64,000 nucleotides of DNA. Origin: an uncultured Verrucomicrobia subdivision 3 bacterium. Lineage in GTDB: Bacteria > Verrucomicrobiota > Verrucomicrobiia > Limisphaerales > UBA11358. Below, in pieces: positions 1 through 64,000 of the stretch. Every line of letters begins with the position of its first letter. Within the stretch, counting starts at the first letter, position 1. Both the position numbers and the translations under genes were made by a program. The notes beneath the pieces were generated by a model. The model was not told where the DNA came from. It saw only the letters and a list, made by a program, of their open reading frames with translations, and searched no databases. The stretch spans positions 69,487-133,486 of the forward strand of contig CAIPKV010000059.1 of the NCBI GenBank assembly GCA_903865745.1, given 5' to 3'.

Positions 1-342
1 TAACCGAAAGGCAAAGTCTTTTCGAGTTGCCGCCTGCTTGAAAAAGTCTCGTTCGCCAAGCGTAATCAAGCCTGAAAGGCGATCCGGAAAAACCGAAAAA
101 TAGAACAGGCACATGGGGTTTAATTGGCTGGCAAGGATGCGTCCCTCAATCTCTCCAGCCAGCATGAATACTGTTCCAGCCGCCAGTTCTGTGCGAGATT
201 GCTCTTGTAGCCAGTAGCCGCTACCACTCCCGATTTGAAGTAAAGTCCAGCCAGTTAGGTTTGGCCGCCACTCTTTTCCGGCCGATAGAGAAAACTCCCT
301 AATCTCCAGATGCGGCTCATAAATGTAATCTGGTTTATTCAT
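1..342 (-). CDS. AraC-family regulator, N-terminal sensor part only (gene continues past the left edge)
   Basis: My own minus-strand translation from the ATG at 342 is open to position 1: MNKPDYIYEPHLEIREFSLSAGKEWRPNLTGWTLLQIGSGSGYWLQEQSRTELAAGTVFMLAGEIEGRILASQLNPM... It is collinear with the N-terminal half of the AraC-type ORF at 17275 (GWTCVRIATGVGYWMHGG...FVVASKPGMAVRASQLG). It is absent from the ORF track because no stop codon lies inside the window. Confidence 0.5.
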   Translation of the reverse strand, partial: MNKPDYIYEPHLEIREFSLSAGKEWRPNLTGWTLLQIGSGSGYWLQEQSRTELAAGTVFMLAGEIEGRILASQLNPMCLFYFSVFPDRLSGLITLGERDFFKQAATRKDFAFRL

Positions 343-971
343 GACGTAGATGTTTTTAAAAATGCACCTAGTTCATCCGCCTATGCAGATGTGTCTCCGG
401 CCGGCAGCCAGCCGGGTTTTTGTCCCATCTGGCAGCAAGAGTTATTCTTAAACCATAAAAAATAGTTAGGATTTGTTACAAACCGATGTCGGTTTGGCAA
501 CAGATGGGAAACTGTTTCGTAGGCTTTTCAACAGTTTTTTAGCCTGCGCCAATAAATTAAATCATTTTATAGTTTCACCCATCGCCAAAAATATGCGGCG
601 TGGTCTGTAGGTTTTTATGTCGAAATAGTTTGGTTAGAACTTTTTTGTCACCGGATTGTCACCATTCTGACAGGAGTTTGTAATATAGAATGCCCAGCCT
701 ATCCCGACGCAGAGTTTTTAGATGCATCCTGCCATTAACGGCAAGGAAGTGGTCGTAAACTTTAGTGCCTGGCCTTGTTGTAGGCTGGCTGTTTTTTAAC
801 AATACCGATTGCGAACGGACCGCCGGACAACAAATTATAGGCAACCATGAACATATTTACTTTGTTCACCAGCAAAGCCGCCTCAAGCCGCCAAGGCGTA
901 AAATCCGTGCGGCTGGCAAAGTGTGCTGTTTTGACTGATTTCTTGCTAGTCTGGCTGAGCATCGGGCTGGA

Positions 972-3401
972 TTGCAAATTTCCAGCCAAATGAGCCTGTT
1001 TAAATTCATGCCGACCGACAAATGCGGCCCACATTTCGGGGAGCGTGTTTGTTGGCTGATGATTTTCTGGCTGTTGTCGATTTGCTGTTGGGCAGCAAAT
1101 GGGAGGCTGTCCGCAGCAGACATCTCAAGCAATGCCGGTGTCATTAGCACTGACGCTACTTCACACAGTTTCAATGTCACCGCTTATTTAGTTGAAGGTA
1201 GCACCCTGCTCTCCTCAAACGATTTAGTCCCGCTGTTTACCAAATACACGGGCAATAATATCGGCATCGAAGACGTAGTAAACGTCGCCACCAGCTTGCA
1301 CTGGGAATTTTACAAGCGTGGGTATCCCCTCATGAGCGTCGCCATTGCCAAAGATCGAATTACCAACGGCATTGTTACGTTGAATGTTTTTCAAACGGCC
1401 ATTCCTCAGATTGTCGTGTCTGGTGAATGTTATCTCCGGTTTACTAATAGTCCTCCGACCGTGCCAGCTACCCCGGCAGAAATGGCTGCGGCGCGTGCCG
1501 CTTTAGCCCAACGGATGGCTGACCTGAGCGTCGAGGAGAAAACTGCCGAACTAAAGGCTAACGATACTCGGGTTCACGTAGCGTCCACGAATGCTGGTCC
1601 CCGATTTGCCGTTAACAAATACCTGATTGATGGCAATTCCATCCTGCCGCCGAAAGCCATGGCCACTGCCCTTACTAACATCGATGGAGCTTTCGGAACA
1701 AATGTTAGTTTTGATGGAATTATCACCGCTGCCACAGAACTTCAGCGGGCCTATCGGGAGCGCGGCTATGTAACGGTGTCGGTAACTGTGCCGCCCCAGA
1801 AGCTTACCAATGCCGTCGTAAAACTCGCGGTAACCGAAGGTCGTCTTGTCGTTATTACCGTCACTGGAAACCATTATTTTAGCTCCAACAATGTTATGCG
1901 CTCGCTGCCAAGTCTGCATACCAATGTGATTCTCGATGGCCCGGTGTTTCAGGCGGAACTAAACCGGGCTAATGCCAATCAAGACCGGCAAATCTATCCC
2001 GTCATCAGTCCCGGACCTGACCCCGGCACCAGCGCGCTCAACCTCAAGGTGAAGGACCAATTGCCAATTCACGGCAAATTAGAATTAAATAATCAAAGTT
2101 CGCCCGGCACACCTGTAATGCGGGTAAACGCATCTCTAGTGGATGACAACCTATGGCAGTTGGAGCATTCATTGGGCGTTCAGTATAGTTTTGCACCCGG
2201 TCAGTTTAAGCCGGGCGACTGGCCTTTTTACGATGTGCCAGCGGTGGCCAATTACAGCACGTTTTACCGCCTGCCGCTGGGTAACCCTGAGCCGATTGAA
2301 AATCTAATCGCAAATAAACCCGGAAATTTCGGTTACGATGAAGCCACCCACAAGTTTAACTTGCCGCCGCCGACCGGCCGGCCTGACCTGACCTTTTTTG
2401 CCAGCCGCTCGACCATTGATGACGGTGTAACGGTATTGTCCCAAACTACCCTTTATAACACCAACGGCAACAGCTTGGTTAATACCGTGGATCATCAAGA
2501 CACCACGGTTAATCAAGACTTTGGTACGCGCCTGAACTGGCCGCTACAGACTTCGGCTGATTTACAAACGACGCTCTCCGGGGGCTTGGATTTCAAGACC
2601 TACCGGTTGAGCAGTGCCCAGACTAACCTTTTTACGCTGACCAGTTCCGAGATTAATTACAACACCACCCCACCCTCAACTAACATTGTAGTTTCGACTG
2701 ACCGTTCCCCGGTTCCATTTACTGTAAAACGAATCCAATATCTTCCTTTGGCTGCCAGTTATAATCTCAACTGGCGCGACCCGCTGGGCACCGCCAGCCT
2801 TGGTCTGGGATTGAGTGCCAACGTCTGGTATTCTAGTTATGTGTCAAAATCGTCCAGTGTTACCAATATCAATACTTACGGCGAGAAGGCACTTCAAGAG
2901 ATCACGGGTTCCAAAGAGTCCACTGGTTATTGGGTAGCGTTGACGCCGGCCTTTTCCCACAACTTTCAGTTCTATACCAATTGGCCCACCTCCCTCCGGG
3001 CTGACGGCCAATGGGCTAGCGAACCGCTGATTAGCAACGAGCAATACGGCATCGGTGGTGTCAACAGCGTGCGCGGCTATCACGAAGGGGAGGCATTCGG
3101 CGATACCGGTTGGCATGTCTCGCTCGAACAGCAGACTCCGGCCCATGTCATCGGCATGGCCTACGGCAATACGCCGCTCACGGTTCGGGGCACGCTATTC
3201 ATGGATTATGGGGCCGCCTATTTGTTGGACCCCCAAGGTCGGCCAGACTGCGTTCAACTCTGGGGCACTGGAATGGGGATGACCGCCTCAGTCGGTGCGC
3301 ACTGGCAATCCCGCTTACTAGTTTCGCTGCCGTTGATTGGGACCAGTGCCACGCAACAAGATGAGCCATTTTTTAATTTTGTCCTGACCGCGCAGTTCTA
3401 A
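972..3401 (+). CDS. Two-partner-secretion outer-membrane transporter (TpsB, ShlB/FhaC/HecB family)
   Basis: It has several POTRA-like segments (FNVTAYLVEGSTLL.., FAVNKYLIDGNSILP.., RLVVITVTGNHYF). These are followed by a long beta-barrel ending ..FFNFVLTAQF with a terminal aromatic residue. It lies directly upstream of a TPS-domain exoprotein. The start is uncertain, with Met codons at 972, 990, 1008 and 1059. The last precedes a signal-like MIFWLLSICCWAANG. Confidence 0.8.
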   Translation: MQISSQMSLFKFMPTDKCGPHFGERVCWLMIFWLLSICCWAANGRLSAADISSNAGVISTDATSHSFNVTAYLVEGSTLLSSNDLVPLFTKYTGNNIGIEDVVNVATSLHWEFYKRGYPLMSVAIAKDRITNGIVTLNVFQTAIPQIVVSGECYLRFTNSPPTVPATPAEMAAARAALAQRMADLSVEEKTAELKANDTRVHVASTNAGPRFAVNKYLIDGNSILPPKAMATALTNIDGAFGTNVSFDGIITAATELQRAYRERGYVTVSVTVPPQKLTNAVVKLAVTEGRLVVITVTGNHYFSSNNVMRSLPSLHTNVILDGPVFQAELNRANANQDRQIYPVISPGPDPGTSALNLKVKDQLPIHGKLELNNQSSPGTPVMRVNASLVDDNLWQLEHSLGVQYSFAPGQFKPGDWPFYDVPAVANYSTFYRLPLGNPEPIENLIANKPGNFGYDEATHKFNLPPPTGRPDLTFFASRSTIDDGVTVLSQTTLYNTNGNSLVNTVDHQDTTVNQDFGTRLNWPLQTSADLQTTLSGGLDFKTYRLSSAQTNLFTLTSSEINYNTTPPSTNIVVSTDRSPVPFTVKRIQYLPLAASYNLNWRDPLGTASLGLGLSANVWYSSYVSKSSSVTNINTYGEKALQEITGSKESTGYWVALTPAFSHNFQFYTNWPTSLRADGQWASEPLISNEQYGIGGVNSVRGYHEGEAFGDTGWHVSLEQQTPAHVIGMAYGNTPLTVRGTLFMDYGAAYLLDPQGRPDCVQLWGTGMGMTASVGAHWQSRLLVSLPLIGTSATQQDEPFFNFVLTAQF

Positions 3402-3531
3402 TTTGGATTTAAAATGAACGGTAGATGGCAAAATGCTGAAGTCCTAATTTAGGATAATTTTGTCCGGCAAGTTGAAAGAAACTCTTGAATAATGTGTTAG
3501 AATCGATGCAAAAGTATTTAATGCCACGCTT

Positions 3532-6500
3532 ATGAAAAAGCTTTTTAAAAATCAGGTATACCAGATACCGGGTGCTGCCCTGCTCCTTTTGGCTGGGCTG
3601 GTTTGTCCGCCCCAGACGAGAGCCAATCCTGTCGGTGGTACGGTCGCCCAAGGCACCGCTTCGATTTCGTCGGCAGGCTCCCAGACGACGATTAATCAAT
3701 CATCCGCCAGCGCATTTATCAATTGGCAAAGCTTCAACATCGGAGCCGGCGAAACGACGACGTTCAATCAGCCTTCTGCCTCCTCGGTGACTTGGAATTA
3801 CATCAGTGACCCCAGCGCCTCCAGTATCAACGGAAATATTAATGCCAATGGGTACGTGGTGTTGCAAAACCCCAATGGTTTCACCATCGGCGGTGCGGCC
3901 ACCATTTCTGCCCATGGTTTGGTTATGACCACGGCTGCTACGCCCGCTCTGGATCTTTCCAGCGGGGGTGCCTGGTCTTTCAGTGCACCGCCGCCTACCG
4001 CCAAAATAATTAATTACGGACAGATTAACATCGCCGGTGGCGGCTCCGCCTATTTGATTGCCAACGACATCGAAAACAACGGCACGATTTCGGCACCGGG
4101 TGGAAAAATCGGCCTTTATGCCGGCAAAACCGTTTTAGTTTCCATGAGCCCGGATGGCCGCGGCTTGAGTGCCCAAGTGACGCTGCCTCAAGGCTCCGTT
4201 GATAATGAGGGCAATTTGGTTGCTGATGGCGGCAGCATTGCCGCTCAGGCCAAAATGGTGAATCAAAATGGACTGGTCCAAGCCAACTCCGTTCAAAACG
4301 TAAACGGAACCATCGAGCTCGTGGCAAGTGATTCGGTCAATCTGGGAGCCAAATCCGTAATTTCCGCGCAGGGTGACAGCCAGGGTTCGAGTGCGGGCGG
4401 AACAGTGACTATCAAGTCCGACACAAGTTTTTCTGATCAGGCTGGTTCCACTATCAATATTTCCGGCGGTGTTCAAGGCGGTAACGGCGGACAGGTTTCC
4501 ATCTGCGCGCCGTCGATGAATTCGGTACAATCAGTCATTAACGGTCAGGCGACGGCCGGATATCTGGGGGGGGCTTTAAGCATTGACCCGGCGAATATCT
4601 GGCTGGCTTCCTCGTCCAGCGATTCCAGTGCGCCGAGCGGCTACACAGTTATTGATGTTAATTCTTTTAGCGGCCTGTCGCTCATTAACCTCCTGGCGGA
4701 TAACAATATCACTTTAAACACCGTTTGGAATCTGGCCGATCAATCCGCCACCGCCAGCTTGAGCCTGACCGCTGGTAACAACATCACTCTGAATGACGGA
4801 TCGGCCATCAAAGCCGGTCAAGACTGGAATGTCAGTCTGACCGCCGGTACCGCAGTGACAATGAAATCTGAAATAACCGCCGGTAATGACGGCATATACC
4901 TCGACGGAAGTGCTTATCTCCAATCCCAGAATGGCAACTTGACCCTTTCGACTGCTAATGAAGTTATTGTCCAAAACGGTGCCATCCGGACCGTCGGTGG
5001 CGGCAATATTGATGTGACGGCGCAATACGGAGATGTGAACTCTGGCAATAACATCAACGGTTTTTCCTTTGGCCAGAGAAAGGCACCTTATTATATCGTA
5101 AATTCTGGTAATCTGGGCGGCATCAGCACAGCGGCTGGGGGCAATGTCAACATCACTGCCGGTGGAGATGTCATTAGCTTTTTACCCATTCAGAGTAATT
5201 ATGCCGCCGCTAAAAATGATGCGGGCACTGGTGCTTTTGGTTCCCAACCCGGTAATGTCACCATTACTGCCGGCGGCAACGTAATTGGCCATTACGTATT
5301 GGCCAATGGCGTGGGCAGCATCACGGCGGGCGGCAACATCGGCGCACCCCTCACTGACCCCAATCCTTCCGACGGTTTTGCCCTCAGCCTCATTTCGGGC
5401 AGTTGGAGCATCAAGGCCCCGCATGGCAGCATCTATGTGCAGGAAGTGCGGAATCCAAACGGGATTTTTGGGGAGCGATCCGCGAATTCTTCGCCGAACA
5501 ATTATGCGGGTTATCATTATTTTAATTATGACCCCAACGCCTCGGTGCAGTTTAATGCCGGTAATTCGGTTGAATTCACCGGCAACGACGCCCCGGACTC
5601 ACCGCCTTCCGGAGGTGGCCTAACCATTCCGATTTTGTATCCTCCGTCACTTTCGGTCATCACCGGTTCCGGCGATTTCATAATGGACACTTCCGTCATC
5701 CTCTTTTCTTCAGCCAATCAAAACTTAAATCTTAATATTGGCGGAAATTTTATGAGCGGCAATGGTGCTAATGCTGTTAGCTTGGAAATGTCCGACAGCG
5801 CCGCCGTTCGCTGGATTGCTGACTCAACCACCTTTGGAACAAGCGACCACGCAGCCAGCCCGCCGAATGTCAACAACCCTAACCCGGTTGATATTACGGT
5901 CGGTGGAAACGTGGATTATATCGATCTTTACACCACGCACGTAACGCATATGACCGTGGGCGGCGACTTGAATAATTCCGGTTTTGCGGGAGAAAACCTC
6001 CACGCCAGCGACATCACCACCATCAAAGTAAACGGTAAAATTTACAATAGCCCGATTTATACCTTTGCCAGTATCGGTAATAATACCATCGTGAGTGCCA
6101 ACCCCCAACAGCCTGGGCTGTGGGATTCGGTCTTTAATTTGGCGGTGGACCCAGCCTTGGTCTCGCAAATCACGAGTTTTGACGCCACCAAAAATAATCC
6201 CCAGATTGCTGCCAATGGACTGGCCTACTACATGAAACAAGCAGGTTATCTGCTTTTTCCCAGCGGGCTGGGTTCCAGCTCTCAATATGGCATCAATCCT
6301 GGCTTCCTATATGACCCTAGTTCCAAACAGTTGGCGTTTAGAGGCAATATGTCTAGCGTGCTGTCTGCTAGCCAGATTGCCGCTTTGGAGGGTGGCACGT
6401 TCACCGTTATCGTGGCAAATACCCAAGGCCAACCCATCTTGGATGCTAACGGCCACATCCAAGTAACCACCTATAAATTTGCTGGGCAAACGGCCATAGC

Positions 6501-7779
6501 CAAGTTGGATTCCGAAAGCGTAAACTCAACCTTAAATCAAGCCCTCGGTTTTTTGATTGGCGGTCCTGGCAATTTTAATATTTCGGCCGCTTCCTTAGAT
6601 TTAGGTTTTTCCCCTGGAATACTTTCGTTTGGCTTCGGTGGACCTTACTCGAGCCTGCAATCCGTGACAGGCACCCTTGCCTCAGGCGGGGCTGGCGTCA
6701 ATGTGATGGTGGGGGGCGATATCAATTTGGTTACCTCGGCGATTGCTTCGCTGGATGGTGGCAATGTGAACGTCAACGCCGGCGGTCAGATGGTTCTTAG
6801 CGAGGGCACCTTTAACTTTGCCAACAGCACCTGCTATGGCATCTACACTACCGGGCATAGTGATGTCAACGTGACTGCCGGTGGCGACATCGATGTAGGG
6901 GGCGGATGCATCGGAACCTTTAACGGCGGCAATGTCTTTGTTGAATCCTTTACTGGGTCGGTAAACGCTGGCAGCGGGGAAAACCGGGCCCTCTACGTAG
7001 AAGGTGCGTATCTTGATGCGAATGGCCAGCCAGCCTTCACGGAATACGGAAACCTTACGGATATTGAGGCCTTGAAATTAGATCCAGCCCCGTATGGCAG
7101 CGGTATTTTAGCAGAGTATCCTACCAAAAAATATCAGACTCCGGGCGGCAGTGGCCTGCCGGGCAATATTACGGTGATTACGCCTAAAGGTAATATTGTT
7201 TCCAGCCGTGGTGGTATTTCCCAATTCGCCTTAGATGGCAGTATCGCCGGTGGCCCAATCGTAAATTTAATTGCTGGCACGAAGGGCGTTACTGCTACTC
7301 CAGATCAGGGTAACATTATTCTGGGCGAGGGCGGGGTAGTCGGCGGTACCGTCAATCTTACCGCTTCCGGCAACATTCAAGGTTTAATCGTTTCCCGACA
7401 GAACGCCAATGTTTCCGCCCAGCAAAACGTCGGCATCACGTTGCTGTCCGGCGGCGACGCCAATGTTTCATCGGGTGGTACCACCTCCGGCACCATTGTC
7501 GGCATTGGGGCAGTGAATGTCGCTGGCGGCGGCGGGGTGACGGCGTCATTGCTCGGCCAGAATGTTTCGGCGAATGGTGCGTCCCTCGGCAGCACCTTGG
7601 GCACCAGTTCCGGCGCCACGGCTTCCAGCCAGGCGGCCGCGCAACAATCGAGCCAGGCGAGCACACAGCAGGATACCACCGGCAATTCTGACGATGATAG
7701 TAAGAAGAAAAAGAAACCGGCCCTCCACAAGATAAGCCGGGTCACGGTCCTCCTCTCTTCAGCAGTGCCAGCGCACTAA
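3532..7779 (+). CDS. Two-partner-secretion exoprotein (TpsA, filamentous-haemagglutinin type)
   Basis: It has a signal peptide (..LLLLAGLVCPPQTRA) followed by a TPS/haemagglutination-activity domain: NPVGGTVAQGTASISSAGSQTTINQSSASAFINWQSFNIGAGETTTFNQP...GNINANGYVVLQNPNGFTIGG (NPNG motif). The body is more than 1000 aa of G/N/S/T-rich beta-helix-type repeats (GGNVNVTAGGD, GGNIDVTA). The tail is S/Q-rich and ends in KKKKKP. Confidence 0.85.
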   Translation: MKKLFKNQVYQIPGAALLLLAGLVCPPQTRANPVGGTVAQGTASISSAGSQTTINQSSASAFINWQSFNIGAGETTTFNQPSASSVTWNYISDPSASSINGNINANGYVVLQNPNGFTIGGAATISAHGLVMTTAATPALDLSSGGAWSFSAPPPTAKIINYGQINIAGGGSAYLIANDIENNGTISAPGGKIGLYAGKTVLVSMSPDGRGLSAQVTLPQGSVDNEGNLVADGGSIAAQAKMVNQNGLVQANSVQNVNGTIELVASDSVNLGAKSVISAQGDSQGSSAGGTVTIKSDTSFSDQAGSTINISGGVQGGNGGQVSICAPSMNSVQSVINGQATAGYLGGALSIDPANIWLASSSSDSSAPSGYTVIDVNSFSGLSLINLLADNNITLNTVWNLADQSATASLSLTAGNNITLNDGSAIKAGQDWNVSLTAGTAVTMKSEITAGNDGIYLDGSAYLQSQNGNLTLSTANEVIVQNGAIRTVGGGNIDVTAQYGDVNSGNNINGFSFGQRKAPYYIVNSGNLGGISTAAGGNVNITAGGDVISFLPIQSNYAAAKNDAGTGAFGSQPGNVTITAGGNVIGHYVLANGVGSITAGGNIGAPLTDPNPSDGFALSLISGSWSIKAPHGSIYVQEVRNPNGIFGERSANSSPNNYAGYHYFNYDPNASVQFNAGNSVEFTGNDAPDSPPSGGGLTIPILYPPSLSVITGSGDFIMDTSVILFSSANQNLNLNIGGNFMSGNGANAVSLEMSDSAAVRWIADSTTFGTSDHAASPPNVNNPNPVDITVGGNVDYIDLYTTHVTHMTVGGDLNNSGFAGENLHASDITTIKVNGKIYNSPIYTFASIGNNTIVSANPQQPGLWDSVFNLAVDPALVSQITSFDATKNNPQIAANGLAYYMKQAGYLLFPSGLGSSSQYGINPGFLYDPSSKQLAFRGNMSSVLSASQIAALEGGTFTVIVANTQGQPILDANGHIQVTTYKFAGQTAIAKLDSESVNSTLNQALGFLIGGPGNFNISAASLDLGFSPGILSFGFGGPYSSLQSVTGTLASGGAGVNVMVGGDINLVTSAIASLDGGNVNVNAGGQMVLSEGTFNFANSTCYGIYTTGHSDVNVTAGGDIDVGGGCIGTFNGGNVFVESFTGSVNAGSGENRALYVEGAYLDANGQPAFTEYGNLTDIEALKLDPAPYGSGILAEYPTKKYQTPGGSGLPGNITVITPKGNIVSSRGGISQFALDGSIAGGPIVNLIAGTKGVTATPDQGNIILGEGGVVGGTVNLTASGNIQGLIVSRQNANVSAQQNVGITLLSGGDANVSSGGTTSGTIVGIGAVNVAGGGGVTASLLGQNVSANGASLGSTLGTSSGATASSQAAAQQSSQASTQQDTTGNSDDDSKKKKKPALHKISRVTVLLSSAVPAH

Positions 7780-7979
7780 GCGGCGTCAGCTGCGGATAAA
7801 AATTAGCGCCAACATTCCTTGGCTGATTTGTTTTTTAACCGTCCAGTCGTCTTGGCCGATCAGGACTGAATCCGGACAATGGAAAAGACGGAACCGGGTT
7901 TTTAATTCCCTGTCTCCGGCTTTTCTTGTTTGAATTTTACTTAGCGAGCTTAGCGAGCTTGGCGTCTTGGTGGTTAATT

Positions 7980-8597
7980 CTACGTGCTCATGTGGCTGAC
8001 TGACTCGCTCCATTCGCTGCGCTGGTTGCCCACGCCCAATACGCGGATGCGGATGCCATATAACTGGCCGGGCACGAGGCCTGCCAGCACGATATTATGC
8101 GGGTCGGTGAAGTTTTCCCAATGGCCCCAAACGCCTGCCACCGTGCTGATTTCCACTTGATACGTCCACGCCTCCGGGTCGATTACCACCGTGAGACCGA
8201 GCTTGGTGGAGGCCACGTTGGCGATGGCGGTGATGGAGGAACCCGTGACAATCGACGCATTATGGGTCAGGTTGGCAAGCTCGAAGCCGGAGGAGAGAAT
8301 GGTTTCCGCATCATTCTGGGCAATGTTTTCGACATAGTTGGCTTGCGTATCCATTTGCCCGATGACCAGCGCTTCGAGGATGTGCTTGTGCTCCGTATCG
8401 GCCATGGTGCCTTGCTCCGTTTTCACCGTGGCGGCAATCAGGTCTTTAGCCGTGGTATCCATCAGCGCCGGGTCTACGTCCGGCTTGATGAATTTGATGT
8501 TGCCGTTCATTTTGCCACTCACCGCCAGGGATTTGTTGGCGAGCGGTGCGCCCGTGAGCAGCCGATACGCGCGTTTGATTTTGTTTTTAGTTTTCAT
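7980..8597 (-). CDS. Small protein with helical N-domain and C-terminal FN3-like domain (family member P1)
   Basis: This 205-aa ORF has a C-terminus with an FN3 signature: WTYQVEISTVAGVWGHWENFTDPHNIVLAGLVPGQLYGIRIRVLGVGNQRSEWSESV. It has the same length and architecture as the ORF at 32232-32852 (..FSGLIPGQIYCVQVSVAGTAGTSDWSAW..). The antisense 197-aa ORF at 8097-8690 has no recognisable features. Confidence 0.6.
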   Translation of the reverse strand: MKTKNKIKRAYRLLTGAPLANKSLAVSGKMNGNIKFIKPDVDPALMDTTAKDLIAATVKTEQGTMADTEHKHILEALVIGQMDTQANYVENIAQNDAETILSSGFELANLTHNASIVTGSSITAIANVASTKLGLTVVIDPEAWTYQVEISTVAGVWGHWENFTDPHNIVLAGLVPGQLYGIRIRVLGVGNQRSEWSESVSHMST

Positions 8598-8719
8598 AAT
8601 CAGAAGTTTCCCGTCGTCTACTCAATGAACGTTCCGGCGAAACCCCCGATGCGAGCGCGTTGGATTGTTAATTGCTACCTACTGTGTTAACAGTCTGCAA
8701 CCCCACGTCAATGGCAATC

Positions 8720-9120
8720 ACGACCTTTCGGGCAGATATATTTTATGCCAGGCGGAATGAAATTGACGATGCTTCCAGCCAAGTTGACTGCAAGCGCAGT
8801 GACTTGACCGATTAGCGCGGCCACAAAACCTGCCAGCCACGGCAGATTTACCGCCGTCGGCATGACGGCGACGACAGTCGGTGCCACGTTTACTACTCCC
8901 GGCATGGCGATGACTGTAGTCGGCATGACAAACCTTACAGTGTTCGTGACGAACCCTGTAGTCGGGATGACAAACCAAATCTTCGGCAAGGCAAACTCAA
9001 CAGTGAACGGTGGCAAACACTATCTTCGGGATGACAAACCTTACAGTGTTCGTGGCATCGCTTACAGTCGGCGTGGCAAACCCTGCAGTGTTTGTGGCCC
9101 CCAAACGGGCAAAAAGTGGC
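8720..9120 (-). repeat. Array 1: about 19 degenerate tandem units of 21 bp (two units are 22 bp)
   Basis: On the minus strand, units begin GCCAC/GTCAT at 9120, 9098, 9077, 9056, 9035, 9014, 8992, 8971, 8950, 8929, 8908, 8887 and 8866, and continue in register to about 8720. The consensus is GYCAYGMMGACTGTAAGGTTT. The units at 9056 and 8950 match at 20 of 21 positions. Confidence 0.85.
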
Positions 9121-9732
9121 TTTTTCGTCATAAAAACGCATAAAACCCTGAAATTTGCTCTTTTCTCGCTGGCAGATGGTCAAATAGCGACAGTTGCAGC
9201 CGGGGGAATTTAACGCCAAGGCGCGAAGACGCCAAGACGCGGGATGACAGGTGGAGCGAGACCGGCCAATTGGTTCTGGCGAATCCTGAAAAGATCAAAT
9301 TACCAGCCCAAGCTTGTCCGGCTTGCGCAGCCTTGGGTATGAACACTGCGATTCTTTCTACCTAGAATGAATTTTATGATTCAAACAAATCAATTCCGTA
9401 TTCTCTGTGGTTGCCACAGTAGATTTTAGTTTCAGCAATCGAAACCACTGCCAGCTAAGTGGAAAACCCCGATTCGACAACAAAATCTAAAAACGTTCAA
9501 AGTGAACTTTTGGTGACAAAGCCAGAAGTGGACCTTCATTTTAGAATGAAATATTTATAAAATACATAAATTCAATATTTTACAATATATTTTAACGCGT
9601 CATAAAATCGGCGCAGCATGTCCTAAGACATGAAGTTTTTGTTTCGCTAGTCTGTTAGAGTGTTCGGACTTGAAGCCCCACTTGGGTGGGTCAAGCTACG
9701 TAGAAAACCAAAAACCGGAACAAAAAATAAAA

Positions 9733-10434
9733 ATGAAAAATAAAATGTATCAAGCTGCGATACTCGCCGTCCTCGGACTGGCCAGTGTCTCGGCGGTGCA
9801 AGCGGCCTCGTACAATGGCGACTTGCTGATCGGCCTCACCACGCAGAGCGGCAACGACGTGGTCTATGACCTCGGCTCGTACTCCTCCCTCACCTACGGC
9901 GAAACCTGGGATTTGTCCTCGGCCATTTCCGCTGCCGGCCTCTCCCTCACGGGTTCCACGCTCTGGGGTATCATCGGTGCCCAGAACGTCAGCGGCACCC
10001 GTTACGCTTATATCACTGGCAATAGCGCCAACAGCATTCCCGGCATCACGGCTTGGAACAAAATTAATACCGGCGTGGCCACCATTTACAACTCTTTGAG
10101 CACGGCTGGCGCAGGCAATTACGGAACTCCTAGTTCGTCGCTTACCTACAGCTGGAATCAGCAAACGGCCCAAGGCGGTGCCGCCACCGGCACGGCGTTC
10201 TCAGCTGTTTCCGCTAATCCGAACTCGACGGGTTTCAATTACTTTCAAGCAATTTACCAGCAGGTTGCTGGTGGTTCACCGGCTACGGATGTTGGCGGTT
10301 TCAGCCTCTCCTCCGCTGGTGTCTTGACGTTCGAAACCGTTCCGGAGCCCGGCACCTACGCCATGATGGCCGTGGGCGGCGGTTTCCTGATGCTCGTTGG
10401 TCGCAATAAATTTGGTCGCAAACAACAATCCTAA
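9733..10434 (+). CDS. PEP-CTERM-anchored secreted protein
   Basis: It has a signal peptide (MKNKMYQAAILAVLGLASVSAVQA). The C-terminus reads VPEPGTYAMMAVGGGFLMLVGRNKFGRKQQS, which is a PEP motif, a TM helix and a basic tail. The track ORF starts at a TTG at 9670, and the ATG at 9733 is preferred. Confidence 0.8.
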   Translation: MKNKMYQAAILAVLGLASVSAVQAASYNGDLLIGLTTQSGNDVVYDLGSYSSLTYGETWDLSSAISAAGLSLTGSTLWGIIGAQNVSGTRYAYITGNSANSIPGITAWNKINTGVATIYNSLSTAGAGNYGTPSSSLTYSWNQQTAQGGAATGTAFSAVSANPNSTGFNYFQAIYQQVAGGSPATDVGGFSLSSAGVLTFETVPEPGTYAMMAVGGGFLMLVGRNKFGRKQQS

Positions 10435-10485
10435 AAAAACCTAAAACAAAACAAACAAGTAAAATTAGTAAACTAGAAAATTAAT

Positions 10486-11682
10486 ATGAAAATCAACAAT
10501 GCAATCATTACGGCTGCCCTCGCTTTGGGCGTGGCTGGCTCCAGCTTCGGCGGCACCGTTTACATCTCCGGTTCGACGGCTATGCGCGGCACGATTTATA
10601 ACGTGCTGTCTGCGACCAACACCGTTTTCAACGGTATCCCGGCCGTCACGGCTGACAGCACCAGCCCCAGCGGCGCCAATCACATGGCCTTCGTTGGTAC
10701 GCTCAAAGGTGGCAGCGGCACGACCACGATCCTGACCTCCTGGTCCGGTTCTGAAGCCGGTATCGCAAACGTTGCTTCCAATACGGCGACGGCATTTTAT
10801 GCCAGCTTCCTGAATTCCGGCATCAACGTGACCAGCAACTCGGTTTCGGCGCTTAACGCGACCAACTTCACCTACGCCAACTTCCCGGTTGACTTGGCGA
10901 TGGCTGACAACGACATCCAGTACTCACGCACCCCCAGCGCCTATAACTCCTGCGCCCAGGCCGAGGTTGGGATTGTAACGTTCAAATGGGTGCGCAACAA
11001 AGGTCTCTGGACTGGTGCTAACACCAACGTCACGGATTCTCAAGTCGTACAGGCCCTCTCCGGTGGTACGCCGCTCGCCACGTTCACTGGCAATGCGGCT
11101 GACACGAACAGCTGGGTGTACGTCTCCGGTCGCGATAACCAGTCGGGTACCCGCGTGAATGCCTTCGCCAACGCTGGCTATGGTATCTTCACTTCACCGC
11201 ACCAGATCATCCTCAACGGCTCCGGCAACATGATTACCAACGCTGCGTTTGATTCTGCTTACAGCTATTATGCCGGTGACTTCGGTCAGAGCAGCGGCGG
11301 CACCTTGGCCGGCACCTTGACCAACAGCACGACCAGCTCGGCTGATCAGATCGCTGGTTTCACTGGCTTCTCGGTCATTGCTTACCTCGGTTACAACGAC
11401 GCCGCCACGGCTATCGGTGGTGGCGCCACGGAATTGGCCTTCAATGGTGTCGGCTACTCGCCCGCCGCGATCTCCGAAGGCACCTACACCTTCTGGGGCA
11501 ATGAATACATCGTCAAGGCCCACACGGTCGGTTCGACCGATGCGACCGCGGTTTACAACTCCATCATCACCAACACCCCGTCGTTCTGCTATCCTACGGG
11601 CAGCTCGAACCCGAACGGTATCGACCTGACCTGGATGCACAGCACCCGGAACAGCCCGATCTCGGCTCCGGCTCACAACTAA
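10486..11682 (+). CDS. Secreted protein with PstS-like periplasmic-binding fold (PBP-like)
   Basis: It has a signal peptide. The motifs ISGSTAMRG, SWSGSEAGI and SGRDNQSGTRVNAF resemble phosphate-binding-protein-like (PBP_like_2) domains. The assignment is from motif memory only. Confidence 0.5.
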   Translation: MKINNAIITAALALGVAGSSFGGTVYISGSTAMRGTIYNVLSATNTVFNGIPAVTADSTSPSGANHMAFVGTLKGGSGTTTILTSWSGSEAGIANVASNTATAFYASFLNSGINVTSNSVSALNATNFTYANFPVDLAMADNDIQYSRTPSAYNSCAQAEVGIVTFKWVRNKGLWTGANTNVTDSQVVQALSGGTPLATFTGNAADTNSWVYVSGRDNQSGTRVNAFANAGYGIFTSPHQIILNGSGNMITNAAFDSAYSYYAGDFGQSSGGTLAGTLTNSTTSSADQIAGFTGFSVIAYLGYNDAATAIGGGATELAFNGVGYSPAAISEGTYTFWGNEYIVKAHTVGSTDATAVYNSIITNTPSFCYPTGSSNPNGIDLTWMHSTRNSPISAPAHN

Positions 11683-11704
11683 TTTGTAATTAGTTTTTCA
11701 CGCC

Positions 11705-11735
11705 GGCGTGAACCGAGAGGTTCACGCCGGTTTTT
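11705..11735 (+). terminator. Rho-independent terminator after the 10486-11682 gene
   Basis: There is a perfect 10-bp stem, GGCGTGAACC-gaga-GGTTCACGCC, followed by GGTTTTT. Confidence 0.7.
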
Positions 11736-11772
11736 AGTTTCCAGAGATAATTTCGAAGTATAAATTCAAGCC

Positions 11773-12717
11773 ATGAAGACAGCCTTGACCGTATCCGCCC
11801 TGCTGAACCTGGCACTAGCTGGCAGCCTCGTCTTCCTGTTCGCCCAGCGAAAGCAGCCCAGTGAGCGCCCCCTGCCACCGCCCACTGCGGCCGGCGGTGA
11901 ATCAGCACCGGTGGCAACCACCACCGCGCCAGTCGTAGCACCGGTAAAAGCCAAACCTTTTAGCTGGCACGAGTTGGAAGCCTCTGATTACCGCACCTAT
12001 GTCCGCAATCTTCGAAACAGCGGCTGCCCCGAAGCAACCGTGCGCGCCATCGTCACGGCCGATGTAGCGGTCGTTTACCGCCTCAAAACCCATGAACTAG
12101 AACAGAAGTTGGCCGCGCTGGCCAATGGCTCTTGGTCGGTCCAGTTGGCCTCCTATGCCGAGCAGCAGGCATTGAAGGCTGCCCTGCAAAAAATGCCGGC
12201 GGAAGAAAGTTCTGAGGTCGCGTACCTGCTGGGTTTGGCGCCAGCGCCGGTGGCAGCGATCTCGGATGCGAGTAAAGCTTCGGCAATAACGTCGGCGGGT
12301 ACGGATTCGGCCCCAGTGGTACCAGCCATTCGATCGGCTTCGGATTACGCCAGGGCTTCAGCAACAACCGCTGCGGGTGCAGAACTTACCGCCATGCCTT
12401 TGCCAGCTACCGACGGCCAAAACAATCTGGCGGCTAATTCCGTTTCTTACCCCTTGGTTTTCCAAAATGTGGACCTGACTTCATTACATTTAGGCCCCGA
12501 CCAAATGCAGGCCGTCGAAAATCTAAAGCAAAGTTTTGTGAACCAGATTGGCGGTCAAAATCAAAATCCCAATGACCCGGCCTATCGGCAACGTTGGCAG
12601 GAAGCTCAGGATACCGCGGACAATATGTTGCGGGATTTACTGGGTTGGACCGGCTTTCAAAGCTACCAAATTGCGGCCCGAGCAAATCCCAGTACGGCGG
12701 TGCCAGTAACTCCGTAA
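11773..12717 (+). CDS. Hypothetical N-terminally membrane-anchored protein
   Basis: This 314-aa ORF has an N-terminal hydrophobic helix (ALLNLALAGSLVFLF), a Pro/Ala-rich linker and then a globular part. I recognised no family. Confidence 0.5.
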   Translation: MKTALTVSALLNLALAGSLVFLFAQRKQPSERPLPPPTAAGGESAPVATTTAPVVAPVKAKPFSWHELEASDYRTYVRNLRNSGCPEATVRAIVTADVAVVYRLKTHELEQKLAALANGSWSVQLASYAEQQALKAALQKMPAEESSEVAYLLGLAPAPVAAISDASKASAITSAGTDSAPVVPAIRSASDYARASATTAAGAELTAMPLPATDGQNNLAANSVSYPLVFQNVDLTSLHLGPDQMQAVENLKQSFVNQIGGQNQNPNDPAYRQRWQEAQDTADNMLRDLLGWTGFQSYQIAARANPSTAVPVTP

Positions 12718-12753
12718 AGCGATAAGTTGGCCGCGATAATAAACCTTTAGTGC

Positions 12754-13686
12754 CTATTTGGCCGGAGATTTTTCCGTATTTGCTTTGAATTCATCGGCTT
12801 GCCGGATCGCTTCGGCCCGCTCGTCGGCGCTCAATCTTTCTTTATTCATAGGCAGCATGCCCGCCATCAACTCCAGGTAATGTCTTGCCATGCCGACTCG
12901 ATTGCGCAGGGCCAAAGTAAACCATTTGTAAGCTGCCACCGGATCCTTGGCCACCCCCCGGCCGTCCATATAAAGACAGCCGAGGTTTAACATGGCCTGG
13001 CCATTCATATTCTCGGCGGCTACCTGATAACATTGGATGGCTCGATGGATATCCTGAGTTGTTCCGAATCCATTTTCGTACATGAACCCGAGCGAATTTT
13101 GACAAGCTGTACAGCCGTTCGTGGCGGCGATTTGATAATATTTAAAAGCGGTTGCATAGTCTCGGGGGACGCCTTGGTCGCCAAAATAATAAAGATCGCC
13201 CAGGGCAGTTTGTGCTTCCAGTTGATTTTGCGCTGCCGACTTTTGATACCATTTGATGGCCTCGGAAATATTCGGGGCCACCCCACGTCCTGTGGCATAG
13301 CTAACGCCTAAGCTGAATTCAGCCAGCGGGTCCCCTTGCGCGGCTGCCTTTTGAAACCACTGATCAGCAATTTGCGGATCTACTTTTACCCCTTTGCCAC
13401 TAAGGTAATAGCCGCCCAGATCATTCTGGGCGAAGGCGTAACCGCCCGCAGCTGCCTGCTGCATATACTCCGCCGCCTTGGTTATGTCACGCGGCACTCC
13501 GTCGCCTTTGGCATAATGGATGGCCAGAAAGTATTGGGCCTTGGCATCGCCTTGACCGGCAGCTACCAAGGCCGTGACTATGGAGTAGCTTTGCTCGCCT
13601 GCGGCAGCACAAACCGGTATTGAAAATATGGCCAAAACCGAACCAATCATCGCCACCCGCAGGAATTTTATAGCTAAATTTTTCAT
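12754..13686 (-). CDS. Sel1-repeat (SLR) secreted protein
   Basis: It contains tandem Sel1 motifs (AQYFLAIHYAKGDGVPRDITKAAEYMQQAAAGGYAFAQNDLGGYYLSGKGV.. and WFQKAAAQGDPLAEFSLGVSYATGRGV..). The ATG at 13686 gives a signal peptide (MKNLAIKFLRVAMIGSVLAIFSIPVCAAA). The track start at 13797 is probably too far upstream. Confidence 0.85.
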   Translation of the reverse strand: MKNLAIKFLRVAMIGSVLAIFSIPVCAAAGEQSYSIVTALVAAGQGDAKAQYFLAIHYAKGDGVPRDITKAAEYMQQAAAGGYAFAQNDLGGYYLSGKGVKVDPQIADQWFQKAAAQGDPLAEFSLGVSYATGRGVAPNISEAIKWYQKSAAQNQLEAQTALGDLYYFGDQGVPRDYATAFKYYQIAATNGCTACQNSLGFMYENGFGTTQDIHRAIQCYQVAAENMNGQAMLNLGCLYMDGRGVAKDPVAAYKWFTLALRNRVGMARHYLELMAGMLPMNKERLSADERAEAIRQADEFKANTEKSPAK

Positions 13687-13996
13687 AATCACGTCTCTGA
13701 TTGACAAAAGTAAGCCCGCATTGTCAGGTAAAAAACGCTGGCATAAAGCAACAAAGAGGTTACGAAGACTGCCAGCAAGGTTACAATTGATTGGCAAAAT
13801 GACTTAAAACCAAAAACTAATCTTAAAATGCGGTGCAAATAATTGATTATTAAATCATAACAACAAATTTAAAATTGTCATTTTATAGCCTGTCAATGTC
13901 TTAAATGCGGTAGAACATCCCACTTAAAGCCAGTATTGTATGCCTCCCTAATGTTGGGAGAAAATCCAAAAACACACAACGCAAAACAAAAAACAG

Positions 13997-15178
13997 ATGA
14001 AAAAAACATTTAAAGCTGCATTAATCGCAGCCCTCGGTCTGGCTGGTATAACGACCGTTCAGGCCGCTACCTATAACGGCGACGCGCTGGTAGGATTCAC
14101 CACCGCCAGTGGCAATGACTTGGTTTACGACCTGGGCAGCCCGACGACATTTACCAACGGGCAAAGCTGGAGTTTGGGCGCAGCCCTTTCAAGTGCCAGT
14201 CTTAGCAACAGCCTCGCCAGTGTGAATTGGGGTGTGGTTGCCACCTACAATACCGGCTCCATAGCTGCAAAATTAGCATATAGCGACCAGACCCAAGCCA
14301 CCGGAACTCCCAACAATTTTAACGGTAGCCCCGCATGGGGTGCCATTAACACCCAGGTTGGCACCCTGGTGAATAATGATTTTTCCGCCGTCGGAGCGGG
14401 CAATTTTGTGGTCGTTGATCACAGTTTGACCTATTCTTGGAATTCAGTTGTGGGAAACGTTGGAAATCAGCTCAGCCCCTATACCGGCACGGCATCCTAT
14501 CCGGGTACGGTCGGAACGGTTTCCATTCCTTTCTACTCGACTCGTGACAATAATTCGTCGCCGGTTCTGCTGGGCAATTTTGCATTAAGCAGCACGGGCG
14601 TTCTTACCTTCACCACGCCGTCGACCTCGGTCAGCTCCAACGCCTACCTCACCTCGCTGGTGTTGAGCCCGGCGGGTTTGACCTCGACCTTTGTGTCCAA
14701 CACCTTTAGCTACTATGCTACCAACGCCTACGGCAATACGCCCACCGTTACGGTGGTGAACGCCGACACGACGGCGACCAACCAGTTGATTTATAACAGC
14801 ACGACCAACTTGCTGACCTCTGGTTCGCCGAGCGCTGGTTTGGCCCTGACCTTGGGCTCCACGAACGTGGCGCAAGTCCAGGTGACCGCGCAAGACGGTG
14901 TGACGGTTCAGACCTACACTGTGAACATTGTTGAGCAGCCAAGCCTGACCGCGCCGAAGCTGACGAACAGCGTCAGTGGCAGCAACCTCGCTCTGAGCTG
15001 GGCGGCTGACCACTTGGGCTACCGCTTGCTGGTCCAAACGAATAACCTGAGCAAGGGTGTGAGTGGAAACAGCAGTGACTGGGGCACGGTGACGGGATCA
15101 ACCAGCGTTACCTCCACGAATATCGCCATCATCAAGACGGGCGTGACAAACGAGTATTACCGCTTGGTTTACCCGTAA
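13997..15178 (+). CDS. Secreted protein with an N-domain paralogous to the 9733 gene, a cadherin-like beta-sandwich segment and a conserved C-terminal module
   Basis: It has a signal peptide. AATYNGDALVGFTTASGNDLVYDLGS matches AASYNGDLLIGLTTQSGNDVVYDLGS in the 9733 product. The central part reads AYLTSLVLSPAGLTSTFVSNTFSYYATNAYGNTPTVTVV...VTVQTYTVNIV. The C-terminus reads LALSWAADHLGYRLLVQTNNL...EYYRLVYP. Confidence 0.7.
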   Translation: MKKTFKAALIAALGLAGITTVQAATYNGDALVGFTTASGNDLVYDLGSPTTFTNGQSWSLGAALSSASLSNSLASVNWGVVATYNTGSIAAKLAYSDQTQATGTPNNFNGSPAWGAINTQVGTLVNNDFSAVGAGNFVVVDHSLTYSWNSVVGNVGNQLSPYTGTASYPGTVGTVSIPFYSTRDNNSSPVLLGNFALSSTGVLTFTTPSTSVSSNAYLTSLVLSPAGLTSTFVSNTFSYYATNAYGNTPTVTVVNADTTATNQLIYNSTTNLLTSGSPSAGLALTLGSTNVAQVQVTAQDGVTVQTYTVNIVEQPSLTAPKLTNSVSGSNLALSWAADHLGYRLLVQTNNLSKGVSGNSSDWGTVTGSTSVTSTNIAIIKTGVTNEYYRLVYP

Positions 15179-15199
15179 GCTGACCTTTAGCTTTATTCG

Positions 15200-15233
15200 C
15201 CCCCTGCAAAATTGATTTTTGCAGGGGGTTTTG
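15200..15233 (+). terminator. Rho-independent terminator after the 13997-15178 gene
   Basis: There is a perfect 12-bp stem, CCCCCTGCAAAA-ttgat-TTTTGCAGGGGG, followed by TTTTG. The track start of the next ORF (15212) lies inside this hairpin loop. Confidence 0.75.
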
Positions 15234-15427
15234 TTTATCTAACGCCTTGGTTAATCTGTCGAAGAACCCAAATGCGCCCATTAAAAAGAGTAATATTTGC
15301 GGTTTCGGCGGAATTGGCCGACGCGGTTAACCGGAGCTGTTATGTCGCAGGCTTGCTGGCTGATTGTCACACATTTGTAACCAAGCTGACATGGTTTTGT
15401 AGCGTGGTGTTTGCACCATTGCCCGCC

Positions 15428-17173
15428 ATGCGAAAGAACGAAACGAATCGCCAGGCTGCCTGGCTGACCAGCCTGCTGCTGATTCCGGCGGTTTTATGCG
15501 CAGATAACGCTTTGTGTGCTGATGCTGCCAGCGCCAACAATGCCAGCGATGCGAGCGATCTGCTGTTGAATTTATTTATTGAAAAGGGCTATGTCAGCAA
15601 AGCCGAGGCGGAAAAAGTCAAGGCTGAGGCGGAAAAGCGTCAGGCGGAACTAGATCAATACAAGGCTGAGGCGGAGCAGTACAAGACCGAGACCGAACAG
15701 CTCAAGGCGGATGTGGCCCAACTCAAAGCCAACGAGGAATCGTATCGGACTAATGCCGTACCCAGCTATTTGCCGGCCGCTAAATGGAAAATTAATCCTG
15801 GCGACAAATCTATCGAGCTGTTTGGCGATATCCGGATGCGTTACGAAGACCGCCAAATTCAAGACCCCAAAGGTAACAAGGTAACTTGGGATCGGCTGCG
15901 TTATTCCTTGCGCCTAGGTATGCGGGGAGAGGTCTTTGATGATGTTTATTACGGTTTCCGGTTGGAAACTTCCTCCAACCCGCGCTCGTCCTTCAACACG
16001 TTGGGTACGCCCACCGGCTCGTCGACTGCCCAGTATCCGAATCCGTTCACTAAAAACAATGAGACCTTGAATGTTGGTGAGGCCTATATTGGTTTAAAGT
16101 ATGGTGGTTGGCTGGATGTAGTGATGGGCAAGATGCCCAATCCGCTCTTTACCTCGACGATGGTCTGGAGTCCGGCCATAAGCCCCTCTGGTGCTGCCGA
16201 AACTCTGACCCACGCGGTGGGCGATATGGATTTATCCGTGACCTTGGGCCAGTTCATTTATCAGGCCACCAACCCCAACCAGTCATCGCAAGGGTTTTTG
16301 CCGCAGAACGCGAATAATTCCAGCCAGCCTTTTTTGATGGCCTTCCAAGGCAAGATCGACTATCACCTGACCAAAACGGTAAACTTCAAGGTGGCACCCG
16401 TTTTGTACTATTACACCCGTTATCAAAACGGCCAGAACCCGTCCGCAAATGGTGCTTATTACAGCCCGGACTTTTCGGGAACCTATGTGGGTCAGGGACA
16501 AAAAGTCGGGGTAAATGGTGTGCCGGCTTCCTATAACTTGGCCGGTAGCACTCCGGGCTTTGACGGCTATTATGCGAATCAAACCGGCATCAACGATCTG
16601 TTGGTTCTCGATATTCCTTTGGAAGTCAGCGTAAACCTTAAAAAAGTAAAAGTGCGTTTCTACGGAGATTACGCCCAGAACCTTCAGGGTAAAGAACGTG
16701 CCGATGCCGCGTACAATGCGGCTAATTCATTCTACTTCTCGGACAACGGTCCCGGCGCGGGGCAGATCAACCCGATTAATTCACCCCAAACGCATGATAT
16801 TCGCGCTTATCAGTTTGGCATTGGCGTGGGCAGCACCAATCTCATTTATGGGCCGTCACAAGGATTAGTTTACGGCAACGAATCAAAAAAGAACGCTTGG
16901 GAAGTGCGAACCTACTGGCAGCATATCGAACAATACTCACTGGATCCCAATCTGATTGACTCTGACTTCTTTAATGCCACCGAAAACGAACAGGGCGTCT
17001 ATGCCGCAATTGCCTATGGTTTGTTTGACAATGTGATAGCGACGGTGCGCTACGGCTATGCCCGGCGTATCAATGACCAACTGGGTACTGGTGGCAGCAG
17101 CGGCGATCTTCCGCAAATGAATCCGCTGAACTGCTACAGCATCTTTCAATTTGATCTAGGTGTCAGATTCTAA
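15428..17173 (+). CDS. Porin-like outer-membrane beta-barrel with N-terminal coiled coil
   Basis: The ATG at 15428 gives the signal peptide MRKNETNRQAAWLTSLLLIPAVLCA. It is followed by a KAEAE-rich coiled coil (AEAEKVKAEAEKRQAELDQYKAEAEQYKTETEQLKADVAQLK). The rest shows an alternating beta-strand pattern and ends FQFDLGVRF (terminal Phe). Confidence 0.65.
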   Translation: MRKNETNRQAAWLTSLLLIPAVLCADNALCADAASANNASDASDLLLNLFIEKGYVSKAEAEKVKAEAEKRQAELDQYKAEAEQYKTETEQLKADVAQLKANEESYRTNAVPSYLPAAKWKINPGDKSIELFGDIRMRYEDRQIQDPKGNKVTWDRLRYSLRLGMRGEVFDDVYYGFRLETSSNPRSSFNTLGTPTGSSTAQYPNPFTKNNETLNVGEAYIGLKYGGWLDVVMGKMPNPLFTSTMVWSPAISPSGAAETLTHAVGDMDLSVTLGQFIYQATNPNQSSQGFLPQNANNSSQPFLMAFQGKIDYHLTKTVNFKVAPVLYYYTRYQNGQNPSANGAYYSPDFSGTYVGQGQKVGVNGVPASYNLAGSTPGFDGYYANQTGINDLLVLDIPLEVSVNLKKVKVRFYGDYAQNLQGKERADAAYNAANSFYFSDNGPGAGQINPINSPQTHDIRAYQFGIGVGSTNLIYGPSQGLVYGNESKKNAWEVRTYWQHIEQYSLDPNLIDSDFFNATENEQGVYAAIAYGLFDNVIATVRYGYARRINDQLGTGGSSGDLPQMNPLNCYSIFQFDLGVRF

Positions 17174-17274
17174 GCGGTCAGTCATTATCAGCGACTGGAA
17201 CTAAGAAATCAGCAGACGTTGTCAATTCACCTATAAACCGGTTGTTTCGGGAATGTAATATTTTTGAAACCTGA

Positions 17275-18246
17275 ATGACACAAGGCGCGAGTATCCTTCG
17301 CGCTAACTTAATGAGGACAGACTGTCATTTGATTTTGCAAAGCACCGTTTTGTCGCCAGCGGCGGAGTGGTCGCCCACTACACAGGGGTGGACCTGTGTC
17401 CGGATTGCTACCGGGGTCGGCTATTGGATGCATGGTGGACAGGTGCGCGAGTTAAAAGAGGGCGACGGTTTTGTGGTGGCCAGTAAACCGGGCATGGCGG
17501 TGCGCGCCAGCCAGCTGGGAATCTTGAAGCTGGAATTTTATTTGCTTCAGCCTTCGCTGCTCAATGGCCTCCTGACGGTAACTGAGGAAAATCGGCTGGA
17601 ACAAATCGTCAGCCAATCACAGGTTCCGATTGTGTTTTTTACCGCTACCGACGCCTTGGGACAAAAATTTTCCCGGCTAGTGCATCAGGCGCAGCCGGAA
17701 AGTCTGCCGGCCCGAGCGGCGCTGGTTCAATTCTGGTCACAGGCCGTGACCACTCTATTGACACAGCCATTACGAGATAATAACGGGAATAAATTGCAAC
17801 AGCGGTTTATTCAAATGCTAGCGCAAATGCCGGATGCCGAACTGGCACGTTTGTCGTTGCCGCAATTGGCTGGGATGCTAGACTGCAGTGAGCGGCATTT
17901 CCGGCGCCTATTTATTCAGGAATTTGGCGTATCGCTGCGAACGCGGCAGATAGAATCAAGGCTGCAAAGGGCTCAACAGCTGCTTGAAGAGACCGACGAC
18001 AAGGTCAGTAACATTGCCTTTGAAAGTGGCTATCGCAATCTTGGACTTTTTAACGCCACCTTCAAAAAACGCTTTGGGCTCACGCCCAGCGCCTGGCGCG
18101 AGCGGAACAATGCCTCGGCGCCAAATAATTTCCGGACGGACGCCGGGTTTGCCCCGGTCAATTCAGAAACCAACCGTTGGGAAATGTCCGAAGAAAAAAT
18201 TACAAACATCAATACGGCTTTAAAATTAAAACCTAAAAAACCATGA
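17275..18246 (+). CDS. AraC-family transcriptional regulator
   Basis: It has a C-terminal AraC HTH: SERHFRRLFIQEFGVSLRTRQIESRLQRAQQLLEETDDKVSNIAFESGYRNLGLFNATFKKRFGLTPSAWRE. The stop overlaps the exbB start by 4 nt. Confidence 0.85.
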   Translation: MTQGASILRANLMRTDCHLILQSTVLSPAAEWSPTTQGWTCVRIATGVGYWMHGGQVRELKEGDGFVVASKPGMAVRASQLGILKLEFYLLQPSLLNGLLTVTEENRLEQIVSQSQVPIVFFTATDALGQKFSRLVHQAQPESLPARAALVQFWSQAVTTLLTQPLRDNNGNKLQQRFIQMLAQMPDAELARLSLPQLAGMLDCSERHFRRLFIQEFGVSLRTRQIESRLQRAQQLLEETDDKVSNIAFESGYRNLGLFNATFKKRFGLTPSAWRERNNASAPNNFRTDAGFAPVNSETNRWEMSEEKITNINTALKLKPKKP

Positions 18247-19070
18247 TCATGCAACCTATTCTGGCCAATGCGGCCGTCTATGCCATCAAGAACGCCACCG
18301 CCGAGGGCAAAACCACGTGTGCCGTCTTGGTGCTGCTGTCGCTGTTCAGTTGGACGATTATCATCTCCAAGATTCGACAGCTAGCGATTGCTCGCAGCTC
18401 GACCAAGAAGTTTATGGCCGCCTACGCGAGCACGCGCGACCCGCTGGACATCAAGAAGCGCGGCGAGGAATTCGAAGGGGCGCCGGCGTATGCCCTTTAC
18501 GAGCGCGGGGCAGAGGAAGTGCTTTATCATCTAAAGAACAACCCCGTTGAAGTGAAGGGTAGCGTAGTGGTACAAAGTTTGGGTGAAGGGAATACCGATC
18601 ACCTGGCTCGGGCGAATACCACCAAAATTACGACCGCGTCTTACGAGGCGGTCAAAGTGGTCTTGGAAGAGGCAGCGTCGGCCCAGGCGATGTCCTTGGA
18701 AAAAGGCATGATCGTACTGTCAACGGCGGTGGCCGGCGGGCCTTTCATTGGATTGTTGGGAACGGTTTGGGGCGTTATGTCGACGTTTGCCGGCATCGCC
18801 GAATCGAACTCAGCGAGCCTGACTGCGATGGCTCCGGGTGTGGCTGCCGCACTAGTTGCCACCGTTACTGGTCTGCTCGTCGCCATTCCAGCGATGTTCG
18901 GCTATAACTTCATGGTGACGACGATCCGGCACATTACGCAGGAACTGGACGGGTTTGCCACGCGCTATGCCAACCAGATTGAACATGCCTATGTGGACAA
19001 CCGCGATATCGAGGACAAGATTGCCGGCGCTTTGAAGCGCCATGAACAACCCGCTCCTGCGCAGTTCTAG
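18243..19070 (+). CDS. exbB: MotA/TolQ/ExbB proton-channel protein
   Basis: It has three TM segments and the family motif GPFIGLLGTVWGVMSTFAGIA...APGVAAALVATVTGLLVAIPA. Confidence 0.85.
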   Translation: MIMQPILANAAVYAIKNATAEGKTTCAVLVLLSLFSWTIIISKIRQLAIARSSTKKFMAAYASTRDPLDIKKRGEEFEGAPAYALYERGAEEVLYHLKNNPVEVKGSVVVQSLGEGNTDHLARANTTKITTASYEAVKVVLEEAASAQAMSLEKGMIVLSTAVAGGPFIGLLGTVWGVMSTFAGIAESNSASLTAMAPGVAAALVATVTGLLVAIPAMFGYNFMVTTIRHITQELDGFATRYANQIEHAYVDNRDIEDKIAGALKRHEQPAPAQF

Positions 19071-19080
19071 GAGTTCTTCG

Positions 19081-19488
19081 ATGAAGAAGTGTTCGCATAC
19101 CGCGCACGAGTCGCTGACGGAGCTAAACATTACGCCCATGCTGGATTTGGCGTTTGTGTTGCTCGTAATTTTCATTATCTCGACGATTCCGCCGGTAAAA
19201 AAGATGGACTTGACCCTGCCCGTGGCTTCAAAGCACCAGAAGGATCCACCGCACAAGGCAAAATACATTTCAGTTCAAGCGGATGGCAACGTGTTTATTG
19301 ACCGCGAAGACTGTCTGTTGAGCGATTTACAGACTCGTTTGCTTGCTGTCCGGGAAGCGGACCCTGAGGTTAATGTCATCATTCGTGGCGATGCTAAGAC
19401 GAAATATAAGCAGATTCGCGCAGTGCTGGATATCTGTCAGCAGGTCAACTTCGTGAAAGTGGATCTAGCCACGGAGGTGAACAAGTGA
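19081..19488 (+). CDS. exbD: ExbD/TolR biopolymer transport protein
   Basis: It carries the LNITPMLDLAFVLLVIFII signature. The ATG at 19081 is preferred over the track start at 19042. Confidence 0.85.
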   Translation: MKKCSHTAHESLTELNITPMLDLAFVLLVIFIISTIPPVKKMDLTLPVASKHQKDPPHKAKYISVQADGNVFIDREDCLLSDLQTRLLAVREADPEVNVIIRGDAKTKYKQIRAVLDICQQVNFVKVDLATEVNK

Positions 19489-20144
19489 TTCCACAGTCCC
19501 AGCCCAAGAAGCCAAAGAATAATTCCAAGGTAAACCTAATCATCTCGGCGGTGTTTCATGGTATTCTGTTGCTGGTGATGTTCTATTTCGCTGCGCGGTC
19601 AGGGATTTTGGGACATCAAATTCAAAGTATCACCGTAACGAAGGTGGAAAAGCCGAAGGAAAAGCCAAAAGAACCCGAGAAAAAGCCCGAGCCGCCGAAA
19701 GAGACCCCAAAAGAATTACCAAAAATTACAGAAGCTCCGAAGCCCGCCCCAGCGAACACGGCTCCCCCCGTGGTGGCTCCACCGGCGGCGGAGGCTCCGG
19801 CGATTGAAGGTTTCTATGGTAAGGAAGTGGTCTCAGAGAACGACCCAGTCCAGCTTTACAAAGGGTTTATCGAATACACCCTACGCTCAAAATGGAACCG
19901 ACCGGACAATATGGAGGACGACAAATATGTTGTCGAAGTCGCGGTCAACGTGGACCGCACTGGCAACATAAGCCAGGCGCAATGGTTGAAAGGCTCAGGG
20001 AACGTGAAGTGGGACCAGACGGTCAAGGACGTGTTCAAGGCGGTATCCAACATTGGACGGCCGCCGCCGACAAATTTTCCGCCGAACGTAACGATCCGTT
20101 TTGACGTGCAGGAGGAGGAGATGGAACCCGTGCTGAACCAATGA
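19485..20144 (+). CDS. tonB: TonB-like energy transducer
   Basis: It has an N-terminal TM helix, a Pro/Lys/Glu-rich spacer (KPKEKPKEPEKKPEPPKETPKELPK) and a TonB_C-like C-terminal domain. The GTG start overlaps the preceding stop. Confidence 0.75.
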   Translation: MIPQSQPKKPKNNSKVNLIISAVFHGILLLVMFYFAARSGILGHQIQSITVTKVEKPKEKPKEPEKKPEPPKETPKELPKITEAPKPAPANTAPPVVAPPAAEAPAIEGFYGKEVVSENDPVQLYKGFIEYTLRSKWNRPDNMEDDKYVVEVAVNVDRTGNISQAQWLKGSGNVKWDQTVKDVFKAVSNIGRPPPTNFPPNVTIRFDVQEEEMEPVLNQ

Positions 20145-20548
20145 GCCTGAAAAAAACAACGAAGCGCGGTCACGGCACGATGAATGAGTTGAACATCACG
20201 CCGTTGTTGGACTTGGTGTTCGTGCTCTTGGTGATTTTCATCATTACGACGCCGCAACTAGTTAACAATCTGGAAATTAGCCTGCCCTCAGGTAAAAAAC
20301 CGCCGGTAGATCATAAGCCGAAACCGCCGAGCCGTATCAATGTCTCGGCGGCTGGTCAGATTACATTGAATGATGAGGTGGTGACGGTGCCGCAGTTGAA
20401 AGATCGACTGGCTCAACTCAAGTCAGATAACCCGGACTTTGGTGTCGTGGTTAAGGGAGCAGACGAGGTTGACTATCAAGTCATGGTTAATGTCATGGAC
20501 ACCCTCCGCCAGCTCGACATCACCAAAATGGGCTTAGCCACTGAATAG
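20141..20548 (+). CDS. exbD: ExbD/TolR biopolymer transport protein (second copy)
   Basis: It carries the LNITPLLDLVFVLLVIFIITTP signature. It has an ATGA overlap with tonB. Confidence 0.85.
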   Translation: MSLKKTTKRGHGTMNELNITPLLDLVFVLLVIFIITTPQLVNNLEISLPSGKKPPVDHKPKPPSRINVSAAGQITLNDEVVTVPQLKDRLAQLKSDNPDFGVVVKGADEVDYQVMVNVMDTLRQLDITKMGLATE

Positions 20549-20789
20549 CAGACGTCTTGTGTCTGTTATTCAAATTAGCCTCGTTCGGCATTAATCCGGC
20601 GAAGTTAGTTAATGCTTCCTTGGGAAAGGTCCAAACCACTTTCAAAGGTTTTAAAATACAAGTTTCTTTGGATGTTGTCTTAATTGCGGTTAGAGACAAA
20701 GTGATCTGCAAGCATCGGTAATTCTGAGGGTTTAATTGACGGGTTTTTTCGCGATGGTAGTGTATCGCTGTATCCGCTAGTTTTTTCTC

Positions 20790-22529
20790 ATGAACCTCAG
20801 CTTTTCCACCGGGGTGGGCGCTTTGCTGGTTTGCGCCACTAATATATTCGCGCAGACAAATCTTTATGTTGCCGCTGACGGCAGCGCACCCTTCAAATCG
20901 GTACAGGACGCTATCATGGCTGTGCCTTCGGGAAGTCGCGAAAATCCAGTGGTCATTCACATCGCGCCCGGCGTTTATCGGGAGCTAGTTTATATCCAGC
21001 GCGAAAAATCTTTCTTTCGGCTCGTCGGAGAAAATCCGACGAACACCATTCTGACCTTCAACCTTTACGCCAGCATCACCAACGCTGAAGGTAAACCCAT
21101 TGGCACTTTCAAGACGCCTTCGACGACGATTGATGCTGACGATTTTACGGCAGAGAACCTCACTTTTGAAAACTCCGCTGGTGCGGTTGGTCAGGCGTTG
21201 GCAATTCGTGTGGATGGCGACCGGGCCGTGTTCCGCAAATGCCGCTTTCTCGGCTGGCAGGACACGATTTTGCTGAACCGTGGTCGGCAGTATTTTGAAG
21301 ATTGTACTATCACCGGCGCAGTAGACTTCATTTTTGGCGCGGCAACGGCGTGGTTTGAAAACTGTAATATCCACTGTGCCGGCAACGGTTACATCACCGC
21401 CGCTTCGACGCCGATGGATCAGTCATTCGGCTTTGTGTTCTCGCATTGCAAAATCACCGGCGCGCCAGGCGTGAAAACTTATCTTGGCCGCCCATGGCGA
21501 ATTCACGCCAGCACCACTTATTTGAACTGCGAAATGTCCGAAGTTGTCCGGCCCGAAGGTTGGAATGATTGGAAAAAACCGGAGGCTCACGCAATGGCAC
21601 GCTACGCCGAATTTGATACCACCGGTCCCGGTGCCAATCCAACAAACCGACCAAATTGGACGAAGCAGTTAAAAAAATCCGATGCTCAAAGTATTACAGT
21701 GAAAAATGTTCTTGCTGGCGTAGATAACTGGAATCCTGATTTGAGCCAGTCTTTTAGTGCCAACCGCCTAAATCTCCTATATGGCGAGGCGGGTGGTGAA
21801 AAACTAATGCTCGACGCGCACGTTCCGACGGGTGACGGAAAATTTCCAGTCGTACTCATTGTCCACGGCGGTGGCTGGAGCGGTGGGGACAAGGAGACGG
21901 ACATTGTCCCCGTGCTTGCTCCTTATTTGACAGATTTTACCTGGTTTACAATCAACTACCGCCTCGCGCCCACTAACCGCTGGCCGGCATGTTTTGACGA
22001 TGTCCAATTGGCGATCCGCTGGGTGAAGGCGCATGCAGTGGAATTCAAGGGCGACCCAGAACGTATTGCGCTGATGGGCTATTCGGCGGGTGGGCAACTG
22101 GCTCTATTATCAGGCACGCTAGCCGAAGCTGATACCCGCGTGCAGGCTGTTGTCGGCTTCGCGCCGCCGGCAGATGTCTATGGCGACGCCACCCGGCGCG
22201 GTCTGGAAAAATGGTCGGCGATGAAAAATCTGCTCGGTGCGAGTGCGCTCGACGAACCAACGCTGGCTTTGATGAAAGAGATTTCCCCGGTCGATCACGT
22301 TCGCCCTGGGTTGCCGCCGTTTTTTTTAATTCAGGGTAATGCGGACCACTCGGTGGCTTATGATTTCACCGAGGCCTTCGCGAAGAAATTGCGGGCGGCC
22401 AAGGTTCCGTGCGATTTCATTACGCTCACCAACGCGAGTCATCGCATTGTGGAATGGGAGCAGTTTGATCCGTTGTGGCAGAAAAAGACGGTGACGTGGC
22501 TTAATGAAAAGCTTGCTGCAAAAGAATAG
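20790..22529 (+). CDS. Pectinesterase (CE8) fused to a C-terminal alpha/beta-hydrolase esterase domain
   Basis: It has a signal peptide. The CE8 motifs are GQALAIRVDGDRAVFRKCRFLGWQDTIL, GAVDFIFG and YLGRPW. The C-terminal half has VVLIVHGGGWSGGDK and the nucleophile elbow LMGYSAGG. Confidence 0.85.
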   Translation: MNLSFSTGVGALLVCATNIFAQTNLYVAADGSAPFKSVQDAIMAVPSGSRENPVVIHIAPGVYRELVYIQREKSFFRLVGENPTNTILTFNLYASITNAEGKPIGTFKTPSTTIDADDFTAENLTFENSAGAVGQALAIRVDGDRAVFRKCRFLGWQDTILLNRGRQYFEDCTITGAVDFIFGAATAWFENCNIHCAGNGYITAASTPMDQSFGFVFSHCKITGAPGVKTYLGRPWRIHASTTYLNCEMSEVVRPEGWNDWKKPEAHAMARYAEFDTTGPGANPTNRPNWTKQLKKSDAQSITVKNVLAGVDNWNPDLSQSFSANRLNLLYGEAGGEKLMLDAHVPTGDGKFPVVLIVHGGGWSGGDKETDIVPVLAPYLTDFTWFTINYRLAPTNRWPACFDDVQLAIRWVKAHAVEFKGDPERIALMGYSAGGQLALLSGTLAEADTRVQAVVGFAPPADVYGDATRRGLEKWSAMKNLLGASALDEPTLALMKEISPVDHVRPGLPPFFLIQGNADHSVAYDFTEAFAKKLRAAKVPCDFITLTNASHRIVEWEQFDPLWQKKTVTWLNEKLAAKE

Positions 22530-23849
22530 CTATTTCGCCGACTCAATACTGCAATCCACCAGCTTCACGTCTGCGTCAATGACGGTGTCTGGTTTCTTGA
22601 TGCCCTTGAAAGTTGAATGGTAAATTCGCACGCCGCTAATTTCCGCCTTAGGAAAGCCGCGCACGTTCAAAACGCGTGGCGTTTGTGAGACAAGTATGTG
22701 TTCCATAATCACATTTCTTGCGATTGGCTTGAACTCACCCACAGCACCTTCCTCGTAAAGAAAATCAATCTGCAAGACGGAATCTTTCACCTGTCCGACA
22801 TTCACATTCCGTATAAATATATTTTGCAGTGTGCCGCCGCGCATGGCGTTTGATTTCAGGCGCAGCGCACAGGTCAGATTTGGACTGCTCATCTCACAGT
22901 TTTCAACAAAAACATTGCTGCAACTGCCAGAAATCTCGCTGCCAATCGTTACTCCACCGTGGCCGTCGCGCATGCTGCAATCGCGGATGATGATGTCCTT
23001 CGCCGGCACCCCGACGCGGCGGCCATCGCTATTCCGCCCGGATTTTATAGCAATACAATCATCGCCGGTGTCGAAAACACAATTTTCAATGAGTACGTTG
23101 CGGCAGCTTTCCGGGTCGCAGCCGTCATTGTTCGCGCCGTGCGAAAAAATGTCCACGCCGCGTACAGTGACATTCGTGCAGAGCAATGGATGAATTTCCC
23201 ACATCGGGGAGCGACGAATTTTTATACCCTCGATCAGCACGTTCTGACAGCGGTTGAACTCGATGAAGTCTGGGCGCAGATGATCGGCTTCGCCAAATTG
23301 ACGGTTTTCCACCGGCACATTGTCCTCGGCCATTTTTGCCAGCCGCTTGCGTGCCGAAGATTTGCCCCACGCGAGCCAAGTTGAGGCATTTGCCTGGCCA
23401 TCCAATATGCCTGTGCCAGTGACCGCGACATTGGACTGACCGAGCGCGTAAATGAGTGGTGAAAGATTGTAGCATTCGGTGCCTTCAAATCGTGTGAAGA
23501 CGGCTGGCAAATATGCATGCGGGTCGGTGCTAAATTTTAAAACCGCATTCGTTGCAAGGTGCAGTTCCACATTACTTTTCAGATGAATTGCACCTGTCAA
23601 AAAATCTCCGGCTGGAATGATTACGCGTCCGCCGCCGGTTTGTGTACAGGTGTCAATCGCCTCATGAATCCCTTTTGAAGAATCCGTTTGGCCATCCGCC
23701 ACCGCACCAAAATTGGTAATATTGAAGTCGTGCGCGGGAAAGGTAGGGGGGCTGATACGTGCAAGTATTTCTGGTACCTGCGACCATTCAGCAGTTTCCG
23801 CAAAGACCGTCAATGTCAGGCAGAAAAAGGCAAACGCAGCGGTTTTCAC
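22530..23849 (-). CDS. Glycoside hydrolase family 28 (polygalacturonase type)
   Basis: It has a signal peptide. The GH28 motifs are NNDGCDP, GDDCIAIKSG and RDGHGGVTIGSE. Confidence 0.85.
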   Translation of the reverse strand: MKTAAFAFFCLTLTVFAETAEWSQVPEILARISPPTFPAHDFNITNFGAVADGQTDSSKGIHEAIDTCTQTGGGRVIIPAGDFLTGAIHLKSNVELHLATNAVLKFSTDPHAYLPAVFTRFEGTECYNLSPLIYALGQSNVAVTGTGILDGQANASTWLAWGKSSARKRLAKMAEDNVPVENRQFGEADHLRPDFIEFNRCQNVLIEGIKIRRSPMWEIHPLLCTNVTVRGVDIFSHGANNDGCDPESCRNVLIENCVFDTGDDCIAIKSGRNSDGRRVGVPAKDIIIRDCSMRDGHGGVTIGSEISGSCSNVFVENCEMSSPNLTCALRLKSNAMRGGTLQNIFIRNVNVGQVKDSVLQIDFLYEEGAVGEFKPIARNVIMEHILVSQTPRVLNVRGFPKAEISGVRIYHSTFKGIKKPDTVIDADVKLVDCSIESAK

Positions 23850-23852
23850 GGT

Positions 23853-25265
23853 TTACTTCACGCCGGGGAACGCCATGAACTTCTTTGCGTTGGCGTAGCA
23901 AATGTTTTTGATCATCGGGCCAACCAGCTCCTCATCATTGGGAATCAACCCGTTCTTGATGTCACGACCGATGAGGTTGCAAAGTGTCCGGCGAAAATAC
24001 TCGTGGCGCGGATAGCTCATGAACGACCGCGAATCAGTGATCATGCCGATGAAGCGCGAGAGCAGCCCGAGATTCGAGAGCGCGTTGAGCTGCCATTCCA
24101 TGCCTTCCTTCTGGTCGAGAAACCACCAGCCAGAGCCGTATTGTATTTTTCCGGGAATCGTACCGTCCTGAAAGTTTCCAATCATCGCGGCAAATACATA
24201 ATTATCCGCCGGATTCAAATTGTAGATAATCGTTTTTGGAAGCAGATTGTCTGAATCCAGTTTGTTCAGATACGCCGCGAGCGTCTGCGCCTGTGGAAAA
24301 TCGCCGATGGAATCAAAGCCCATGTCGGGTCCAAGCTGTTTGAGCAGTCGGTCGTTGTTGTTACGCAAGGCGCCGAGGTGGAGCTGTTTCGTCCAGCCGC
24401 GTTTCGCGTCGAGATGACCAAAGAACACCATCATGAATGAGGCGAACTGTGAATGCTCCAGCGGCGAAACCTCCACCCCTGCCCGGGCCTTGTCGAAAAT
24501 TCCCGCCGCTACTTTCTCCGAACAAAAGTCCGCGAAGCAATGATTCAAACCATGGTCGGACAGCCGGCAATTCTGCGAATGGAAATACTCGTGCCGCTTT
24601 TCCAACGCGTTGATGAAGGCGCTGAAACCGTTGATGTTCGTATTTGCGGCTGCCGAAAGCTGCTCCACCCATTTATTAAAGCTCGTAGGCGAGTTGACTG
24701 TCAGCGCCTTGTCAGGCCGGAACGCCGGCAACAGCTTCGTCGGATGTCCGCTCTTCGCGAAAGCACGGTGATACTCCAGACTGTCCACCGGATCGTCCGT
24801 GGTGCAAACGACCTTTACCATCATCTTTTTCAGCAGGCCATGCGTGGTGAATGCCGGCGTGGCGAGTTTGGCATTGGCCAGTTTCCAGATTTTGGCGGCG
24901 GTCTTTTCGTTCAGCAAATCCGTGATGCCGAAGTAGCGCTTTAGCTCAAGATGCGTCCAGTGGTAGAGCGGATTGCGCAGCGTGTGCGGAACTGTTTTTG
25001 CCCAGGCATTAAACTTTTGATCCGGCGTGGCATCGCCGGTGACGTATTTTTCGGCAACGCCGTTGCTGCGCATCGCGCGCCATTTGTAATGGTCGCCTTC
25101 CAACCAGATCTCAAATAGGTTTTTGAACTGCCGGTTTTCCGCGATGTCTTTCGGCGAAATGTGGCAGTGATAGTCAAAGATGGGTTCGGCCTCGGCGTAT
25201 TTGTGATACAGCCGGCGCGCGGGCTTGCTGCCTAGCAGAAAATCATCGTTGATGAAGGCTTTCAT
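23853..25265 (-). CDS. uxaC: Glucuronate isomerase
   Basis: The N-terminus MKAFINDDFLLGSKPARRLYHKYAEAEPIFDYHCHISPKDIAEN and the 470-aa length are typical of UxaC. Confidence 0.9.
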   Translation of the reverse strand: MKAFINDDFLLGSKPARRLYHKYAEAEPIFDYHCHISPKDIAENRQFKNLFEIWLEGDHYKWRAMRSNGVAEKYVTGDATPDQKFNAWAKTVPHTLRNPLYHWTHLELKRYFGITDLLNEKTAAKIWKLANAKLATPAFTTHGLLKKMMVKVVCTTDDPVDSLEYHRAFAKSGHPTKLLPAFRPDKALTVNSPTSFNKWVEQLSAAANTNINGFSAFINALEKRHEYFHSQNCRLSDHGLNHCFADFCSEKVAAGIFDKARAGVEVSPLEHSQFASFMMVFFGHLDAKRGWTKQLHLGALRNNNDRLLKQLGPDMGFDSIGDFPQAQTLAAYLNKLDSDNLLPKTIIYNLNPADNYVFAAMIGNFQDGTIPGKIQYGSGWWFLDQKEGMEWQLNALSNLGLLSRFIGMITDSRSFMSYPRHEYFRRTLCNLIGRDIKNGLIPNDEELVGPMIKNICYANAKKFMAFPGVK

Positions 25266-25268
25266 GGC

Positions 25269-26534
25269 TTATTTGTCCAACAGTAGCGGTTTCATGTGCC
25301 GCTCGAAAAGATTTTCCGTAACGTTTTTGGCGATGATGGCTTCGTGTTTTTTCAACGCATTGAGGTAGCGGTCACCTTTCTTGGCGGCGACTTTGAAGCT
25401 GACGTGCAACAACTGGCGGAAGCTGGGATTGAACGCCGGATTCTTCTGGTCGTGTCGTAGCGCGTCGGTGAATTGCTGAGAACTCCAGCCGTTCACGCTG
25501 GCTGCCGCTGGCAGTTTGGTCTTATCAATATCAATGACGCTGGCATACGGCGCGCAAAATTCGTCCACGTGCTCGATGGCATAGGCGTAAATCTCCTTCG
25601 CGATCTCAAGCCCATCGCCATCCGCTTCCGCAAGACCGATAAGTTCTTCAAGCCAGGTTGTACCGGCGGTCTTGATATGCACGCCCGCGTCGAATTTCTT
25701 CAGCGCCTTGCGCATCGGCTCGTAGATAGAAAACTTATCGCTCCCGGAATGCACGCTCAGCTTAAGCGATGGCGGCAAGCCATATTTCTGAATGGCGAAG
25801 GCGATGACCGCGAGGTCTTCATTGAACTCCTGCTCGAACTGCTTAACGTCGCCGACATAATCCACGCCCTTGTTGAACCGGCCGGTGAACTTCGGCGCGA
25901 TGGTTTGGAGCGGGATTTTTTCATCTGCCAGCGCGGCGAGAATGATCAGCAATTCCGGCGGCGTCTGCGGGCTGTCGGTTTCATCCATCGAAACTTCGGT
26001 GATGAAGTTTGCCGCGCCCTTGGCTTTGGCGATGTGCTGGTAAATTTTTCCGGCGTCCTGCACGGCGAGCAAAAACTTATTTGCCACACGCTCGACTTCG
26101 GCGCGTTTGATTTCAAAAGGCCGGTCAATGTACGGGATGGAAATCTGGCCGATGAGTTCGGGATGCCGGTCAACAAACGCCTGCACGTCCGCCGCCGCCG
26201 CCGCCGGCTTGGCGATGGAATCCGCAACGTCAATCGTGAAGAAATCAGACGGTGCAATGAAACGATCCACCGTTTCGAGCCGGATGTGGTCGGCATCCAC
26301 GTGATAGCTTTTCTTCCAGCCGAGCGAGGCCGCGGCGTGATCCGCCTCGGCTCTGAGGCTGGCTGGCTCGGTGCCGATAAAGGTGTGCTCACGGTTGGAC
26401 TTGTTCCAGACGGGAATGAATTCCGCGCCCAGTTCCGTGGCCTTGACGCAAGCAGCAAGTTGAGCCTTACCCTGATGGCCAAAGCGGTCGCCCATGCCGA
26501 AGGAGAATTTGCCGAGACGTAGGTATTGGTTCAT
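25269..26534 (-). CDS. uxaE: Tagaturonate/fructuronate epimerase family protein
   Basis: It begins MNQYLRLGKFSFGMGDRFGHQGKAQL and is about 420 aa. It sits next to uxaC in a pectin locus, which resembles the UxaE family. The ATG at 26534 is preferred to the track start at 26582. Confidence 0.6.
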   Translation of the reverse strand: MNQYLRLGKFSFGMGDRFGHQGKAQLAACVKATELGAEFIPVWNKSNREHTFIGTEPASLRAEADHAAASLGWKKSYHVDADHIRLETVDRFIAPSDFFTIDVADSIAKPAAAAADVQAFVDRHPELIGQISIPYIDRPFEIKRAEVERVANKFLLAVQDAGKIYQHIAKAKGAANFITEVSMDETDSPQTPPELLIILAALADEKIPLQTIAPKFTGRFNKGVDYVGDVKQFEQEFNEDLAVIAFAIQKYGLPPSLKLSVHSGSDKFSIYEPMRKALKKFDAGVHIKTAGTTWLEELIGLAEADGDGLEIAKEIYAYAIEHVDEFCAPYASVIDIDKTKLPAAASVNGWSSQQFTDALRHDQKNPAFNPSFRQLLHVSFKVAAKKGDRYLNALKKHEAIIAKNVTENLFERHMKPLLLDK

Positions 26535-26694
26535 AAATTGATGTTGGCGACAGGGTAATAAATCCCTGCGGTCCTGCGCCATGCGATAATGGCCAAATAC
26601 TATTCCAGTAGGTCAACCGGTGGTATCGCCAAAACGGGTTAGGCACTGGGCAGTTAACTAATCTCCTGGGAACCCGGTTTATTACAGCGTAGGC

Positions 26695-28860
26695 TTAGTG
26701 GGTCGTGAAGGTGCCACGATAGTAAATATCAACGTAGTCGTTATTGGTATCGTACTGGCTCCAAAGAATATTACCGGCGTTGGTATTCTTGAAGTTTAGC
26801 TGCAACCAGTCAGTGCCGATGACAGTATTGGAATAAAGATAGCTCAATTGCACCATGGCAGTACCAGGACTGAAGTTCGTGTAGGTGTAGTTCCCAGAAT
26901 AGGTGCTGGGAAAGAAGGGATTATTGTAGATGGTGTAGACAAAACTTCCAGTATTGGTGAATTGGATGTTGGCATAGAAGCCAATTGGCAAAGTTAGGTT
27001 CGTGATACTGGCCGGCGCGTAATTGGAAGCGGTCGTCATCACAAACGAACTGAGAGTGCCGTCGCCGTTGGTGAATAGACCGGTATTGGGGGCGAAGAAA
27101 ATGAGCCGGGCGGTGCTGTTGGTCCCAGACAGTATGGGTGGTTCGGTGGCCGTAAGATTGAGTTGCCCGATGTTGGTGGCGGCACGGTTGTAAGTGTAAT
27201 TGCCCACGTCGTTGTCAAAGTTGGTGTTCACCGAAGCCTGACCGTAAGTATCCACGCCAAACTGCAAGTTGAAACTGCCATCCACGGAATAAATCTGAAA
27301 GCTACGATTGCTAACCGTAAGCGGTGCGTCTCCGCCAGCCACTTGCGAGTCGATGAAAAACCGTCCGGTGTCTGTGCCATTGGTCTGGCCGCTGGCGGTG
27401 TAATCAGACTCGGAATACCCACCATAATTGGTAGCGTCGAAGCTGGCTATTAGGTAGGTCGTGCCATTGGTCCCAGTCAGCTTGAGCAGCGCGCCAATGG
27501 GGCTGTATTGCGTGTAGGTGTAGCTGCCGGAGTTGGTGTCCCCGGAAATCAGGCCGGTCGTTGTGTAGGTCGTGGTATTATAAAGTGTGCCGTTGCCGTC
27601 GCCCTGACTGCCAATGGACCAGATTAATTTGCCAGTAACGTTTGCCGGGGCGAAATTGGAAGCAGCGGTGAACTGCATATAGCCGGTGTTCGTCCGAGTG
27701 GAGTTGGTGATGCCGACCTGTGCAAAGCTGGGGGTGTAAAACGCCATGCTAAAATTCTCCGGATTATTAACGATGCTAGGCGGGGCGGTGTATTTGAACC
27801 GCAACGTGCCGCCGCCGCCGGAGGGAGTGTAAGTGTACGTGCCCACCCCGTCAGGGTAGTTGGTATTCTGGGAAACTTGACTGAAGGTGCTTTTGCCTAA
27901 GGTGACCGTGAAGAGCGTTGTGTTACTCACATCGGTTACGCCAGCGGTCTGTCCCGCTAAACTCGCCGGCGCACTGTTATAAACCAAGTTGACAACAAAG
28001 GTCGCGGAAGGATTATTGCTAGAATTCACGGCATATGCATTGAAGGTGTTTGCACCAGGTAACAGACGGACATTGGCCGTCCAATTGGTCCAGTGATTGG
28101 TGGTGGCGGCAGACTGCCAGAAGCCACTGTTCAGTTGATAATACACGTTGGTTACTCCGACTTTATCCGAGGTGGTGCCTTGGATGACAAAATCGGCAGG
28201 ATATCCGTTGGTGCTAGGAAGTGTGCTCCCCACGCTGATCGTCGGCTTGCCCAGATAACCGAAGTTGGCAACGAGGGTGAGGTTGGAAGTCATGAGAAAC
28301 GTCACCTTAGCGGCGGTGGTCAAGACGTTGCTGTTACCGTCCGTCCAGTTCCTGAAACCGTAGCCCTTTTGGGTGCCTTTGCCTGCCTTTGCCGACATAT
28401 AATAGCTCTTGCCGATGACCAGTTGCTGGCCGTTGTAATTCGGAGTGACGGTGCCGTTACCGTTGATTGCCACGGTCATAGCGGTGCTCACGGAGTAAAA
28501 TACCTTCACGGTGTTGGTCGCCGAAGATTTCCCGGTGTTATCCAAGGCGCTGGCGGCAAAGGTGTTGGTTCCCGGAATCCAAGTAATCGGGGCGGACCAG
28601 CTCGTCCATGGGCTGGCACCTGTTGCATTATTCCAACTGCCTTGATTTAGCGAGTAGACCACGTTGGAAATCCCGGCGCTGCCGGAGGTCGTGCCGGTAA
28701 TGGTGTAAGCAGCGCTGGTGAATGTTTGGCCCGACTTGAGGTTGGTGAAGGATACCGTGGGCTTGGTGGCAGCCAGAATGGTGTTGGTCGCACCCGTTAG
28801 CGCGACAATCAAGCACAACAGCGGTAAATGAACCGACAACTGACGGCAATATGGTTTCAT
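26695..28860 (-). CDS. Large secreted repeat protein with two Ig-like domains, a bacterial-repeat domain and four C-terminal modules of about 100 aa
   Basis: The ATG at 28860 gives a signal peptide (MKPYCRQLSVHLPLLCLIVALTGATNTILA). There are two paralogous Ig-like domains (KPTVSFTNLKSGQTF..NTFAASALDNTGKSSATNTVKVFY and KPTISVGSTLPST..NTFNAYAVNSSNNPSATFVVNLVY). Four modules are centred on GTYTYTPSGGGGTLRFKYTAPP, GSYTYTQYSPIGALLKLTG, GNYTYNRAATNIGQLNLTATEPP and GNYTYTNFSPGTAMVQLSY. Confidence 0.7.
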   Translation of the reverse strand: MKPYCRQLSVHLPLLCLIVALTGATNTILAATKPTVSFTNLKSGQTFTSAAYTITGTTSGSAGISNVVYSLNQGSWNNATGASPWTSWSAPITWIPGTNTFAASALDNTGKSSATNTVKVFYSVSTAMTVAINGNGTVTPNYNGQQLVIGKSYYMSAKAGKGTQKGYGFRNWTDGNSNVLTTAAKVTFLMTSNLTLVANFGYLGKPTISVGSTLPSTNGYPADFVIQGTTSDKVGVTNVYYQLNSGFWQSAATTNHWTNWTANVRLLPGANTFNAYAVNSSNNPSATFVVNLVYNSAPASLAGQTAGVTDVSNTTLFTVTLGKSTFSQVSQNTNYPDGVGTYTYTPSGGGGTLRFKYTAPPSIVNNPENFSMAFYTPSFAQVGITNSTRTNTGYMQFTAASNFAPANVTGKLIWSIGSQGDGNGTLYNTTTYTTTGLISGDTNSGSYTYTQYSPIGALLKLTGTNGTTYLIASFDATNYGGYSESDYTASGQTNGTDTGRFFIDSQVAGGDAPLTVSNRSFQIYSVDGSFNLQFGVDTYGQASVNTNFDNDVGNYTYNRAATNIGQLNLTATEPPILSGTNSTARLIFFAPNTGLFTNGDGTLSSFVMTTASNYAPASITNLTLPIGFYANIQFTNTGSFVYTIYNNPFFPSTYSGNYTYTNFSPGTAMVQLSYLYSNTVIGTDWLQLNFKNTNAGNILWSQYDTNNDYVDIYYRGTFTTH

Positions 28861-28990
28861 GATAAAATCTCCGGCTATTTGGTGCAGTTCACGATGGAAT
28901 TGCATCGTGAAACGTTGCACTAAACTTGTGAGCTTTCAATAAAAAAGGATGACAGTTCGGACCGGGAAATATTATGCGGTAAAATGAAGA

Positions 28991-30694
28991 TTACTCGCCG
29001 CCTAGTTTTGGTTCCTCGACGTCTAGAAATCCATTCAATTGCCTGAGTCGCGTCGGATGCCGCATCTTGCGCAGCGCCTTCGCCTCGATTTGGCGGATAC
29101 GCTCGCGGGTCACGCGGAACTGCTGGCCAACTTCATCCAGCGTGCGCGCGTTGCCGTCGCCCAGGCCGAAGCGCAACTCCAGCACCTGCCGCTCGCGCTC
29201 CGTCAGGCTGCACAGCACGTCGCCCATCCGCGACTTCAACAAGCTGAAGCTCGTCATGTCCAGCGGATTGTCGGCCGCCTTGTCCTCGATGAAATCGCCG
29301 AAGCTCGCCTCGTCGCCGTCACCCACCGGCGACTGGAGCGACACTGGCTGCTGCGCCATCCGCAGCACCGCATTCACGCGGGGAACTGATAGCTGCATCT
29401 CTTCCGAGATTTCCTCCGGCGTCGCCTCGCGGCCCAGCTCTTGGAAGAGCTTTTTCTGCGCGCGCAACAGCTTGTTAATGATGTCAATCATGTGGACCGG
29501 GATGCGAATAGTCCTGGCCTGATCCGCAATACAGCGGGTTATGGCCTGCCGAATCCACCAAGTAGAGTAGGTCGAAAACTTATAGCCTCGCTTATACTCA
29601 AACTTATCCACCGCCTTCATCAAACCAATGTTGCCCTCCTGTATCAAATCCAGGAACGACAGTCCGCGGTTGGTATATTTTTTGGCGATGGAAATCACCA
29701 GGCGCAGATTCGCCTCCACCATTTCTGTCTTGGCCTGTAGCGACCGCGTAGCCGCATCACGTAGGTGGTCGAACGCTTCCAGGAAATCCGCCGCCGGCAT
29801 CCGCACAAATTCCTCCAGCGCCCGCAGCTTCTGCTGTTCCGCCTCGACGAGATGTTTTTGCGCCGAAGATTCGCGCTGATCCTGCGCATCCGCGAGCGCC
29901 CGCAGTGAGTAGCGGATTTTTTCGTGGATGTTTTCGGCCACCAGCGCCATCTCCTCGTTCACCTTGTGCTTGAAACAGAATTTCGGAAAAAGCGCCGCCA
30001 GTTTCTTGTCCAGCTTGAGAAACTCGTCGTGTTCGCGATTGCGCTTGGCGTTCTGATGCGCCGCGCGCCAGAGATTAAAATGCCGGTCCACCTCCGCGTC
30101 CAGCGCGCGCGCTTGCGCCACCAATTTGCGCAGCGTCTGCAAATGCGTCTCGCGGTTGGCGATATGTTTATCGATGACCACCCGGTCAAAGCGTTCGCGC
30201 GGCGGATCGGCCAGCAGCTTCTCCGCCAGCGCAATGTGTTCCTTGCCCGTAAAACCGAAACTATAAACCACCACGCACAATTCGTTATCCGCCTTTTCGA
30301 TCCGCTTGGAAATTTCTACCTCCTGCTCGCGCGTCAGCAATGGCACCGCGCCCATCTGCCGGAGATACATCCGCACCGGGTCGTCCAGCGCCTCGAGGTG
30401 GCGGGATTCAATTTCTTCCTCTTCCGCCTCCTTGCCCGCTTCCGCGTGGTCCAGGATTTCAATCTCCAGTTCACGGAGCTTGGTTAAAATTTCATCCAGT
30501 TCCTCCGGCGTGGATAATGATTCGGGCAGCGCCTCATTGATGTCGTCGAAGGTGAGGTGCCCCTGTTCTTTGGCGAGGAGGACCAGGTCCCGGATTTTCG
30601 CAGCCAACTCCGTGGCGCGATCCACCGGCGCGGCGGCGGCCGGCAGCCCGGGCGGCGCGGTCGGGGAAGTTTTTTTGGGCTTGGTTTTGGGCAT
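28991..30694 (-). CDS. rpoD: RNA polymerase primary sigma factor (sigma-70)
   Basis: It carries the region 2-4 signatures [17 protein letters not shown] and [30 protein letters not shown]. It has an acidic region 1. Confidence 0.95.
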
Positions 30695-30780
30695 GCCACC
30701 ACCGGCACGGATAAAAAATCCGGTGGGCTGCGAATATGAAAACTACGGACGACAACGTCAAGCGGCGAAACGCTGTTCGC

Positions 30781-32109
30781 TCACTTTTTTTTCTCTACCA
30801 AAATGCCCCGCCGTTCGAGGTGGGGCAGAATCATCTCCACCGTGCGCTCCACGGCCCCGAGATTTTCGGCGACCAATGCCAGAGCCGCGCGCCCCAGCGC
30901 TACGCGGCGCGGTTCGTCCGCGAGTAATTCGCCGATAACGCGCTCCAATTCTTCCGGCGTCGGTACTTGGAGCGCGGCGTTTTTCTGGAGAAAGGCGCGG
31001 GTGATGTCGGCAAAGTTCTGCATGTTTGGGCCGAACACAACCGCCTTGCCCAGCGCGGCCGGCTCGATCGGGTTCTGGCCGCCGATGGCCGTGAGGCTTT
31101 TGCCGATGAACACCACCGTGGCTGCATCATAGAAAAATTTCAGCTCGCCCGTCGAATTGACCAGCAGGCACTCCAGTCCACCGGGCGGCAGATGCGTGTC
31201 CGCAAAAATTTCAGTGCGGCAGACAAATTTCACACCGCGCACTTTCAGGCCATGCCCGATGTCTTTGGCGCGTTCGAAATGGCGCGGCACCAAAATCAAG
31301 AATAGCTTGGGGAATTTCACCCGCAGCCGCCGCACCATGTCGGCTAGAATAATTTCCTCCCCGTCATGCGTGCTGCCGGCCACCAGAATCAGCGCATCGT
31401 CCGGCACGCCAATCTGGCGGAGCAAACCGCGCACGTTTAACCGGCTGACTTCACTAAACTTGGCCGCATCAAACTTCATGTTCCCCACCACTTTTACCGC
31501 GTTTTCCCGACAGCCCACAGCCCGGAGGCGCACGGCATCCGCTTCATTCTGGCAGCCGACGCCGGTGAACGATTGGAACAAGGACCGGAAGATAAAACCG
31601 AACTTCAGGTAGCGCGGATAAGAGCGATCGGAGATCCGGGCGTTGGCGAGGAAGACTGGAATTTTCAAAGTAGCGGCTCGCCAGAGAAAGTTCGGCCAAA
31701 TTTCCGCTTCCACGAGGATGATGGCCTGCGGGTTGATGGTGGACATCGCGCGCCGCACATATTTGGCGCGGTCAATCGGGTAATAAATCTTGCTGACGCG
31801 CGTCGGCAGCCGGCGGCGCAGTTCTGACATGCCGGTGGTGGTAGTACAGGAGACGACCATCTTGGCATTTGGGGCACGCGCTTCCAGCGCATTGATGAGC
31901 TGGGTGCAGAGGTTGACCTCGCCCACACTGACAGCGTGCAACCAGATCACGTGGCGGTTGGTGAGGGCTTGCTTAAGCGCCGCATCGTATTTGGAAAAAC
32001 GCTCGCCGAAACCGGTGCGCCAGCTGCCGCGCCGCCGCATGCGCCAGAAATAATACGGCGATGCCAGTATAAAAAATACCAGGAACAGTATGTTATAGAG
32101 TGTGCGCAC
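30781..32109 (-). CDS. waaA: 3-deoxy-D-manno-octulosonic-acid (Kdo) transferase
   Basis: It has an N-terminal membrane helix and the VIWLHAVSVGEV motif. The length and GT30-type C-terminal half fit this family. Confidence 0.85.
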   Translation of the reverse strand: MRTLYNILFLVFFILASPYYFWRMRRRGSWRTGFGERFSKYDAALKQALTNRHVIWLHAVSVGEVNLCTQLINALEARAPNAKMVVSCTTTTGMSELRRRLPTRVSKIYYPIDRAKYVRRAMSTINPQAIILVEAEIWPNFLWRAATLKIPVFLANARISDRSYPRYLKFGFIFRSLFQSFTGVGCQNEADAVRLRAVGCRENAVKVVGNMKFDAAKFSEVSRLNVRGLLRQIGVPDDALILVAGSTHDGEEIILADMVRRLRVKFPKLFLILVPRHFERAKDIGHGLKVRGVKFVCRTEIFADTHLPPGGLECLLVNSTGELKFFYDAATVVFIGKSLTAIGGQNPIEPAALGKAVVFGPNMQNFADITRAFLQKNAALQVPTPEELERVIGELLADEPRRVALGRAALALVAENLGAVERTVEMILPHLERRGILVEKKK

Positions 32110-32231
32110 TTTGAAATTCCCATGCCCCGCTAAGCCTTGGGCCGACGGCTGGTGCAGAAAATTGTTACAGAATCGTAACCCGATTTCAACTTCGGAAAAA
32201 CCCTAACGCCCGCCGCCAGGGCTGTGCCGGT

Positions 32232-32852
32232 TCACACTACCATGAGAATGGCCCACGCGCTCCAGTCGCTGGTGCCGGCGGTGCCTGCCACGCTCACTTG
32301 CACACAATAAATCTGTCCGGGAATCAGACCGCTAAACGTCGTGTAGGTCGCCGTGGACTGCTTGGTTTGCAGGATTACATCCGGGTTGGCAGCGAGCGCC
32401 AGCCGCCAATTATGAATGAGCGTGCCATAGACCGGCGCCACGCTGGCATCCAAATCCCCGCTGTAAGTTCCCCGGGAGAGCTCGGGCATCGTCGGTTTGG
32501 GCAGGTCGCCAATACGGAAACGTAGCGGCTTTTGAATGGGAAAATTACTGGTCAGTAGCACCGTGAGGTTGCCGTGACATTCCTCCGTCACATCCAAGGC
32601 GAGTGAGCGGACCAAGGGATAGAGCGCCCGCCGTTTTTGAACTTTAAGCGAAATCGCGCCCCGGGCAAAATCGGACGCCTCCACTAGCGCGCGCTCAAAT
32701 TCAGCCAGCGCCGCCTTGATCAGCAGCAGCAACGCCACCGCTTTGGGATAGGCCGCATTGCCGGTCATGCCGGCGAGGATTTTTTTGATATCCAAGACCA
32801 AATCGGTATCAGTGCGCCGGGTGAGGAAACGAATGGAAGGTTTTACAATCAT
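32232..32852 (-). CDS. Small protein with helical N-domain and C-terminal FN3-like domain (family member P2)
   Basis: This 206-aa ORF is a paralogue of 7980-8597. Its N-terminus is ..ILAGMTGNAAYPKAV...RALYPLVRSLALDV..LLTSNFPIQK. Its C-terminus is ..YTTFSGLIPGQIYCVQVSVAGTAGTSDWSAW. Confidence 0.6.
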   Translation of the reverse strand: MIVKPSIRFLTRRTDTDLVLDIKKILAGMTGNAAYPKAVALLLLIKAALAEFERALVEASDFARGAISLKVQKRRALYPLVRSLALDVTEECHGNLTVLLTSNFPIQKPLRFRIGDLPKPTMPELSRGTYSGDLDASVAPVYGTLIHNWRLALAANPDVILQTKQSTATYTTFSGLIPGQIYCVQVSVAGTAGTSDWSAWAILMVV

Positions 32853-32988
32853 AAAGATGGGCTATGAGTTGAGTGTTGGTGGGGCAGACTCACTATGCGA
32901 GACAATTGTATGAATACTTTCGGCGTGTCTGCGAACGGTGACCGCCCGGCTGTCTAGTTTTCCCGCCGTTTAACTCGGTTGGGAAAGA

Positions 32989-33008
32989 CTTTTAACAACT
33001 GTTAAAAG
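32989..33008. repeat. Perfect 9-bp inverted repeat, CTTTTAACA-ac-TGTTAAAAG
   Basis: I read this directly from the sequence. It lies between array 2 and the P2 start, about 137 bp upstream of it. A related TGTTAACA palindrome occupies the equivalent spacer of locus 1 (8683-8690). Confidence 0.5.
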
Positions 33009-33012
33009 CATT

Positions 33013-33285
33013 TCGTCACCTGACCCGCCGCGTAAGCCACTTGGTAAAGCGCCAGTGGATGTTAAAGAAACCCGCTTGCCACCGTTCACAGCCTCGCTGT
33101 CAATTGGCAAAACAAATCCGCCACCTGACATAAGCGCTTTGCCATGTGTCAAAACGACTGACTTAACTTTAAAAACTGCTTTGTCACCTGGCTTAATTAG
33201 GCTGCCACCTGTCAGAGCCGTCGTGGCAGGTGGCAAAATGATGGCGGAACTCATTGCCAAGCCTGTGTCAGGTGGCATCGTGGGG
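33013..33285 (+). repeat. Array 2: 13 degenerate tandem units of exactly 21 bp
   Basis: Units start at 33013 and recur every 21 bp. The core TTGCCACCTGWCA is clearest at 33076, 33118, 33139, 33181 and 33202. Inverted copies lie at 33223 and 33265. The sequence at 33076-33089 is identical to the complement of 9003-9016 in array 1. Confidence 0.8.
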
Positions 33286-33394
33286 TTTTATAAGGTGGTT
33301 GTTAGGAAATCTCTGTCTCCAACTAAAGTTTTACCCTCCGATTATCCAATATTTAGGGAGTTTTGCGGTATATCGGTTTCCGCCCTCGCCTATG

Positions 33395-34654
33395 TCAATT
33401 CGTACGGAAAAAGATCAGCCAGATAATCACCAGCACTGGCAGGAGGAAGGGCAGGGAGTATTTTAGGACATAATTGATGAATGACGGTACCGGCACACCG
33501 TTCTGTTCGGCAATGGCCTTGACCATGAAGTTCGGGCCATTGCCAATATAAGTGGCCGCCCCGAAAAACACGGAGGCGATGCTGATGGCCAGCAGATGAT
33601 GCGCATGGGTCACCAGCAGCGGCTGGATGTCTTCCGCCCCGGCCGTAGCGTGCAGCGAGGTCAGAAAGCCCAGATAAGTCGGTGCATTGTCCAGCGTGCT
33701 CGAAAGAACGCCGGTGCCCCAGTAGAAAATAGCCGGCGACGGATGCTGGCCGAGCAGGTTCGTGCTGTTTTGATTCAGCCAGTTCAAGGCCGGCATCATG
33801 GTGCTGAACAGTCCGGCAAAGAGAATGGCAACTTCCTGCACGGGATGGAAATCAAACTGGTTGGCCGCATGCACGGATTTCTTGGTCGTGAAATAAGAGC
33901 CCGCCGCCGCCGCGAGCATCAGGCCTTCGCGCAGGAACAGGGGTTTTTCCACAAACACCGCCACGAGGATGACCGCGAGAAAGAATAAGTTGGGCAGACC
34001 TTCGATTTTCCACGCTTCACCCGCTGGTTTATCCTCGCGCTGGGCGGGCAAGGTACGGAGGTAATGTCGTTGATCCACAAAATAGAAGATGGCGAGCAGC
34101 AGACCGCCGCCCAGCAGCCACAGCGGCCAGCAGTTTTGCGTCACCCACCAGAACGGGACACCTTGCAGATAGCCGAGGAACAGCGGCGGATCGCCAATGG
34201 GCGTGAGACAGCCGCCAATATTCGCCACGAGAAAAATAAAGAAGACGATGTGATGCGCCGCAATGCGGGATTTATTCAGTTGAATCCACGGCCGGACGAG
34301 CAGCATCGCCGCCCCGGTGGTGCCAAGGACGTTGGCAATAATGGCGCCGATGAGCAGGAAAACCACGTTGGTCAGCGGGGTGGCTTTGCCTTTGGTACCG
34401 ATGTGGATGCCGCCGGACACGACGAACAGCGAGCCGACGAGCGCGATGAAGCTGACGTATTCGTGAGCCGCTTCCGCGAGGCTATGGGTATCATGTAAAG
34501 CCAGCAGATAGTACCCCGCGGTGATGGCCCCGAGACCGAGCGCGACTTTGGCGTAATGCCGCAGCCACCAGCCCGGCGCAAAGATGGGCGTAGCCGCCAT
34601 TGCGCCGAGTAATAGCACGAAGGGCAGCAGCGTCAGGAATTCAGCCATCGTCAT
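33395..34654 (-). CDS. Polytopic ion transporter (ArsB/NhaD-permease or sodium:proton-antiporter-like superfamily)
   Basis: It is about 420 aa and has at least 10 hydrophobic helices. The assignment rests on overall resemblance only. The start is either the ATG at 34654 or the one at 34648. Confidence 0.5.
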   Translation of the reverse strand: MTMAEFLTLLPFVLLLGAMAATPIFAPGWWLRHYAKVALGLGAITAGYYLLALHDTHSLAEAAHEYVSFIALVGSLFVVSGGIHIGTKGKATPLTNVVFLLIGAIIANVLGTTGAAMLLVRPWIQLNKSRIAAHHIVFFIFLVANIGGCLTPIGDPPLFLGYLQGVPFWWVTQNCWPLWLLGGGLLLAIFYFVDQRHYLRTLPAQREDKPAGEAWKIEGLPNLFFLAVILVAVFVEKPLFLREGLMLAAAAGSYFTTKKSVHAANQFDFHPVQEVAILFAGLFSTMMPALNWLNQNSTNLLGQHPSPAIFYWGTGVLSSTLDNAPTYLGFLTSLHATAGAEDIQPLLVTHAHHLLAISIASVFFGAATYIGNGPNFMVKAIAEQNGVPVPSFINYVLKYSLPFLLPVLVIIWLIFFRTN

Positions 34655-34714
34655 GGCGCTGAATTGTGGGGAGGTTCTGGCGGTGGTCAAACCCAAACGT
34701 AAGCGGACGGTGAC

Positions 34715-37700
34715 TTGACGGCGTGCTGGTTCGCTGCGAAGGTTTTGCGCTTGCCGCAGGATTTACCAGCAAAGGCGACGAGCACCTTGTTCGCTGACCT
34801 CGCTAAGACTCCCGCTGTGCAGACGCTCGCACGGCGCTTGGAGGTGGGCGGAGCGCTGTCGGTTGCCGGCATCGCGTCTACGGCCCAGCCGTTCTTCGCT
34901 GCATTGGTGCAAGCGCTGTTTCCGCAAAGGCCGGTTGTCATCGTCACGGAAAACCTGAAGGCGCAGGAAAGCTTTCAGCAGGATTTGGAGACGTGGCTGG
35001 CGGTTGAGTCCAATGGCCAAAGTTCAAATGCCAAAGCCGAGCCGTCCCAAATTCCAACTGCCAACTCCCAACTGCTCTTCTATCCGGCGTGGGAGATTTT
35101 GCCGCATGAAGAGAAATTGCCGCATGCCGACGTCATCAGCGACCGTCTGCAAACGCTCGTGGCACTTTCAGACAACTCAAAACTTAAGACTCAAAATCCA
35201 AAACTGCTCGTGGTGACGAGCGTCATTGCGCTGCTGCAAAAAACCTTTCCGCCGGGCGAGATTCAGGAACGGACGCGTAACTTCAAACGCGGTGACCGGA
35301 TTGCGCCGTTGGATTTGATTGAGTGGCTGGAAGCACAGGGCTACGAACCGGAGGCGCAGGTTTCGCAGAAGGGTGAAATTGCGTTGCGCGGTGGCATAGT
35401 GGACATATTCCCACCGACCAACCCGTGGCCAGTACGATTGGAGTTTTTTGGGGATGAACTGGAATCGTTGCGCGAGTTTGACCCGCTCACACAAGTTTCG
35501 CGGGGAGAGATTTCCATGGTGGTTTTGCCGCCCGCGGGCGAGTTGGGAATCTTAAAGCAAAGGCAGCATGCAAAGCCGTTAGCTTCATTGCTCGACCATT
35601 TGCCGCGTGAAACGGTTTTTCTGCTTTGTGAGCCGGAAGCCATCGCGGTTCAAGCGGATGCTTACGAACAGCAGGTTCCGAAGGCTGATTCCTTCTTCAT
35701 TTCGTGGCCGGATTTCCTGGTGGAACTATATCGGCGAAGATTTACGGCGGTTGAATTGGTTGAGACCGTAGATAGTGGCGAAGCTAATCCGCTCTTTGAA
35801 AACCTCGACGCCTTTCGGCCATTGGCTGAACGCGCTCCGGAGCCGCAGGTGGCCGAAGCCCTGCGCCGCGAATTCTTTCAGCAGCTTCACCGCTGGCTGC
35901 GGCAGGATTACGCTGTCCACGTCTTTTGCAATAATGACGGCGAGCGCCAGCGGTTCGAGGAAATCTGGAAGGAACATGGTTTTAGCGCGGAAGAAAAATT
36001 AGCTGTTCAAGTCGGCTCGCTGGCTCGCGGCTTTATTTGTGCCGAGGCAAAGCTGGTGGTGGTCACGGATGCGGAAATCTTTGGGCGTTATAAAATCCAG
36101 CGGCCGCGTCGTCAGAAAAGTTCTCATGCTCAGGCGGCGCGCTCGGCGCTCGATATTGATTTCACGGATTTGGAGGAAGGCGATTTGGTGGTGCATTTGC
36201 AGCACGGCATCGGGCGTTATCGCGGTTTAAAAAAGATGCCGGCGGGCAACAGCCGGCATGTTTTGGAGGGTAATCCGCAAACAGCCGATTCAATCGAATG
36301 TCTGGTCATTGAATACGCGCCGGCGAACGATGGTGAAGCAGCGCCCAAACTTTATGTGCCCGTCAGTGAGGCGCATCTCGTCAGCAAATACGTCGGCGCG
36401 GGTAAGGTGAATCCACCGCTTAATCAACTGGGCGGCACGCGTTGGGCAAAGGCGAAAGAGCAGACTGAAAAGGCGGTGCGCGACATTGCGGCGGAAATGC
36501 TGCGTATTCAGGCGGTGCGGGAAACTCAGGCTGGTCATGCGTGCAAGCCGGATACGCAATGGCAGCGGGAATTTGAAAGCGCTTTCATCTACGAGGAAAC
36601 GGCGGACCAGGTCACTGCCATTGCGGCGACCAAAGCGGACCAGGAGCGGGCCAAGCCGATGGATCGTTTGATTTGCGGTGACGTGGGTTTTGGTAAAACG
36701 GAAGTGGCCATCCGGGCTGCTTTCAAATGCGTGATGGACGGAAAACAAGTGGCGATTCTCGTCCCGACGACGGTGCTGGCGCAGCAGCATTATAATAATT
36801 TTCGCGATCGCATGGCGGATTACCCGATACGCGTCGAACTGCTTTCGCGTTTTCGCACGAGGCGGGAGCAGGATCTGGTGGTGAAAAATCTCGCGGCGGG
36901 GGCGGTGGATATTTTGATTGGCACGCATCGCATTGTGCAGGAAGACATCGCGTTCAAAGATTTAGGGCTGGTGGTGATTGACGAGGAGCAACGGTTTGGG
37001 GTTGTGCACAAAGAGCGGTTCAAGCGGCTGCGGACGATGGTGGATGTGCTGACCTTGAGCGCCACGCCGATTCCGCGCACGCTCTATCTTGCACTCACCG
37101 GCGCGCGCGACATGAGCACCATTCAAACGCCGCCGCATGATCGGCTGCCGGTCGAGACGATTGCGACGCCTTATGACGAGCGTACGATTCGCGATGCCAT
37201 CCAGCGCGAAATGAATCGTGGCGGGCAGACCTTTTTCCTGCACAACCGCGTGACGACGATTGAGACGATGCGCGAAAAATTACAGGCGCTCGTTCCGGAT
37301 GCGCGCATTGTGGTGGGTCATGGCCAGATGCATGCGGATGATTTAGAAGAGGTGATGACGAAGTTTGTCAACGGCGATGCGGATGTTCTCCTATCCACCA
37401 CTATCATCGAGAGCGGTCTCGATATTCCGAATGCAAATACCATTATCATTGACCGGGCGGATCGATTTGGTTTGAGCGAGTTGTATCAGTTGCGCGGGCG
37501 GGTCGGGCGCTACAAGCATCAGGCCTTTGCTTATCTGTTGCTGCCGCGCCACGCACGCTTGCTTACCGATGTACGCAAACGCATTAGTGCGATGAAGCAA
37601 TACGCGTCGCTCGGTAGCGGATTTAAAATCGCGATGCGTGATTTGGAGATTCGCGGTGCGGGGAATCTTTTGGGTGCGGAACAAAGTGGTCACATTACTG

Positions 37701-38158
37701 CCGTTGGCTTCGAGCTGTATTGCCAGCTGCTCAAGCAAAGTGTGGGTGCGTTGAAAGGCGAAAAAGTAAAGCCGCGCGTCGAGGTGCGTATCGCGCTGGA
37801 TTTTCTTGGTGACGCCAGCACGTTGCCGGAGAACTACGTCACCGAGCCGCACCATCGCATCGAGATTTATCGCAAGCTGGCGCAGGCTACGGACAAGCCG
37901 GCGCTCGATGGCTTGCAAAAAGAATTGCGCGACCGTTTCGGTCCGCTGCCGTCGCCAGTGGAGGTGCTGCTGGTCGTGGGCGAACTGAAAATTCTCGCCA
38001 GCGAAAAGGGTGTCACGAGCATAGAAGTTGACGAAGACAAATTAAAAATCACGCGTCATGGTGATTTTATCACGTTCGGTGGCAAATTTCCGCGGCTCAC
38101 CAAAAAAGAAGTGAAGGCGAAATTGAAGGAAATCAAGCGGTTACTGTTGGCGATTTAA
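34715..38158 (+). CDS. mfd: Transcription-repair coupling factor
   Basis: It has the CarD-like segment DLVVHLQHGIGRY, the helicase motifs GDVGFGKTEVAIRAA, VIDEEQRFGV and LSATPIPRTL, and a TRG/D7 C-terminus. The TTG start at 34715 is uncertain. Confidence 0.93.
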   Translation: MTACWFAAKVLRLPQDLPAKATSTLFADLAKTPAVQTLARRLEVGGALSVAGIASTAQPFFAALVQALFPQRPVVIVTENLKAQESFQQDLETWLAVESNGQSSNAKAEPSQIPTANSQLLFYPAWEILPHEEKLPHADVISDRLQTLVALSDNSKLKTQNPKLLVVTSVIALLQKTFPPGEIQERTRNFKRGDRIAPLDLIEWLEAQGYEPEAQVSQKGEIALRGGIVDIFPPTNPWPVRLEFFGDELESLREFDPLTQVSRGEISMVVLPPAGELGILKQRQHAKPLASLLDHLPRETVFLLCEPEAIAVQADAYEQQVPKADSFFISWPDFLVELYRRRFTAVELVETVDSGEANPLFENLDAFRPLAERAPEPQVAEALRREFFQQLHRWLRQDYAVHVFCNNDGERQRFEEIWKEHGFSAEEKLAVQVGSLARGFICAEAKLVVVTDAEIFGRYKIQRPRRQKSSHAQAARSALDIDFTDLEEGDLVVHLQHGIGRYRGLKKMPAGNSRHVLEGNPQTADSIECLVIEYAPANDGEAAPKLYVPVSEAHLVSKYVGAGKVNPPLNQLGGTRWAKAKEQTEKAVRDIAAEMLRIQAVRETQAGHACKPDTQWQREFESAFIYEETADQVTAIAATKADQERAKPMDRLICGDVGFGKTEVAIRAAFKCVMDGKQVAILVPTTVLAQQHYNNFRDRMADYPIRVELLSRFRTRREQDLVVKNLAAGAVDILIGTHRIVQEDIAFKDLGLVVIDEEQRFGVVHKERFKRLRTMVDVLTLSATPIPRTLYLALTGARDMSTIQTPPHDRLPVETIATPYDERTIRDAIQREMNRGGQTFFLHNRVTTIETMREKLQALVPDARIVVGHGQMHADDLEEVMTKFVNGDADVLLSTTIIESGLDIPNANTIIIDRADRFGLSELYQLRGRVGRYKHQAFAYLLLPRHARLLTDVRKRISAMKQYASLGSGFKIAMRDLEIRGAGNLLGAEQSGHITAVGFELYCQLLKQSVGALKGEKVKPRVEVRIALDFLGDASTLPENYVTEPHHRIEIYRKLAQATDKPALDGLQKELRDRFGPLPSPVEVLLVVGELKILASEKGVTSIEVDEDKLKITRHGDFITFGGKFPRLTKKEVKAKLKEIKRLLLAI

Positions 38159-38206
38159 TTTGGCTTCCGGGGTCTGTTTATTGGATAATTTCCCCCTCAC
38201 CTTTCT

Positions 38207-41200
38207 ATGAAACATTTACTTGTTCTACTGTCCGCAGGTGTGCTGTTTTTATCAGTACGCACGGAAGCCGCTGATTCGCTCGAGCAAAATTTCAAAAACC
38301 CGCCCGCTGATGCCCGTCCCTGGGTCTATTGGTTTTGGAACAACGGTAACGTGACGAGTAATGGTATCACCGCTGACCTCGAAGCCATGCAGCGTGTCGG
38401 TATTGGCGGCGTGCTGATCATGGACGTGAAGGAGCGATTTGCACCACCGCAAGGCACGGCGGAGTTCATGAATCCGGAATGGCAAAAACTATTTGAGTTT
38501 TCGGTGCAGGAGGCTGGGCGGCTTGGCTTGGAGATTAACATGGACAACGGGCCAGGTTGGACTGGTAGCAGCGGCCCGTGGATTACGCCGGAACTTTCCA
38601 TGCAGAAGCTGGTCTCGGCCAATCTCACAGTCACGGGGCCGACGAATCTTGCCACCGTGCTGCCCAGGCCGGCCTTGAACAATGTAGTCCAGAATTACTT
38701 TAATTCGCAGATCAAGTTCAAGGAATACTACGAGGACGTCGCGGTTCTGGCCTGGCCGGTGACGACGAACGCCATTATTCCCGCTAACGCGGTGGTGAAC
38801 CTGACCGCGCAGGTCGGCGCGGATGGAAAATTGAATTGGACCGTGCCGCCCGGGACCTGGCAAATCCAGCGCATCGGTCACACGACGACGGGTTCGAGTA
38901 CGCGGCCGCCGGTAGCGGGCGGTAATGGACTGGAGTGCGACAAGCTGAGTGCCGACGCGATGGATGCGCATTTTGCCGGCATGATGGCGAAGCTTATCAA
39001 AACGGCGGGCCCGCTCGCGGGTAAGGCGCTCGTGGCGACGCACATTGACAGTTGGGAAGTGGGGGCGCAGAACTGGACGCCGAAGTTCCGTGAGGAATTT
39101 CAGAGGCGGCGCGGTTACGATCCGCTGCCCTGGCTGCCGTGTGTCACGGATGCGGCGCACGAAAAAATAAATGGGAAAACCGTTACCACCTTTAAGCACG
39201 ATCTGGAAAGTACGGCGAAGGCGGCGCGGTTCCGTTGGGATTTTGACCAAACAATCGCAGAACTGCTCGCTGAGAATTATTCCGGGCGGATCGAAAAACT
39301 AGCGCGAGAAAATGGTTTGAGGTTCACGTTGGAAGGCTACGACCTGCCCTTCGGCGATGAGTATACCTACACGGCGCGGGCGGATGAACCGATGACTGAA
39401 TTCTGGACGATGGGCTGGAGCGGGAGGACGACCAAGTCCAAGGCGGAAGAGATGGCGTCTGTCGCACACGTCTATGGCCATGCAATTGTTGGGGCGGAAT
39501 CGTTCACCTCGGGCGACAAGGAAGAATGGAAGCTTACGCCGGCGGATATCAAGTCGCTGGGGGATTATGAATTTTCGCAGGGCGTGAACCGTTTTGTGGT
39601 ACATCGTTACGCGCATCAGCCCTACCTTGACCGCGTGCCAGGCGCGACCATGGGACCATGGGGGCTGCATTATGAGCGCACACAGACGTGGTGGGAAATG
39701 TCTGGTGCCTGGCACGAATATCTGGCGCGCTGCCAGTATTTATGCCGGCAGGGAAAGTTTGTGGCCGACTTGCTCTATCTCCGGCCAGAAGTGCCGAACC
39801 AGACATTCTTTACGCCCAATCCAGCGCCGCCCGCCGGTTATCGGTTCGATGAAATCAGTGCGGAGGCTTTGTTACAACGCGTCTCGGTGCAGGATGGGAA
39901 ACTCATGCTGCCGGACGGGATGGATTATCGCGTGCTGGTACTGCCGCCGGTAAAAACGATGACGCCCGCGCTACTCGAAAAAATTAATAATCTAACACGC
40001 GCGGGCGCCACGGTGGTTGCGAGCGGTGCGCGGCCGCAGGCTTCCCCGAGTTTGCAGAATTTTCCCAAGTGCGATGAAGTTGTGGCCCAACTGGGTCGGG
40101 AGATTTGGGGAGATTGCGATGGGAAGACGACAACCGAAAATGCTTCAGGTCAGGGCAGAATGATTTGGGGTCAGCCGCTGGAAAAAGTCTTGGCTGACTT
40201 GAAGGCTTCGGCTGATTTTACGGCTAATGTGAACCTTAACTGGATTCATCGCCGTGTCGATGGTGCCGAGATATATTTTGTTGCAAATCCGGCCAGTGCG
40301 GCGGTCGAAGCGCGCTGCACATTCCGCGTGAAGGGGCTGCGCCCGGAATGGTGGAATCCAGAGACCAGTGAGACTACCTCGCTTGCGGCTTACGAAGAAA
40401 CTGCGGCTGGCATCACTGTGCCGCTTAGGTTTGGGCCGAGCGGGTCGGCCTTCATCGTGTTTCGCCAGCCAAACGGTAATTTTGATCCGGTGGTAAGAGT
40501 TCTGCGCAACGGCCAGCCTTTGCTTGAGACGTCGTCAAAGGTTGATGACTTCAAGGTTCTAAAGGCCAGCTATGGCATTCCCGGTGATGCGTCGCGAACA
40601 CGAGATGTGCGTGCGCAGGTGCAAGCGCTAATTGACCAAGGCAAAACTACGTTTGCAGTCGGGGATTTGGCAGAAACGGGCGATCCGGCTTATGGCGTTG
40701 TGAAAACACTTGCTGTGGAATATGTCGTTGCCGGAAAAACTAATAAAGCCACCGGCAAAGATCCCGAAACAATCACACTTGGTGGTTCGGTGGCGGAGTC
40801 GGAACGGCCGGCGGAAATTCTCTGTGATGGAGCGGGAAACTTGCGCCTCGTTGCCCGTGAACCGGGCAGCTACGAATGGATTACGGCGTCCGGCCTAACG
40901 AATCGCGCGAATCTTGCGGAAGTCTTGCCGCCGATTGATATCACTGGTCCGTGGCAGTTGAGTTTTCCACCCAAATGGGGTGCCCCAGAATCGGTGACGC
41001 TGACAAATTTGGTTTCGTGGGCTGACAACTCGGATACCGGAATAAAATACTTTTCCGGCACGGCGACCTATCGGTCATCCTTCGATCTTTTCAATACAAA
41101 GCTGGTATCCCAGGGTTCAAGATTGTTTATTAACTTGGGCGATGTGCGGGTGGTGGCGCGGGTAAAGGTGAACGGTCAGGACTGCGGCATCGCATGGCGT

Positions 41201-41416
41201 CCGCCATTTCGTGTTGAAATTACTGGCGCGGTGCGCCCGGGTGCAAACGCGCTTGAAATCCAGGTTGCGAATCAGTGGCCTAACCGCATGATCGGTGACG
41301 CTTCGCTGGCGGTGGAACAGCGGTTTACGTGGAGTTCGTGGGAACCATTCACCAAGGATACGTCACTGTTGCCGTCGGGACTCCTGGGTCCGGTGAGAAT
41401 CGAAATAAAACAGTGA
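38207..41416 (+). CDS. Large secreted glycoside hydrolase, GH106-like (putative alpha-L-rhamnosidase)
   Basis: It has a signal peptide. The N-terminal signature is FKNPPADARPWVYWFWNNGNVTSNGITADLEAMQRVGIGGVLIM, as in GH106-type enzymes. It has a C-terminal sugar-binding-like domain. The assignment is by motif memory. Confidence 0.55.
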   Translation: MKHLLVLLSAGVLFLSVRTEAADSLEQNFKNPPADARPWVYWFWNNGNVTSNGITADLEAMQRVGIGGVLIMDVKERFAPPQGTAEFMNPEWQKLFEFSVQEAGRLGLEINMDNGPGWTGSSGPWITPELSMQKLVSANLTVTGPTNLATVLPRPALNNVVQNYFNSQIKFKEYYEDVAVLAWPVTTNAIIPANAVVNLTAQVGADGKLNWTVPPGTWQIQRIGHTTTGSSTRPPVAGGNGLECDKLSADAMDAHFAGMMAKLIKTAGPLAGKALVATHIDSWEVGAQNWTPKFREEFQRRRGYDPLPWLPCVTDAAHEKINGKTVTTFKHDLESTAKAARFRWDFDQTIAELLAENYSGRIEKLARENGLRFTLEGYDLPFGDEYTYTARADEPMTEFWTMGWSGRTTKSKAEEMASVAHVYGHAIVGAESFTSGDKEEWKLTPADIKSLGDYEFSQGVNRFVVHRYAHQPYLDRVPGATMGPWGLHYERTQTWWEMSGAWHEYLARCQYLCRQGKFVADLLYLRPEVPNQTFFTPNPAPPAGYRFDEISAEALLQRVSVQDGKLMLPDGMDYRVLVLPPVKTMTPALLEKINNLTRAGATVVASGARPQASPSLQNFPKCDEVVAQLGREIWGDCDGKTTTENASGQGRMIWGQPLEKVLADLKASADFTANVNLNWIHRRVDGAEIYFVANPASAAVEARCTFRVKGLRPEWWNPETSETTSLAAYEETAAGITVPLRFGPSGSAFIVFRQPNGNFDPVVRVLRNGQPLLETSSKVDDFKVLKASYGIPGDASRTRDVRAQVQALIDQGKTTFAVGDLAETGDPAYGVVKTLAVEYVVAGKTNKATGKDPETITLGGSVAESERPAEILCDGAGNLRLVAREPGSYEWITASGLTNRANLAEVLPPIDITGPWQLSFPPKWGAPESVTLTNLVSWADNSDTGIKYFSGTATYRSSFDLFNTKLVSQGSRLFINLGDVRVVARVKVNGQDCGIAWRPPFRVEITGAVRPGANALEIQVANQWPNRMIGDASLAVEQRFTWSSWEPFTKDTSLLPSGLLGPVRIEIKQ

Positions 41417-41595
41417 ACATATTGAAGTCAGGTTGTTTAACTGTGGGAAAAGAGTTGAATTTTAGCTCAAAAAAAACTACACATACGCTCCTTGAAATGC
41501 TCAAGGTCGCCCTGATTGTTTTTAGCTTTAATCCGGTTCAATCGCGTGGCGGTGGTTTGCATTCATTAAAATAAAAGAAATAATTTAAATTACCC

Positions 41596-42498
41596 ATGTC
41601 CATCCTCGTCACCCCCGCCACCAAGGTTCTCGTCCAAGGCATCACCGGTAGCTTTGGCGCGAAGCACGCGCAACTCTCCATTGATTATGGAACCCACATT
41701 GTCGCCGGCGTCACGCCTGGCAAGGGTGGGCAGTTTTTTGAGCACGGTGGCAAGAAGGTGCCGATTTTTGACACTGTCGCCGATGCGGTTAAGCAGACCG
41801 GAGCAACCGCCAGTGCGGTGTTCGTGCCGCCACCGTTTGCAGCGGATGCGATTCTCGAAGGCGCCGATGCCGGTCTTGAACTTGTAGTTACGATTACGGA
41901 AGGCATTCCCGTGCGCGACATGGTACGGGTGAAACGCGCTCTGCAAGGGAACACAAAAACTCGGCTCATCGGGCCGAACTGTCCCGGTATCGTCACTCCA
42001 GGCGAAGGCAAGGATTCACACGGCGGCTGCCGCATCGGTATTGCCCCCGGCTACATCCATAAAAAAGGTAATATTGGTGTTGTTTCGCGGAGCGGTACGT
42101 TGACTTATGAGGCGGTGTGGCAGCTCACCTCGCGTGGCGTTGGTCAGTCCACGTGTGTTGGCATTGGTGGTGATCCGGTGAACGGCACATCTCATTTGGA
42201 CGTGATAAAACTTTTTAACGCTGACCCGGAAACAACCGGAATCATCATGATTGGTGAGATTGGTGGCAGCGCCGAAGAAGAAGCCGCCGAGTGGATTAAA
42301 GCGAATTGTAAAAAGCCGGTCGCTGGGTTTATTGCCGGTGCGACCGCGCCGCCCGGACGCCGCATGGGCCACGCTGGTGCAATCGTAAGCGGAGGCAAAG
42401 GCACAGCGGAAGCGAAGATAGCTGCGTTTAAGGCTGCGGGCATAGGCATCGCGGTGACGCCAAGTGAGATGGCGGACACGCTGCTGAAGCTGATGTGA
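41596..42498 (+). CDS. sucD: Succinate--CoA ligase subunit alpha
   Basis: The sequence [45 protein letters not shown]...[17 protein letters not shown] is typical of SucD. Confidence 0.93.
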
Positions 42499-42561
42499 TT
42501 CGTTAAATCGTTGAATGGTTGAATCGATTCAACAATTTAACTTTTCAACGAATTAACACTT

Positions 42562-43386
42562 GTGGCTTTTGTCGATTTCATCCTGAACCTTGCCGGTCTA
42601 CTGCTATGGCTAAACTGGCGTTCCATTCGTTTCGACCCTCTCGCAAAACGTAAGCCGGCCACGCTCATGGGTACGCTGCGGCCCGCTGCGCCCAAAAAAT
42701 TGCGGCGTTGGCATCTGCTGGTTTTTCTCGCAGCGCTGCTTTTTTTGCGCGCCATTTTTTACCGTTGGATTGCGCCATTATGGATTGGGAAGCTGGATTT
42801 GGGTGTGATCGCGCCGACGTTTCGAAGTGACTGGTTTTCAGGAATCCTTCTCTTTTCGTTTTTGAGCTTTGGGCTGACGCTGGGGGTGTTTTACATCGGA
42901 CTTTTATTTTTGTCCTTGTTGGCCGGGCCGGAGCCGATTCACGGGCTGGTGAAAATCCCGCTGGGACGCCTGGATGGCTGGCCACGCTGGGCAAAAATCC
43001 TGTTACCGCTTTTTTGCACAGCCGGATGCTGGTGGTTGACTAGCTGGCTGCTTGGCTGGCTGCAGGTTTTGCCACCGCCGGTTTCCATGGCGGAACGTTT
43101 GGAGCAGTCGTTCGTCATTGGGCTGGGTAGCTATCTGGTCTGGAAATTTCCAGCGGGTGCAATCCTTACGCTGCACCTGCTGAACAGTTATATTTATTTC
43201 GGAAGAAATCCATTTTGGAAATACCTTAACGTGACCGCGCAGACATTTCTGGCACCGCTGAAAAAAATCCCGTTGCGCGCAGGGAAGGTGGACTTTGCCC
43301 CGGTTATTGTAATCGGCCTGATATTTCTTGCGGCGGAATTTGCCGCGCGCCTGCTTAATATTCTCTACGCTCGCCTGCCTATTTGA
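42562..43386 (+). CDS. Hypothetical polytopic membrane protein (possibly YggT-like)
   Basis: This 274-aa ORF has a GTG start and 6-7 hydrophobic helices. Its resemblance to YggT-type termini is weak. Confidence 0.4.
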   Translation: MAFVDFILNLAGLLLWLNWRSIRFDPLAKRKPATLMGTLRPAAPKKLRRWHLLVFLAALLFLRAIFYRWIAPLWIGKLDLGVIAPTFRSDWFSGILLFSFLSFGLTLGVFYIGLLFLSLLAGPEPIHGLVKIPLGRLDGWPRWAKILLPLFCTAGCWWLTSWLLGWLQVLPPPVSMAERLEQSFVIGLGSYLVWKFPAGAILTLHLLNSYIYFGRNPFWKYLNVTAQTFLAPLKKIPLRAGKVDFAPVIVIGLIFLAAEFAARLLNILYARLPI

Positions 43387-43392
43387 ACGTCG

Positions 43393-44502
43393 TCACGCAA
43401 TCTTCGACTTGGGCAGCCTGACGGTGACGGTGGTGCCGGTATCTTTGTTGCTGGTTAGCGACAGTCGGCCACCATGAAGTTCCGCCAGTTTTTTGGCAAT
43501 GGCCAGACCGAGGCCGAGGCCCTGTTCATCCTTCATATTACGTTCGAACTGGACGTAAGCGTCTATGTGCCTAATGTGTTCGGTGGAAAATCCGCAGCCA
43601 TAGTCGTGAACTGAAAACTCGATGTCTTCGCCGGTGGTTTTCAGGGTGACCTGAACAGACGAGCCTGACTCAGAAAACTTGAAGGCATTCTGCACCAGCT
43701 CTGAAATGATTTTTTTGAAGTATTCCTCAGCCATGGCCAGCGGGGCATCGGTAAGCTCAAGCGTCAGGTCGGGCAGGCGTCCGGCGATTTCCGCCAGCGA
43801 CATGGCGACGGGTCGCACAGTGTTGGACGGTGCGGTGATTTTCGCGGAGCGCAACGCGATGACGCTATCGGCGTCGGTGGCAACCATTTCCAACCGGGCG
43901 TAAAACAAAAAGTTTTCAATGAGCCGTTCGAGACGCAGTCCTGAATTACATATTTCCTTACCCATCTCGGCGACGGTGGCGGGGCCGAGGGTGTCGGCGG
44001 AAGTAACCAGCAGTTCGGCGTTGGCGATGATGCCGTTGAGGGGTGTGCGCAGTTCGTGCGGCATCATCATCGAGATGTGCGTGCGCAGCGTGGTGAGTTT
44101 CCGTTCGGCGTCGTCGCGAACTGTTTTCACCTTGCGAAGCCGGGCGTTCACGGCGGCATAAAGCTCGTCCACTTTAAACGGCTTTGGCAGGTAATCGTCT
44201 GCGCCGAGTTCCATGCCGTGGCGCATTCCGGCGGAATCGGCCATGCCCGTCATCAGGATGAATGGGATGGCAGCCGTTGAAGCGTCGCCGCGCAGTTTTT
44301 CCAAGGTGGTGTAGCCCGACCCGTGCTTGTCCATGTTGACATCGCAGAGGATGAGGTCGGGCAAATGATGGCACGCCTTTTGAACGCCATCGGTGCTGTT
44401 ATGGGCCTCAATGACTTCAAAGCCCTGCTGTTCCAGCGCGATTCGAATCATTTCGCGCAGCCAGGTTTCGTCATCGATGACTAGAATCTTACTCATGGGC
44501 AA
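43393..44502 (-). CDS. Hybrid response-regulator receiver and histidine kinase (no obvious sensor or TM domain)
   Basis: It has an N-terminal receiver (KILVIDDE...DLILCDVNM...IPFILMTG), then an H-box (MMPHELRTPLNGI), then the HATPase motifs (DYGCGF, GLGLGLAIAKKLAELHGG). Confidence 0.85.
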   Translation of the reverse strand: MPMSKILVIDDETWLREMIRIALEQQGFEVIEAHNSTDGVQKACHHLPDLILCDVNMDKHGSGYTTLEKLRGDASTAAIPFILMTGMADSAGMRHGMELGADDYLPKPFKVDELYAAVNARLRKVKTVRDDAERKLTTLRTHISMMMPHELRTPLNGIIANAELLVTSADTLGPATVAEMGKEICNSGLRLERLIENFLFYARLEMVATDADSVIALRSAKITAPSNTVRPVAMSLAEIAGRLPDLTLELTDAPLAMAEEYFKKIISELVQNAFKFSESGSSVQVTLKTTGEDIEFSVHDYGCGFSTEHIRHIDAYVQFERNMKDEQGLGLGLAIAKKLAELHGGRLSLTSNKDTGTTVTVRLPKSKIA

Positions 44503-44568
44503 TGTTTTGCCTAAGAAAGCAATTTTCGCGCCGCCGACCCCGTTTTACTGCGAAAGACTGGCCTCAAA

Positions 44569-45864
44569 TTATTTCCGCTGCTCCAGCGGGATGTAAGGAT
44601 TAATCGTCTTGCCCGTGTAAATCTGGCGGGGCCGGTAAATGCGGCTCTTCGGCTCCTCCATGATTTCCTTATAATTGGCAATCCAGCCGGGCATACGGCC
44701 AATGGCAAAGATGACCGTGAACATCTCCAGCGGAATACCGATGGCGCGCATGATGATGCCGCTATAGAAATCCACGTTCGGATAAAGTTTCCGCTCGACG
44801 AAATAAGGATCCTTCAGCGCGGCCTCTTCCAGCTTCTTCGCAATGTCCAGTAACGGGTCAGTGATGTGCAATTTGGACAGGACCTCGTCACAGGCTTGTT
44901 TAATAATCGTGGCGCGCGGATCGTAGTTTTTATAAACGCGGTGGCCGAAGCCCATGAGTTTCTTGCCACTGTTCTTGTCCTTGGCGGCTGTAATAAATTT
45001 TGAACCGTCGTCGCCGGAATTGTGGATGTCCGCGAGCATTTCGAGCACCGCCTGGTTCGCGCCGCCGTGCAGCGGGCCCCAGAGTGCGCACACGCCGGCC
45101 GCGCAGCTCGCAAATAGATTTGCCTGGCTGGACGCCACCATGCGGACGGTTGAGGTGGAACAGTTCTGCTCGTGATCCGCGTGCAACAGAAAAATCAAGT
45201 CCAGCGCCTTAACCACTTCCGGCTTGATCTCAAAATCCTCATACGGCATCGAGAACATCATGTGCAGGAAGTTCGCCGTGTATTTGTAGTTTTGCTTCGG
45301 ATAAATCAGCGGCAACCCCTTGGACTTGCGATACGAATACGCCGCAATCGTTCGCACCTGCGAAATCAGCTTCGCCACATAGATATCAAATTGATTGTTC
45401 TTGCCCCACTTCCAGTTCATCAAGCCCTCGTCAAAGCAGCTCGCAGCGTTAATCATCGAGGACAAGATGGCCATCGGATGGGCGCCCGACGGGAAACCCT
45501 CGAAGTGATACTTCATGTCCTCGTGCAGGTACTGGTGGTCGGTCAGCAGGTCGGAGAAGGTCTTCAACTGCGTGCGGTTCGGCAGCGCGCCATAGATGAT
45601 CAGGTACGCCGTCTCGATAAAATTGGATTTCTCGGCCATCTCCTCGATGGGGATGCCGCGGTAGCGCAGGATGCCCTGGTCGCCGTCGATGAACGTCACA
45701 TTACTGGCGCACGAGCCGGTATTGCCATAGCCATCATCGATGGTGATGTAGCCGGTCGTCGCGCGCAGCGCCGAAACGTCCACGGCCTTTTCATTCTCGC
45801 TGCCCGTCAGGGTGGGCAGGGTGTAAACTTTTCCGTCCAGTTCTAGTTTGGCTTGATTGCTCAT
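44569..45864 (-). CDS. gltA: Citrate synthase
   Basis: This 431-aa ORF has [15 protein letters not shown] and [14 protein letters not shown], the classic type II citrate synthase motifs. Confidence 0.93.
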
Positions 45865-45976
45865 GGCTCCTTTAATTCATTGAAGGGTTAAAACTCAATT
45901 GCTTAAAAATTTGCCGTCGAAAAGAAAAATTGCAAGCCGTGAAAAGCAAAATCGCACGATTTTCCACGGCTGCCAA

Positions 45977-46135
45977 TTATCCGTCAGCGTTCTCGCCATG
46001 CCCGGCACAGCCACATCCGGCTAATTCAATGCAATCTTTGCAAAGCGTCTGCCCCGCCATTTCCACCACCTCAAAGCTCCCGCACCGCTCGCACGTGGCG
46101 TTTTCCGGGTCCTGACCTTCCGTAGTCGAGCTCAC
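45977..46135 (-). CDS. Candidate 52-aa zinc-ribbon micro-protein overlapping the trpE stop
   Basis: My own translation from the GTG at 46135 is VSSTTEGQDPENATCERCGSFEVVEMAGQTLCKDCIELAGCGCAGHGENADG. It contains CxxC-x15-CxxC. GTGA overlaps the trpE stop codon. It is below the 60-aa cutoff of the ORF track. Confidence 0.35.
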   Translation of the reverse strand: MSSTTEGQDPENATCERCGSFEVVEMAGQTLCKDCIELAGCGCAGHGENADG

Positions 46136-47646
46136 GCCTTGCCAAACCCCTCCGCCAACGCGATGGCCTTCCGCATTGCCATGGATTTGTTTACCGTCTC
46201 CTGATATTCGCCTTCCGGCGTCGAATCGTTCACCCAGCCGCCGCCGGCTTGGACGAAGGCCCGGCCGTCCTTGATGAGCGCCGTGCGAATGGTAATGCAG
46301 GTGTCCAGATTACCGTTGAAGGAAAAATAGCCCACGCAGCCCGCGTAAGTGCCGCGTGTGGTCTGTTCGAATTCAGAGATGATCTGCATCGCGCGGATTT
46401 TCGGCGCGCCGCTGACCGTGCCGGCCGGAAACGTCGCGCGCATCAAATCATAATTCGACTTATCGGCGGATAAATTCCCTTCCACCTGCGACACGATATG
46501 CATGACATGGCTGTAACGCTCCACGATCATCAAATCCTTCACCGACACGCTGCCGAAATCGCAGACGCGGCCGATATCGTTGCGCGCCAGATCCACGAGC
46601 ATCACGTGCTCGGCGCGTTCCTTCGGGTCGGCGAGCAGTTCCTTTTCCAACGCCTTATCCTCATCGTCCGTCTTGCCGCGACGACGCGTGCCGGCGATGG
46701 GGCGAATCTCCACCTTGCCCTCTTCGCAGCGAACGTGCAGTTCCGGCGACGCCCCGACCAGCGCGAAACCATCCAGCTCCAGCAGAAACATGTACGGCGA
46801 AGGATTGATGCTGCGCACTGCGCGATAAATATCCACCGGCGACGCCTTGACCGGCGCGGAGAACCGTTGCGAACCAACCACCTGTATGATGTCGCCCGCG
46901 CGAATGTATTTCTTCGCCGCCTCGACATTCGCAAAAAACTTCTCCGACGACTGGTTGGATTCAAAGGAAATCGGCGGCACCTCCGCTGGCAACGTCACCG
47001 GCTGATGTTCACTCGGCTGTTCCAGCAGCGAGACGATGCGGTCAATCTCGCTCGTCGCATTTTCGTAGGCCTCCGCGGGCGATTCAGCGTCCTCCAAGAC
47101 CGCGTTGACCAGAATGGTAATCGTCTGCTGCGCGCGGTCGAAGGTGAGCAATTGGTCGGCGATAAGGAAATACATCACCGGCGTCTTCAATTCATCCACC
47201 GGCGGACGCGGCACGGACGGTTCCACGTCATGGATGAATTCGTAGCCGATGAAGCCGATGGCACCCCCCGTGAAGCGCGGCAGACCAGGCGTCGTCACCG
47301 CGCGGAATTTCTTCATCACGCGCTCGACCACTTCCAAGCCGTCCTTCACGTCGCGACCGACCACGAAACTTTCCGTCACGCGCCCGTTCTCGAAGATTTG
47401 GACTTGGCTGCCGTCCTGTCGGATGACGGCGCGCGGGTTGCAGCCCACGAACGAGTAGCGCCCCACATGTTCGCCGCCTTCGACCGACTCGAACAGGAAC
47501 GATTCGCCCTGACCCCGGATTTTGCGATAAGCCGAGAGCGGCGTTTCGAGGTCGGCCAGGATGCGACGCGCGACGGGAATGAGATTTCCCTGCGTCGTGA
47601 GCTTCAAAAATTCAGCAGCAGTCGGCGAATACATAGAAATAAGCAT
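46132..47646 (-). CDS. trpE: Anthranilate synthase component I
   Basis: This 504-aa ORF has the chorismate-binding-enzyme motifs ..GTYAGCVGYFSFNGNLDTCITIRT.. and LFESVEGGE. Confidence 0.93.
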   Translation of the reverse strand: MLISMYSPTAAEFLKLTTQGNLIPVARRILADLETPLSAYRKIRGQGESFLFESVEGGEHVGRYSFVGCNPRAVIRQDGSQVQIFENGRVTESFVVGRDVKDGLEVVERVMKKFRAVTTPGLPRFTGGAIGFIGYEFIHDVEPSVPRPPVDELKTPVMYFLIADQLLTFDRAQQTITILVNAVLEDAESPAEAYENATSEIDRIVSLLEQPSEHQPVTLPAEVPPISFESNQSSEKFFANVEAAKKYIRAGDIIQVVGSQRFSAPVKASPVDIYRAVRSINPSPYMFLLELDGFALVGASPELHVRCEEGKVEIRPIAGTRRRGKTDDEDKALEKELLADPKERAEHVMLVDLARNDIGRVCDFGSVSVKDLMIVERYSHVMHIVSQVEGNLSADKSNYDLMRATFPAGTVSGAPKIRAMQIISEFEQTTRGTYAGCVGYFSFNGNLDTCITIRTALIKDGRAFVQAGGGWVNDSTPEGEYQETVNKSMAMRKAIALAEGFGKA

Positions 47647-47795
47647 GAAGAAATTCGCCTAAAGAAACAACCAGTTTAGTAGGTCGCCACTGAAAAGTCC
47701 GGCGCGGCTACCGGAACCGGCGCCGCCCCAATCGCCCATAGATTTGCCATTGCCGCGTCGAAAAACCCATAAATGAGTCCGTTTCACCCTCAAGC

Positions 47796-48026
47796 GCGTA
47801 TTCGTTTGCTACAAACGCATATGCAAATAGACCATCCGCATATGCAAACGTGGCATCCGCATATGCAACTGCGGTATTCGCGTATGCAAATGGGGCAAGT
47901 GCATATGCCATTGGGGCATTCGCATACGCAGATGCTCCAATTGCATATGCGGATGCGACAATCGCATAGGCGATTGCCATAAACAAACACGCGGATGTTC
48001 CAAAGGAACACGCAGTTGCCGTCCCC
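47796..48026. repeat. Array 3: 11 tandem units of exactly 21 bp carrying a GCATATGC palindrome
   Basis: Core starts lie at 47817, 47838, 47859, 47901 and 47943 (perfect GCATATGC). One-mismatch cores lie at 47880, 47922 and 47964. More degenerate units lie at 47796, 47985 and 48006. Confidence 0.9.
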
Positions 48027-48091
48027 GCGTGGGCCAGCCGGTATTCCATATCTGTGTTTCATCTGGGTCCATCTGTGGCTAAAATCCCCGC

Positions 48092-49168
48092 GTGCATCTG
48101 GCCCATTTGCGACTTCGTGACTTCCGCAATTACGCGCGGTTGGACGTGGATTTTGCGCCCGGCTTTCACCTGCTGCTCGGCGACAACGCCCAGGGCAAGA
48201 CCAACATTCTCGAAGCCGTTTATCTCATGGCCACCCTGCGCTCCTTCCGCGGCGTCGGCGGTGCCCAAATGATCCGGCACGGTGCGAAAGGCTACTTCGT
48301 CGGCGGCAATGTCGTGGGGCAGGGCGACCACGAGATCAAAATGTATTGGGCATTGCGCGAGCGGAAGCTCACGCTCGACGGCCAGCCCGTGAAGAAGCTG
48401 GCGGATTATCTGGGTGTGCTCCGCACGGTGGTGTTTTGCACCGAAGATTTGCAACTCATCAAAGGCACGGCGCGCGCGCGGCGGCGGTTCATCGATTTGC
48501 TCCTGGCGCAGACGCAGCCCAGCTATTTGCCATTGCTCCAGCGCTACATGCACACCGTCCGCGCCCGCAATGCCTTGCTCAAGCAGCGTGCGGTAGATGA
48601 AGCCGCGCTCGAAAGTTTTTCCACCGAACTCGTGAAGCTGGGTAATGAAATTATCCGTGCCCGCAGCGCCTTGGTGCCGAAGTTTTCACCACTCGCGCGG
48701 CTCGCTTATCGGCGCATCTCAAAGGATGCGGAGGAACTGCGCATCGAATATTCGCCGAGCGTGAAGCAGGATTTCGCCGTGGAACTCGCGCAGTCGCGTT
48801 CGCGTGAACGGACATTTCGCGCCACGCTGGTCGGCCCGCACCGCGATGACTTACAATTGTTGCAGAACGAGAAGTCCGCCGCGCAGTTCGGCAGCGAAGG
48901 CCAGAAGCGCACGCTCGCCATTGCCTTGAAGATGGCGCAGGCAGAATTTCTCGCCGGCATCCACGGCTCGCCGCCGATTCTGCTGATCGATGACGTAATG
49001 GGTGAACTGGATGTGAAGCGGCGCTGCGGCTTCCTGCCCTTGCTGGAATCGGCGCGCAAGAGCAGCGGCCAGGTCTTTATGACCTGTACTGAAGAAAACT
49101 GGCCGAGCGAACTCAACAAAGATTTACAGCGCTGGCAGGTGAAGACGGGAAGTTTGCAAAAGCTTTAG
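48092..49168 (+). CDS. recF: DNA replication and repair protein RecF
   Basis: The sequence is (GTG)HLAHLRLRDFRNYARLDVDFAPGFHLLLGDNAQGKTNILEAV (Walker A) plus the signature FGSEGQKRTLAIALKMA and LLIDDVMGELD. Confidence 0.9.
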   Translation: MHLAHLRLRDFRNYARLDVDFAPGFHLLLGDNAQGKTNILEAVYLMATLRSFRGVGGAQMIRHGAKGYFVGGNVVGQGDHEIKMYWALRERKLTLDGQPVKKLADYLGVLRTVVFCTEDLQLIKGTARARRRFIDLLLAQTQPSYLPLLQRYMHTVRARNALLKQRAVDEAALESFSTELVKLGNEIIRARSALVPKFSPLARLAYRRISKDAEELRIEYSPSVKQDFAVELAQSRSRERTFRATLVGPHRDDLQLLQNEKSAAQFGSEGQKRTLAIALKMAQAEFLAGIHGSPPILLIDDVMGELDVKRRCGFLPLLESARKSSGQVFMTCTEENWPSELNKDLQRWQVKTGSLQKL

Positions 49169-49291
49169 CCCGCAGATGACGCCGATTTTCACAGATTAGA
49201 AATGACTTCTTAAAATCTGCGCTTGTTTGCGTAAGCTGCGTAAGTAGTTTCCTGCTTTCCTGCTTTCCTCATTATCCGTTATGTTTGGTTC

Positions 49292-50257
49292 ATGCGTATT
49301 TTGTCCGGCATCCAGCCCAGCGGCACGTTGCACCTCGGAAATTATTTCGGGATGATGCAGCCCGCCATCGCGCTTCAGGAAAAAGGCGAGGCGTTTTATT
49401 TCATCGCGGATTACCACTCCATGACCTCGCTGTTCAACGCGGCTGAGCGGCGTAAAAACTCTTTGGATGTGGCGCTGGACTTCCTGGCGTGCGGCTTGGA
49501 TCCGAAGAAATCCGTCTTCTTCCGCCAGTCCGATGTGCCGGAAGTCACCGAGCTGGCGTGGATTCTATCCACGCTGACGCCGATGAGCTTGTTGGAGAAA
49601 TGTCATTCCTTCAAAGACAAGTCCGCGAAAGGTTTGCCCGTCAATCATGGTCTCTTCGCCTATCCAGTACTGATGGCGGCGGACATCTTGATCTATGATT
49701 CCAACATCGTGCCGGTCGGCCAGGACCAGAAACAGCACGTGGAAGTCACGCGTGACATCGCCGTCAAGTTCAACGAGGCGTACGGCGAGACGTTTGTGAT
49801 TCCTGAGCCGCAAATCCGCGGGGAGACGGCGAAAGTGCCCGGTCTCGACGGCGAAAAGATGAGCAAAAGTTACGGCAACACGCTGGAAATCTTCGGCGAA
49901 GAAAAGCCGCTGCGCAAAAAGGTCATGGGCATCAAGATGGATTCGCGCACGCCGGAAGAACCCAAGCCGGATGCCGACCAGAACCTTGCCATCCAGTTGC
50001 TCAAGCTCGTCGCGCCCGCCGAAGTCGCGGCAGATTTTGAGGCGCGTCTCCGTGCAGGTGGCTTCGGCTACGGTGATTTGAAGAAAGGTTTGTTTGAGCA
50101 CTACTGGAATCATTTCGCCGAAGCCCGGAAGAAGCGCGCCGAACTCGCCGCCAATCTGGACTACGTCAACGGCGTGCTCGCCGACGGTGCCACCAAGGCG
50201 CGCACGCTGGCGCAATCCGTCTTGAAGCGCGCCCGCAAAGCGAGCGGCTTGGAATGA
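49292..50257 (+). CDS. trpS: Tryptophan--tRNA ligase
   Basis: It has [20 protein letters not shown] (HIGH-type motif) and KMSKS (EKMSKSYGN). Confidence 0.93.
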
Positions 50258-51486
50258 GCCAGCCCGCCGCAAATCAGACTGCGGCGCGCTTGCGGCTGCG
50301 CCTGACGGCTACGGCGGAAACGATTGTTCGCTCCGGTCATCCGTGGGTTTTCGCCGACAGCGTCCGCGAGCAAAACCGCGCCGGTCAGACCGGTGAACTG
50401 GCGGTCATTTTCGACCGCAACGACAAGTTTCTCGCCGTCGGCTTGTTCGATGCCGATTCACCCATCCGCGTCCGCATCCTGCACGCCGGCAAGCCGCAGA
50501 ACATCGATTCAACTTGGTGGAGTGCCCGTTTAGAAAAAGCGCTAGGCGTCCGACGCGACATGTTTGATGCCCGGACGAACGGCTACCGCCTGATTCATGG
50601 CGAGAGCGACGGTTGGCCCGGCTTGGTGCTAGATCGCTATGATACGACGCTGGCGTTGAAACTTTATACCGCCGCCTGGCTGCCACGACTGGATGAAGTC
50701 CTGGCGTTGTTCAAAGAAAAGATTTCTTGCGAGCGCATCGTCCTGCGTTTGAGTCGGAATATTCAGCCGTTCGCGGAAAAACAATTCAAGCGGCGGGATG
50801 GCCAGATACTCATTGGGGCACCATTGGAAGATGCCGTGGTATTCTCTGAGAACGGGATTAGCTACGAAGCCGATGTATTGCGCGGGCAGAAAACCGGTTT
50901 CTTTCTCGACCAACGTGAGAACCGCGCAGAAGTGGAAAATTTGGCGCGCGGAAAACATGTTCTGAACGCGTTTAGCTTTTCTGGCGGCTTCTCAGTCTAT
51001 GCCGCTCGCGGCGGTGCGGTCTCCGTGACTGATTTGGACATCAGCGCGCACGCCTTGTTATCGGCTAATAGAAATTTCGCCCTCAATATAGATTATCCTG
51101 CGGTCGCCGCCTGTGAACATAAAACGGTACAGGCCGACGCGTTCGAGTGGATTGATAAAACCTCCGCCAAGTTTGACTTGATTGTGCTCGATCCGCCGTC
51201 ATTGGCCAAGCGCGCCACCGAGCGCGAAGGTGCCATTCGCGCTTATGAACGCTTGAATATGCTTGGGATAAACCGGCTAACGCGCGAGGGTATCCTAGTA
51301 GCTGGTTCTTGTTCCGCGCACGTGTCGGCGGTGGAGTTTTTCGAGGCCGTGCGCCGCGCGGCCGTTAAATCAGGCCGGAAGTTTTCCGAGCTGGCAATGA
51401 AACTACATCCGCCGGATCATCCCGCTGGCTTCAAAGAAGCTGAGTATTTGAAGGTGATTTATCTGAAATTTGCACGTGAAGCTTAA
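50254..51486 (+). CDS. Class I SAM-dependent rRNA methyltransferase (RlmI/RlmK-like, PUA + MTase)
   Basis: It has the PUA-like [10 protein letters not shown], the central [13 protein letters not shown], and the SAM-MTase LDPPS motif ([13 protein letters not shown]). Confidence 0.8.
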
Positions 51487-52490
51487 ACAATCTTCAGCTT
51501 TGGCAAATCCTGCGAATCAACCAAGCCAACCGGTTCGTTTTTCGCGTTCACGACGATGAGGTCGTCAATGTTCCGCTCGTTGAAGATTTTCAGCGCCTCG
51601 GCGGCTAGCGCAGTATCGCGGACGCAGATAGGATTTCGCGTCATGATTTTCTTGAGCGGTTGCGATAGTAGGTTTTCATCCGTCGCCATGTGCCGTCGGA
51701 AATCACCGTCGGTGAAAATGCCCGCCAGCTTGCCGCGCGCGTTCACGACCGCGAGGCTACCGGATTTGGCGTGCGTCATCACGAGCAAGGCTTCCTTTAC
51801 CGATAGATTTTCGCTGGCAATCGCGTTGCGCTCGCCGTGACGCATAATTTCGCCAACCTTGAGTAGCATCGCGCGGCCAATTGCGCCACTCGGATGATAC
51901 CTGGCAAAATCCTTCTGCTTAAAACCGCGCGCCTGCAAAATCGCCATCGCCAGCGCATCGCCCATGACTAGCGTGGCGGTGGTGCTGCTCGTGGGTGCGA
52001 GGTTGAATGGGCAAGCCTCCTTTGCGATTTTTACGTTAAGCGAAAGGTCGCTATGCAGCGCAAGGGAAGAATTTATATTGCCGGTCAGTGAAATGATTTT
52101 GACGGAAAACCTTTTCAGCGCGGGCAGCAAATTCAGCAGTTCCTCGGATTCACCGGAATAACTCAAAGCGAGAATCACATCGCCATCATTGACGATTCCA
52201 ACATCACCGTGTAGCGCGTCGACGCTGTTGAGTACCACAGCGGTAGAACCAGTGCTGGTAAGTGTGGCGGCGATTTTCGAGCCGACATTGCCGGATTTGC
52301 CGATACCGACGATGACGATTTTGCCGCGTTGTTTCAGAGCGGCGATGATGGTCTCGACGGCGCTGTTGAAAGATTTATCAAGCTGCGCGCGGACGGCTTT
52401 GAGCGCGGCGAGTTCGATGTCGAACACTTCACGGGCTTTGGCAAGATGGCTCACGCAGGGGAGATTGCCCGCATTGCCGCCGGATTTCAA
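51483..52490 (-). CDS. kpsF: KpsF/GutQ-family arabinose-5-phosphate isomerase (SIS + tandem CBS)
   Basis: It has the SIS motif [26 protein letters not shown] and C-terminal CBS pairs. Confidence 0.88.
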
Positions 52491-52565
52491 CCGCGAAGCG
52501 AAATGGCCGTTTGCTGCTGGATGGAAGTTATGCTAAAAGAAAGGGCATTTATTTATTTCAACGGC

Positions 52566-54089
52566 ATGAATCCTTCACTCAATTCTAAGAAGCATATCAT
52601 CGTAGTTGGTGCCGGTCCGGGTGGGTTGACGGCGGCGATGTTGCTGGGCGCGCGCGGTTTCAAAGTGACGCTCATTGAAAAAAACAGCCGCGTTGGTGGA
52701 CGCAGTGCGGCCATTGAACGTAACGGCTACAAGTTTGATACCGGACCGACGTTCTTAATGATGAAGTTCATTTTGGACGAAGTCTTCGAGGAAGCTGGGC
52801 GAAAGAGTGAGAACTATCTGAAATTCGTCAAGCTTGAGCCAATGTATCGCTTGCAGTTTGAGGATATGGCGTTTGAGCCGACGACCGACCACGCGGCCAT
52901 GCTCAAGCAGCTTAACGAAAAATTTCCCGGCAATGCCAAAGGTTACTGGCATTTTCTAGAGACGGAGCAGGAGCGCTTTCGTAAAATGTATCCCTGCTTG
53001 CAGAAAGATTACAGTTCGCTGACTAGTTATTTATCTACTGACTTGTTAAAAGCCTTGCCGCATCTCTCGCTTGGTAAGTCGGTGATGGATGTGCTGGGCG
53101 GCTATTTCAAGCCGGACCGGCTTAAGCTCTGCTTCACCTTTCAGGCCAAGTATCTCGGCATGTCGGCTTGGGATTGTCCCGGCCTTTTTGCGATTTTACC
53201 CTTTGTGGAACATGCTTATGGCGTCTATCACACGCAGGGCGGCTTGAGTGAAATCTCCGAGGCGATGGCCAAGGTATGCCGCGAATACGGCGTGGATATT
53301 CGCCTGAATTCACCGGTAAAACAACTCGTCCTCGCCGGCCGTGATGTGCGTGGCGTGGAATTGGAATCCGGTGAAAGAATCCTGTGCGATGAAGCCGTGC
53401 TGAACGCCGATTTTGGTTACGCGATGAATCATCTTGTACCGCCTGGCGTTTTGAAAAAATACACGCCGGAGAAAGTAAGCGAGAAGGAGTTCTCCTGTTC
53501 CACCTTCATGCTTTATCTTGGCTTGGACAAAGTTTACGACCTGCCGCATCACACAATATTCTTTTCCAAGGATTACCGGAAAAACATCGAAGACGTGTTT
53601 CAGCGCAAGGTATTGTCGGATGAATTATCGTTTTATGTTCGCAATGCCAGTGTGACTGATTCAAGCCTTGCGCCGCCAGGGCATTCGGCGCTTTATGTTC
53701 TCGTACCCGTGCCGAATAAGACGGCGGCGATTGATTGGTCAATAGAGAAACAATCTTTTCGCAACCGGTTGCTTGAAGAAATGGAAACCCGTGGCGGGAT
53801 GAAAGATTTGCGCCAGCATATCCGTGAAGAAATCATTCTCTCCCCAGATGGATGGCAAAACCAAAACATCCATTTAGGTGCCACTTTCAACCTGGCGCAC
53901 AAGCTGTCGCAGATGCTTTATTTTCGTCCGCGCAATAAATTTGAGGAACTTGGCAATTGCTATCTTGTCGGAGGCGGCACGCATCCTGGTAGCGGATTGC
54001 CGACAATTTATGAATCTGGTCGTATCGCCGCAAACCTAATTAGCAGGGCGCATGGGGTGGAATTTATTTCCAAGAATACGCAAGTGTGA
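52566..54089 (+). CDS. Phytoene-desaturase-family FAD oxidoreductase (CrtI/CrtN/CrtP type)
   Basis: The ATG at 52566 gives MNPSLNSKKHIIVVGAGPGGLTAAMLLGARGFKVTLIEKNSRVGGR (Rossmann GxGxxG). The C-terminus reads LVGGGTHPGSGLPTIYESG. The track start at 52329 would overlap kpsF. Confidence 0.85.
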   Translation: MNPSLNSKKHIIVVGAGPGGLTAAMLLGARGFKVTLIEKNSRVGGRSAAIERNGYKFDTGPTFLMMKFILDEVFEEAGRKSENYLKFVKLEPMYRLQFEDMAFEPTTDHAAMLKQLNEKFPGNAKGYWHFLETEQERFRKMYPCLQKDYSSLTSYLSTDLLKALPHLSLGKSVMDVLGGYFKPDRLKLCFTFQAKYLGMSAWDCPGLFAILPFVEHAYGVYHTQGGLSEISEAMAKVCREYGVDIRLNSPVKQLVLAGRDVRGVELESGERILCDEAVLNADFGYAMNHLVPPGVLKKYTPEKVSEKEFSCSTFMLYLGLDKVYDLPHHTIFFSKDYRKNIEDVFQRKVLSDELSFYVRNASVTDSSLAPPGHSALYVLVPVPNKTAAIDWSIEKQSFRNRLLEEMETRGGMKDLRQHIREEIILSPDGWQNQNIHLGATFNLAHKLSQMLYFRPRNKFEELGNCYLVGGGTHPGSGLPTIYESGRIAANLISRAHGVEFISKNTQV

Positions 54090-54115
54090 TGAACGAATCA
54101 GGGTGGCTTGCTGAT

Positions 54116-54604
54116 TTAATTCAGTTTGGCGGCGTGTTCCAACACTCGCATAAACCGTGCGCGATTGTAGCGTTGGACGAGAATGCACGGAAGATTGGCA
54201 GCCACTGCATAGCCAGCATTCACTGCGATGCCCCAGCCAGGATTCCAAATAGCAAACACCGGTAATGTCAGCAATGCCAGCCAATGCGTCAGTTCGCCGC
54301 GCCAAGTTTCGCGCAAAAATCTTTCTAAAAAATCCGGCGTGTACGCACGGAGTTTTGCTTTGGCAAAACCACCGTTGAACCAACTGGCCGCGTCGGGCAG
54401 CCAGTCTTTCCAGAGTTTAATAGCAAAAAATCTTGCGTAGACACCCCCGGAGCTTTCCCAAAGCCTCAGACGAGCCCACTTGCAGCGTGGATTGAATTGT
54501 TCTGGCAAAATCTGCGTCATCGTCCAAGCCAAACCAAGTTGGATGCCCAGCCAAGCCAGAACATTCAGTAGCACCGTCCAGAAGATGGGCAATTTAACCA
54601 GCAC
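54116..54604 (-). CDS. Small membrane acyltransferase (glycosyl-4,4'-diaponeurosporenoate acyltransferase-like)
   Basis: This 162-aa polytopic protein is the last gene of the carotenoid operon, after the GT2. Its size, topology and context resemble staphylococcal CrtO-type acyltransferases. Confidence 0.5.
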   Translation of the reverse strand: MLVKLPIFWTVLLNVLAWLGIQLGLAWTMTQILPEQFNPRCKWARLRLWESSGGVYARFFAIKLWKDWLPDAASWFNGGFAKAKLRAYTPDFLERFLRETWRGELTHWLALLTLPVFAIWNPGWGIAVNAGYAVAANLPCILVQRYNRARFMRVLEHAAKLN

Positions 54605-55694
54605 GAATTTCCCTGCCTTTCCAATCTACCGGTTGCTTGCGCACAGCGCGCCAGACCGAACGGGTGAAAATGATAAAATAAAAAAATAAAGGTCCGGGAA
54701 AAAACATCGCCGTGGTCCAATGAAAAGTGCCAACCCGCCGTAATAACAAACCAACCTGCGCTGCGTAAGCCGCATAGACTAGGAAATAAACTGGCATATT
54801 TTGGGCGAGGAGCAGATTGCTGGTTGCCATAATGAGGCCACTCATCCAAATGATTACCAAAAGCAGCAAGGGTAGTGGTGTCTTGCCCGCGCCTGCCGCA
54901 AAACCTTTTATCCAGCCAGCTATCATTTCACGCCAGCCAAGCGGATACATGCGAAAAGAAAAGACGTTTGTTCCACCGCGGCAATGCAATGTTACGCCAG
55001 CGGCACGTAATTTCTCTGCCAACCAGAAATTTTCCAGCACCTGCTGCTTCACTGCCTCGTGACCACCCACGCGAAAGTAAGCCGACTTTTCAATCAACAA
55101 GAATTGCCCGAGCAATCCACGTGGCACTAAATGGTCGCCTAGCAGTGTGAAGGCGCCCGTACCCGCGAGCATCACTAGATTGAAAAATGCAGAAAACTGT
55201 TCATGTAATCGATCAACTTGGTGAAGCGGAGCAACGGACAGGGCTCCGCCACCGACAGCGCAAAATTCGCTTCGCACGGCTGCCAGTCCGTTCGGCTCAA
55301 ACCACGTGTCAGCATCCAAAAAAAGTAGCCAAGTGCCATGTGCTTGCGCTGCGCCATGCTGGCAGGCCCACGTTTTTCCGCGCCAGCCATCTGGTAGCGT
55401 CGGCGGTCTGACAACGCGCGCACCAAGTTCCACCGCTACAGCCGCGGTGCGGTCGGTGGAGGCATCGTCGACAACAATGATTTCATCTGGTGGAAACGAC
55501 TGGTTTTGCAATGAGCGCAGTAAGCGCGGGAGGTTTTTTTCCTCGTTACGCGCTGGAATGATGACTGATAGCTTTTCAATCTTTCCCGCCGTGCCGTCGG
55601 CGACCGCCCGGCAGGGCTTGATGCGGGCTAGTGTTGCCCAACCCGCCAACCAGAATAGTGCGAGGACTATCAAAGTCATCATGACTTGTCCCAC
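54594..55694 (-). CDS. Family-2 glycosyltransferase (carotenoid glycosyltransferase-like, CrtQ type)
   Basis: It has LSVIIPARNEEKNLPRLLRSLQNQSFPPDEIIVVDDASTDRT and C-terminal TM helices. It overlaps both neighbouring genes. Confidence 0.75.
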   Translation of the reverse strand: MGQVMMTLIVLALFWLAGWATLARIKPCRAVADGTAGKIEKLSVIIPARNEEKNLPRLLRSLQNQSFPPDEIIVVDDASTDRTAAVAVELGARVVRPPTLPDGWRGKTWACQHGAAQAHGTWLLFLDADTWFEPNGLAAVRSEFCAVGGGALSVAPLHQVDRLHEQFSAFFNLVMLAGTGAFTLLGDHLVPRGLLGQFLLIEKSAYFRVGGHEAVKQQVLENFWLAEKLRAAGVTLHCRGGTNVFSFRMYPLGWREMIAGWIKGFAAGAGKTPLPLLLLVIIWMSGLIMATSNLLLAQNMPVYFLVYAAYAAQVGLLLRRVGTFHWTTAMFFPGPLFFYFIIFTRSVWRAVRKQPVDWKGREIRAG

Positions 55695-57160
55695 GCGACA
55701 ATTTTTTTGGCGACATTCTGACCGCAGAGCACAACCATCGGCATGCCGCCGCCGGGGTTCACCGAGCCGCCGACGAAGAACAGGTTCGGATAGAGAGTGC
55801 TTTGTTTCGGTGCTTTGAACGCGAGATTTTTCCAGCGGTCGCTGACGACGCCGTAGATTGAACCTTTGTTGGAATTATATTTTTCTCGGATATCGATTGG
55901 CGTCAGTACGTGCTCGAACACAATGTGCTCTCGCAAATCTTTGAGACCCATGCGTTCGAGTTTATCAATGATGCGATCCTTGAATCTTAAATAGTCTTCG
56001 CGAGTTAGAGGATGTTGGTCATTGATATAGGGAATGTGCGGCAAAATCTTCAGGCAATCGCATCCCGCCGGCGCGACGCTCGGATCAGTCTTGGAAGCGG
56101 CCACGAGATAAATCGTTGGATCGGTTGGTAATTCGTGTTTCTCGAAAACCGTTTTGAAATGTTTCTTCTGGTGATCAGTGAAAAAGAAATTGTGGTGCGC
56201 GAGTTGGGGATATTGGCAATCAAGTCCCAAATCCAGTACCAGCCCCGAACAGGCGGGCTCGAGTTTTTTCTCCAGCGAGGCAATGAAGGTTTTATCCGCG
56301 CGCAATAATTTTTCGTAAGCCGGAATGACTTCCATGTTTGATACGACGATGTCGGCGCTGTTAAATTTGCCATTGGCAACGAGGCCGGTGACGTGGCCAT
56401 TTTCCTGACGCACTTCGCCGACTTCAGCGTTAAGATTTACCTTAATACCGAGTTCGTTGAGCAGGCGGCCAAGCCCGCGCGCAATGTTGTAAAGTCCGCC
56501 GTCCACATACCAAAGGTCATATCGAAACTGGATTGTGGGCAGTGAATTCATGAACGCCGGCGCGCGATACGCTGACGAACCGACGTACTTGATGAAGAAA
56601 TCAAAGATGTCTCGAAAATAGCGCGTTTGCAGATGGGCTGCGACGCCTTGATGCATGGAGCGAAAGAGATCGAACTGGAAAAACTTCCACGGACCGTAGT
56701 GATTGGCAAAGCCCCGCCAGTTGTCCAAGCCGTTTTCAAAATAACCGTCGTTGGTCAGGTCGTAGAGGTCAGCGGAATATTTCAGGAAGCGCTCGATATT
56801 TTCTGGCGGTTCGCCGACTTTGCGTGCCTCGGCGGCCATTTTGTCCGGTTCCGGATACAAATCCAGTGTAACGCCATCTTCGAAGAAATTCCGCCAGTGT
56901 GGACGAAGTGGGCGCAGCGTAAAATAATCACTCATCCGCTTGCCGCTATTGGTAAACAGCCGCTCAAAGATATGCGGCAAAGTAAATATGGAAGGCCCAA
57001 GATCAAAAGTATAGCCCTGCGCTTGAAGTAAATTAAGTTTGCCGCCGATTTGTGGATTCTTCTCAAAAATCTCGACGGCATACCCGGCCTGTTGCAGGGA
57101 AATCGCGGCGGACAAGCCGCCCAAACCCGCGCCAATGACAACAACTTTTTTCTGCTTCAT
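55679..57160 (-). CDS. Phytoene-desaturase-family FAD oxidoreductase (second copy, CrtN/CrtP type)
   Basis: It begins MKQKKVVVIGAGLGGLSAAISLQQAGYAVEIFEKNPQIGGK and has the C-terminus FFVGGSVNPGGGMPMV. Confidence 0.85.
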   Translation of the reverse strand: MKQKKVVVIGAGLGGLSAAISLQQAGYAVEIFEKNPQIGGKLNLLQAQGYTFDLGPSIFTLPHIFERLFTNSGKRMSDYFTLRPLRPHWRNFFEDGVTLDLYPEPDKMAAEARKVGEPPENIERFLKYSADLYDLTNDGYFENGLDNWRGFANHYGPWKFFQFDLFRSMHQGVAAHLQTRYFRDIFDFFIKYVGSSAYRAPAFMNSLPTIQFRYDLWYVDGGLYNIARGLGRLLNELGIKVNLNAEVGEVRQENGHVTGLVANGKFNSADIVVSNMEVIPAYEKLLRADKTFIASLEKKLEPACSGLVLDLGLDCQYPQLAHHNFFFTDHQKKHFKTVFEKHELPTDPTIYLVAASKTDPSVAPAGCDCLKILPHIPYINDQHPLTREDYLRFKDRIIDKLERMGLKDLREHIVFEHVLTPIDIREKYNSNKGSIYGVVSDRWKNLAFKAPKQSTLYPNLFFVGGSVNPGGGMPMVVLCGQNVAKKIVAWDKS

Positions 57161-57939
57161 GGATTAATTATAGCTTGTATGCTAGTGATGCGAAACAGCC
57201 CGGTTCGCGCCAGATTATCCGCAGGATGTTCCGCCAGTGATTTGTGAAAAAACTCCGCTGCACGCGAGCGGTCGCCAAGTTTTTCATACGTCAGGCCGAT
57301 AAAAGTGTGGCAACTACTACGCCCCCAGTGCGGTTCGAGTGGATTTTGGGCGCGGCTAGCTTCGTCTGCAAAATAAGTTTCTGCGAGCAGTAAATCATTC
57401 AAGGCTTTGCGTAAATCCGCTTCGTCACTGGCCATGTAATATTCCCCCGTGGCCAGCAAGTAACGCACCCTTGGATTGGTGGCACCTTCTTTCATCGCTT
57501 TTTTGGAATGGCTCATGGCGCGTGGGCCCAGCGTCACGGCACGGATCCAGTGTTCCCCAATCCTGATGCCGTAAATCGTTGCGAGGAGCGCGTGGGTTTC
57601 GGCATTATGCGCATCTAAATTCAGGGCTTCATTGAGCGCGGCCAAGGCAGCGGTGTCGGCTTTTTCCGCAGCAGTATCATTTCCCGGAGTGCTGCGTAAT
57701 TGCAGCATGTGGTGGAACTCGGTCACGCCTAGCCAGTAGAAATTCGTCGCGTTTTTTGGTTCGCGTAAGGTTTCCTCCCGGAATATTTCGCCAGCGTGGG
57801 AGAATCGCTCACCATTCCAGGCCTGAAACGCGGCGTTAAATTCAGCAATCCCGGCCAGCGTGGAAGGCGGGTTGGTGACGTTGTCGGCGCGTATTGAAAA
57901 CGAGCCGAGCAATACGCTCAAAATCAAAAGATGAAACAT
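57157..57939 (-). CDS. Secreted TPR-like helical protein, first gene of the carotenoid operon
   Basis: The ATG at 57939 gives the signal peptide MFHLLILSVLLGSFSIRA. It has helical-repeat character. Its stop overlaps the desaturase start (ATGA). Confidence 0.55.
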   Translation of the reverse strand: MFHLLILSVLLGSFSIRADNVTNPPSTLAGIAEFNAAFQAWNGERFSHAGEIFREETLREPKNATNFYWLGVTEFHHMLQLRSTPGNDTAAEKADTAALAALNEALNLDAHNAETHALLATIYGIRIGEHWIRAVTLGPRAMSHSKKAMKEGATNPRVRYLLATGEYYMASDEADLRKALNDLLLAETYFADEASRAQNPLEPHWGRSSCHTFIGLTYEKLGDRSRAAEFFHKSLAEHPADNLARTGLFRITSIQAIINP

Positions 57940-57985
57940 CGCTTGCCAATTTATACGCTGCGAGACAACTTTCACCAAATTGTTT

Positions 57986-59368
57986 ATGCAATTCAACACC
58001 GCTGTCCTTCGCGCCCGCAGCTATTTCGCGACCGGTGTCACGCGCCCAGTGGTATTTCGGCGGGAACAGTTAAACAAACTTTCCGCCGCGCTTCGACAAC
58101 ATGAGCCAGCTTTGCTTGCCGCACTGCAAGCTGACCTTGGCAAATCACCTTACCAATCGCTGGCTTCCGAACTGGGTCTGGTGCATGCGGAAATCAATCA
58201 CGCCTTGCGCCATTTATCAAGTTGGGCTGCGCCATCGAAGCGGCGCACGCCGTGGCTCGTCGCGCCGGCAGACGGTTGGGTGCAAGTGGAGCCGTTCGGC
58301 GTCGTGTTGATTCTCGGTCCGTGGAATTATCCGGTGCAACTGCTGTTAGCGCCATTGGTCAGCGCCATCGCAGCCGGCAATGCGATTATTCTGAAACCGT
58401 CTGAACTCGCACCGCGCACAGCCGAAGCGCTCAGCATTTTAGTCGCCAAGACTTTTCCGCCGGAATACATCTCGGCAGTCAATGGCGGTTCGGAAGTTGC
58501 CGAGGCGTTGTTGCAGGAAAAGTTCGACAAAATATTTTTTACCGGGAGCGCGCGGGTAGGCCGCCTAGTGATGACGGCGGCGGCTAGGCATTTGACGCCA
58601 GTCACCTTGGAACTGGGTGGCAAATGTCCCGCCATCGTTTGCGCAGACGCAAAGGTGGAACTCGCCGCTCGTCGCATTGCTTGGGGCAAATTTATTGGCG
58701 CTGGTCAAACCTGCGTCGCGCCCGATCACGTTTGGGTTCATCGGAGTATCCGCGGGCCATTTTTAGCGGCGCTTAAAAAAACGCTGCGGGAGTTTTACGG
58801 GGAAGACCCATCTGCCAGTGCCGATTATGGTCGCATCGTCAACCAGCAACATTTTGACCGGCTGCTGAAATACCTCGGGGATGGAAAAGTCTTTCACGGC
58901 GGTGAAAATGACGCGGAGAAATTATATCTCGCACCGACAATTTTAACCGACGTACGGCCAAAGTCGCCGGTGTTGCAGGAAGAAATCTTTGGACCTGTTC
59001 TACCTGTTCTCGAATTTGACGACTTGGACGAAACCTTGACCCAACTGCAAGCTGCCCCCACGCCGCTGGCGTTATATGTATTCACCGAAAATCGTTCGCT
59101 GGAAGACAAAATCCTCAACACCGTGCGCTCCGGCGGCGCGTGTGTGAACGATGTCATCTCGCAAATGGTTGGAACCGGTTTGCCGTTCGGCGGTTTGGGC
59201 GAGAGCGGCTTCGGCAGCTATCATGGGCGCGCCGGATTTGATGCCTTTTCACACCAGCGTTCTGTGCTGCGGCGCGCCACTTGGTTGGATTTACCTTTCC
59301 GTTATCCGCCCGCGCGGCTTGCCATCCCCACCTTGAAACGTGCGCTTCGTTTTCTTCTGCGTGGCTGA
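57986..59368 (+). CDS. Aldehyde dehydrogenase (class-3 / fatty- or carotenoid-aldehyde type)
   Basis: It has the ALDH motifs ELGGKCPAIV and CVAPD (catalytic Cys) plus EEIFGPVLPV. It is divergent from the carotenoid operon. Confidence 0.85.
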   Translation: MQFNTAVLRARSYFATGVTRPVVFRREQLNKLSAALRQHEPALLAALQADLGKSPYQSLASELGLVHAEINHALRHLSSWAAPSKRRTPWLVAPADGWVQVEPFGVVLILGPWNYPVQLLLAPLVSAIAAGNAIILKPSELAPRTAEALSILVAKTFPPEYISAVNGGSEVAEALLQEKFDKIFFTGSARVGRLVMTAAARHLTPVTLELGGKCPAIVCADAKVELAARRIAWGKFIGAGQTCVAPDHVWVHRSIRGPFLAALKKTLREFYGEDPSASADYGRIVNQQHFDRLLKYLGDGKVFHGGENDAEKLYLAPTILTDVRPKSPVLQEEIFGPVLPVLEFDDLDETLTQLQAAPTPLALYVFTENRSLEDKILNTVRSGGACVNDVISQMVGTGLPFGGLGESGFGSYHGRAGFDAFSHQRSVLRRATWLDLPFRYPPARLAIPTLKRALRFLLRG

Positions 59369-59380
59369 TTTACCACCGCT

Positions 59381-60514
59381 TTAATCCACGTTGGGATACG
59401 AGCCGAGGATTTTTACGAAGTTGCAGTGCTTCCCGAGGTGTTGGATGGCTTTCGCCACCTTCGCGTCCTGATAATGTCCGGTGCAGTCAATAAAGAAGAA
59501 ATATTCCCACGCCTTGCGCTTACTCGGGCGGGATTCAATCTTCGTCATGTTGATCTTGAATTTGCGAAATGCGGCAATGGCCTCGTGCAGCGCGCCCGCT
59601 TTGTCCGCCACGCTCAACATTAGGCTGGTGCGGTCATCGCCCGTTGGCGGGCTGCATTGGCGGCCTAGAACGAGAAAACGTGTAACATTAGCGGCATTGT
59701 CCTGAATATTTTTCCCTAAAATCGCCAGCTTGTATTTTTCTGCGGCAAGTTCGGTCGTAATAGCACCAGTGGCGATTTCGGGACCCTTTTTTTCAAGTTT
59801 GACGCCCACATTTGCTTTTTCTGTTTGCCATGATTTAACTGGTTTGCTCGCAATTGCCGCTGACACCGCATTAGAAGTCGTCTCTACAATCACCGCATTA
59901 GGATAATGTTGACGCAACCAATTCCGGCATTGGCCAAAGGTTTGAGGGTGGGCATAAATAGTCGTAATTTTGTCTTTTGGAAAACGACTCGCAAAACAAT
60001 GTGATACCGGTAAAACAATTTGTGAAACTACTTTCAAATCACTATCCACAAACATGTCTAGCGTGTGTGTGACGACACCCTCGGTTGAATTCTCTACCGG
60101 AACCACACCGTAATCAGCATCCTTTTTAGAGACTTCAATGAAAACATCGCCAATTGTTTTTTGTGATGCGTACTGAAGGCTTGAGCCAAAGCGTTTCATT
60201 GCCGCCTGATGTGTAAAGGTTGTCTCTGGTCCGAGATACGCGATGGTCATCGTCTTTTCCAGCGCAAGTGCGCTGGACATGATTTCGCGGTAAATCGCGC
60301 GGAGTTGCTCGTTCGTGATCGGGCCGCTGTTGTGCGAGCAGACGCGGTCGAACACCGTGCGTTCGCGGTGGGGCGCGTAGATTTCCTCACCGGCCGCGAG
60401 CTTGATTTCGCCGATAGCGAGAACGTGGCGGGTGCGCGCGTTGAGCAGTTGGACGATCTGCGTGTCCAGCTTGTCAATCGCCTGACGATGTTCGGAAAGG
60501 CTCATGCCAAGCAA
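59381..60514 (-). CDS. pheA: Bifunctional chorismate mutase / prephenate dehydratase
   Basis: It has an N-terminal CM helix region (IDKLDTQIVQLLNARTRHVLAIGEIK), a PDT domain (IAYLGPETTFTHQAA...) and a C-terminal ACT domain (ESRPSK motif). Confidence 0.88.
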   Translation of the reverse strand: MLGMSLSEHRQAIDKLDTQIVQLLNARTRHVLAIGEIKLAAGEEIYAPHRERTVFDRVCSHNSGPITNEQLRAIYREIMSSALALEKTMTIAYLGPETTFTHQAAMKRFGSSLQYASQKTIGDVFIEVSKKDADYGVVPVENSTEGVVTHTLDMFVDSDLKVVSQIVLPVSHCFASRFPKDKITTIYAHPQTFGQCRNWLRQHYPNAVIVETTSNAVSAAIASKPVKSWQTEKANVGVKLEKKGPEIATGAITTELAAEKYKLAILGKNIQDNAANVTRFLVLGRQCSPPTGDDRTSLMLSVADKAGALHEAIAAFRKFKINMTKIESRPSKRKAWEYFFFIDCTGHYQDAKVAKAIQHLGKHCNFVKILGSYPNVD

Positions 60515-60634
60515 GCATGAAGAATGAAGAATGAAGAATCAAACCTTGTTTCACCGTTGTTTGCTGATCCTCATCGCCTTGAGATGGGGGGTGACGATTG
60601 CGCGGGGGAGCAGCGGTTTTTCTCAGAAAACAAG

Positions 60635-60662
60635 ATTGACTTAAAGCGTTAACAACCTATGC
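60635..60662 (+). promoter_or_regulatory. Candidate sigma-70 promoter for rpsU
   Basis: TTGACT (60635-60640), a 16-nt spacer and TATGCT (60657-60662) lie about 70 nt upstream of the rpsU ATG. This is a pattern match only. Confidence 0.3.
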
Positions 60663-60732
60663 TCCGCATTCCTAAAATTACGCGGGAACTGCCAGTGCAG
60701 TTGTCCCCGCCCCCCGGAAGGAAGTGAGTAGA

Positions 60733-60930
60733 ATGACAGAGATTAAACTGAAAAAAGGCGAACCTGTGGAACGTGCGTTGCGTCGGCTGAAGAAAAAAGT
60801 CGACCGCGAAGGCACTCTCAAAATCGTGCGCAGCCGCCGGCAGTTCGAGAAACCGAGCGCCGTCCGCCGTCGCAAGGAAAAGGTTTCCCGCTTCTCCGCC
60901 ATGCTCGCCGCGCGCCACGCCGACGACTAG
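60733..60930 (+). CDS. rpsU: 30S ribosomal protein S21
   Basis: The sequence is MTEIKLKKGEPVERALRRLKKKVDREGTLKIVRSRRQFEKPSAVRRRKEK. GGAAGGAAG lies upstream. Confidence 0.9.
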   Translation: MTEIKLKKGEPVERALRRLKKKVDREGTLKIVRSRRQFEKPSAVRRRKEKVSRFSAMLAARHADD

Positions 60931-60951
60931 GCCGCGATTTGCATTTCCCGC

Positions 60952-60985
60952 GCCGGGCGTGTCCGCTAGGATGCGCCCGGTTTTT
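60952..60985 (+). terminator. Rho-independent terminator after rpsU
   Basis: The stem is CCGGGCG...CGCCCGG, followed by TTTTT. Confidence 0.55.
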
Positions 60986-60987
60986 CT

Positions 60988-61902
60988 ATGTATTCCTTTT
61001 CAACCTGCTGGAATTCCGCCCGCCACACCGATGGCCGCGCCATGCTGCGTGAGATTCGGGAGCTGGGTTTTGAATATGCTGAATTAAGCCACGGCATCCG
61101 CATCAGCCTCGTTCCAGGTATTCTCGAAGCCGTGCAAGCGGGCGAGATTAAGATTTCCACGCTGCACAATTTCTGTCCCCTGCCAGTGGGCGTTGACAAG
61201 CCGTCGCCGAATCTTTTTGAGTTTTCCTCCGACAAAGAGCGCGACCGTCAGCTCGCCGTGAAGCACACCCTCAACACGTTTAACTTTGCGGTGAAGGTCG
61301 GCGCGCCGCTCGTCGTGCTGCACTTTGGCAGCATGGACCTGAAGGATTACACGGGCAAACTCAAGGAACTCCTCGAACGCGGCGAAAAAGGTTCGCCGAA
61401 AATATTGAAAGTTGTCGCCGAGGCCAATGCCGCGCGCGAGGCGAAGAAGAAGAAAGCCTACGACCATGCCCGCGATACGTTGCGCGAGCTTTATGGCGAA
61501 GCCAAGGCGCGCGGACTAAAGCTAGGCATTGAGATCCGCGAAGCCGTCGAGGAACTGCCCGTTGAATCCGACTTTGCCGCCCTGTTGAAGGAGTTTCCCG
61601 CGCCCGTCGTTTATTACTGGCACGATGTCGGCCACGCGCAGATCAAGTCCGACTTCGGGTTCATCGACCACGCGAAGTTTCTGGCCGAGCGTGCCGACCG
61701 GCTGGCCGGCTTCCACATCCACGACGTGAAATTTCCTGCCCGCGACCATTTTCCACCCGGCGGCGGCGACATTGATTTTGCCGCACTCGCGCCGCTCGTG
61801 AAACCGGAGCACATCAAGGTGTTTGAGTTAAGCCCCAAGGTGCCGGTGGATTCCGTCCGCCCCAGCGTCGCACATCTGAAACGTATCTGGGGCGAGGCAT
61901 AA
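60988..61902 (+). CDS. Sugar-phosphate isomerase/epimerase (xylose-isomerase-like TIM barrel)
   Basis: This 304-aa ORF shows the AP-endonuclease-2/TIM-barrel pattern (FEYAELSHG.., VVLHFGS.., LGIEIRE.., HIHDV). Confidence 0.7.
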   Translation: MYSFSTCWNSARHTDGRAMLREIRELGFEYAELSHGIRISLVPGILEAVQAGEIKISTLHNFCPLPVGVDKPSPNLFEFSSDKERDRQLAVKHTLNTFNFAVKVGAPLVVLHFGSMDLKDYTGKLKELLERGEKGSPKILKVVAEANAAREAKKKKAYDHARDTLRELYGEAKARGLKLGIEIREAVEELPVESDFAALLKEFPAPVVYYWHDVGHAQIKSDFGFIDHAKFLAERADRLAGFHIHDVKFPARDHFPPGGGDIDFAALAPLVKPEHIKVFELSPKVPVDSVRPSVAHLKRIWGEA

Positions 61903-62044
61903 TTAAATAGCTTGCGGTCTCAAATAAATGGCAGAGCATCGGAGCATTCCCCGCTGAATGGCGGGATGTAGTAGGCTGTAATCAAATGTTGGTTTTCGAC
62001 AACGACTCCCTGCCTGCGGGTCTTTGCCGAAGGAGCACAACATT

Positions 62045-62422
62045 ATGAGCTACATCGACCCTGATCAATTGCATGGCGCGCTGGATGGTTTGATCACCTT
62101 CACCGGCAAAAACGCCGCCGCCATCACCGCCGGTGACTTGGATCCCGTCGGTGTTACCACCAAGCTGACGGCCATCCGCGACGGACTCAAAGGCACGAAA
62201 GACATCCGTGACGGAATCAGAACCGAACTGACCACCGCGCAGCAGGCTTTTGCCGGAGCGGCCGCGACTAACTACACCGCCTTTAGCAGCCTGGTGGACG
62301 CCATCTCCGGTGCGTTGGGCAAGACCACGCCGCTCGCCCACCAGGCGTTGAACTACCGGATGCACCTCAACATCCCCGCGCAACATCGTACGCCCGCGCC
62401 CGTTCCGCCGGTTACTGTCTAA
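62045..62422 (+). CDS. Small helical hypothetical protein (P3, possible N-domain-only relative of P1/P2)
   Basis: The ATG at 62045 is preceded by AAGGAG with an 8-nt spacing. The sequence is MSYIDPDQLHGALDGLITFTGKNAAAITAGDLDPVGVTTKLTAIRDGL... A strong terminator follows. Confidence 0.6.
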   Translation: MSYIDPDQLHGALDGLITFTGKNAAAITAGDLDPVGVTTKLTAIRDGLKGTKDIRDGIRTELTTAQQAFAGAAATNYTAFSSLVDAISGALGKTTPLAHQALNYRMHLNIPAQHRTPAPVPPVTV

Positions 62423-62465
62423 GAATGGGACGATTCTTCGCAAGTCATTCAACTTAAGGTAGCAA

Positions 62466-62500
62466 CTGAGCCGCTTATTCAAAAAGCGGCTCAGCTTTTT
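62466..62500 (+). terminator. Rho-independent terminator of the P3 gene
   Basis: There is a perfect 11-bp stem, CTGAGCCGCTT-attcaaa-AAGCGGCTCAG, followed by CTTTTT. Its 3' arm is also the first unit of array 4. Confidence 0.8.
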
Positions 62501-62775
62501 GTAAAAGCGGCGTCGCTTTCGGGAAAAGCGGGTCCGCCTACGGCGACGGCGGGTCGGCTTTTTGGATAAGTGGCTCCGCTTTTCCCGTAGGCGGGACCAG
62601 AGTTGCCGACGGCGGGTTCGCCTTGGCCGACGGCGACGCGGCTTTTGGCAAAGGCGGGTCAGCCTTTTGAATAAGCGGCTCCGCCTTTCCCGACGGCGAC
62701 GTCGCTTTTTGCATAAGCGGGTCCGCCGGTGGCGACGGCGAACCCGCTTTCGCTGCCGGCGAGGCTGGATTGAAG
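62484..62775 (+). repeat. Array 4: 14 tandem units of exactly 21 bp (42-bp super-period) built from small GC hairpin/palindrome units
   Basis: The GCGG/GCGA core lies at 62486, 62507, 62528, 62549, 62570, 62591, 62612, 62633, 62654, 62675, 62696, 62717, 62738 and 62759. All spacings are 21 bp. Confidence 0.9.
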
Positions 62776-62818
62776 TTGTCTCGCCATTTGCGCGTAAATC
62801 GTCAATCGTAAATCGTAA

Positions 62819-64000
62819 ATGACCGCCGCGTCGTCCAGAGCCATCGCCAGAGATATTGTTGCCACCTTGCAACAGGCTGGCTTCGCCGCCTTCTGGGTGG
62901 GCGGTTGTGTGCGCGATTTCCTGCTCGGCCGCGAACCGCAGGATTTTGATATCGCCACGGATGCCAAACCGGAGTCGGTCGAAAAACTCTTCGCCAAGAC
63001 CATTCCGGTCGGCAAGAAATTCGGCGTGATCATCGTGGTCGCGGGCGGGCAGCAATTTCAGGTCGCCACGTTCCGGGCAGAGGCGGAATACCAGGACGGT
63101 CGCCGGCCGGAGAAAGTGGTTTTCGCCAACGCCGAGGCGGATGCGTCGCGCCGCGATTTCACGGTGAACGGGCTGTTCTACGATCCGCTGACGAATAAAA
63201 TCCACGACTGGGTTGGCGGCGAAACCGATTTGCGCGCTAAAATCATCCGGACCATTGGCCGGCCCGAGGAGCGTTTTGGCGAAGATCATCTGCGGATGCT
63301 GCGCGCGGTGCGGTTTGCGGCGCAGTTGGATTTTGAAATCGAGCCGGAAACTTTTGCCGCCATTAAAACGCTGGCGTCGAAAATTAAAATCATCAGTGCC
63401 GAGCGGGTGCGCGATGAGTTGCTTAAAGTATTTTTGCCGCCGCACGCCGCGCGCGGTTTGGTTTTGCTGCGCGACAGCGGGTTGCTGGAACATGTTTTGC
63501 CGGAACTCGCGGCGACGGTCGGCTGCGAGCAGTCGCCCGATTATCATCCCGAAGGCAGTGTGTTTAACCACATCCGCCTGATGCTGGAAAAACTTCCGGC
63601 CCAGCCTTCGCCGTCAGACGACTCCAGTGCGGCAGGCGGGCTGGAACTTTTGCCTTGGGCTGTGTTATTGCACGACATCGCCAAGCCGGTCACGGCGGCA
63701 AAGGATTTGGCGACGGGCAAAATTCATTTTTATGGCCACGAGAAAGTTGGCGCGGAAATGGCGGAAATGATTTTGCAGCGCCTGAAGTTTCCGAACCGGC
63801 CGACGGAAGAAATCGTCGCCGCGGTGCGGCATCACATGCAATTCAAGGACGTGAAGCTGATGCGCAAGGCGACGCTACGTCGATTGTTGCTGCGCGAAAC
63901 CTTCCCGCTGGAGCTGGCCTTGCACCGGCTGGATTGCCTGGGGTCCTCGGGCAATCTGGAGAACTACAACTTTCTGTTGGAGCAGGCGGAGGAATTAAAA
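62819..64000 (+). CDS. cca: CCA-adding tRNA nucleotidyltransferase (5' part, runs off the right edge)
   Basis: My own translation from the ATG at 62819 is MTAASSRAIAREIVATLQQAGFAAFWVGGCVRDFLLGREPQDFDIATDA...RRDFTVNGLFYD...ERFGEDHLRMLRAVRFAAQL...HD domain (LLHDIAKP). It is open through position 64000 (394 codons). It is missing from the ORF track because it has no stop in the window. The 529-aa minus-strand ORF at 61982-63571 is its antisense shadow. Confidence 0.9.
   Translation, partial: MTAASSRAIARDIVATLQQAGFAAFWVGGCVRDFLLGREPQDFDIATDAKPESVEKLFAKTIPVGKKFGVIIVVAGGQQFQVATFRAEAEYQDGRRPEKVVFANAEADASRRDFTVNGLFYDPLTNKIHDWVGGETDLRAKIIRTIGRPEERFGEDHLRMLRAVRFAAQLDFEIEPETFAAIKTLASKIKIISAERVRDELLKVFLPPHAARGLVLLRDSGLLEHVLPELAATVGCEQSPDYHPEGSVFNHIRLMLEKLPAQPSPSDDSSAAGGLELLPWAVLLHDIAKPVTAAKDLATGKIHFYGHEKVGAEMAEMILQRLKFPNRPTEEIVAAVRHHMQFKDVKLMRKATLRRLLLRETFPLELALHRLDCLGSSGNLENYNFLLEQAEELK

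Follow-up and report, generated by a model that had tools for sequence, protein, structure and literature searches.

Three of four tandem arrays in a 64,000-nucleotide stretch of DNA from an uncultured Verrucomicrobia subdivision 3 bacterium (the window) are part of conserved modules, each joining an array to a small protein gene, found repeatedly among uncultured Verrucomicrobia. The arrays have a regular period, do not encode protein, are for the most part dyad-symmetric and are coupled to genes over deep divergence, and they combine conserved core positions and spacing with fast unit turnover. Arrays A1-A4 match no described repeat class.

Autocorrelation of the whole window in 126-bp windows gave identities above 0.5 at lags 21, 42 and 63 only (maxima 0.71, 0.70 and 0.68, respectively), while the remaining lags between 5 and 63 did not exceed 0.48 (background mean 0.28, sd 0.055). 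The lag-21 signal sits at approximately 8750-9120, 33010-33285, 47796-48026 and 62482-62775. Re-phasing with shifts permitted resolved 17, 13, 11 and 14 units in A1, A2, A3 and A4, with one 22-bp step in A1 and units of 21 bp throughout the other three. A preliminary description of this DNA had reported four arrays with a strict period of about 21 bp and unrelated units, had counted nearly all units as 21 bp, and had proposed comparing lag 21 with other lags. Both analyses bear out the arrays, the units are indeed mutually unrelated, re-phasing left 1-2 exceptions in 55 units, and the comparison of lags across the window leaves 21, 42 and 63 as the sole strong ones. The arrays are as follows.

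8741..9097, no strand: array A1, roughly 17 degenerate units of 21 bp, with a single step of 22 bp; plus-strand core ACAGTCGGCATGACAAACC; weak dyad symmetry.
33013..33285, no strand: array A2, 13 units of exactly 21 bp; core palindrome TGnCA-(CC or GG)-TGnCA followed by AAAA; dyad z=5.5.
47796..48026, no strand: array A3, 11 units of exactly 21 bp; palindromic core GCATATGC; dyad z=8.0; solitary, in the divergent trpE-recF spacer.
62482..62775, no strand: array A4, 14 units, each exactly 21 bp; units of the consensus AAAGGCGGGTCCGCTTTTTGT alternate with GACGGCGG units, which gives a 42-bp super-period.

Arrays of this kind are 230-450 bp long with a period of 21 or 42 bp. Since units within an array are just 50-75% alike, TRF detects only parts of A3 and A4, plus a 64-bp period for A1. 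The most frequent array 7-mers occur at background frequency elsewhere in each locus. Pile-ups of overlapping ORFs at the arrays are real, lie on both strands and arise because the period equals seven codons, as had been proposed. A fifth lag-21 region (15545-15808), missed by the preliminary description, is a true coiled-coil coding segment within a 653-aa ORF, and we used it as a coding control.

Arrays A1 and A2 accompany genes of one protein family, here termed P, with the following features.

7980..8597, minus strand: P1, 205 aa, an N-terminal helical bundle (residues ~10-102) followed by a C-terminal fibronectin type III (FN3) domain.
8598..8683, minus strand: conserved leader of P1-type genes, ~80 nt, CAATCAACAATCCAACGCGCTCGCATCGGGGGTTTCGCCGGAACGTTAATTGG.
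8684..8711, minus strand: sigma-70-like promoter candidate between A1 and P1, a consensus match aligned in 6 loci.
9098..9170, minus strand: a conserved motif outside the repeats, at the distal end of P1-type arrays, consensus GGGCAAATATCGCGATTTTAGGGGTTTTTAGC in orthologous loci.
32232..32852, minus strand: P2, 206 aa, a distant P1 paralogue with the helical plus FN3 layout, joined to P1 via P0032.

In the window the promoter candidate reads TTGACG, 16 nt, TAACAC, its form in orthologues is TTGACn-16/17-TAAAAn, and it would therefore place A1 upstream of the putative P1 promoter. The motif at 9098..9170 marks the upstream limit of the conserved P1-type module, and hairpins resembling terminators are seen where P1-type arrays have their proximal end. 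The leader, though conserved, yielded no covariation support for a fold. As previously described, A1 and A2 lie upstream of P1 and P2, at measured distances of ~145-250 bp and 161 bp. The description of P1 and P2 as paralogous FN3 genes holds in that they belong to the same family, but they are linked through intermediates only (P0032). Within this one genome, P1 and P2 have unrelated arrays and unrelated N-domains, whereas orthologues retain related units.

Array A4 belongs to a different gene, with its own terminator.

62045..62422, plus strand: P3, 125 aa, an all-helical small protein with the invariant N-terminus MSYIDPDQLHG and a Pro-rich tail.
62466..62504, plus strand: intrinsic terminator of P3, an 11-bp stem (62466-62494) followed by CTTTTTGT; its 3' arm is the first A4 unit.

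The reported overlap between the start of A4 and the P3 terminator is thus real, and A4 and the arrays 3' of P3 homologues are orthologous down to single units. A loose resemblance of P3 to the P1/P2 N-domain had also been suggested; hhalign gave it a probability of 0.2%, both for the single sequence and for profile against profile (22 sequences against 23). The claim that the arrays adjoin one small protein family is accordingly not supported, as the P3 family appears not to be detectably related to the P1/P2 family and its array lies 3' rather than 5' of the gene.

In other genomes the coupling of arrays to these genes proved far stronger than the preliminary description could tell. A clear 21/42-bp array was found 150-700 bp upstream in 19 of the 22 loci encoding P1/P2 homologues, and two further loci have a degenerate array, even though identity goes down to ~25% and the unit sequence differs lineage by lineage. 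All five P3-family loci of other genomes carry an A4-type array directly after the stop codon or at the terminator, and the array is kept regardless of the genes downstream of it, which differ among loci. The control, 254 kb around recF in 61 related contigs, contained no lag-21 array (0/61 loci). The enrichment beside small genes that had been suspected is therefore present.

The period at P and P3 loci of other genomes is 21, 42, 63 or 84 bp; loci L010, L013 and L016 depart from multiples of 3, with periods of 41, 82 or 83 bp. At one P locus, L011, ten units of 7 bp were seen, and an A/T harmonic of 7 bp is present in several arrays. Site architecture among the arrays of P proteins includes 8-bp palindromes, 5-N7-5 arrangements and direct repeats. 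For two relatives at 91% identity, divergence was 16% in the array against 6% in coding sequence, implying that much array sequence is weakly constrained. The proposed comparison of unit numbers revealed variation by whole units, namely an 84-bp difference in array length between L004 and L023 and a range of 12-16 units in P3-type arrays. Across P3-type arrays, spacing is 21 bp throughout 54 units, yet whole-unit indels occur. The cores of these arrays (GCG and CGC) are variable in 18-36% of columns as compared with 50-100% for linkers, and the cores are thus close to codon positions 1 and 2 of P3 (28%).

A3 has neither a P- nor a P3-type partner gene beside it, and its region has no second match within the 64-kb window or the other loci compared. 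It lies in the following segment.

47647..48030, no strand: lineage-specific segment bearing A3, replaced by an array-free spacer of ~85 bp in L028, L085 and L026.

Relatives at 88-92% identity have this short intergenic spacer and lack A3, which is a solitary insertion confined to this lineage. Absence of arrays at syntenic positions, which would have counted against a conserved element, is thus seen for A3, while P and P3 loci mostly keep theirs. The recent, partnerless gain of A3 fits the view that arrays are selfish or neutral satellite-like expansions, arising at hairpins such as terminators, kept up through slippage and quasi-palindrome correction, and simply hitch-hiking beside small genes. 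That A4 seems grown from a terminator and that arrays outpace flanking DNA in evolution fit the same account, and template-switch repair could yield palindromy without selection. However, relative position is kept at ~25% protein identity and in two unrelated families, the control DNA is free of arrays, and neutral expansion would not predict a common period in unrelated sequences. Furthermore, P3 orthologues at 65-82% identity have arrays with unit-by-unit orthology, conserved cores and no small indels. We consider a satellite origin very unlikely.

The arrays are non-coding. No frame is open throughout four orthologous P3-type arrays, those of the window, L106, L107 and L109 being open in different frames. 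Variable sites in P3-type arrays fall evenly by phase modulo 3 (39/41/45, p=0.56), whereas the P3 coding sequence gives 31/30/68 (p=1.7e-8) and the coiled-coil control (15590-15760) also shows the coding pattern; the suggested check of whether substitutions respect a reading frame is thereby answered in the negative. Motif centres switch between GG and CC inside arrays, and gene callers mostly leave the arrays uncalled. Nevertheless, a period of seven codons might reflect heptad-repeat small proteins (e.g. TIV-, AYA- or GSAF-type) co-expressed with P or P3, since each array is spanned by ORFs of 86-124 aa, a 3-bp purine/pyrimidine harmonic is strong in P1-type arrays, and one phase is more variable in some arrays. 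This coding interpretation is largely refuted, and we regard it as extremely improbable: stops or frameshifts interrupt A1, A4, L020, L021, L106, L107 and L013 (frameshifts in A1 and L021, a stop in L020), orthologues share no frame, and periods of 41 and 83 bp occur. In addition, both strands would encode identical peptides because the array DNA is palindromic, codons are unchanged across genomes that differ in GC content, and the array ORFs have no relatives in Pfam or protein databases. Two possible meanings of 21 bp had been offered, two helical turns or seven codons; with coding rejected and periods of 41 or 83 bp in degenerate relatives, the former is favoured. Whatever their function, ORFs called within such arrays should be annotated as spurious.

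Most of the arrays are dyad-symmetric, an observation that goes beyond the preliminary description: 15 of 19 match their own reverse complement above a column-permuted null. A4 and A3 fold far better than shuffled sequences (z=-8.5 and -8.3), whereas A1 and A2 are only marginally better (z=-2.5 and -2.0). The array might accordingly work as RNA, transcribed and folded as one long, imperfect hairpin or as many small ones in series, an RNA that is the partner or regulator of the adjacent protein; P modules would then be type III toxin-antitoxin-like, and P3 arrays a stack of terminators or 3' stabilisers. The array-then-gene order of P modules resembles ToxI-ToxN, P1-type arrays have the proximal terminator-like hairpins, the first A4 unit lies within a canonical terminator, and T-runs in A4 units are longer on the P3 strand. 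On the other hand, the hairpin arms are 77% complementary, just as column shuffling predicts (z=-0.9), which means that compensatory changes are lacking, and pairing next to the loop is disrupted in 20-26% of units. Hairpins need no strict 21-nt spacing, the modest likeness among units differs from that of processed repeat RNAs, P is not ToxN-like, and a search of Rfam gave no match. In P1-type loci, moreover, the promoter-like site separates array from gene. With that site on one side and A4 starting at the P3 terminator on the other, the arrays probably lie outside the transcription unit. We therefore judge an RNA role unlikely; the palindromes would act as half-sites rather than stems.

Our preferred reading, held tentatively and at somewhat less than even probability, is that the array, as a cis element in helical phase, is partner to the small protein encoded beside it and serves as a platform for cooperative binding. 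Each array is a non-coding run of 10-19 short sites, usually dyad-symmetric and two helix turns apart (21 bp, or 20-21 bp in degenerate cases), and each array type is inherited with one small lineage-specific protein gene. P-type modules run from array through putative promoter and leader to the gene for the helical-bundle plus FN3 protein, and P3-type modules from the gene for the small helical protein through the terminator to the array. The array would likely be the nucleic-acid partner of the neighbouring gene's product, P or P3, which may bind cooperatively and sequence-specifically along one face of the DNA; the complex might serve in autoregulation, in silencing or insulation, or as a scaffold. 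The protein and the sequence of its array would co-diverge, which may allow paralogous modules in one cell to operate without cross-talk.

Several findings weigh against a binding platform. A DNA- or RNA-binding domain is not recognisable in either P or P3. With Foldseek, the matches of P are confined to FN3, and P3 has none at E<=0.001 (its best E is 1.9). P1, P2 and P3 have no match in the HMM libraries searched, and P and P3 proteins, judged by eye from their sequences, do not appear basic overall. It would be unusual for a single DNA-binding fold to go with site architectures as varied as those in the arrays of the P family, and A3 lacks a partner gene. An autoregulator would also predict a copy of the array motif at the promoter. 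In 9 of 12 loci, the stretch separating array from gene has no array motif; the exceptions are L005, with two overlapping matches ~10 bp before the start, and L006 and L012, with single matches ~290-335 bp upstream.

Alternatively, the arrays could be structural or regulatory DNA with no dedicated binder, exerting an effect through shape or topology (phased A-tracts, cruciform or slipped structures, supercoil buffering) or serving as a spacer, resizable in whole helical-phase steps, that insulates a small gene or tunes its promoter. Many units across the arrays carry one A- or T-tract per 21 bp, unit number shifts by whole units between close relatives, sequence diverges freely while the period is kept, and P-type arrays sit between the conserved distal motif and the promoter. 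However, A-tracts are absent in L023, L012 and L114, the 10.5-bp A/T harmonic is weak (median power 0.4), and the A- and T-tracts of A4, compared by hand from its unit consensus, are out of helical phase. Bending leaves the conserved GC-rich palindromic cores unexplained, and P3 arrays lie downstream of the gene, away from its promoter. A purely structural role thus seems quite unlikely.

If the binding platform is correct, these loci would add to bacterial chromosomes a new family of proteins paired with cognate DNA arrays, would use folds (FN3 plus helical bundle; small helical protein) not known to read nucleic acid, and would offer a natural case of paralogous nucleoprotein systems that stay separate by co-divergence. 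The broadest form of the proposal, which we consider possible but doubtful, is that Verrucomicrobia carry undescribed two-component chromosomal modules in which a small protein assembles on its private phased array of 10-19 sites, the pairs co-diversifying across many paralogous copies per genome. This would be a nucleoprotein system, dispersed and setting its own specificity, unrelated to replication, partition, CRISPR or toxin-antitoxin, with a new kind of nucleic-acid-binding protein. The arrays are in any case a marker for two uncharacterised protein families, and P1, P2 and P3 with their own arrays form a simple test set for binding work.

Among known systems, the arrays most resemble iteron or centromere-like arrays, and they fall within the definition of no known family; their earlier separation from CRISPR, REP/MITE and classical plasmid iterons stands. 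Plasmid iterons (R6K gamma origin, RK2, pPS10) are likewise head-to-tail repeats of ~17-22 bp placed two turns apart, often in 5-8 or more copies, that adjoin the gene of their binder and diverge between replicons for specificity, and the nearly invariant 21-bp period provides the same helical phasing. In contrast to iterons, the present loci have no winged-helix Rep, DnaA box, AT-rich region or plasmid context, several modules lie within 64 kb of chromosome among housekeeping genes, the 11-19 units are mostly palindromic rather than direct, and the promoter carries no inverted half-site. No Rep family match was obtained for P (helical bundle plus FN3) or P3 (all-helical). Centromeres (parC of R1/pSK41, sopC of F, tubC) are also arrays of short sites, sopC having 43-bp units with an inverted repeat, and lie directly upstream (parC) or downstream (sopC) of the gene for a small adaptor that covers the sites cooperatively; the two placements correspond to P- and P3-type modules. 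The adjacency is conserved at P and P3 loci, where the binder is putative; however, the adaptor candidates here are not RHH or HTH proteins, the modules are chromosomal, multi-copy and dispersed, and no ParA, ParM or TubZ NTPase was found among neighbours in the window and 12 related loci.

Type III toxin-antitoxin systems (ToxIN, CptIN, TenpIN) share with P modules a tandem array of lineage-specific repeats directly upstream of a ~200-aa gene. Their repeats, 34-45 nt long, come in 2-6 copies that are nearly identical, and a terminator, not a promoter, precedes the gene, whereas P modules have the conserved promoter-like site at this point and P3 modules have the array downstream. A ToxN/AbiQ/CptN endoribonuclease was rejected for P on the basis of its fold and the absence of Pfam and PADLOC matches. 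The omega-repressor heptad operators (pSM19035) and MetJ metbox arrays are similar cooperative runs of short direct or inverted sites upstream of promoters, but comprise 2-10 contiguous boxes of 7 or 8 bp bound by a ribbon-helix-helix protein; the present arrays have longer periods and extend over 230-450 bp, and an RHH protein is not evident. REP/BIME elements of enterobacteria and pseudomonads are intergenic clusters of short, imperfect palindromes, which often lie immediately 3' of a gene and overlap its terminator. Unlike the present arrays, REPs form one sequence family with hundreds of genomic copies, are linked to RAYT transposases and lack strict 21-bp phasing; they were rejected because units are private to each array and do not recur elsewhere in the sampled DNA (64 kb of this genome and the loci compared).

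A CRISPR array was rejected as well: the degenerate units abut head to tail without spacers, a PADLOC scan of P1, P2 and P3 gave no match, and cas genes are not among the neighbours in the window. These neighbours include two-partner secretion genes and genes for a PEP-CTERM protein, a Kdo transferase and a citrate transporter, along with trpE, recF, pheA and a TIM-barrel gene, and A4 is followed by cca, recognised by eye from its translated start.

When the window was scanned for self-similarity at each lag (126-bp windows), identity above 0.5 was reached only at lags 21, 42 and 63, with maxima of 0.71, 0.70 and 0.68, respectively; the remaining lags from 5 to 63 stayed at or below 0.48, and the background was 0.28 (sd 0.055). 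The lag-21 signal was located at approximately 8750-9120, 33010-33285, 47796-48026 and 62482-62775, corresponding to four arrays (A1-A4), listed here with the small genes beside them:

7980-8597, minus strand: P1, small gene next to A1
8741-9097: A1, array of 17 units
32232-32852, minus strand: P2, small gene next to A2
33013-33285: A2, array of 13 units
47796-48026: A3, array of 11 units
62045-62422, plus strand: P3, small gene 5' of A4
62482-62775: A4, array of 14 units, with cca on its 3' side

These unit counts come from re-phasing with shifts allowed, which left a single 22-bp step, in A1. The consensus units of the four arrays are mutually unrelated, and thus the scan and the re-phasing bear out the preliminary description, which had claimed four arrays of unrelated units on one strict 21-bp period. 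Since the units are 50-75% alike, TRF detects mere fragments of the arrays. A fifth lag-21 region (15545-15808) was used as a coding-heptad positive control. It truly encodes a coiled coil (AEAEKVKAEAEKRQAELDQYKAEAEQYK...) and lies close to the N-terminal end of a 653-aa ORF (15212-17173, plus strand), which we take from its sequence alone to be porin-like, and its third codon positions show the expected variability.

We identified 32 homologues of P1, all in uncultured Verrucomicrobia-type metagenome genomes, and a profile search joined P2 to the same family (the P family) via P0032. In a full HMMER scan, the N-domain of P1 gave only 36 clusters (50% identity) at E<=0.001, most of them about 190-255 aa, one of 305 aa and about ten shorter. 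Among the 22 P loci with readable upstream DNA, 19 have a clear array on the same side, 150-700 bp upstream, a degenerate 41/82-bp array is present in two further loci, and one locus has no array. The periods of the 19 arrays are 21, 42, 63 or 84 bp, apart from one 7-bp array. No lag-21 array was found in 61 recF-centred control contigs of related bacteria (254 kb), and against this zero the 19 of 22 P loci uphold the proposed association of arrays with small genes. Identity between P proteins drops to about 25%, and the unit sequence is different in every lineage.

Among the loci fetched from related genomes (L numbers), three carry degenerate arrays of a CTGCAA/TTGCAG motif upstream of P homologues (L010 4370-4520, L013 2400-2900, L016 4215-4470). 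The motif recurs every 20-21 bp, and the best lags are 41, 82 and 83; the L016 and L013 arrays score well over the shuffled maxima (0.56 and 0.62 vs <=0.47), and the L010 array marginally so (0.495 vs 0.476). The 7-bp array, ten GTGACAM units upstream of a distant P homologue (L011 4612-4685), is a hint that the 21-bp period may be built from 7-bp sub-units. Several arrays (A3, A4-type, L006, L009, L114) have a strong A/T harmonic at 7 bp.

At the P1-type loci, a candidate promoter (consensus match TTGACn-16/17-TAAAAn) and an 80-nt leader lie between the array and the gene. Both are strongly conserved in six loci (window 8598-8711, minus strand). The leader shows no covariation, and its modest RNAalifold hairpin is free of compensatory changes. 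The far edge of the P1-type arrays is marked by a conserved non-repeat motif (window 9098-9170; L004 4545-4610; L023 2400-2470), which contains the perfect palindrome AAATCGCGATTT and, directly after it, GGGGTTTTTAGC; the homology shared by L004 and L023 sets in just upstream of the motif. No operator copies of the array motifs were found near promoters.

P3 has 39 homologues. The preliminary description had noted a loose likeness of P3 to the N-domain of P1 and P2; hhalign (sequence against profile and profile against profile) gave a probability of 0.2%, that is, no detectable relation, and P3 was removed from the P family. In every P3 locus fetched, an A4-type array begins at the terminator just past the stop codon, and the gene downstream of it varies (apolipoprotein N-acyltransferase-like, chalcone-synthase-like, or cca in the window). 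The A4-type arrays are orthologous unit for unit, and three lineages retain an unusual marker unit, CCAGAGTTG. Residues 1-11 of P3 (MSYIDPDQLHG, 62045-62080) are effectively invariant across 22 homologues: nine of the 11 positions never change, while Q8 and L9 are altered in two sequences each. The corresponding codons vary synonymously, so the constraint acts on the protein. Just past A4, four CGTAAAT heptanucleotides (62793-62820) run right up to the start codon, ATG, of the gene for the CCA-adding enzyme (62821).

A3 is solitary. It is unchanged in all near-identical strains, no counterpart was found in relatives (80 recF loci searched), and its flanks have no match elsewhere. The trpE-recF spacer, in which A3 lies in the window, is array-free and about 85 bp long in three relatives at 88-92% identity. 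In a fourth (L027 1910-2500) it is occupied by an unrelated insert of about 590 bp that contains small ORFs, and the spacer thus looks like an indel hot spot.

ORFs on both strands cover every array, as might be expected if the arrays encoded heptad proteins. Such ORFs are the expected by-product of a period of seven codons, the account already given in the preliminary description, which our results corroborate. The A1 ORF is continuous only with a frameshift; in A4 all frames carry stops except one arginine-rich frame, a shadow ORF (61982-63571, minus strand); and array frames are interrupted in L020, L021 and L013. The best coding test was provided by four orthologous A4-type arrays (window, L106, L107 and L109), in which no frame is open throughout. 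Their variable columns are distributed over the three phases as 39/41/45 (p=0.56), compared with 31/30/68 (p=1.7e-8) for the adjoining P3 coding sequence, and the proposed check for a reading frame behind array substitutions therefore finds no codon phase. Rare codons stay identical in the arrays where coding sequence would drift, the motif centre flips between GG and CC inside single arrays, and in three degenerate relatives the period is 41, 82 or 83 bp, none of them divisible by three. Pfam matches of array ORFs were at chance level (E 0.011-0.16, far below curated cut-offs), and the A3 ORF found no relative, not even itself, among 5.8 billion clustered proteins. The ORF comparison, the codon-phase tests and the 41/83-bp periods led us to reject coding heptad proteins, and we regard any protein encoded by the arrays as scarcely credible. 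The P1-type arrays (A1, L004, L020, L021, L023, L025) show a strong 3-bp purine/pyrimidine periodicity, RNY-like and self-complementary (e.g., ACG ATC GTC), which keeps one frame per strand open without codon-phase substitution bias.

The majority of the arrays come close to their reverse complement. Dyad symmetry exceeds a null of column-permuted units in 15 of 19 arrays (z 2.6-8.0), and the coding control scores z=1.9. The array cores are short palindromes:

A2: TGnCA-NN-TGnCA
A3: GCATATGC
A4: GCGG-NN-CCGC, with A- and T-runs on the flanks
P1 orthologues: ACGATCGT
L005: 5-N7-5 and 6-N5-6

A few arrays (A1, L012, L020 and, by eye only, L115) have direct repeats. An array acting as an RNA partner or a terminator stack would suit the very strong folding of A3 and A4 as single strands (z about -8.4); A1 and A2 fold marginally better than shuffles. 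Across 54 A4-type units, 77% of cells show pairing between the arms, which equals the column-shuffled expectation (z=-0.9), so that a deviation in one arm has no compensating change in its partner. The arms behave like independent half-sites, unlike selected RNA stems. Hairpins under selection were rejected on this lack of covariation, and no known RNA families or tRNAs were found; we consider an RNA role unlikely. Somewhat less probable still is a shape or topology element. The 10.5-bp A/T harmonic, tested as a sign of DNA curvature, is weak in the arrays.

The spacing in the 54 A4-type units is never other than 21 bp. Their core positions vary 18-36%, compared with 28% for codon positions 1 and 2, and the linkers are almost free to vary. 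The suggested comparison of unit numbers across orthologous loci showed that whole units are gained and lost. L004 and L023 represent one locus (91% identity), at which divergence is 6% in the P coding sequence, 4% in the leader and 16% in the array, where there is also an 84-bp (four-unit) indel. Such turnover would suit a hitch-hiking satellite, an explanation we find improbable; taken with the constraint on core and phase, it points to arrays that last as structures and are otherwise fast-changing. Mobility of the P module, suggested by the differing neighbours of P1 homologues, is not borne out, as L004 and L023 are one syntenic locus with a nearby indel.

Features shared by the unrelated arrays are a period close to two turns of the helix, dyad symmetry that is frequent and shows no compensatory change, a position outside the transcription unit, a sequence particular to each lineage and strict coupling to one small gene. 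Our tentative reading, the simplest one and given somewhat less than an even chance, is that the arrays form a cis platform of in-phase sites. A sequence-specific protein would bind these sites cooperatively, the product of the neighbouring gene being the obvious candidate for the binder, and co-divergence of array and protein would keep paralogous modules apart. Caution is advised because site architecture is heterogeneous, a promoter-proximal operator copy is absent, A3 has no partner, and neither P nor P3 looks like a nucleic-acid binder. AlphaFold gave confident and differing models of the two: that of P1 (pLDDT 90.6) combines a helical bundle with FN3, and that of P3 (pLDDT 86.3) has a single very long helix flanked by short ones and a Pro-rich tail that is disordered. 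Foldseek gave generic FN3 matches only for P and no match at E<=0.001 for P3 (best E 1.9). With Pfam, P1 and P2 had sub-threshold FN3-type matches only and P3 had none, and PHROGs gave one weak match in the FN3 region of P2. For P and P3, NCBIfam and PADLOC gave no matches and PDB sequence profiles nothing useful; no informative structural or HMM match beyond FN3 was obtained for P1 or P3.

The logic of a cis platform parallels that of iterons, parC or sopC, and the arrays are not members of those families. Membership tests failed for CRISPR, REP/BIME and plasmid iterons, in agreement with the earlier exclusion of CRISPR, REP/MITE and iteron classes, and likewise for partition centromeres, type III toxin-antitoxin systems and coding heptad repeats. 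A search of the literature on Verrucomicrobia and on bacterial chromosomes yielded no relevant description of intergenic repeats phased at 21 bp, which is weak evidence of absence. We rate the arrays as runs of phased repeats that are coupled to the small gene next to them; that the array-gene modules are something categorically new is a minority prospect, though a real one.

Several further observations concern the surroundings of P genes. An FN3-only remnant of a P gene (L017 1-830) is separated by 80 bp from a preceding 21-bp array, which starts where a PEP-CTERM protein gene ends; its contig was assigned to an alphaproteobacterial bin, so that the case is one of a truncated copy or of an error in binning. 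Ahead of distant P homologues there is an in-frame extension or a short ORF with a W-G-rich segment (L005 4860-5000, L014 4720-4830, L015 4620-4710), and those of L005 and L014 have in common, by eye, a motif FY[DN]xP. Directly 3' of the P1 stop codon is a 9-bp repeat, CTTAGCGAG, in 2.8 copies (7940-7964). Convergent with P1 is a two-partner secretion pair (972-7779), composed of a ShlB/FhaC-type transporter (809 aa) and a TPS-domain exoprotein (1415 aa), and a PEP-CTERM protein gene (9670-10434) is divergent from A1.

Follow-up and report, generated by a model that had tools for sequence, protein, structure and literature searches.

Array 1, a minus-strand tandem repeat with a 21-nt unit upstream of the gene P1 in a 64,000-nt stretch of DNA from an uncultured Verrucomicrobia subdivision 3 bacterium (the whole stretch hereafter being called the window), is non-coding. 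Arrays of this kind are linked to the P1 family, in which an array and its period are retained even as its sequence and copy number change rapidly. Array 1 is probably part of the control region of P1. According to the original prediction, 19 units of 21 bp contain an ATG-initiated heptad ORF broken exactly at a 22-bp unit, and the region was proposed to be a cis-acting array, a frameshifted or decaying heptad-repeat gene, or a programmed +1 site. Our analysis showed that the underlying observation is real and confirmed it in part. The interpretation found partial support as well, in that the evidence favours the cis-acting array, while the ‘broken heptad ORF’ is an artefact of repeat arithmetic. 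The P1 locus is organised as a module with the following features, given in window positions (related loci are denoted by L numbers, L001 being the locus of the window).

7980..8597, minus strand: P1 gene (205 aa), encoding a three-helix N-terminal domain and a C-terminal fibronectin type III (FN3) domain
8623..8674, minus strand: leader element, CAATTAACAATCCAACG...GGGTTTCGCCGG...CGTTCATTG, conserved by alignment
8684..8711, minus strand: putative sigma70-like promoter of P1, TTGACG, 16 nt, TAACAC (consensus match only)
8712..8845, minus strand: degenerate array tail and proximal flank, in which the periodicity fades
8824-8845, minus strand: GC hairpin followed by a short T run, CTGCCGTGGCTGGCAGGTTTTG, inside the tail and proximal flank
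8846..9098, minus strand: array core of 12 tandem units (21 nt each, except one of 22 nt)
8993..9014, minus strand: the single 22-nt unit, GCCACCGTTCACTGTTGAGTTT, source of the apparent frameshift
9099..9193, minus strand: distal conserved motif, which starts with CTGTCGCTATTTGACC, ends with GGGTTTTATGCGTTTTTATGACG and forms the 5' edge of the module

The units of Array 1 were segmented with a position weight matrix refined on the region, using shuffles as control. The resulting consensus, G[T/C]CA[T/C]G..GACTGTAAGGTTT, agrees with the one originally proposed. Ten units scored 15-24 bits, compared to 9.4 bits as the 95th percentile of the best shuffle score, and were found at spacings of 21, 21, 21, 43, 21, 21, 21, 21 and 42 nt. 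Two weaker units occupy the double-length gaps, which brings the total to 12 units running from 9098 to 8846; the predicted 21-nt minus-strand array upstream of P1 was thus recovered, with 12 units by the matrix instead of the 19 counted before. Two sub-types, ACTGTAA and ACTACAG, alternate along the array and give rise to a 42-nt superperiod, which is also visible in the autocorrelation at lags 21 and 42. Self-identity at lag 21 reaches 0.52-0.54 in the array core compared to a window background of 0.28 +/- 0.06 (z = 13.5 vs shuffles), and the repeat families D1 and D2 also mark the core. The periodicity had been described as persisting well past the obvious repeats; in the DNA, 21 nt is no longer the leading lag across 8800-8708. 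Tandem Repeats Finder returned only a 64-nt period at 8920-9040, which results from the succession of 21+21+22 nt at the 22-nt unit. This unit, correctly placed at 9014, constitutes a single phase slip (9014-8993). A second 22-bp unit proposed at 9120 is not a repeat unit, since 9099-9193 forms a separate motif that is conserved in related loci. The 1072-nt intergenic sequence is identical in six independent metagenome assemblies from different samples, and the extra base is therefore genuine and not an assembly error. Within the 64 kb, the Array 1 unit is confined to Array 1, and the window's own P1 promoter yielded no match to its matrix. By eye, the first ~40 nt of the tail (about 8817-8858, the hairpin region) could be matched to the post-array segment of L007, L015, L016, L018, L020 and L021.

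The reading frames of the original prediction do exist: translation from the ATG at 9131, which falls within the distal motif, reads MTKK...VHC* with a stop at 8997, and a second frame is open from 9016 to 8708. A stop is absent from a given frame of a 21-nt unit by chance in about 70% of cases (probability ~0.7), and a heptad appears in every frame because the DNA period is divisible by three. An open frame that shifts at the 22-nt unit is thus expected by chance and is uninformative about coding, and the heptad register together with its break is the arithmetic outcome of such a period plus one extra base and does not count as separate evidence for a gene. The resulting ORFs of 44 and 102 aa, mechanical in origin, run in the same direction as P1. 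In three of the six assemblies shown, the annotation includes a 72-aa piece as a gene, and L007, L015, L016 and L018 contain a stop-free hydrophobic frame, all of which could speak for a gene. However, the arrays of L009, L013, L020, L024 and L030 carry stops in all six frames, a finding in orthologues that had been named beforehand among the grounds for refuting a gene and which argues against a frameshifted or decaying one. Furthermore, the 41-nt period in L023, L025, L027 and L031 rotates the frame with each repeat, and the codon aligned with the presumed ‘start’ is ATG, GTG, ACG or ATT depending on the locus. No start codon or ribosome-binding site was conserved across related loci.

The 22-nt units vary in number and position between loci: there is one in L011, three are found among the 16 units of L020 and none occurs in L016. 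As L020 has three of them and L016 none, although their P1 proteins are 94% identical, the 22-nt unit is an ordinary array variant, and as the numbers 0, 1 and 3 come with differing places, there is no conserved site for programmed +1 frameshifting. Neither of the two frames around the 22-nt unit is conserved as protein in related loci. Among 5.8 billion proteins, we found no homologue of the 102-aa ORF, which also lacks a Pfam or NCBIfam family. Codon-usage scores were 0.003 for the 44-aa ORF and 0.171 for the 102-aa ORF, compared to a mean of 0.44 +/- 0.15 (5th percentile 0.186) for 100-codon windows of real genes and 0.65 for P1. Conservation per position within the unit showed neither a period of 3 nor a consistently weak codon phase. 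The arrays of L018 and L019 differ at 14 positions, distributed over codon positions 1, 2 and 3 as 8, 3 and 3 and causing nine amino-acid changes, with neither a concentration at third positions nor a synonymous excess. We do not expect peptides such as FVMPTTVIAMPGVVNVAPTVV to turn up in proteomics. A Cys/His-rich third frame (HCKVCH-type CxxCH heptads) was also considered and rejected: it has the worst codon-usage score (-0.38), is not kept in other loci and has no metal or haem genes nearby.

The gene that follows the array encodes a protein whose three-helix N-terminal domain spans residues about 10-101, with AlphaFold models reaching pLDDT values of 91 and 93. Foldseek returned only generic FN3 matches for the whole protein and, with a best E of 2.3, nothing significant in the PDB for its N-terminal domain, and P1 matched no Pfam, NCBIfam or PHROG family. 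The P1 family is apparently highly expressed, and P1 has a high codon-usage score. The protein collection contained 32 relatives of P1, while a profile search in 1.84 billion cluster representatives identified 492 proteins at E <= 1e-30, many of them full-length with 200-212 aa, plus giant multi-FN3 proteins. In public data, the family amounts to hundreds of 50%-identity clusters, and relatives with named sources point to Verrucomicrobiae. DNA around the relatives was taken from public assemblies. P1 is monocistronic and the genomic neighbours of P1-family loci vary between loci; in the window, two-partner secretion genes, a porin-like gene and a gene for a PEP-CTERM protein lie nearby. The short Logan contig L045, considered for metatranscript evidence, is interrupted at the array and then extends into the adjoining gene, and is therefore uninformative. 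The P1 locus appears chromosomal, and searches for phage or viral hits were negative, so that a phage origin was discarded. A partition or plasmid context, suggested by a 205-aa gene followed by a 75-aa ORF, was likewise rejected, as there was no Pfam or NCBIfam match and P1 is an FN3 protein; the 75-aa ORF spans the region downstream of P1 in which most loci carry a terminator.

Throughout the P1 subfamily, the elements of the module follow a fixed order of distal motif, array, proximal flank, promoter, leader, P1 and, in most loci, a terminator. The distal motif carries a T-tract/A-tract inverted repeat (TTTG.CC ... G.GCAAA); across the subfamily, the motif begins with CTGTC[G/T]CTTTTTG and ends with GGGTTTTTAGCAT. 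It is alignable in L007, L009, L011, L015, L016, L018-L020 and L026, occurs once in the window and is recognisable only in the closer P1 subfamily. Two candidate functions of this region were rejected: a sigma54 promoter in the distal motif, given that, judged by eye, the distance between GG and GC deviates by one in most loci, and mobile-element ends, as the left edge CTGTCTCTT recalls IS4/Tn5 ends but has no inverted copy after P1. The proximal flank is short and conserved, often with a GC hairpin and then a few T. In 13 of 17 loci, a promoter pattern (TT[GT]..., 16-17 nt, TA...[A/C/T]) is located at a fixed distance of 112-120 nt before the ATG, and TTGAC is read in nine of these 13. The conserved leader measures about 80 nt and its core was found once in the window. 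Single-sequence folds predict a 5' stem-loop of the P1 mRNA in most loci, the window's own leader (L001) taking a different fold, and the outer-stem sequences of the hairpin differ in L007, L013, L024, L025 and L030. The alignment-based consensus fold of the leader was weak (RNAalifold on a MAFFT alignment, -2.3 kcal/mol), and a proposed outer helix CAATCAAC/GTTGATTG was abandoned in view of this weak consensus and of mismatches in L001, L009 and L015, the stem-loop of the single-sequence folds being retained as a lead. Downstream of P1, most related loci carry a terminator-like hairpin; the window copy is weak and was missed by the scan.

Searching the gene's own strand over <=800 nt upstream, we detected an array with a period of 21, 42 or 41 nt in 22 of 25 P1-family loci (z = 7.5-37 vs shuffles). 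The three loci without an array represent remote or partial FN3 matches, and an array is present upstream of every examined close relative of P1, in Verrucomicrobia-like bacteria. No other such array was found in about 135 kb of DNA flanking these genes. The window itself harbours a second such module, with a full-length but very distant paralogue of P1 (ORF 32232-32852, minus strand, 206 aa; hhalign probability 98.8%, E = 5e-17, 16% identity), which has its own 21/42-nt array at about 33010-33285, and arrays also accompany the relatives of this paralogue. Units take very different forms, for example GACTGTAAGGTTTGTCATGCC in the window, ACGATCGT-based units in L007, CACGCGTG in L013, CAAGCTTG in L024, CATGCATG in L026 and L030, and TTTTCCGCCGGAAAA in L023, L025 and L027. 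Many contain a short palindrome or alternate in orientation, which explains the 42-nt superperiod. The window contains two more 21-nt arrays, unrelated in sequence, upstream of the housekeeping genes recF/trpE and cca.

The pace of this turnover is illustrated by L016 and L020, which share 95.9% identity in the P1 coding sequence, 98.8% in the distal motif and 90% in the proximal flank, promoter and leader, whereas their arrays are no more than about 61% identical and align with about 70 gap columns. Array length differs two-fold between L007 (189 nt) and L015 (94 nt). The first 35 residues of P1 are identical in L016 and L020 although their unit types are unrelated, and the first 22 residues of L001 and L011 show two differences although their array units differ; across its first 30 residues, P1 of L001 shares 23 with L016 and 22 with L011. 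The P1 sequence does not co-vary with the array.

The periods of 21, 42 and 41 nt and the occasional 22 nt all correspond to whole helical turns at 10.25-10.6 bp per turn and are not always multiples of three. DNA curvature was calculated with two simple wedge models, and the values are predictions only. In these models, curvature within the 64 kb peaks at the 210-bp stretch 9010-9219, comprising the distal motif and the first units, followed by Array 2 in second place, and the upstream regions of all 18 other loci tested rank in the top 0.05-2.7% of background curvature. The same wedge models predict only moderate curvature for the array cores alone (median percentile 16% and 7%; six of 22 in the top 5%). 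Measured from the distal motif to the -35 box, the spacing varies between 257 and 570 bp and, taken modulo 10.5 bp, amounts to 5.0-6.0 in six of seven lineages, the lineage of L016, L018 and L019 being about 2.5-3 bp out of the helical register. This clustering is suggestive, and it is confounded by shared ancestry and by step changes of 21 nt.

Our preferred reading, in which confidence and doubt are about balanced, is that Array 1 is a non-coding, cis-acting and helically phased architectural or regulatory DNA array upstream of P1, and we infer that it regulates P1 via phasing, curvature or a putative binding protein. How could such an array be kept while its sequence is exchanged? We suggest that it may act at the DNA level by phasing rather than by sequence: as a helically coherent spacer, curved or protein-coated, it would determine the relative geometry of distal motif and promoter and thereby tune P1 transcription. 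If only the period matters, the unit sequence would be free to turn over by slippage and unit replacement. A bolder proposal, which we put forward tentatively and with considerable doubt, is that sequence-independent minisatellites act as ‘helical rulers’ and represent a new class of cis-elements, whose period is held at whole turns while the sequence is continually replaced, and which are co-inherited with helical-plus-FN3 genes across deep paralogy. Such rulers may be read by a putative protein that recognises geometry instead of sequence, and the 21-bp arrays upstream of recF/trpE and cca could be further instances.

Alternatively, the array might be transcribed, either as a repeat ncRNA or as a long leader that begins close to the distal motif and terminates at the hairpin ahead of the P1 promoter, and might act as RNA in the form of a scaffold, a sponge or tandem hairpins. 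The palindromic or alternately oriented units of many arrays would suit such a role, the fold of the L030 array is much more stable than that of shuffles (z = -7.3), and the GC hairpin and short T run that follow the array in the window, L007, L015 and L016-L021 would fit a separate transcript. We nevertheless regard an RNA function as unlikely. Folding z-scores of the arrays range from -1.6 to -7.3 and track palindrome content without a common structure: for the window array, the advantage over shuffles is only weak (z = -2.4 and -1.6), the L016 array has no defined structure, and little palindromic character is found in the arrays of L009, L016 and the window. Among local inverted repeats in 20 arrays, mismatches were balanced between G:T (28) and A:C (30), which indicates no RNA-strand asymmetry, because a selected RNA helix should favour one of the two. 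Neither reading of the sequence nor a consensus scan revealed a convincing promoter in the distal motif, and Rfam 15 gave no gathering-score match in the window, with only a chance microRNA match (E = 2.9) in 8500-9450. The array shows no sign of RNA-structure constraint.

The array could also be a functionless, neutral minisatellite that arose once upstream of an ancestral P1 gene and has since been kept by replication slippage and unequal exchange. Rapid sequence turnover and changing copy number would follow naturally, two unrelated 21-nt arrays do occur upstream of housekeeping genes in the same window, and our search for a binding partner found no candidate protein consistently encoded near P1-family loci. 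Neutrality is rather improbable, however, in the light of arrays that persist upstream of paralogues with only 16% identity, that occur in 22 of 25 loci and nowhere in the flanks of those loci, and whose period stays at whole turns even after complete replacement of the sequence, where decay or arbitrary periods would be expected.

We consider it very unlikely that the array is an iteron- or centromere-like operator bound sequence-specifically by P1 itself, with its basic N-terminus and helical domain, in an autoregulatory circuit. P1 is the sole gene always present in cis, its N-terminus is indeed basic (MKTKNKIKRAYR) with a predicted short strand ahead of helices, in L016-L021 the -35 region looks like an array unit, and a spacing of 21-22 bp is typical of iterons. 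A sequence-specific P1 operator is nevertheless difficult to reconcile with unit types that are unrelated between L016 and L020, whose P1 proteins are 94% identical and the same over the first 35 residues, or with the differing units of L001 and L011, whose N-termini vary at just two positions out of 22. The N-terminal domain is moreover unlike any known DNA-binding fold, and the matrix of the window array does not match its own promoter. Last, after the coding tests described above, a heptad-repeat protein gene, be it frameshifted, decaying or read via a programmed +1 frameshift at the 22-nt unit, is hardly conceivable.

By analogy, the helically phased array would appear to work most like iteron and centromere arrays or like phased upstream curved DNA. 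Iterons and partition centromeres include the iterons of the plasmid and phage replicons R6K, P1 and F, parC of R1 and pSK41, and parH of TP228. Like iterons and type Ib/II partition centromeres, Array 1 consists of ~20-bp tandem units of roughly two helical turns located just upstream of an accompanying gene; spacings of 22 bp occur now and then in both, and both differ between relatives, in the known cases between related replicons. The array also falls within iteron spacing (17-22 bp direct repeats at about 21-23 bp). In contrast to iterons, there is no adjacent Rep initiator, the neighbouring gene encoding an FN3 protein with a new helical domain, and neither a ParA/ParM ATPase nor a ribbon-helix-helix protein or small DNA-binding adaptor is present among the neighbours of any locus. 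Most P1-family loci have 9-18 units, whereas 4-10 are typical of iterons, and the array unit changes even where the linked P1 is 94% identical, unlike in iterons and centromeres.

Upstream curved DNA with phased A-tracts activates or modulates bacterial promoters. The P1 module resembles it in its helical phasing before a sigma70-type promoter, in a distal motif rich in phased T/A tracts and in being the top predicted curvature site of the window. Classical curved DNA is, however, short (50-150 bp) and based on A-tracts, whereas we find minisatellites of 190-400 bp with arbitrary sequence, and the predicted curvature of the array itself is moderate.

General background on the REP/BIME arrays of enterobacteria and pseudomonads can be found in PMC3733652. 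The P1-linked arrays share with them intergenic imperfect palindromes, alternating orientation and a superperiod of about 40 nt. REP elements form one family that is scattered over a genome in hundreds of copies, mostly at 3' gene ends, whereas the arrays described here each have a unit of their own, are not dispersed and are found 5' of one specific gene family. Within the 64 kb, the flanking motifs of Array 1 are confined to its locus and each window array has a different unit. Similarities also exist to mycobacterial MIRU-VNTRs and other intergenic minisatellites, which are tandem, have units of tens of bp, vary in copy number between relatives and include periods divisible by 3 that result in short or spurious ORFs; MIRUs, by contrast, occur as dispersed families within operons. 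We know of no bacterial minisatellites with a conserved tie to one gene family or to whole helical turns. A CRISPR array was rejected, the units being contiguous, degenerate and devoid of spacers. A full-text literature search found no description of such an element.

The main practical result is the removal of a tempting false gene and a false recoding site. A tandem repeat with a period divisible by 3 produces long ‘heptad’ ORFs that break at an extra base, and gene callers indeed annotated part of the array as a gene in some assemblies. On the positive side, a well-delimited conserved module emerges, which combines a fast-evolving array of conserved period with an uncharacterised protein family. 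Should the phasing idea be true, the P1 loci would offer a natural system in which DNA geometry rather than sequence controls a bacterial promoter, and would show how such elements are maintained by concerted evolution.

The module around P1, a 205-aa protein with an N-terminal three-helix domain and a C-terminal FN3 domain, comprises a distal A/T-tract motif, the non-coding 21-nt tandem Array 1, a sigma70-like promoter, a leader and the gene itself. The window holds a second copy of this module, formed by a distant P1 paralogue and its own array. The features discussed here are as follows.

Features in the window
32232-32852, minus: distant P1 paralogue, 206 aa (hhalign probability 98.8%, 16% identity)
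About 33010-33285: array of the paralogue, 160-430 nt upstream of it, period 21/42 nt
About 47790-47975: Array 2, about 8-9 units of 21 nt, palindrome GCATATGC in each unit
About 62430-62770: Array 3, ~14 units of 21 nt, unit palindrome AAAGCGG..CCGCTTT
62793-62820: four copies of the heptanucleotide CGTAAAT, after Array 3 and directly before an ATG at 62821 (plus)
15543-15780, plus: coding 21-nt periodicity inside ORF 15212-17173 (Porin_5)
972-3401 and 3532-7779, plus: two-partner secretion pair made up of a transporter of the POTRA/ShlB type and a TPS-domain protein of 1415 aa
7786-8013, minus: 75-aa ORF between the secretion pair and P1
8623-8674, minus: conserved element, ~50 nt long, with which the P1 leader begins

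The array of the paralogue has the core CAGGTG/CACCTG in alternating orientation, and upstream 21-nt arrays were also found in relatives of this paralogue (49 proteins, Verrucomicrobiae). Array 2, which ranks second within the window in predicted curvature, lies in intergenic DNA between two divergently oriented genes, one for anthranilate synthase (46132-47646, minus) and one that is RecF-like (48092-49168, plus); it lacks flanking motifs of the P1 type. The gene that starts behind Array 3 and the heptanucleotide repeats looks like a CCA-adding enzyme, judged by eye from its N-terminal sequence. A 529-aa ORF that spans Array 3 (61982-63571, minus) lacks a Pfam domain and is probably spurious. 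In contrast to Array 1, the 21-nt period in the porin-like ORF is genuinely coding: the N-terminal part of the protein contains charged, alanine-rich heptads (KAEAEKV KAEAEKR QAELDQY KAEAEQY KTETEQL KADVAQL), a stretch that has the appearance of a coiled coil.

P1 itself (7980-8597, minus) is convergent with the two-partner secretion pair, the ends of both being 200 nt apart; the 75-aa ORF is probably spurious as well. For the three-helix domain (residues about 10-101), neither a Pfam family nor a structural neighbour in the PDB was found. Of the 492 matches that a profile search yielded at E <= 1e-30, many are full-length proteins with about 205 aa. Among eight individually scored genes, P1 ranks highest in codon-usage score and GC3 (0.74), which suggests high expression. 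The leader element, for which Rfam holds no counterpart, is predicted to fold into a stem-loop in most related loci; the sequence of its outer stem varies by locus, which may indicate covariation. The element could serve in mRNA stabilisation or regulator binding.

Two related P1-family loci from public assemblies, L018 and L019, match closely across the module. Their identity amounts to 98-99% in the array, the proximal flank and the coding sequence and to 91.7% in the distal motif, and similarity is lost completely upstream, starting exactly at the left edge of that motif. At this edge, about 700 nt upstream of P1, AAACTGTCG is duplicated in L019. The point of divergence may be a breakpoint left by recombination at the edge of the module.

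Follow-up and report, generated by a model that had tools for sequence, protein, structure and literature searches.

What is the role of the long run of diverged 21-bp units that precedes a gene for a small protein with an FN3-like domain? The gene, P2, lies on the minus strand at 32232..32852 of the window, by which we mean the whole 64,000-nucleotide stretch that was analysed, and the units (array 2, about 13 copies, 33013..33285) stand upstream of it. A sequence-only reading of this DNA had proposed that array 2 and a second array (array 1), located in front of the paralogue P1, are related cis elements tied to two FN3 genes. It included neither the sigma-54 promoter context of such loci nor the other two arrays of this class that the window contains.

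Structure of array 2

The 21-bp register that had been placed at 33013 + 21n is real. Within 33013-33285 the autocorrelation peaks at 0.47 for lag 42, 0.44 for lag 63 and 0.40 for lag 21, compared to a window-wide mean of 0.25, and the information summed over the columns of the 13 units amounts to 10.2 bits versus 2.6 +/- 1.5 bits for random 13 x 21 blocks from the window, only 0.7% of which reach at least 10.2 bits. The consensus is gTGtCACcTGgCAaAAC on the plus strand, which reads TTTTGNCA-NN-TGNCAAA on the strand of P2. In agreement with this, TGNCA occurs 51 times per kb in array 2 and 5.5 times per kb in the window, and CAGGTG/CACCTG 22 versus 0.5 times per kb. A recognisable core is present in about 10 of the 13 units, those at 33055, 33160 and 33244 being degenerate. 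Since Tandem Repeats Finder (TRF) did not detect array 2 even at score 30, we regard it as a diverged array. It fills the space from the end of the upstream transporter gene to the P2 promoter, and the locus is identical in six assemblies of the strain.

The units of array 2 are imperfect palindromes. Their dyad symmetry (z = 5.1) was reached by none of 200 column shuffles, and the best-formed unit is a 32-bp dyad at 32983..33014, detected by an inverted-repeat search, which stands in the array register on the promoter-proximal side and has 15-nt arms and a 2-nt gap; its core at 32989-33008 is a perfect 9+2+9 dyad, CTTTTAACA-AC-TGTTAAAAG. The array thus extends toward P2 beyond 33013. The 9-bp inverted repeat described earlier, TGCCACCTG / CAGGTGGCA, is indeed present, and it extends to 12-nt arms, TGCCACCTGTCA / TGGCAGGTGGCA, which lie in neighbouring units within 33203..33235 (33203-33214 and 33224-33235) and are 92% complementary. 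Both orientations of the asymmetric unit centre are found within array 2. The orientation "flip" reported for the array is due to the dyad symmetry of its units, which also makes their strand assignment nearly arbitrary, so that the earlier argument from the opposite orientation of arrays 1 and 2 relative to their FN3 genes carries little weight.

Coding potential of the array

The two mutually antisense ORFs that had been reported across array 2 both exist, one of 102 aa on the minus strand (32970..33278) and one of 123 aa on the plus strand (33055..33426), the latter overlapping the end of the CitMHS_2 transporter gene. One of them might encode a small protein of heptad repeats, as the period is a multiple of 3 and both frames are open across the array. 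However, a search of 1.84 billion representative proteins returned no homologue of the 102-aa ORF, bar one spurious low-complexity match, and this ORF has no Pfam, NCBIfam or PHROGs match; the 123-aa ORF has no NCBIfam match, and neither was called as a gene in the six assemblies. Moreover, the reading frame is destroyed by a 1-nt slip in array 1 and by the periods that related arrays show (41, 62 and 83 bp), the units of orthologous loci are unrelated at the amino-acid level, and the 102-aa ORF is open only because the repeat unit contains no stop codon. The doubt raised before about a co-oriented upstream ORF was therefore justified, as both ORFs lack conservation as genes and the frame is broken in related arrays. 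A coding function can practically be dismissed, and array 2 is non-coding DNA.

Arrays accompany the P family

P2 (206 aa) begins with a helical bundle and ends with an FN3-like domain, for which only a weak Pfam fn3 match was obtained, and its homologues, likewise about 206 aa long, form 49 clusters. The N-terminal sequence of P2 gives no evident sign of a signal peptide. The AlphaFold model has a mean pLDDT of 78, and its fold matches in the PDB cover the FN3 domain only; PDB and viral fold searches for a function of P returned nothing but generic FN3 matches. P1 (205 aa, 7980..8597, minus strand) is a distant paralogue over the full length of P2, with an hhalign probability of 94% (E = 1e-7, 195 columns) against the P2 family profile and an hmmsearch E-value of 5e-12, which bears out the proposed kinship of arrays 1 and 2 as cis elements of two FN3 paralogues. 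The family as a whole (about 205 aa, helical domain plus FN3) is found in Verrucomicrobia, some Acidobacteria and one Chryseolinea, with several paralogues per genome.

For comparison, 108 homologous P loci were fetched, yielding 82 distinct upstream regions for the analysis of periodicity and 88 distinct loci for that of promoters, with 389 segments of 700 nt from the same loci serving as periodicity controls. The strongest autocorrelation lag belonged to the 21/42/63 family in 81 of the 82 regions versus 47/389 controls, and the top lag reached an autocorrelation of at least 0.45 in 79 of 82 versus 14/389. P-family genes elsewhere thus do have arrays of this kind; their consistent absence had been named in the sequence-only reading as grounds for refuting it. 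TRF places the arrays of the P loci between -100 and -700 from the ATG; their median length is 231 bp (160-400 bp, about 8-24 units). Super-periods of 41, 62 and 83 bp were also seen, giving a mean of 20.5-20.75 bp per unit, or about two helical turns. We found no published description of such arrays in the literature. Array 2 is most likely regulatory DNA, judging from sequence comparison, and represents one member of a conserved class that is found before essentially every P gene.

Dyad symmetry is widespread in this class. Using the column-shuffle control, z exceeded 2 in 62 of 84 arrays and 3 in 40 of them; arrays without dyads include array 1 of the window and those of loci L029, L008 and L107. 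Many unit consensuses have the common form TTT-core-NN-core'-AAA, while the unit sequence itself differs completely between lineages. CAGGTG is the core in the window array and in its closest orthologues L043, L050 and L053, TTTCCCAA-NN-TTGGGAAA recurs across many unrelated metagenomes, and GGACAAA recurs in the P1-like group.

The P2 loci show no synteny: neighbours vary, and CitMHS, KdtA, Mfd and RpoD are absent from the vicinity of every homologous locus. The array is thus carried along with the P gene. This constant association in the absence of conserved neighbours, the fact that the motif class tracks the P subfamilies and the conserved N-terminal helical bundle of P could be taken to mean that the array consists of binding sites for P itself, in the role of an autoregulator or array binder whose evolution is coupled to that of its array. 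We consider this quite unlikely, as family and fold searches detected no DNA-binding family or fold for P, the unit cores are quite different among P2 orthologues whose identity is similar (62-70%), and the window also has arrays without a P gene. To our knowledge, an FN3 domain would also be unusual in a DNA-binding protein.

A plasmid-type iteron cluster or a centromere-like partition site, i.e. direct repeats bound by a Rep or ParR-type protein, is another layout to which repeats of about 21 bp next to a small gene can be compared, since iteron/rep and parC/parR regions are similar in repeat length and spacing. In the window, however, the neighbours of array 2 are chromosomal housekeeping genes (kdtA, rpoD, mfd and the CitMHS_2 transporter gene), and a scan of neighbouring ORFs turned up no Rep, ParA, ParM or TubZ. 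Several arrays occur per chromosome, a sigma-54 promoter accompanies them in relatives, and P has neither a winged-helix nor a ribbon-helix-helix fold, all of which renders a replication or partition site highly improbable.

In most P loci a sigma-54 promoter lies between array and gene

When gene strands were scored against TGGCACG-N4-TTGCW with a threshold of at least 18 of 20, a canonical sigma-54 -24/-12 promoter was found between array and gene in 75 of the 88 distinct loci, whereas 0.044 are expected per locus. The promoter (TGGCA-N7-TGCT on the gene strand) lies at a median of about 81 nt before the ATG, and the loci represent 34 independent sequence clusters. Weaker GG/GC sites are present in three more P loci. 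The gap from the end of the array to the promoter has a median of 81 bp. In the P1-like "PVTWNG" subgroup the arrays extend to about 50-70 nt from the ATG, and no sigma-54 promoter was found there.

Promoter scans revealed no canonical sigma-54 promoter beside any of the four arrays of the window. Upstream of P2, promoter scan and alignment identified a mutated remnant, AGACACGCCGAAAGTA (32915..32930, minus strand), which starts 78 nt before the ATG and aligns with TGGCACGACACAAGCT of the closest orthologue, L042; the -24 GG is changed to GA and the -12 GC to GT. The best sigma-54-like site upstream of P1, AGTCAC-TGCGC-TTGCA (8789..8804, minus strand), starts 207 nt before the ATG and has the correct spacing and an intact -12 TTGCA, but GT instead of GG at -24, and scores 15.5 of 20, compared to the family threshold of 18. 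A scan for sigma-70 promoters around array 2 found none. A gene for an enhancer-binding protein, recognised by the GAFTGA motif, is absent from the 64-kb window and was found nearby in one of about 110 related loci (L029). With its diverged array and both hallmark dinucleotides of the promoter mutated, the array 2 copy may be weakened or now driven differently.

The distance from the dyads to the -24 element appeared helically phased on 51 loci (R = 0.55, p = 2e-7), but this p-value is due to the relatedness of the loci, and the signal is weak on 23 independent clusters (R = 0.39, p = 0.03), where the ATG used as a control does as well as the -24 element.

The position of the promoter also bears on the idea of transcription across the array, the product being either a long 5' leader or a small RNA in which tandem short hairpins would serve as protein sponge or attenuator. 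A short hairpin is possible in every unit, folding is more favourable for both strands than for shuffled sequence (z = -2.5 and -3.6), and the PVTWNG arrays end close to the ATG with no intervening promoter found. However, since the promoter lies downstream of the array in those 75 loci, the array is absent from the P transcript there. The folding excess is not strand-specific, mismatches within the dyads carry no wobble signature (G:T 549, A:C 422, other 1443), many dyads have 2-nt centres, and there is no Rfam match at the gathering threshold or at E <= 1. A structured RNA is thus a very unlikely explanation. A scan for tRNA genes found none.

Evolution of the arrays

Gap positions make up about 0.3% of orthologous arrays and about 2.7% of the adjacent promoter-proximal DNA (11 pairs), i.e. 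they are about 9-fold rarer in the arrays, with 0-3 gap openings over more than 1 kb. Among orthologous arrays at 70-99% identity, 16 of 17 pairs show no unit-length differences. A phase-variable or hypervariable repeat number, which we had considered, was rejected on account of this stable repeat count. Substitutions, on the other hand, accumulate at about the rate of third codon positions, and extra conservation of the high-information columns of the unit was not significant (70/534 positions differ, versus 86/534 in low-information columns, pooled).

Such near-neutral substitution and the lack of clear extra conservation in the motif columns would suit a neutral or selfish minisatellite, a functionless product of slippage or unequal exchange within a long spacer between genes, and so would the patchy occurrence, among close relatives, of another array of the window located upstream of recF. 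This explanation does not account well for arrays standing before 81 of 82 distinct P genes, across phyla and without synteny, for their consistent placement relative to the sigma-54 promoter, or for a copy number that stays constant while indels are rarer than in flanking non-coding DNA; we consider it improbable.

The contrast between strongly avoided indels and drifting unit sequences is also compatible with architectural DNA that has no dedicated regulator. Such DNA might be curved or wrapped, or might be a preferred target of a nucleoid-associated protein, and would assist or insulate the downstream promoter. In that case a 21-bp repeat would add sequence-dependent bends coherently over two-turn units. 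The period is kept at 20.5-21 bp including the 41-, 62- and 83-bp super-periods, many unit types share T-tract and A-tract ends, the unit sequence is wholly different between lineages, and arrays of the same class adjoin unrelated genes in the window. However, an alternation of A/T and G/C with a 10.5-bp period is missing, the second harmonic being significant in 2/84 arrays only, and the dyads of most arrays and the cores recurring across metagenomes are not needed for curvature and resemble recognition sites. A purely architectural role therefore appears doubtful to us. The nucleosome-like 10.5-bp A/T versus G/C code as such was rejected, as it is absent.

Array 1 and other arrays of the window

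Array 1 (8860..9100) comprises about 11 units of 21 bp upstream of P1 and was detected by TRF (8920-9040) and by an autocorrelation of 0.52. It has a 42/63-bp super-period and consists mostly of direct repeats with the core RTGRCAAAC, its 1-nt register slip lying near 9054; dyad symmetry was not found (z = -0.8, column-shuffle control). A PEP-CTERM gene at 9670-10434 (plus strand) is divergent from P1 and lies about 570 bp from array 1.

The 14-mer TTGCCACCGTTCAC, said to be common to both arrays, is confirmed by exact search as having two copies in the whole window, at 9003..9016 (minus strand) in array 1 and at 33076-33089 (plus strand) in array 2. It is the longest match of either window array when these are compared with about 80 other arrays, which usually share 8-10 nt, and other pairs of paralogue arrays from the same genome have only 8-10 nt in common. 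The identity had been read as a sign of constraint or exchange at the DNA level. Since comparisons with arrays of other metagenomes reach 13 nt, exchange between arrays 1 and 2 is not established, and the match appears only modestly above what would be expected for two TGRCA-rich arrays.

The window's other two arrays of this class stand beside unrelated genes (recF/trpE and cca); only some close relatives possess the one that precedes recF. A 132-aa ORF beside array 4 was considered as a P-family member and rejected, being unrelated to the family.

A proposed control region and its known counterparts

Arrays upstream of almost every P gene, usually just before a sigma-54 promoter, most likely represent very long control regions bound by protein. 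For array 2 we favour, with a probability of roughly 0.5, a helically phased run of about 14 imperfect dyad sites that serves as an enhancer-like platform or as an operator for P2. As the 21-bp spacing corresponds to two helical turns, a sequence-specific DNA-binding protein could bind as many dimers, all aligned on one face of the helix. The bound protein would most plausibly be a bacterial enhancer-binding protein or a partner regulator, and its assembly into oligomers might switch the sigma-54 promoter on or hold it silent. Binding of protein to the units, the identity of that protein as an enhancer-binding protein and the activation or repression of P2 by the array are what we infer from the sequence comparisons described above. 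Points that speak against this reading are the lack of a canonical promoter beside the arrays of the window, the rarity of enhancer-binding protein genes near related loci, the near-neutral divergence of the units, the weak phasing with the promoter, and exceptions such as arrays lacking dyads, the PVTWNG subgroup and the arrays next to unrelated genes; the number of sites, ten to 24, is a further one.

A tentative extension of this proposal, which we regard as possible but would not favour at present, is a control type not described before, a homotypic "super-enhancer" in which ten to 24 phased dyads nucleate a protein filament or several activator rings on one DNA face that gate the sigma-54 promoter. 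The sequence of the sites would then be free to drift and to be re-homogenised while the two-turn phase is kept, and similar arrays might occasionally be recruited to other genes of the same genomes. The usual picture of a bacterial enhancer is one of two to five activator sites, and we know of no characterised one that approaches the number of sites in these arrays. If the P arrays act as enhancers, they would be up to several times larger than is usual in bacteria.

Among known systems, NorR at E. coli norV requires three dyad enhancer sites, located on a 66-bp fragment, and one site is carried by a 21-bp oligonucleotide (PMC2831303). These sites are thought to scaffold the assembly of the oligomer, and the DNA may wrap around the ring (PMC2831303). 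The likeness to the P loci lies in dyad sites upstream of a -24/-12 promoter with neighbours about two helical turns apart. However, the P arrays have 8-24 units instead of 2-5 sites, their unit sequence is not conserved between lineages, and the promoter in the window is mutated.

The proteobacterial PEP-CTERM genes form single-gene operons in which an activator motif is followed by a sigma-54 promoter and then by about 71 nt to the start codon (PMC1569441). Haft et al. 2006 did not find this motif in Verrucomicrobia or Acidobacteria (PMC1569441). These PEP-CTERM/PrsR loci resemble the P loci in being single-gene operons of small non-enzymatic proteins with large intergenic regions and an activator motif, PrsR motif 1 in the PEP-CTERM case and sometimes repeated, before the sigma-54 promoter; the start codon follows at about 71 nt there and about 81 nt in P loci, and the paralogues each have their own region. 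Different from them, P has no PEP-CTERM domain (neither Pfam nor NCBIfam gave such a match in P1 and P2), and a long 21-bp array takes the place of one or a few 17-nt motifs.

Iterons and centromere-like arrays, e.g. those of R6K, P1, R1 parC and F sopC, are tandem repeats with a spacing of about one or two turns, some of them with inverted repeats, which adjoin a small gene and are coated cooperatively by a small DNA-binding protein. In contrast, the context of array 2 is chromosomal and holds no replication or partition gene, several arrays are present per genome, and there is the link to sigma-54. Contingency loci such as the 7-bp repeats upstream of the H. influenzae hmw genes likewise have a tandem repeat that separates the promoter of a single-gene unit, possibly one for a surface protein, from the region further upstream, but the P arrays have a stable repeat number and long, diverged, dyad-symmetric units of 21 bp.

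Arrays of this class are widespread in uncultured Verrucomicrobia and Acidobacteria from soil, peat and lakes, where period and phase are conserved while the sequence turns over. They could reveal how homotypic clusters of sites evolve and how activator oligomers assemble on DNA, and they offer a handle on the uncharacterised P family, which appears to be tightly regulated by sigma-54. In automated annotation the arrays cause spurious ORFs and false N-terminal extensions; artefacts of this kind are the 102- and 123-aa ORFs of array 2, a 529-aa ORF at 61982-63571 and a 514-aa "RecF".

Array 2 as a non-coding array of dyad units

Array 2 (33013-33285) is real and consists of non-coding dyad units repeated in helical phase. 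Its autocorrelation peaks at lags of 42 (0.47), 63 (0.44) and 21 bp (0.40), against at most 0.32 at any other lag and a mean of 0.25 across the window, and the 21-bp units claimed in the sequence-only reading are visible when 32700-33700 is cut in the register proposed there. The summed column information of the 13 units amounts to 10.2 bits, compared to 2.6 ± 1.5 bits in blocks of equal size (13 x 21) drawn at random from the window; 0.7% of these blocks reach 10.2 bits. The conserved columns read TG.CA..TG.CA, and the densities of TGNCA and CAGGTG/CACCTG are ∼9-fold and ∼40-fold those of the window. Since Tandem Repeats Finder does not report array 2 even at score 30, it has to be regarded as diverged; about 10 of the 13 units are recognisable. 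At 33203-33235 an inverted repeat was taken to mark a reversal of unit orientation. The repeat is present, with arms extending to 12 nt, but the apparent flip is explained by the dyad symmetry of the units, whose strands are told apart only by the 2-bp centre (GG or CC).

Array 2 sits in a 540-bp gap flanked by the minus-strand CitMHS_2 transporter gene (33395-34696) and the minus-strand P2 gene (32232-32852), and therefore lies upstream of P2. Gene callers place no gene in this gap. The two antisense ORFs described across the array both exist. However, a reading of array 2 as a gene was rejected, since for the 102-aa ORF neither Pfam nor NCBIfam gave a match and 1.84 billion representative proteins contained no homologue but one low-complexity match (in contrast to 49 homologue clusters for P2), and since the reading frame is broken in related arrays. 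There, super-periods of 41, 62 and 83 bp, together with a 1-nt register slip in array 1, destroy any frame, while the mean unit is held at 20.5-21 bp, about two helical turns. With respect to RNA, the mismatch spectrum at dyad positions carries no wobble signature, the array has no Rfam match and the folding excess is alike on both strands. A 10.5-bp alternation of A/T and G/C is absent from the arrays.

Arrays across the P family

By BLASTP, P2 and P1 (7980-8597, minus strand, downstream of array 1 at about 8860-9100) are apparently unrelated save for a C-terminal motif; profile comparison identifies them as full-length homologues (probability 94%, E = 1e-7). They are the only P-family members in the window, and neither reading frame is disrupted. 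For P2, AlphaFold predicts (mean pLDDT 78) a helical bundle at the N-terminus and a beta-sandwich at the C-terminus, and fold searches against PDB and viral structures returned generic FN3 domains only. Metagenome assemblies from freshwater lakes contain contigs identical to the window, and database labels of homologues are Verrucomicrobiae. Near P1, a two-partner secretion pair (972-7779) comprises a ShlB/FhaC-type transporter with POTRA_2 (972-3401, plus strand) and a 1415-aa exoprotein with TPS domain (3532-7779, plus strand); on the far side of array 1, a PEP-CTERM protein gene (9670-10434, plus strand) is divergent from P1.

Starting from an alignment of P2 homologues, 35 genomic and 73 metagenomic P loci were retrieved. 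The top autocorrelation lag belongs to the 21/42/63 family in 81 of 82 distinct P upstream regions, the single exception having 7 bp, versus 47 of 389 control segments of 700 nt taken from these loci. P-linked arrays are located 100-700 bp before the ATG (median length 231 bp), in hosts that include Chthoniobacterales, Limisphaerales, Pedosphaera-like Verrucomicrobia, two Acidobacteria and Chryseolinea. None of the fetched loci is syntenic with the window, and the housekeeping genes that flank them are unrelated, so that array and P gene form a self-contained module. Unit sequences are wholly different between lineages. Dyad symmetry within the unit is significant in 62 of 84 arrays compared to permuted unit columns; array 2 reaches z = 5.1 and array 1 shows none. 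Many consensuses have the form TTT-core-NN-core'-AAA, as in TTTCCCAA-TA-TTGGGAAA, TTGCGA-TA-TCGCAA and, in the window, TTTTGNCA-NN-TGNCAAA.

The 14-mer TTGCCACCGTTCAC, previously noted as shared by arrays 1 and 2, has exactly two copies in the window, one per array on opposite strands. This 14-nt identity is the longest match of either window array to ∼80 other arrays, although 13-nt matches also occur. Arrays 1 and 2 have the half-site RTGRCAAA in common, array 2 shares the core CAGGTG with its closest orthologues (TCAGGTGA in loci L043, L050 and L053), and in array 1 the core is similar to GGACAAA(A)C, present at P1-like loci in other genomes. Such shared cores are consistent with recognition by related DNA-binding proteins and do not require the recent DNA exchange that had been considered.

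A sigma-54 promoter between array and gene

Array 2 is one part of a conserved module made up of array, promoter and gene. In close orthologues, TGGCAT-N5-AAGCT or -ATGCT occurs ∼80 nt before the ATG. Scanning the gene strand with a weighted TGGCACG-N4-TTGCW motif (threshold ≥18/20) identified a sigma-54 site in 75 of 88 distinct P loci at a median position of -81, with 0.044 sites expected per locus; three further loci have weaker sites with correctly spaced GG and GC. The array lies upstream, its end a median of 81 bp from the -24 element, which is where sigma-54 promoters normally have their activator sites.

No site of ≥18/20 is present beside P1, P2 or the other window arrays. Where the closest P2 orthologue (locus L042, protein 75% identical) has TGGCACGACACAAGCT, the window reads AGACACGCCGAAAGTA (32915-32930, minus strand), with GG changed to GA and GC to GT; judged from this alignment, the putative promoter of P2 is mutated in the window genome. 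The P1 upstream site is AGTCAC-N5-TTGCA. The organism may have lost sigma-54 control of P1 and P2, rely on a variant promoter or express both genes weakly. Loci L018 and L105 have TGGCAyG-N4-(T/G)TTCT at the usual position, with a canonical -24 element and TC for GC at -12, a change that may either be tolerated or, as in the window, reflect decay of the promoter.

The best-supported mechanism is that the array would act on the sigma-54 promoter via a putative regulator, as an enhancer or operator platform of unusually large size. The layout parallels that of proteobacterial PEP-CTERM genes, where a large intergenic region, an activator motif and a sigma-54 motif precede the gene and the start codon lies ∼71 nt past the latter motif (PMC1569441), and that of NorR, which needs three dyad sites on a 66-bp fragment (PMC2831303). 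An earlier description of such arrays was not found in the literature searched.

Orthologous arrays show no gain or loss of units and 0-3 gap openings over >1 kb. Across 11 pairs, some of them not independent, gap positions amount to ∼0.3% in arrays, compared to ∼2.7% in the promoter-proximal DNA next to them. The array substitution rate is close to that of third codon positions, and extra conservation of high- versus low-information unit columns was not significant. Due to this combination, selection seems to act not on individual sites but on whether an array is present, how long it is and how it is phased, a pattern expected for many redundant sites; a purely architectural role fits too. 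An apparent helical phasing of the dyads with the promoter mostly disappeared once relatedness was corrected for.

Some P loci deviate in other respects. Five P1-like loci (L030, L033, L034, L035, L037) encode a ∼40-aa N-terminal extension, M..PVTWNG.DA.G.PLRW..PGL.WNG, fused in frame in some of them. Because a stop codon separates it in L034 and L035, the extension may represent a short upstream ORF. A search for a sigma-54 promoter in this subgroup gave no site, and the arrays extend to within ∼50-70 nt of the extension ATG. Locus L029 (Acidobacteria gp5) has a very regular array without dyad symmetry (-384 to -227 from the P start, 7.5 copies, 91% matches), and a strong GC hairpin CCGCCGGC-GCTGT-GCCGGCGG ∼60 nt before the ATG. 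It is the only locus with a gene for an enhancer-binding protein (GAFTGA motif) in its vicinity, ∼2 kb upstream and on the other strand.

Arrays without P genes and other repeats

Two further arrays of the same class in the window have no P gene next to them. Array 3 (47816-47985) comprises at least 8 well-preserved 21-bp units CGCATATGCAAACnnGGCATC with the dyad GCATATGC (z = 6.0) in the divergent gap between trpE (46132-47646, minus strand) and recF (48092-49168, plus strand), and no sigma-54-like site lies beside it. Array 4 (62465-62760; about 14 21-bp units AAAAGCGGnnCCGCTTTTnnn, dyad z = 4.5) lies between a 132-aa ORF of no assigned family (62024-62422, plus strand) and, ∼60 nt downstream, a cca-like gene that starts near 62819 on the plus strand and extends past the window end. 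Its product begins MTAASSRAIARDIVATLQQAGFAAFWVGGCVRDFLLGREPQDFDIATD, which we take to be the signature of a CCA-adding enzyme or poly(A) polymerase. The recF array is missing in one relative with a 92% identical RecF and apparently present in a second; non-P arrays therefore look sporadic and P-linked arrays nearly universal.

In this second relative the RecF homologue (P0144, 90% identical, 514 aa) is annotated with a G/A-rich N-terminal extension of 156 aa, heptad-like by eye (GFAIGGT GGAALAG GATVGLG ...), which would be the translated 21-bp array upstream of recF. In public annotation, genes appear to acquire false extensions from such arrays. A spurious 113-aa ORF (47708-48049, minus strand) covers array 3, and a 529-aa ORF (61982-63571, minus strand), Arg-rich across array 4, elsewhere antisense to the cca-like gene and without family matches, is almost certainly spurious. 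The 21-bp periodicity at 15584-15730 is genuinely coding and distinct from the intergenic arrays, with coiled-coil-like heptads (KAEAEKVKA and similar) in a 653-aa ORF (15212-17173, plus strand).

A sigma-54-like site TTGGCAAGGCGTGAGCT (46129-46144, minus strand) is located ∼265 nt upstream of a 431-aa gene (44569-45864, minus strand), and the gap downstream of trpE holds two copies of a 22-bp repeat GCCGTCGAAAAGAAAAATCGCAA (45913-45956). Four tandem CGTAAAT heptamers (62793-62820) directly precede the cca-like ATG, and further short heptamer repeats occur at 35054-35075 (CCAACTG) and 60513-60539 (AAGAATG).

Follow-up and report, generated by a model that had tools for sequence, protein, structure and literature searches.

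The gap between the divergently transcribed trpE and recF genes in the 64-kb stretch of verrucomicrobial DNA analyzed here (referred to as the window) carries a tandem array of 21-bp units which, judged by the sequences of its relatives, is a recent, species-specific insertion and not an ancestral regulation of trpE, recF or trpS. Its units are exactly phased, their palindromic core is constrained, coding signal is lacking, and a second copy lies elsewhere in the window. The explanation that we favor, tentatively and with less than even confidence, is that the array forms a young non-coding multi-site docking platform for a putative DNA-binding protein encoded elsewhere in the genome; binding of such a protein, and any effect on the neighboring genes, we infer. 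The 21-bp module combines two conserved blocks, GCATATGC and TG-N3-CA, one helical half-period (10.5 bp) apart, and its copies, placed every two turns, would present one DNA face to the docking protein. Such a platform could work either as a cluster of operators or as a decoy; the intergenic region that holds it, flanked by the divergent promoters of trpE and recF, is plastic.

Phasing, core constraint and polarity of the array

The array consists of nine 21-bp units (positions 47796-47984) with the consensus GCATATGCAAATGCGGCATTC, and was assigned periods of 21 and 42 by TRF. As reported in the first-pass annotation, an 8-bp palindrome or a one-mismatch variant of it recurs at eight positions in 21-bp phase: the exact core GCATATGC is present five times (47817, 47838, 47859, 47901 and 47943), one-mismatch cores occur at 47880, 47922 and 47964, and the spacing from 47817 to 47964 is exactly 21 bp throughout. 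The degenerate flanking units described there were recovered in part. The sole degenerate unit flanking the array on the left is the ninth one (GCGTATTC, core at 47796), decayed unit-like sequence lies further left (47725-47755), and a degenerate inverted unit, GCGTGTTCCTTTGGAACATCC, is found on the right (47993-48013, minus strand, PWM score 9.9), but positions 47985-48026 are mostly unique, and the array ends at about 47984, not at 48026 as had been proposed. The right-hand unit contains the palindrome TGTTCCAAAGGAACA, i.e. TGTTCC-AAA-GGAACA, which is perfect at 47995-48009, about 85 nt upstream of recF, and which resembles GAAC/GTTC-type LexA boxes, but with a spacing one nucleotide longer than that of the Verrucomicrobia motif. 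The array locus has the same sequence in each of four independent assemblies, which rules out an artefact of assembly.

Exact copies of GCATATGC in the 64 kb numbered 6 versus 1.13 expected, a count reached in none of 100 shuffles, and the only copy outside the array is at 28031. Locally, the octamer is extremely enriched. A literature search for this octamer returned primers and unrelated motifs only. Restriction-site avoidance was considered and rejected, CATATG being present 28 times in the relatives versus 37 expected and hence not specially avoided.

Conservation within the units is uneven. Only 3 of the 64 core cells depart from the consensus, whereas 33 of the 104 spacer cells do so (Fisher p = 1.4e-5), and the three core changes are confined to the mirror-image positions 3 and 6. 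The best-kept spacer columns are T12, G13, C17 and A18, with 7, 7, 6 and 8 matches, respectively, among the 8 units; the TG of columns 12-13 and the CA of columns 17-18 form a second dyad, TG-N3-CA, with its center 10.5 bp from that of the core. An 18-bp dyad-symmetric element, CA-N3-GCATATGC-N3-TG, repeats with 3-bp gaps, which gives a two-turn, same-face period of 21 bp, and since the module recurs every two helical turns, all copies lie on the same side of the DNA. The difference between core and spacer argues for constraint at the nucleotide level rather than neutral decay, and the two-block, same-face geometry suits a protein reading two successive major grooves, or a dimer on the 18-bp palindrome.

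These data bear directly on the main rival of the docking platform, a functionless or selfish minisatellite, for which a 21-bp partly palindromic seed, possibly from the AraC-family promoter region (342-400), would have been amplified by slippage and inverted duplication at a permissive site between genes and would now be decaying. We regard this as somewhat unlikely. Neutral decay predicts about 20 core changes where 3 were seen, all of them at the two mirror-image positions, and a unit identity of 62-84% indicates no fresh expansion. The arrangement of the units, on the other hand, is what such a duplication history predicts, since they point both ways and decayed copies lie at either edge. 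An oriented PWM scan, along with matrices of spacer identity and complementarity, revealed that the spacers fall into two classes, which are reverse complements of each other. Five units form an 'L' block (47817-47921, plus strand, PWM scores 25-29), in which the core is followed by a AAATGGGGCATYC-like spacer. Two inverted 'R' units (47930-47971, minus strand) scored 30.2 and 25.2, and core 47922-47929 is their head-to-head junction with the L block, while one more inverted R unit at the left edge (47804-47824, minus strand, PWM score 18.2) shares core 47817 with the first L unit. Because the unit blocks stand in opposite orientation, a long imperfect palindrome with 94-nt arms (70% complementary) extends over the array.

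The polarity agrees a little better with an asymmetric reader, for example of the AraC/XylS type, than with a simple symmetric dimer. Over all units, the spacer has 5 of 6 mirrored consensus pairs, a value partly inflated by mixing both orientations; for each orientation class alone, a hand count gave 4 of 6, a level that 15% of coding arrays also reach and that counts against the docking platform. The initial suggestion of a cooperative array of dimeric proteins on one helical face needs amending, for the phase, the core constraint, the second dyad and the extra copy (see below) fit docking, but the units are polar and not simple symmetric sites.

Several known systems share parts of this architecture. 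ArgR binds ARG boxes, 18-bp palindromes about 3 bp apart that serve as tandem operator boxes for the oligomeric repressor, and the array resembles them in its 18-bp dyad-symmetric element, 3-bp gaps and 21-bp same-face period. It differs from them in having 8-9 copies instead of two, in a sequence unrelated to the ARG box, in polar units present in both orientations, and in not being kept upstream of the relatives' genes. Plasmid and phage iterons measure 17-22 bp, and the partition centromere sopC of F consists of 12 43-bp repeats, each with an inverted repeat. In common with these, the array is made of tandem repeats in helical phase whose core is conserved and whose spacers have diverged, and some iterons and centromeres have palindromic cores too. 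Unlike them, it has no adjoining rep or par gene, lies in an insert of only about 370 bp and shows no GC-skew turn; BLAST of the insert against plasmid and phage records gave no match. A replication origin was likewise rejected, since there is no GC-skew turn at the array. REP/BIME elements and MITEs are similar in being short, palindromic, intergenic and species-specific units that stand in both orientations, with at least one further small copy. In contrast to those elements, the module was found at only two loci in about 79 kb, and the array lies between divergent gene starts instead of at 3' ends; neither terminal inverted repeats nor a target duplication could be recognized, and the unit is shorter than typical REPs. 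The repeats of type III toxin-antitoxin RNAs and CRISPR have a length of 34-40 nt or a repeat-spacer structure; both were rejected for the array, whose units are 21 nt long and contiguous, with trpE as the next gene and no adjacent toxin or cas gene. The array belongs to no described family among those tested, whereas helically phased tandem repeats resembling binding sites are already known as a kind.

The trpE-recF gap in related genomes

The neighbors of the array, identified correctly in the first-pass annotation, are trpE (anthranilate synthase component I), recF (RecF) and trpS (TrpRS). The longest trpE ORF does begin at 47646 (MLISMYSPTA..), the start initially assigned to it, but its relatives begin at the equivalent of 47634 (MYSPTA..), and the true, conserved start is probably this second ATG. 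The closest TrpE loci among GTDB species representatives came from uncultured Verrucomicrobia subdivision 3 / Verrucomicrobiia MAGs (69-88% identity). The same divergent trpE/recF order was found in five relatives (L008, L009, L256, L258 and L315), whose RecF is 91-97% and TrpE 86-97% identical to that of the window, the 97% being that of a 63-residue fragment in L256. Their trpE-recF gap is only about 90 bp long, and neither the array nor any repeat was present in any of the five, so that conservation of the array along with this gene order was not borne out. Compared with these relatives, the window contains a lineage-specific insert of about 372 bp (47679-48050, with an approximate trpE-side boundary) that bears the array and has no counterpart in them. 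As the array occurs in no relative, there is no evidence of conserved function.

The sequences on either side of the insert are of a different kind. The recF-proximal segment (48051-48091, plus strand), which is not in the insert and is a probable recF promoter, is kept in the window and all five relatives, where its 40 nt read ATCTGTGTTTCATCTG..ATCTGTGGCTAAAAT-N6-GTG. It contains three ATCTGTG direct repeats at 10-11-bp spacing, the third of which, TGTGGCTAA, resembles a DnaA box, as well as TAAAAT six nucleotides ahead of the recF GTG, a position that suggests a leaderless recF mRNA. In the empty-site relatives, trpE has the same layout, GGCCAAAAT-N6-ATG, with a -10-like element six nucleotides before the starts of both genes. 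The trpE-proximal segment of about 45 nt (47635-47678, minus strand), probably the trpE promoter, is common to the window and a sixth relative, L257, and absent in the empty-site relatives.

In L257, the trpE-recF gap holds a different insert (L257 positions 1946-2475), which replaces the conserved recF promoter segment and is composed of two small ORFs that overlap on the recF strand, the first 63 aa and the second 91 aa long; the latter gave a weak sub-threshold match to RelE/StbE (E = 0.003). With the array lacking a counterpart in the relatives and another cassette present in L257, the gap emerges as a hotspot for small accessory insertions, and the array as lineage-specific. Both its presence in one species only and the unrelated L257 cassette in the same spot, with nearby gaps varying as well, speak for the minisatellite, as the site evidently tolerates junk. 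More generally, restriction to one species, a gap that accepts unrelated insertions and the lack of an identified partner protein count against any function. The recF-trpS gap, 124 bp long in the window, contains an extra 0.85-1.1 kb in L256 (1358-2206) and L258 (3572-4650).

No intermediate relatives were found in the protein collection, the RecF and TrpE 90%-identity clusters each holding the sequence of the window alone, and every recovered copy of the locus was identical around the array, i.e. showed no strain polymorphism there. A second assembly of the same organism (L002) departs from the window only beyond about 55.5 kb, where the two differ at 913 positions over about 2.6 kb in the carotenoid/glycosyltransferase region (window 55500-58100), which is a strain-variable or recombined segment.

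The first-pass annotation had raised a response of expression to tryptophan or DNA damage as a point to be tested; on this reading, such signals would control trpE and recF through a conserved operator array. Its location between two divergent starts with trpS downstream would be in keeping with this, as would the phased, dyad-symmetric palindromes in helical phase. Comparative support is lacking, however: the five relatives with the same gene order have no array in their short gap, recF-trpS linkage was found in relatives without the array, and the conserved recF-proximal segment lies outside the insert. We therefore consider control by these signals very improbable.

In 28 of 80 more distant relatives (L012, L016, L017, L019 and 24 others), trpE is directly preceded, about 600 nt upstream, by a conserved gene for a multi-pass membrane protein of about 200 aa with no Pfam match, the last helix of which holds ..G(I/M)(V/I)AYA(I/V)AV... 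The single GCNTAYGC matches upstream of trpE in these 28 relatives are due to the AYA encoded by this helix. Descent of the array from this gene as a remnant was rejected, since GCNTAYGC is coding there (..IAYAIAV..) and its DNA has no similarity to the insert.

Open reading frames, transcripts and other repeats

Four ORFs do extend over the array, as listed initially, with lengths of 113, 90 and 87 aa on the minus strand and 69 aa on the plus strand, and the plus-strand GCA-TAT-GC frame is also open over most of it. Because at least four of the six frames are open across the array (five with the plus-strand AYA frame), openness by itself carries no information. The longest ORF (47708-48049, minus strand), with A-Y-A heptads, is uninterrupted and has a start codon, and is most likely no gene. 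As a real orphan gene (48049-47708), it would encode an Ala/Tyr-rich protein of A-Y-A-x-x-x-x heptads, helical or membrane-associated, which we consider improbable. Its 113 open codons span the insert and the three one-mismatch cores are all synonymous in this frame, both of which would be in line with a gene. A single-sequence AlphaFold model gave one long helix (mean pLDDT 76.5), a result that is uninformative, as any Ala-rich sequence would yield it. Pfam and NCBIfam contained no match, a word-indexed search of 5.8 billion clustered proteins found no homologue, and a full HMMER search of 1.84 billion representatives returned three marginal matches (E 1e-4 to 1e-3), none of them a real homologue: all three are heptad proteins unrelated to the ORF, in which DGTTVYA or PTAYSLQ, for example, is repeated. 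Furthermore, no gene was called there in the four assemblies, and the coding score of 0.10, versus 0.127 for the 5th percentile of the window's real genes, is low. The commonest Ala codon of the ORF, GCA, is the rarest Ala codon in the genome (11%). Non-consensus cells numbered 11, 13 and 12 at the three codon positions, i.e. neither codon periodicity nor a third-position excess was seen, and no spacer columns are better conserved than 18 and 12, both of them third positions. The first-pass view that the overlapping ORFs are by-products of CATATG periodicity was thus upheld by the lack of homologues, the atypical codons and the absence of codon periodicity.

One analogy in favor of a gene came from viral contigs, where GCNTAYGC arrays phased at 21 nt represent true coding heptads in almost every case (AYAQANG in tail-fibre-like ORFs; SPAYAPG). 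These phage and giant-virus arrays have a signature identical to that of the window array, GCNTAYGC every 21 nt. They differ from it in lying in long ORFs (examples of 232-1283 aa) with mostly near-identical units, and none of 195 reached 5 of 6 mirrored spacer pairs, the value of the window array, which is inflated by orientation mixing. The 113-aa ORF, in contrast, is an orphan with atypical codon usage.

Alternatively, a minus-strand (trpE-strand) transcript of the array could act as RNA, forming a long imperfect hairpin that serves as an sRNA or as a leader insulating or attenuating trpE. The L and R unit blocks are mutually complementary, the minus strand folds at -114.4 kcal/mol (z = -9.1) versus -97.3 for the plus strand (z = -6.3), and a terminator-like hairpin with a T-run is located on the minus strand at 47715-47698. 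This terminator-like region, however, is no more stable than shuffles (z = +0.75), no sigma-70-like promoter site was found, and Rfam gave no family at threshold, only sub-threshold look-alikes of miRNA precursors. The excess of G.U-compatible mismatches on the minus strand was not significant (10 versus 4) and no pairing register was favored, which means that there is no covariation signal; the uneven conservation of core and spacer is also unlike the prediction for a uniform stem. A trp attenuator is excluded by a single Trp in 113 codons and by absence in the relatives. A role as RNA is in our judgment about as doubtful as the orphan gene.

The same 64 kb contains two more arrays between genes whose period is close to 21 bp, which is a further point in favor of the minisatellite. 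The first (62455-62775), between a gene for a 125-aa protein and that for the CCA-adding enzyme, comprises about 14 units in a 21-bp register, with a higher-order period of 42 bp; a unit reads approximately TTTTTGNATAAGCGGNTCCGC, and its dyads alternate (AAAAGCGG..CCGCTTTT). Its RNA fold is -182.6 kcal/mol (z = -7.0), and its minus frame gives xAYAKSx heptads, but with in-frame stops. By eye, its consensus resembles the trpE-recF unit (TTTGCATAWGCGG), though nhmmer detected no significant link between the two, and the nhmmer matches of this array in the relatives' DNA were GC-rich coding noise. The second (8850-9110) has a period of 64 bp, equal to three sub-units of about 21.3 bp with GACAAAC, and its fold is not significant (z = -0.6). 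Periods of 21 or 42 accounted for 16 of 46 TRF rows in the relatives' loci (L005-L084, 80 trpE loci), or 23 of 55 including those of the window; several of these arrays in the relatives' trpE loci are heptad repeats inside long ORFs, and one in L054 (150-305) is intergenic, has units in inverted blocks and resembles the 62455 array of the window.

A second copy near an AraC-family gene

A second locus of the module, with about two units in phase, was found at 362-400 (plus strand). Its best 18-mer, CATCCGCCTATGCAGATG at 374-391, scored 22.6 with a matrix built from the eight units, compared with 22-27 for the array units and 9.8 for the next best site of the window. With independent bases, about 0.001 sites of this score would be expected by chance in 64 kb, and 1 of 400 second-order Markov simulations reached it (p about 0.003). 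The site is separated by 31 nt from the ATG (342, minus strand) of the gene for a 301-aa AraC-family regulator, which is divergent from a ShlB/TPS two-partner secretion operon, and 362-400 lies in the divergent promoter region between them. No regulator gene adjoins the array itself, the sole candidate being this AraC-family gene. The search for palindrome clusters elsewhere, raised with the original observation, thus yielded one two-unit copy in about 79 kb of this species and none in 906 kb of the relatives' DNA, where the exact octamer GCATATGC occurs only twice; nhmmer with the array against about 1 Mb of the relatives' DNA gave self matches only.

Only this species' copy of the AraC-family promoter resembles the array. 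The orthologous promoters (L341, L342 and L344; regulator 70-75% identical, same synteny) are alignable at the site and lack the palindrome, with a best score of 9.4, and the conserved element there, CAAACCGACATCGGTTTG, is located further upstream. This absence counts against the docking platform. The intergenic region that separates the ShlB/TPS operon from the AraC-family gene contains the palindrome CAAACCGATGTCGGTTTG (window 479-496), which is also present in L341, L342 and L344 inside a block of about 45 nt strongly conserved across species; this palindrome is probably the true conserved operator, or an RNA element, of that region.

The resemblance of 362-400 to the array, closest for the first two L units, spans 39 nt and includes spacer positions. 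It fits either a shared binding protein or sequence copying/gene conversion between the two loci; the inclusion of spacer positions suggests copying in place of a shared operator and is in this respect another point for the minisatellite.

A more specific form of binding would make the module the recognition site of the AraC-family regulator, with a two-unit copy in its own promoter and the trpE-recF array as a newly amplified cluster of that site. The I1-I2 sites of AraC, like the XylS sites at Pm, recur in direct repeat at an interval of about 21 bp and have two contact boxes separated by one turn. The array resembles these half-sites structurally, and in structure only, by having asymmetric units of about 21 bp in direct repeat (five in the same orientation) with blocks 10.5 bp apart, and the two-unit copy is followed directly by an AraC-family gene, relative to whose ATG it spans about -70 to -32. 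It differs from them in that the element is absent from the orthologous regulator promoters and that the array is not at a -35 position. Moreover, the AraC/XylS family is not known to have arrays of five plus three or four sites. Recognition by this particular regulator is, in our estimate, unlikely; if true, the two loci would be a snapshot of an operator being copied and multiplied, to become a decoy or a new regulatory link to unrelated genes.

Phased palindromes between two genes should not be taken as regulation without comparative support, and on either main explanation, platform or minisatellite, the array gives no insight into how tryptophan or recF is controlled. Should it be junk, the only lesson is that insertions are tolerated in the trpE-recF gap of this verrucomicrobial lineage. 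Should a protein bind it, the array would be a natural example of a multi-site binding array that arose very recently in a bacterial chromosome, with its likely source copy still visible in the same genome, and would bear on the origin of regulatory DNA and of transcription factor decoys.
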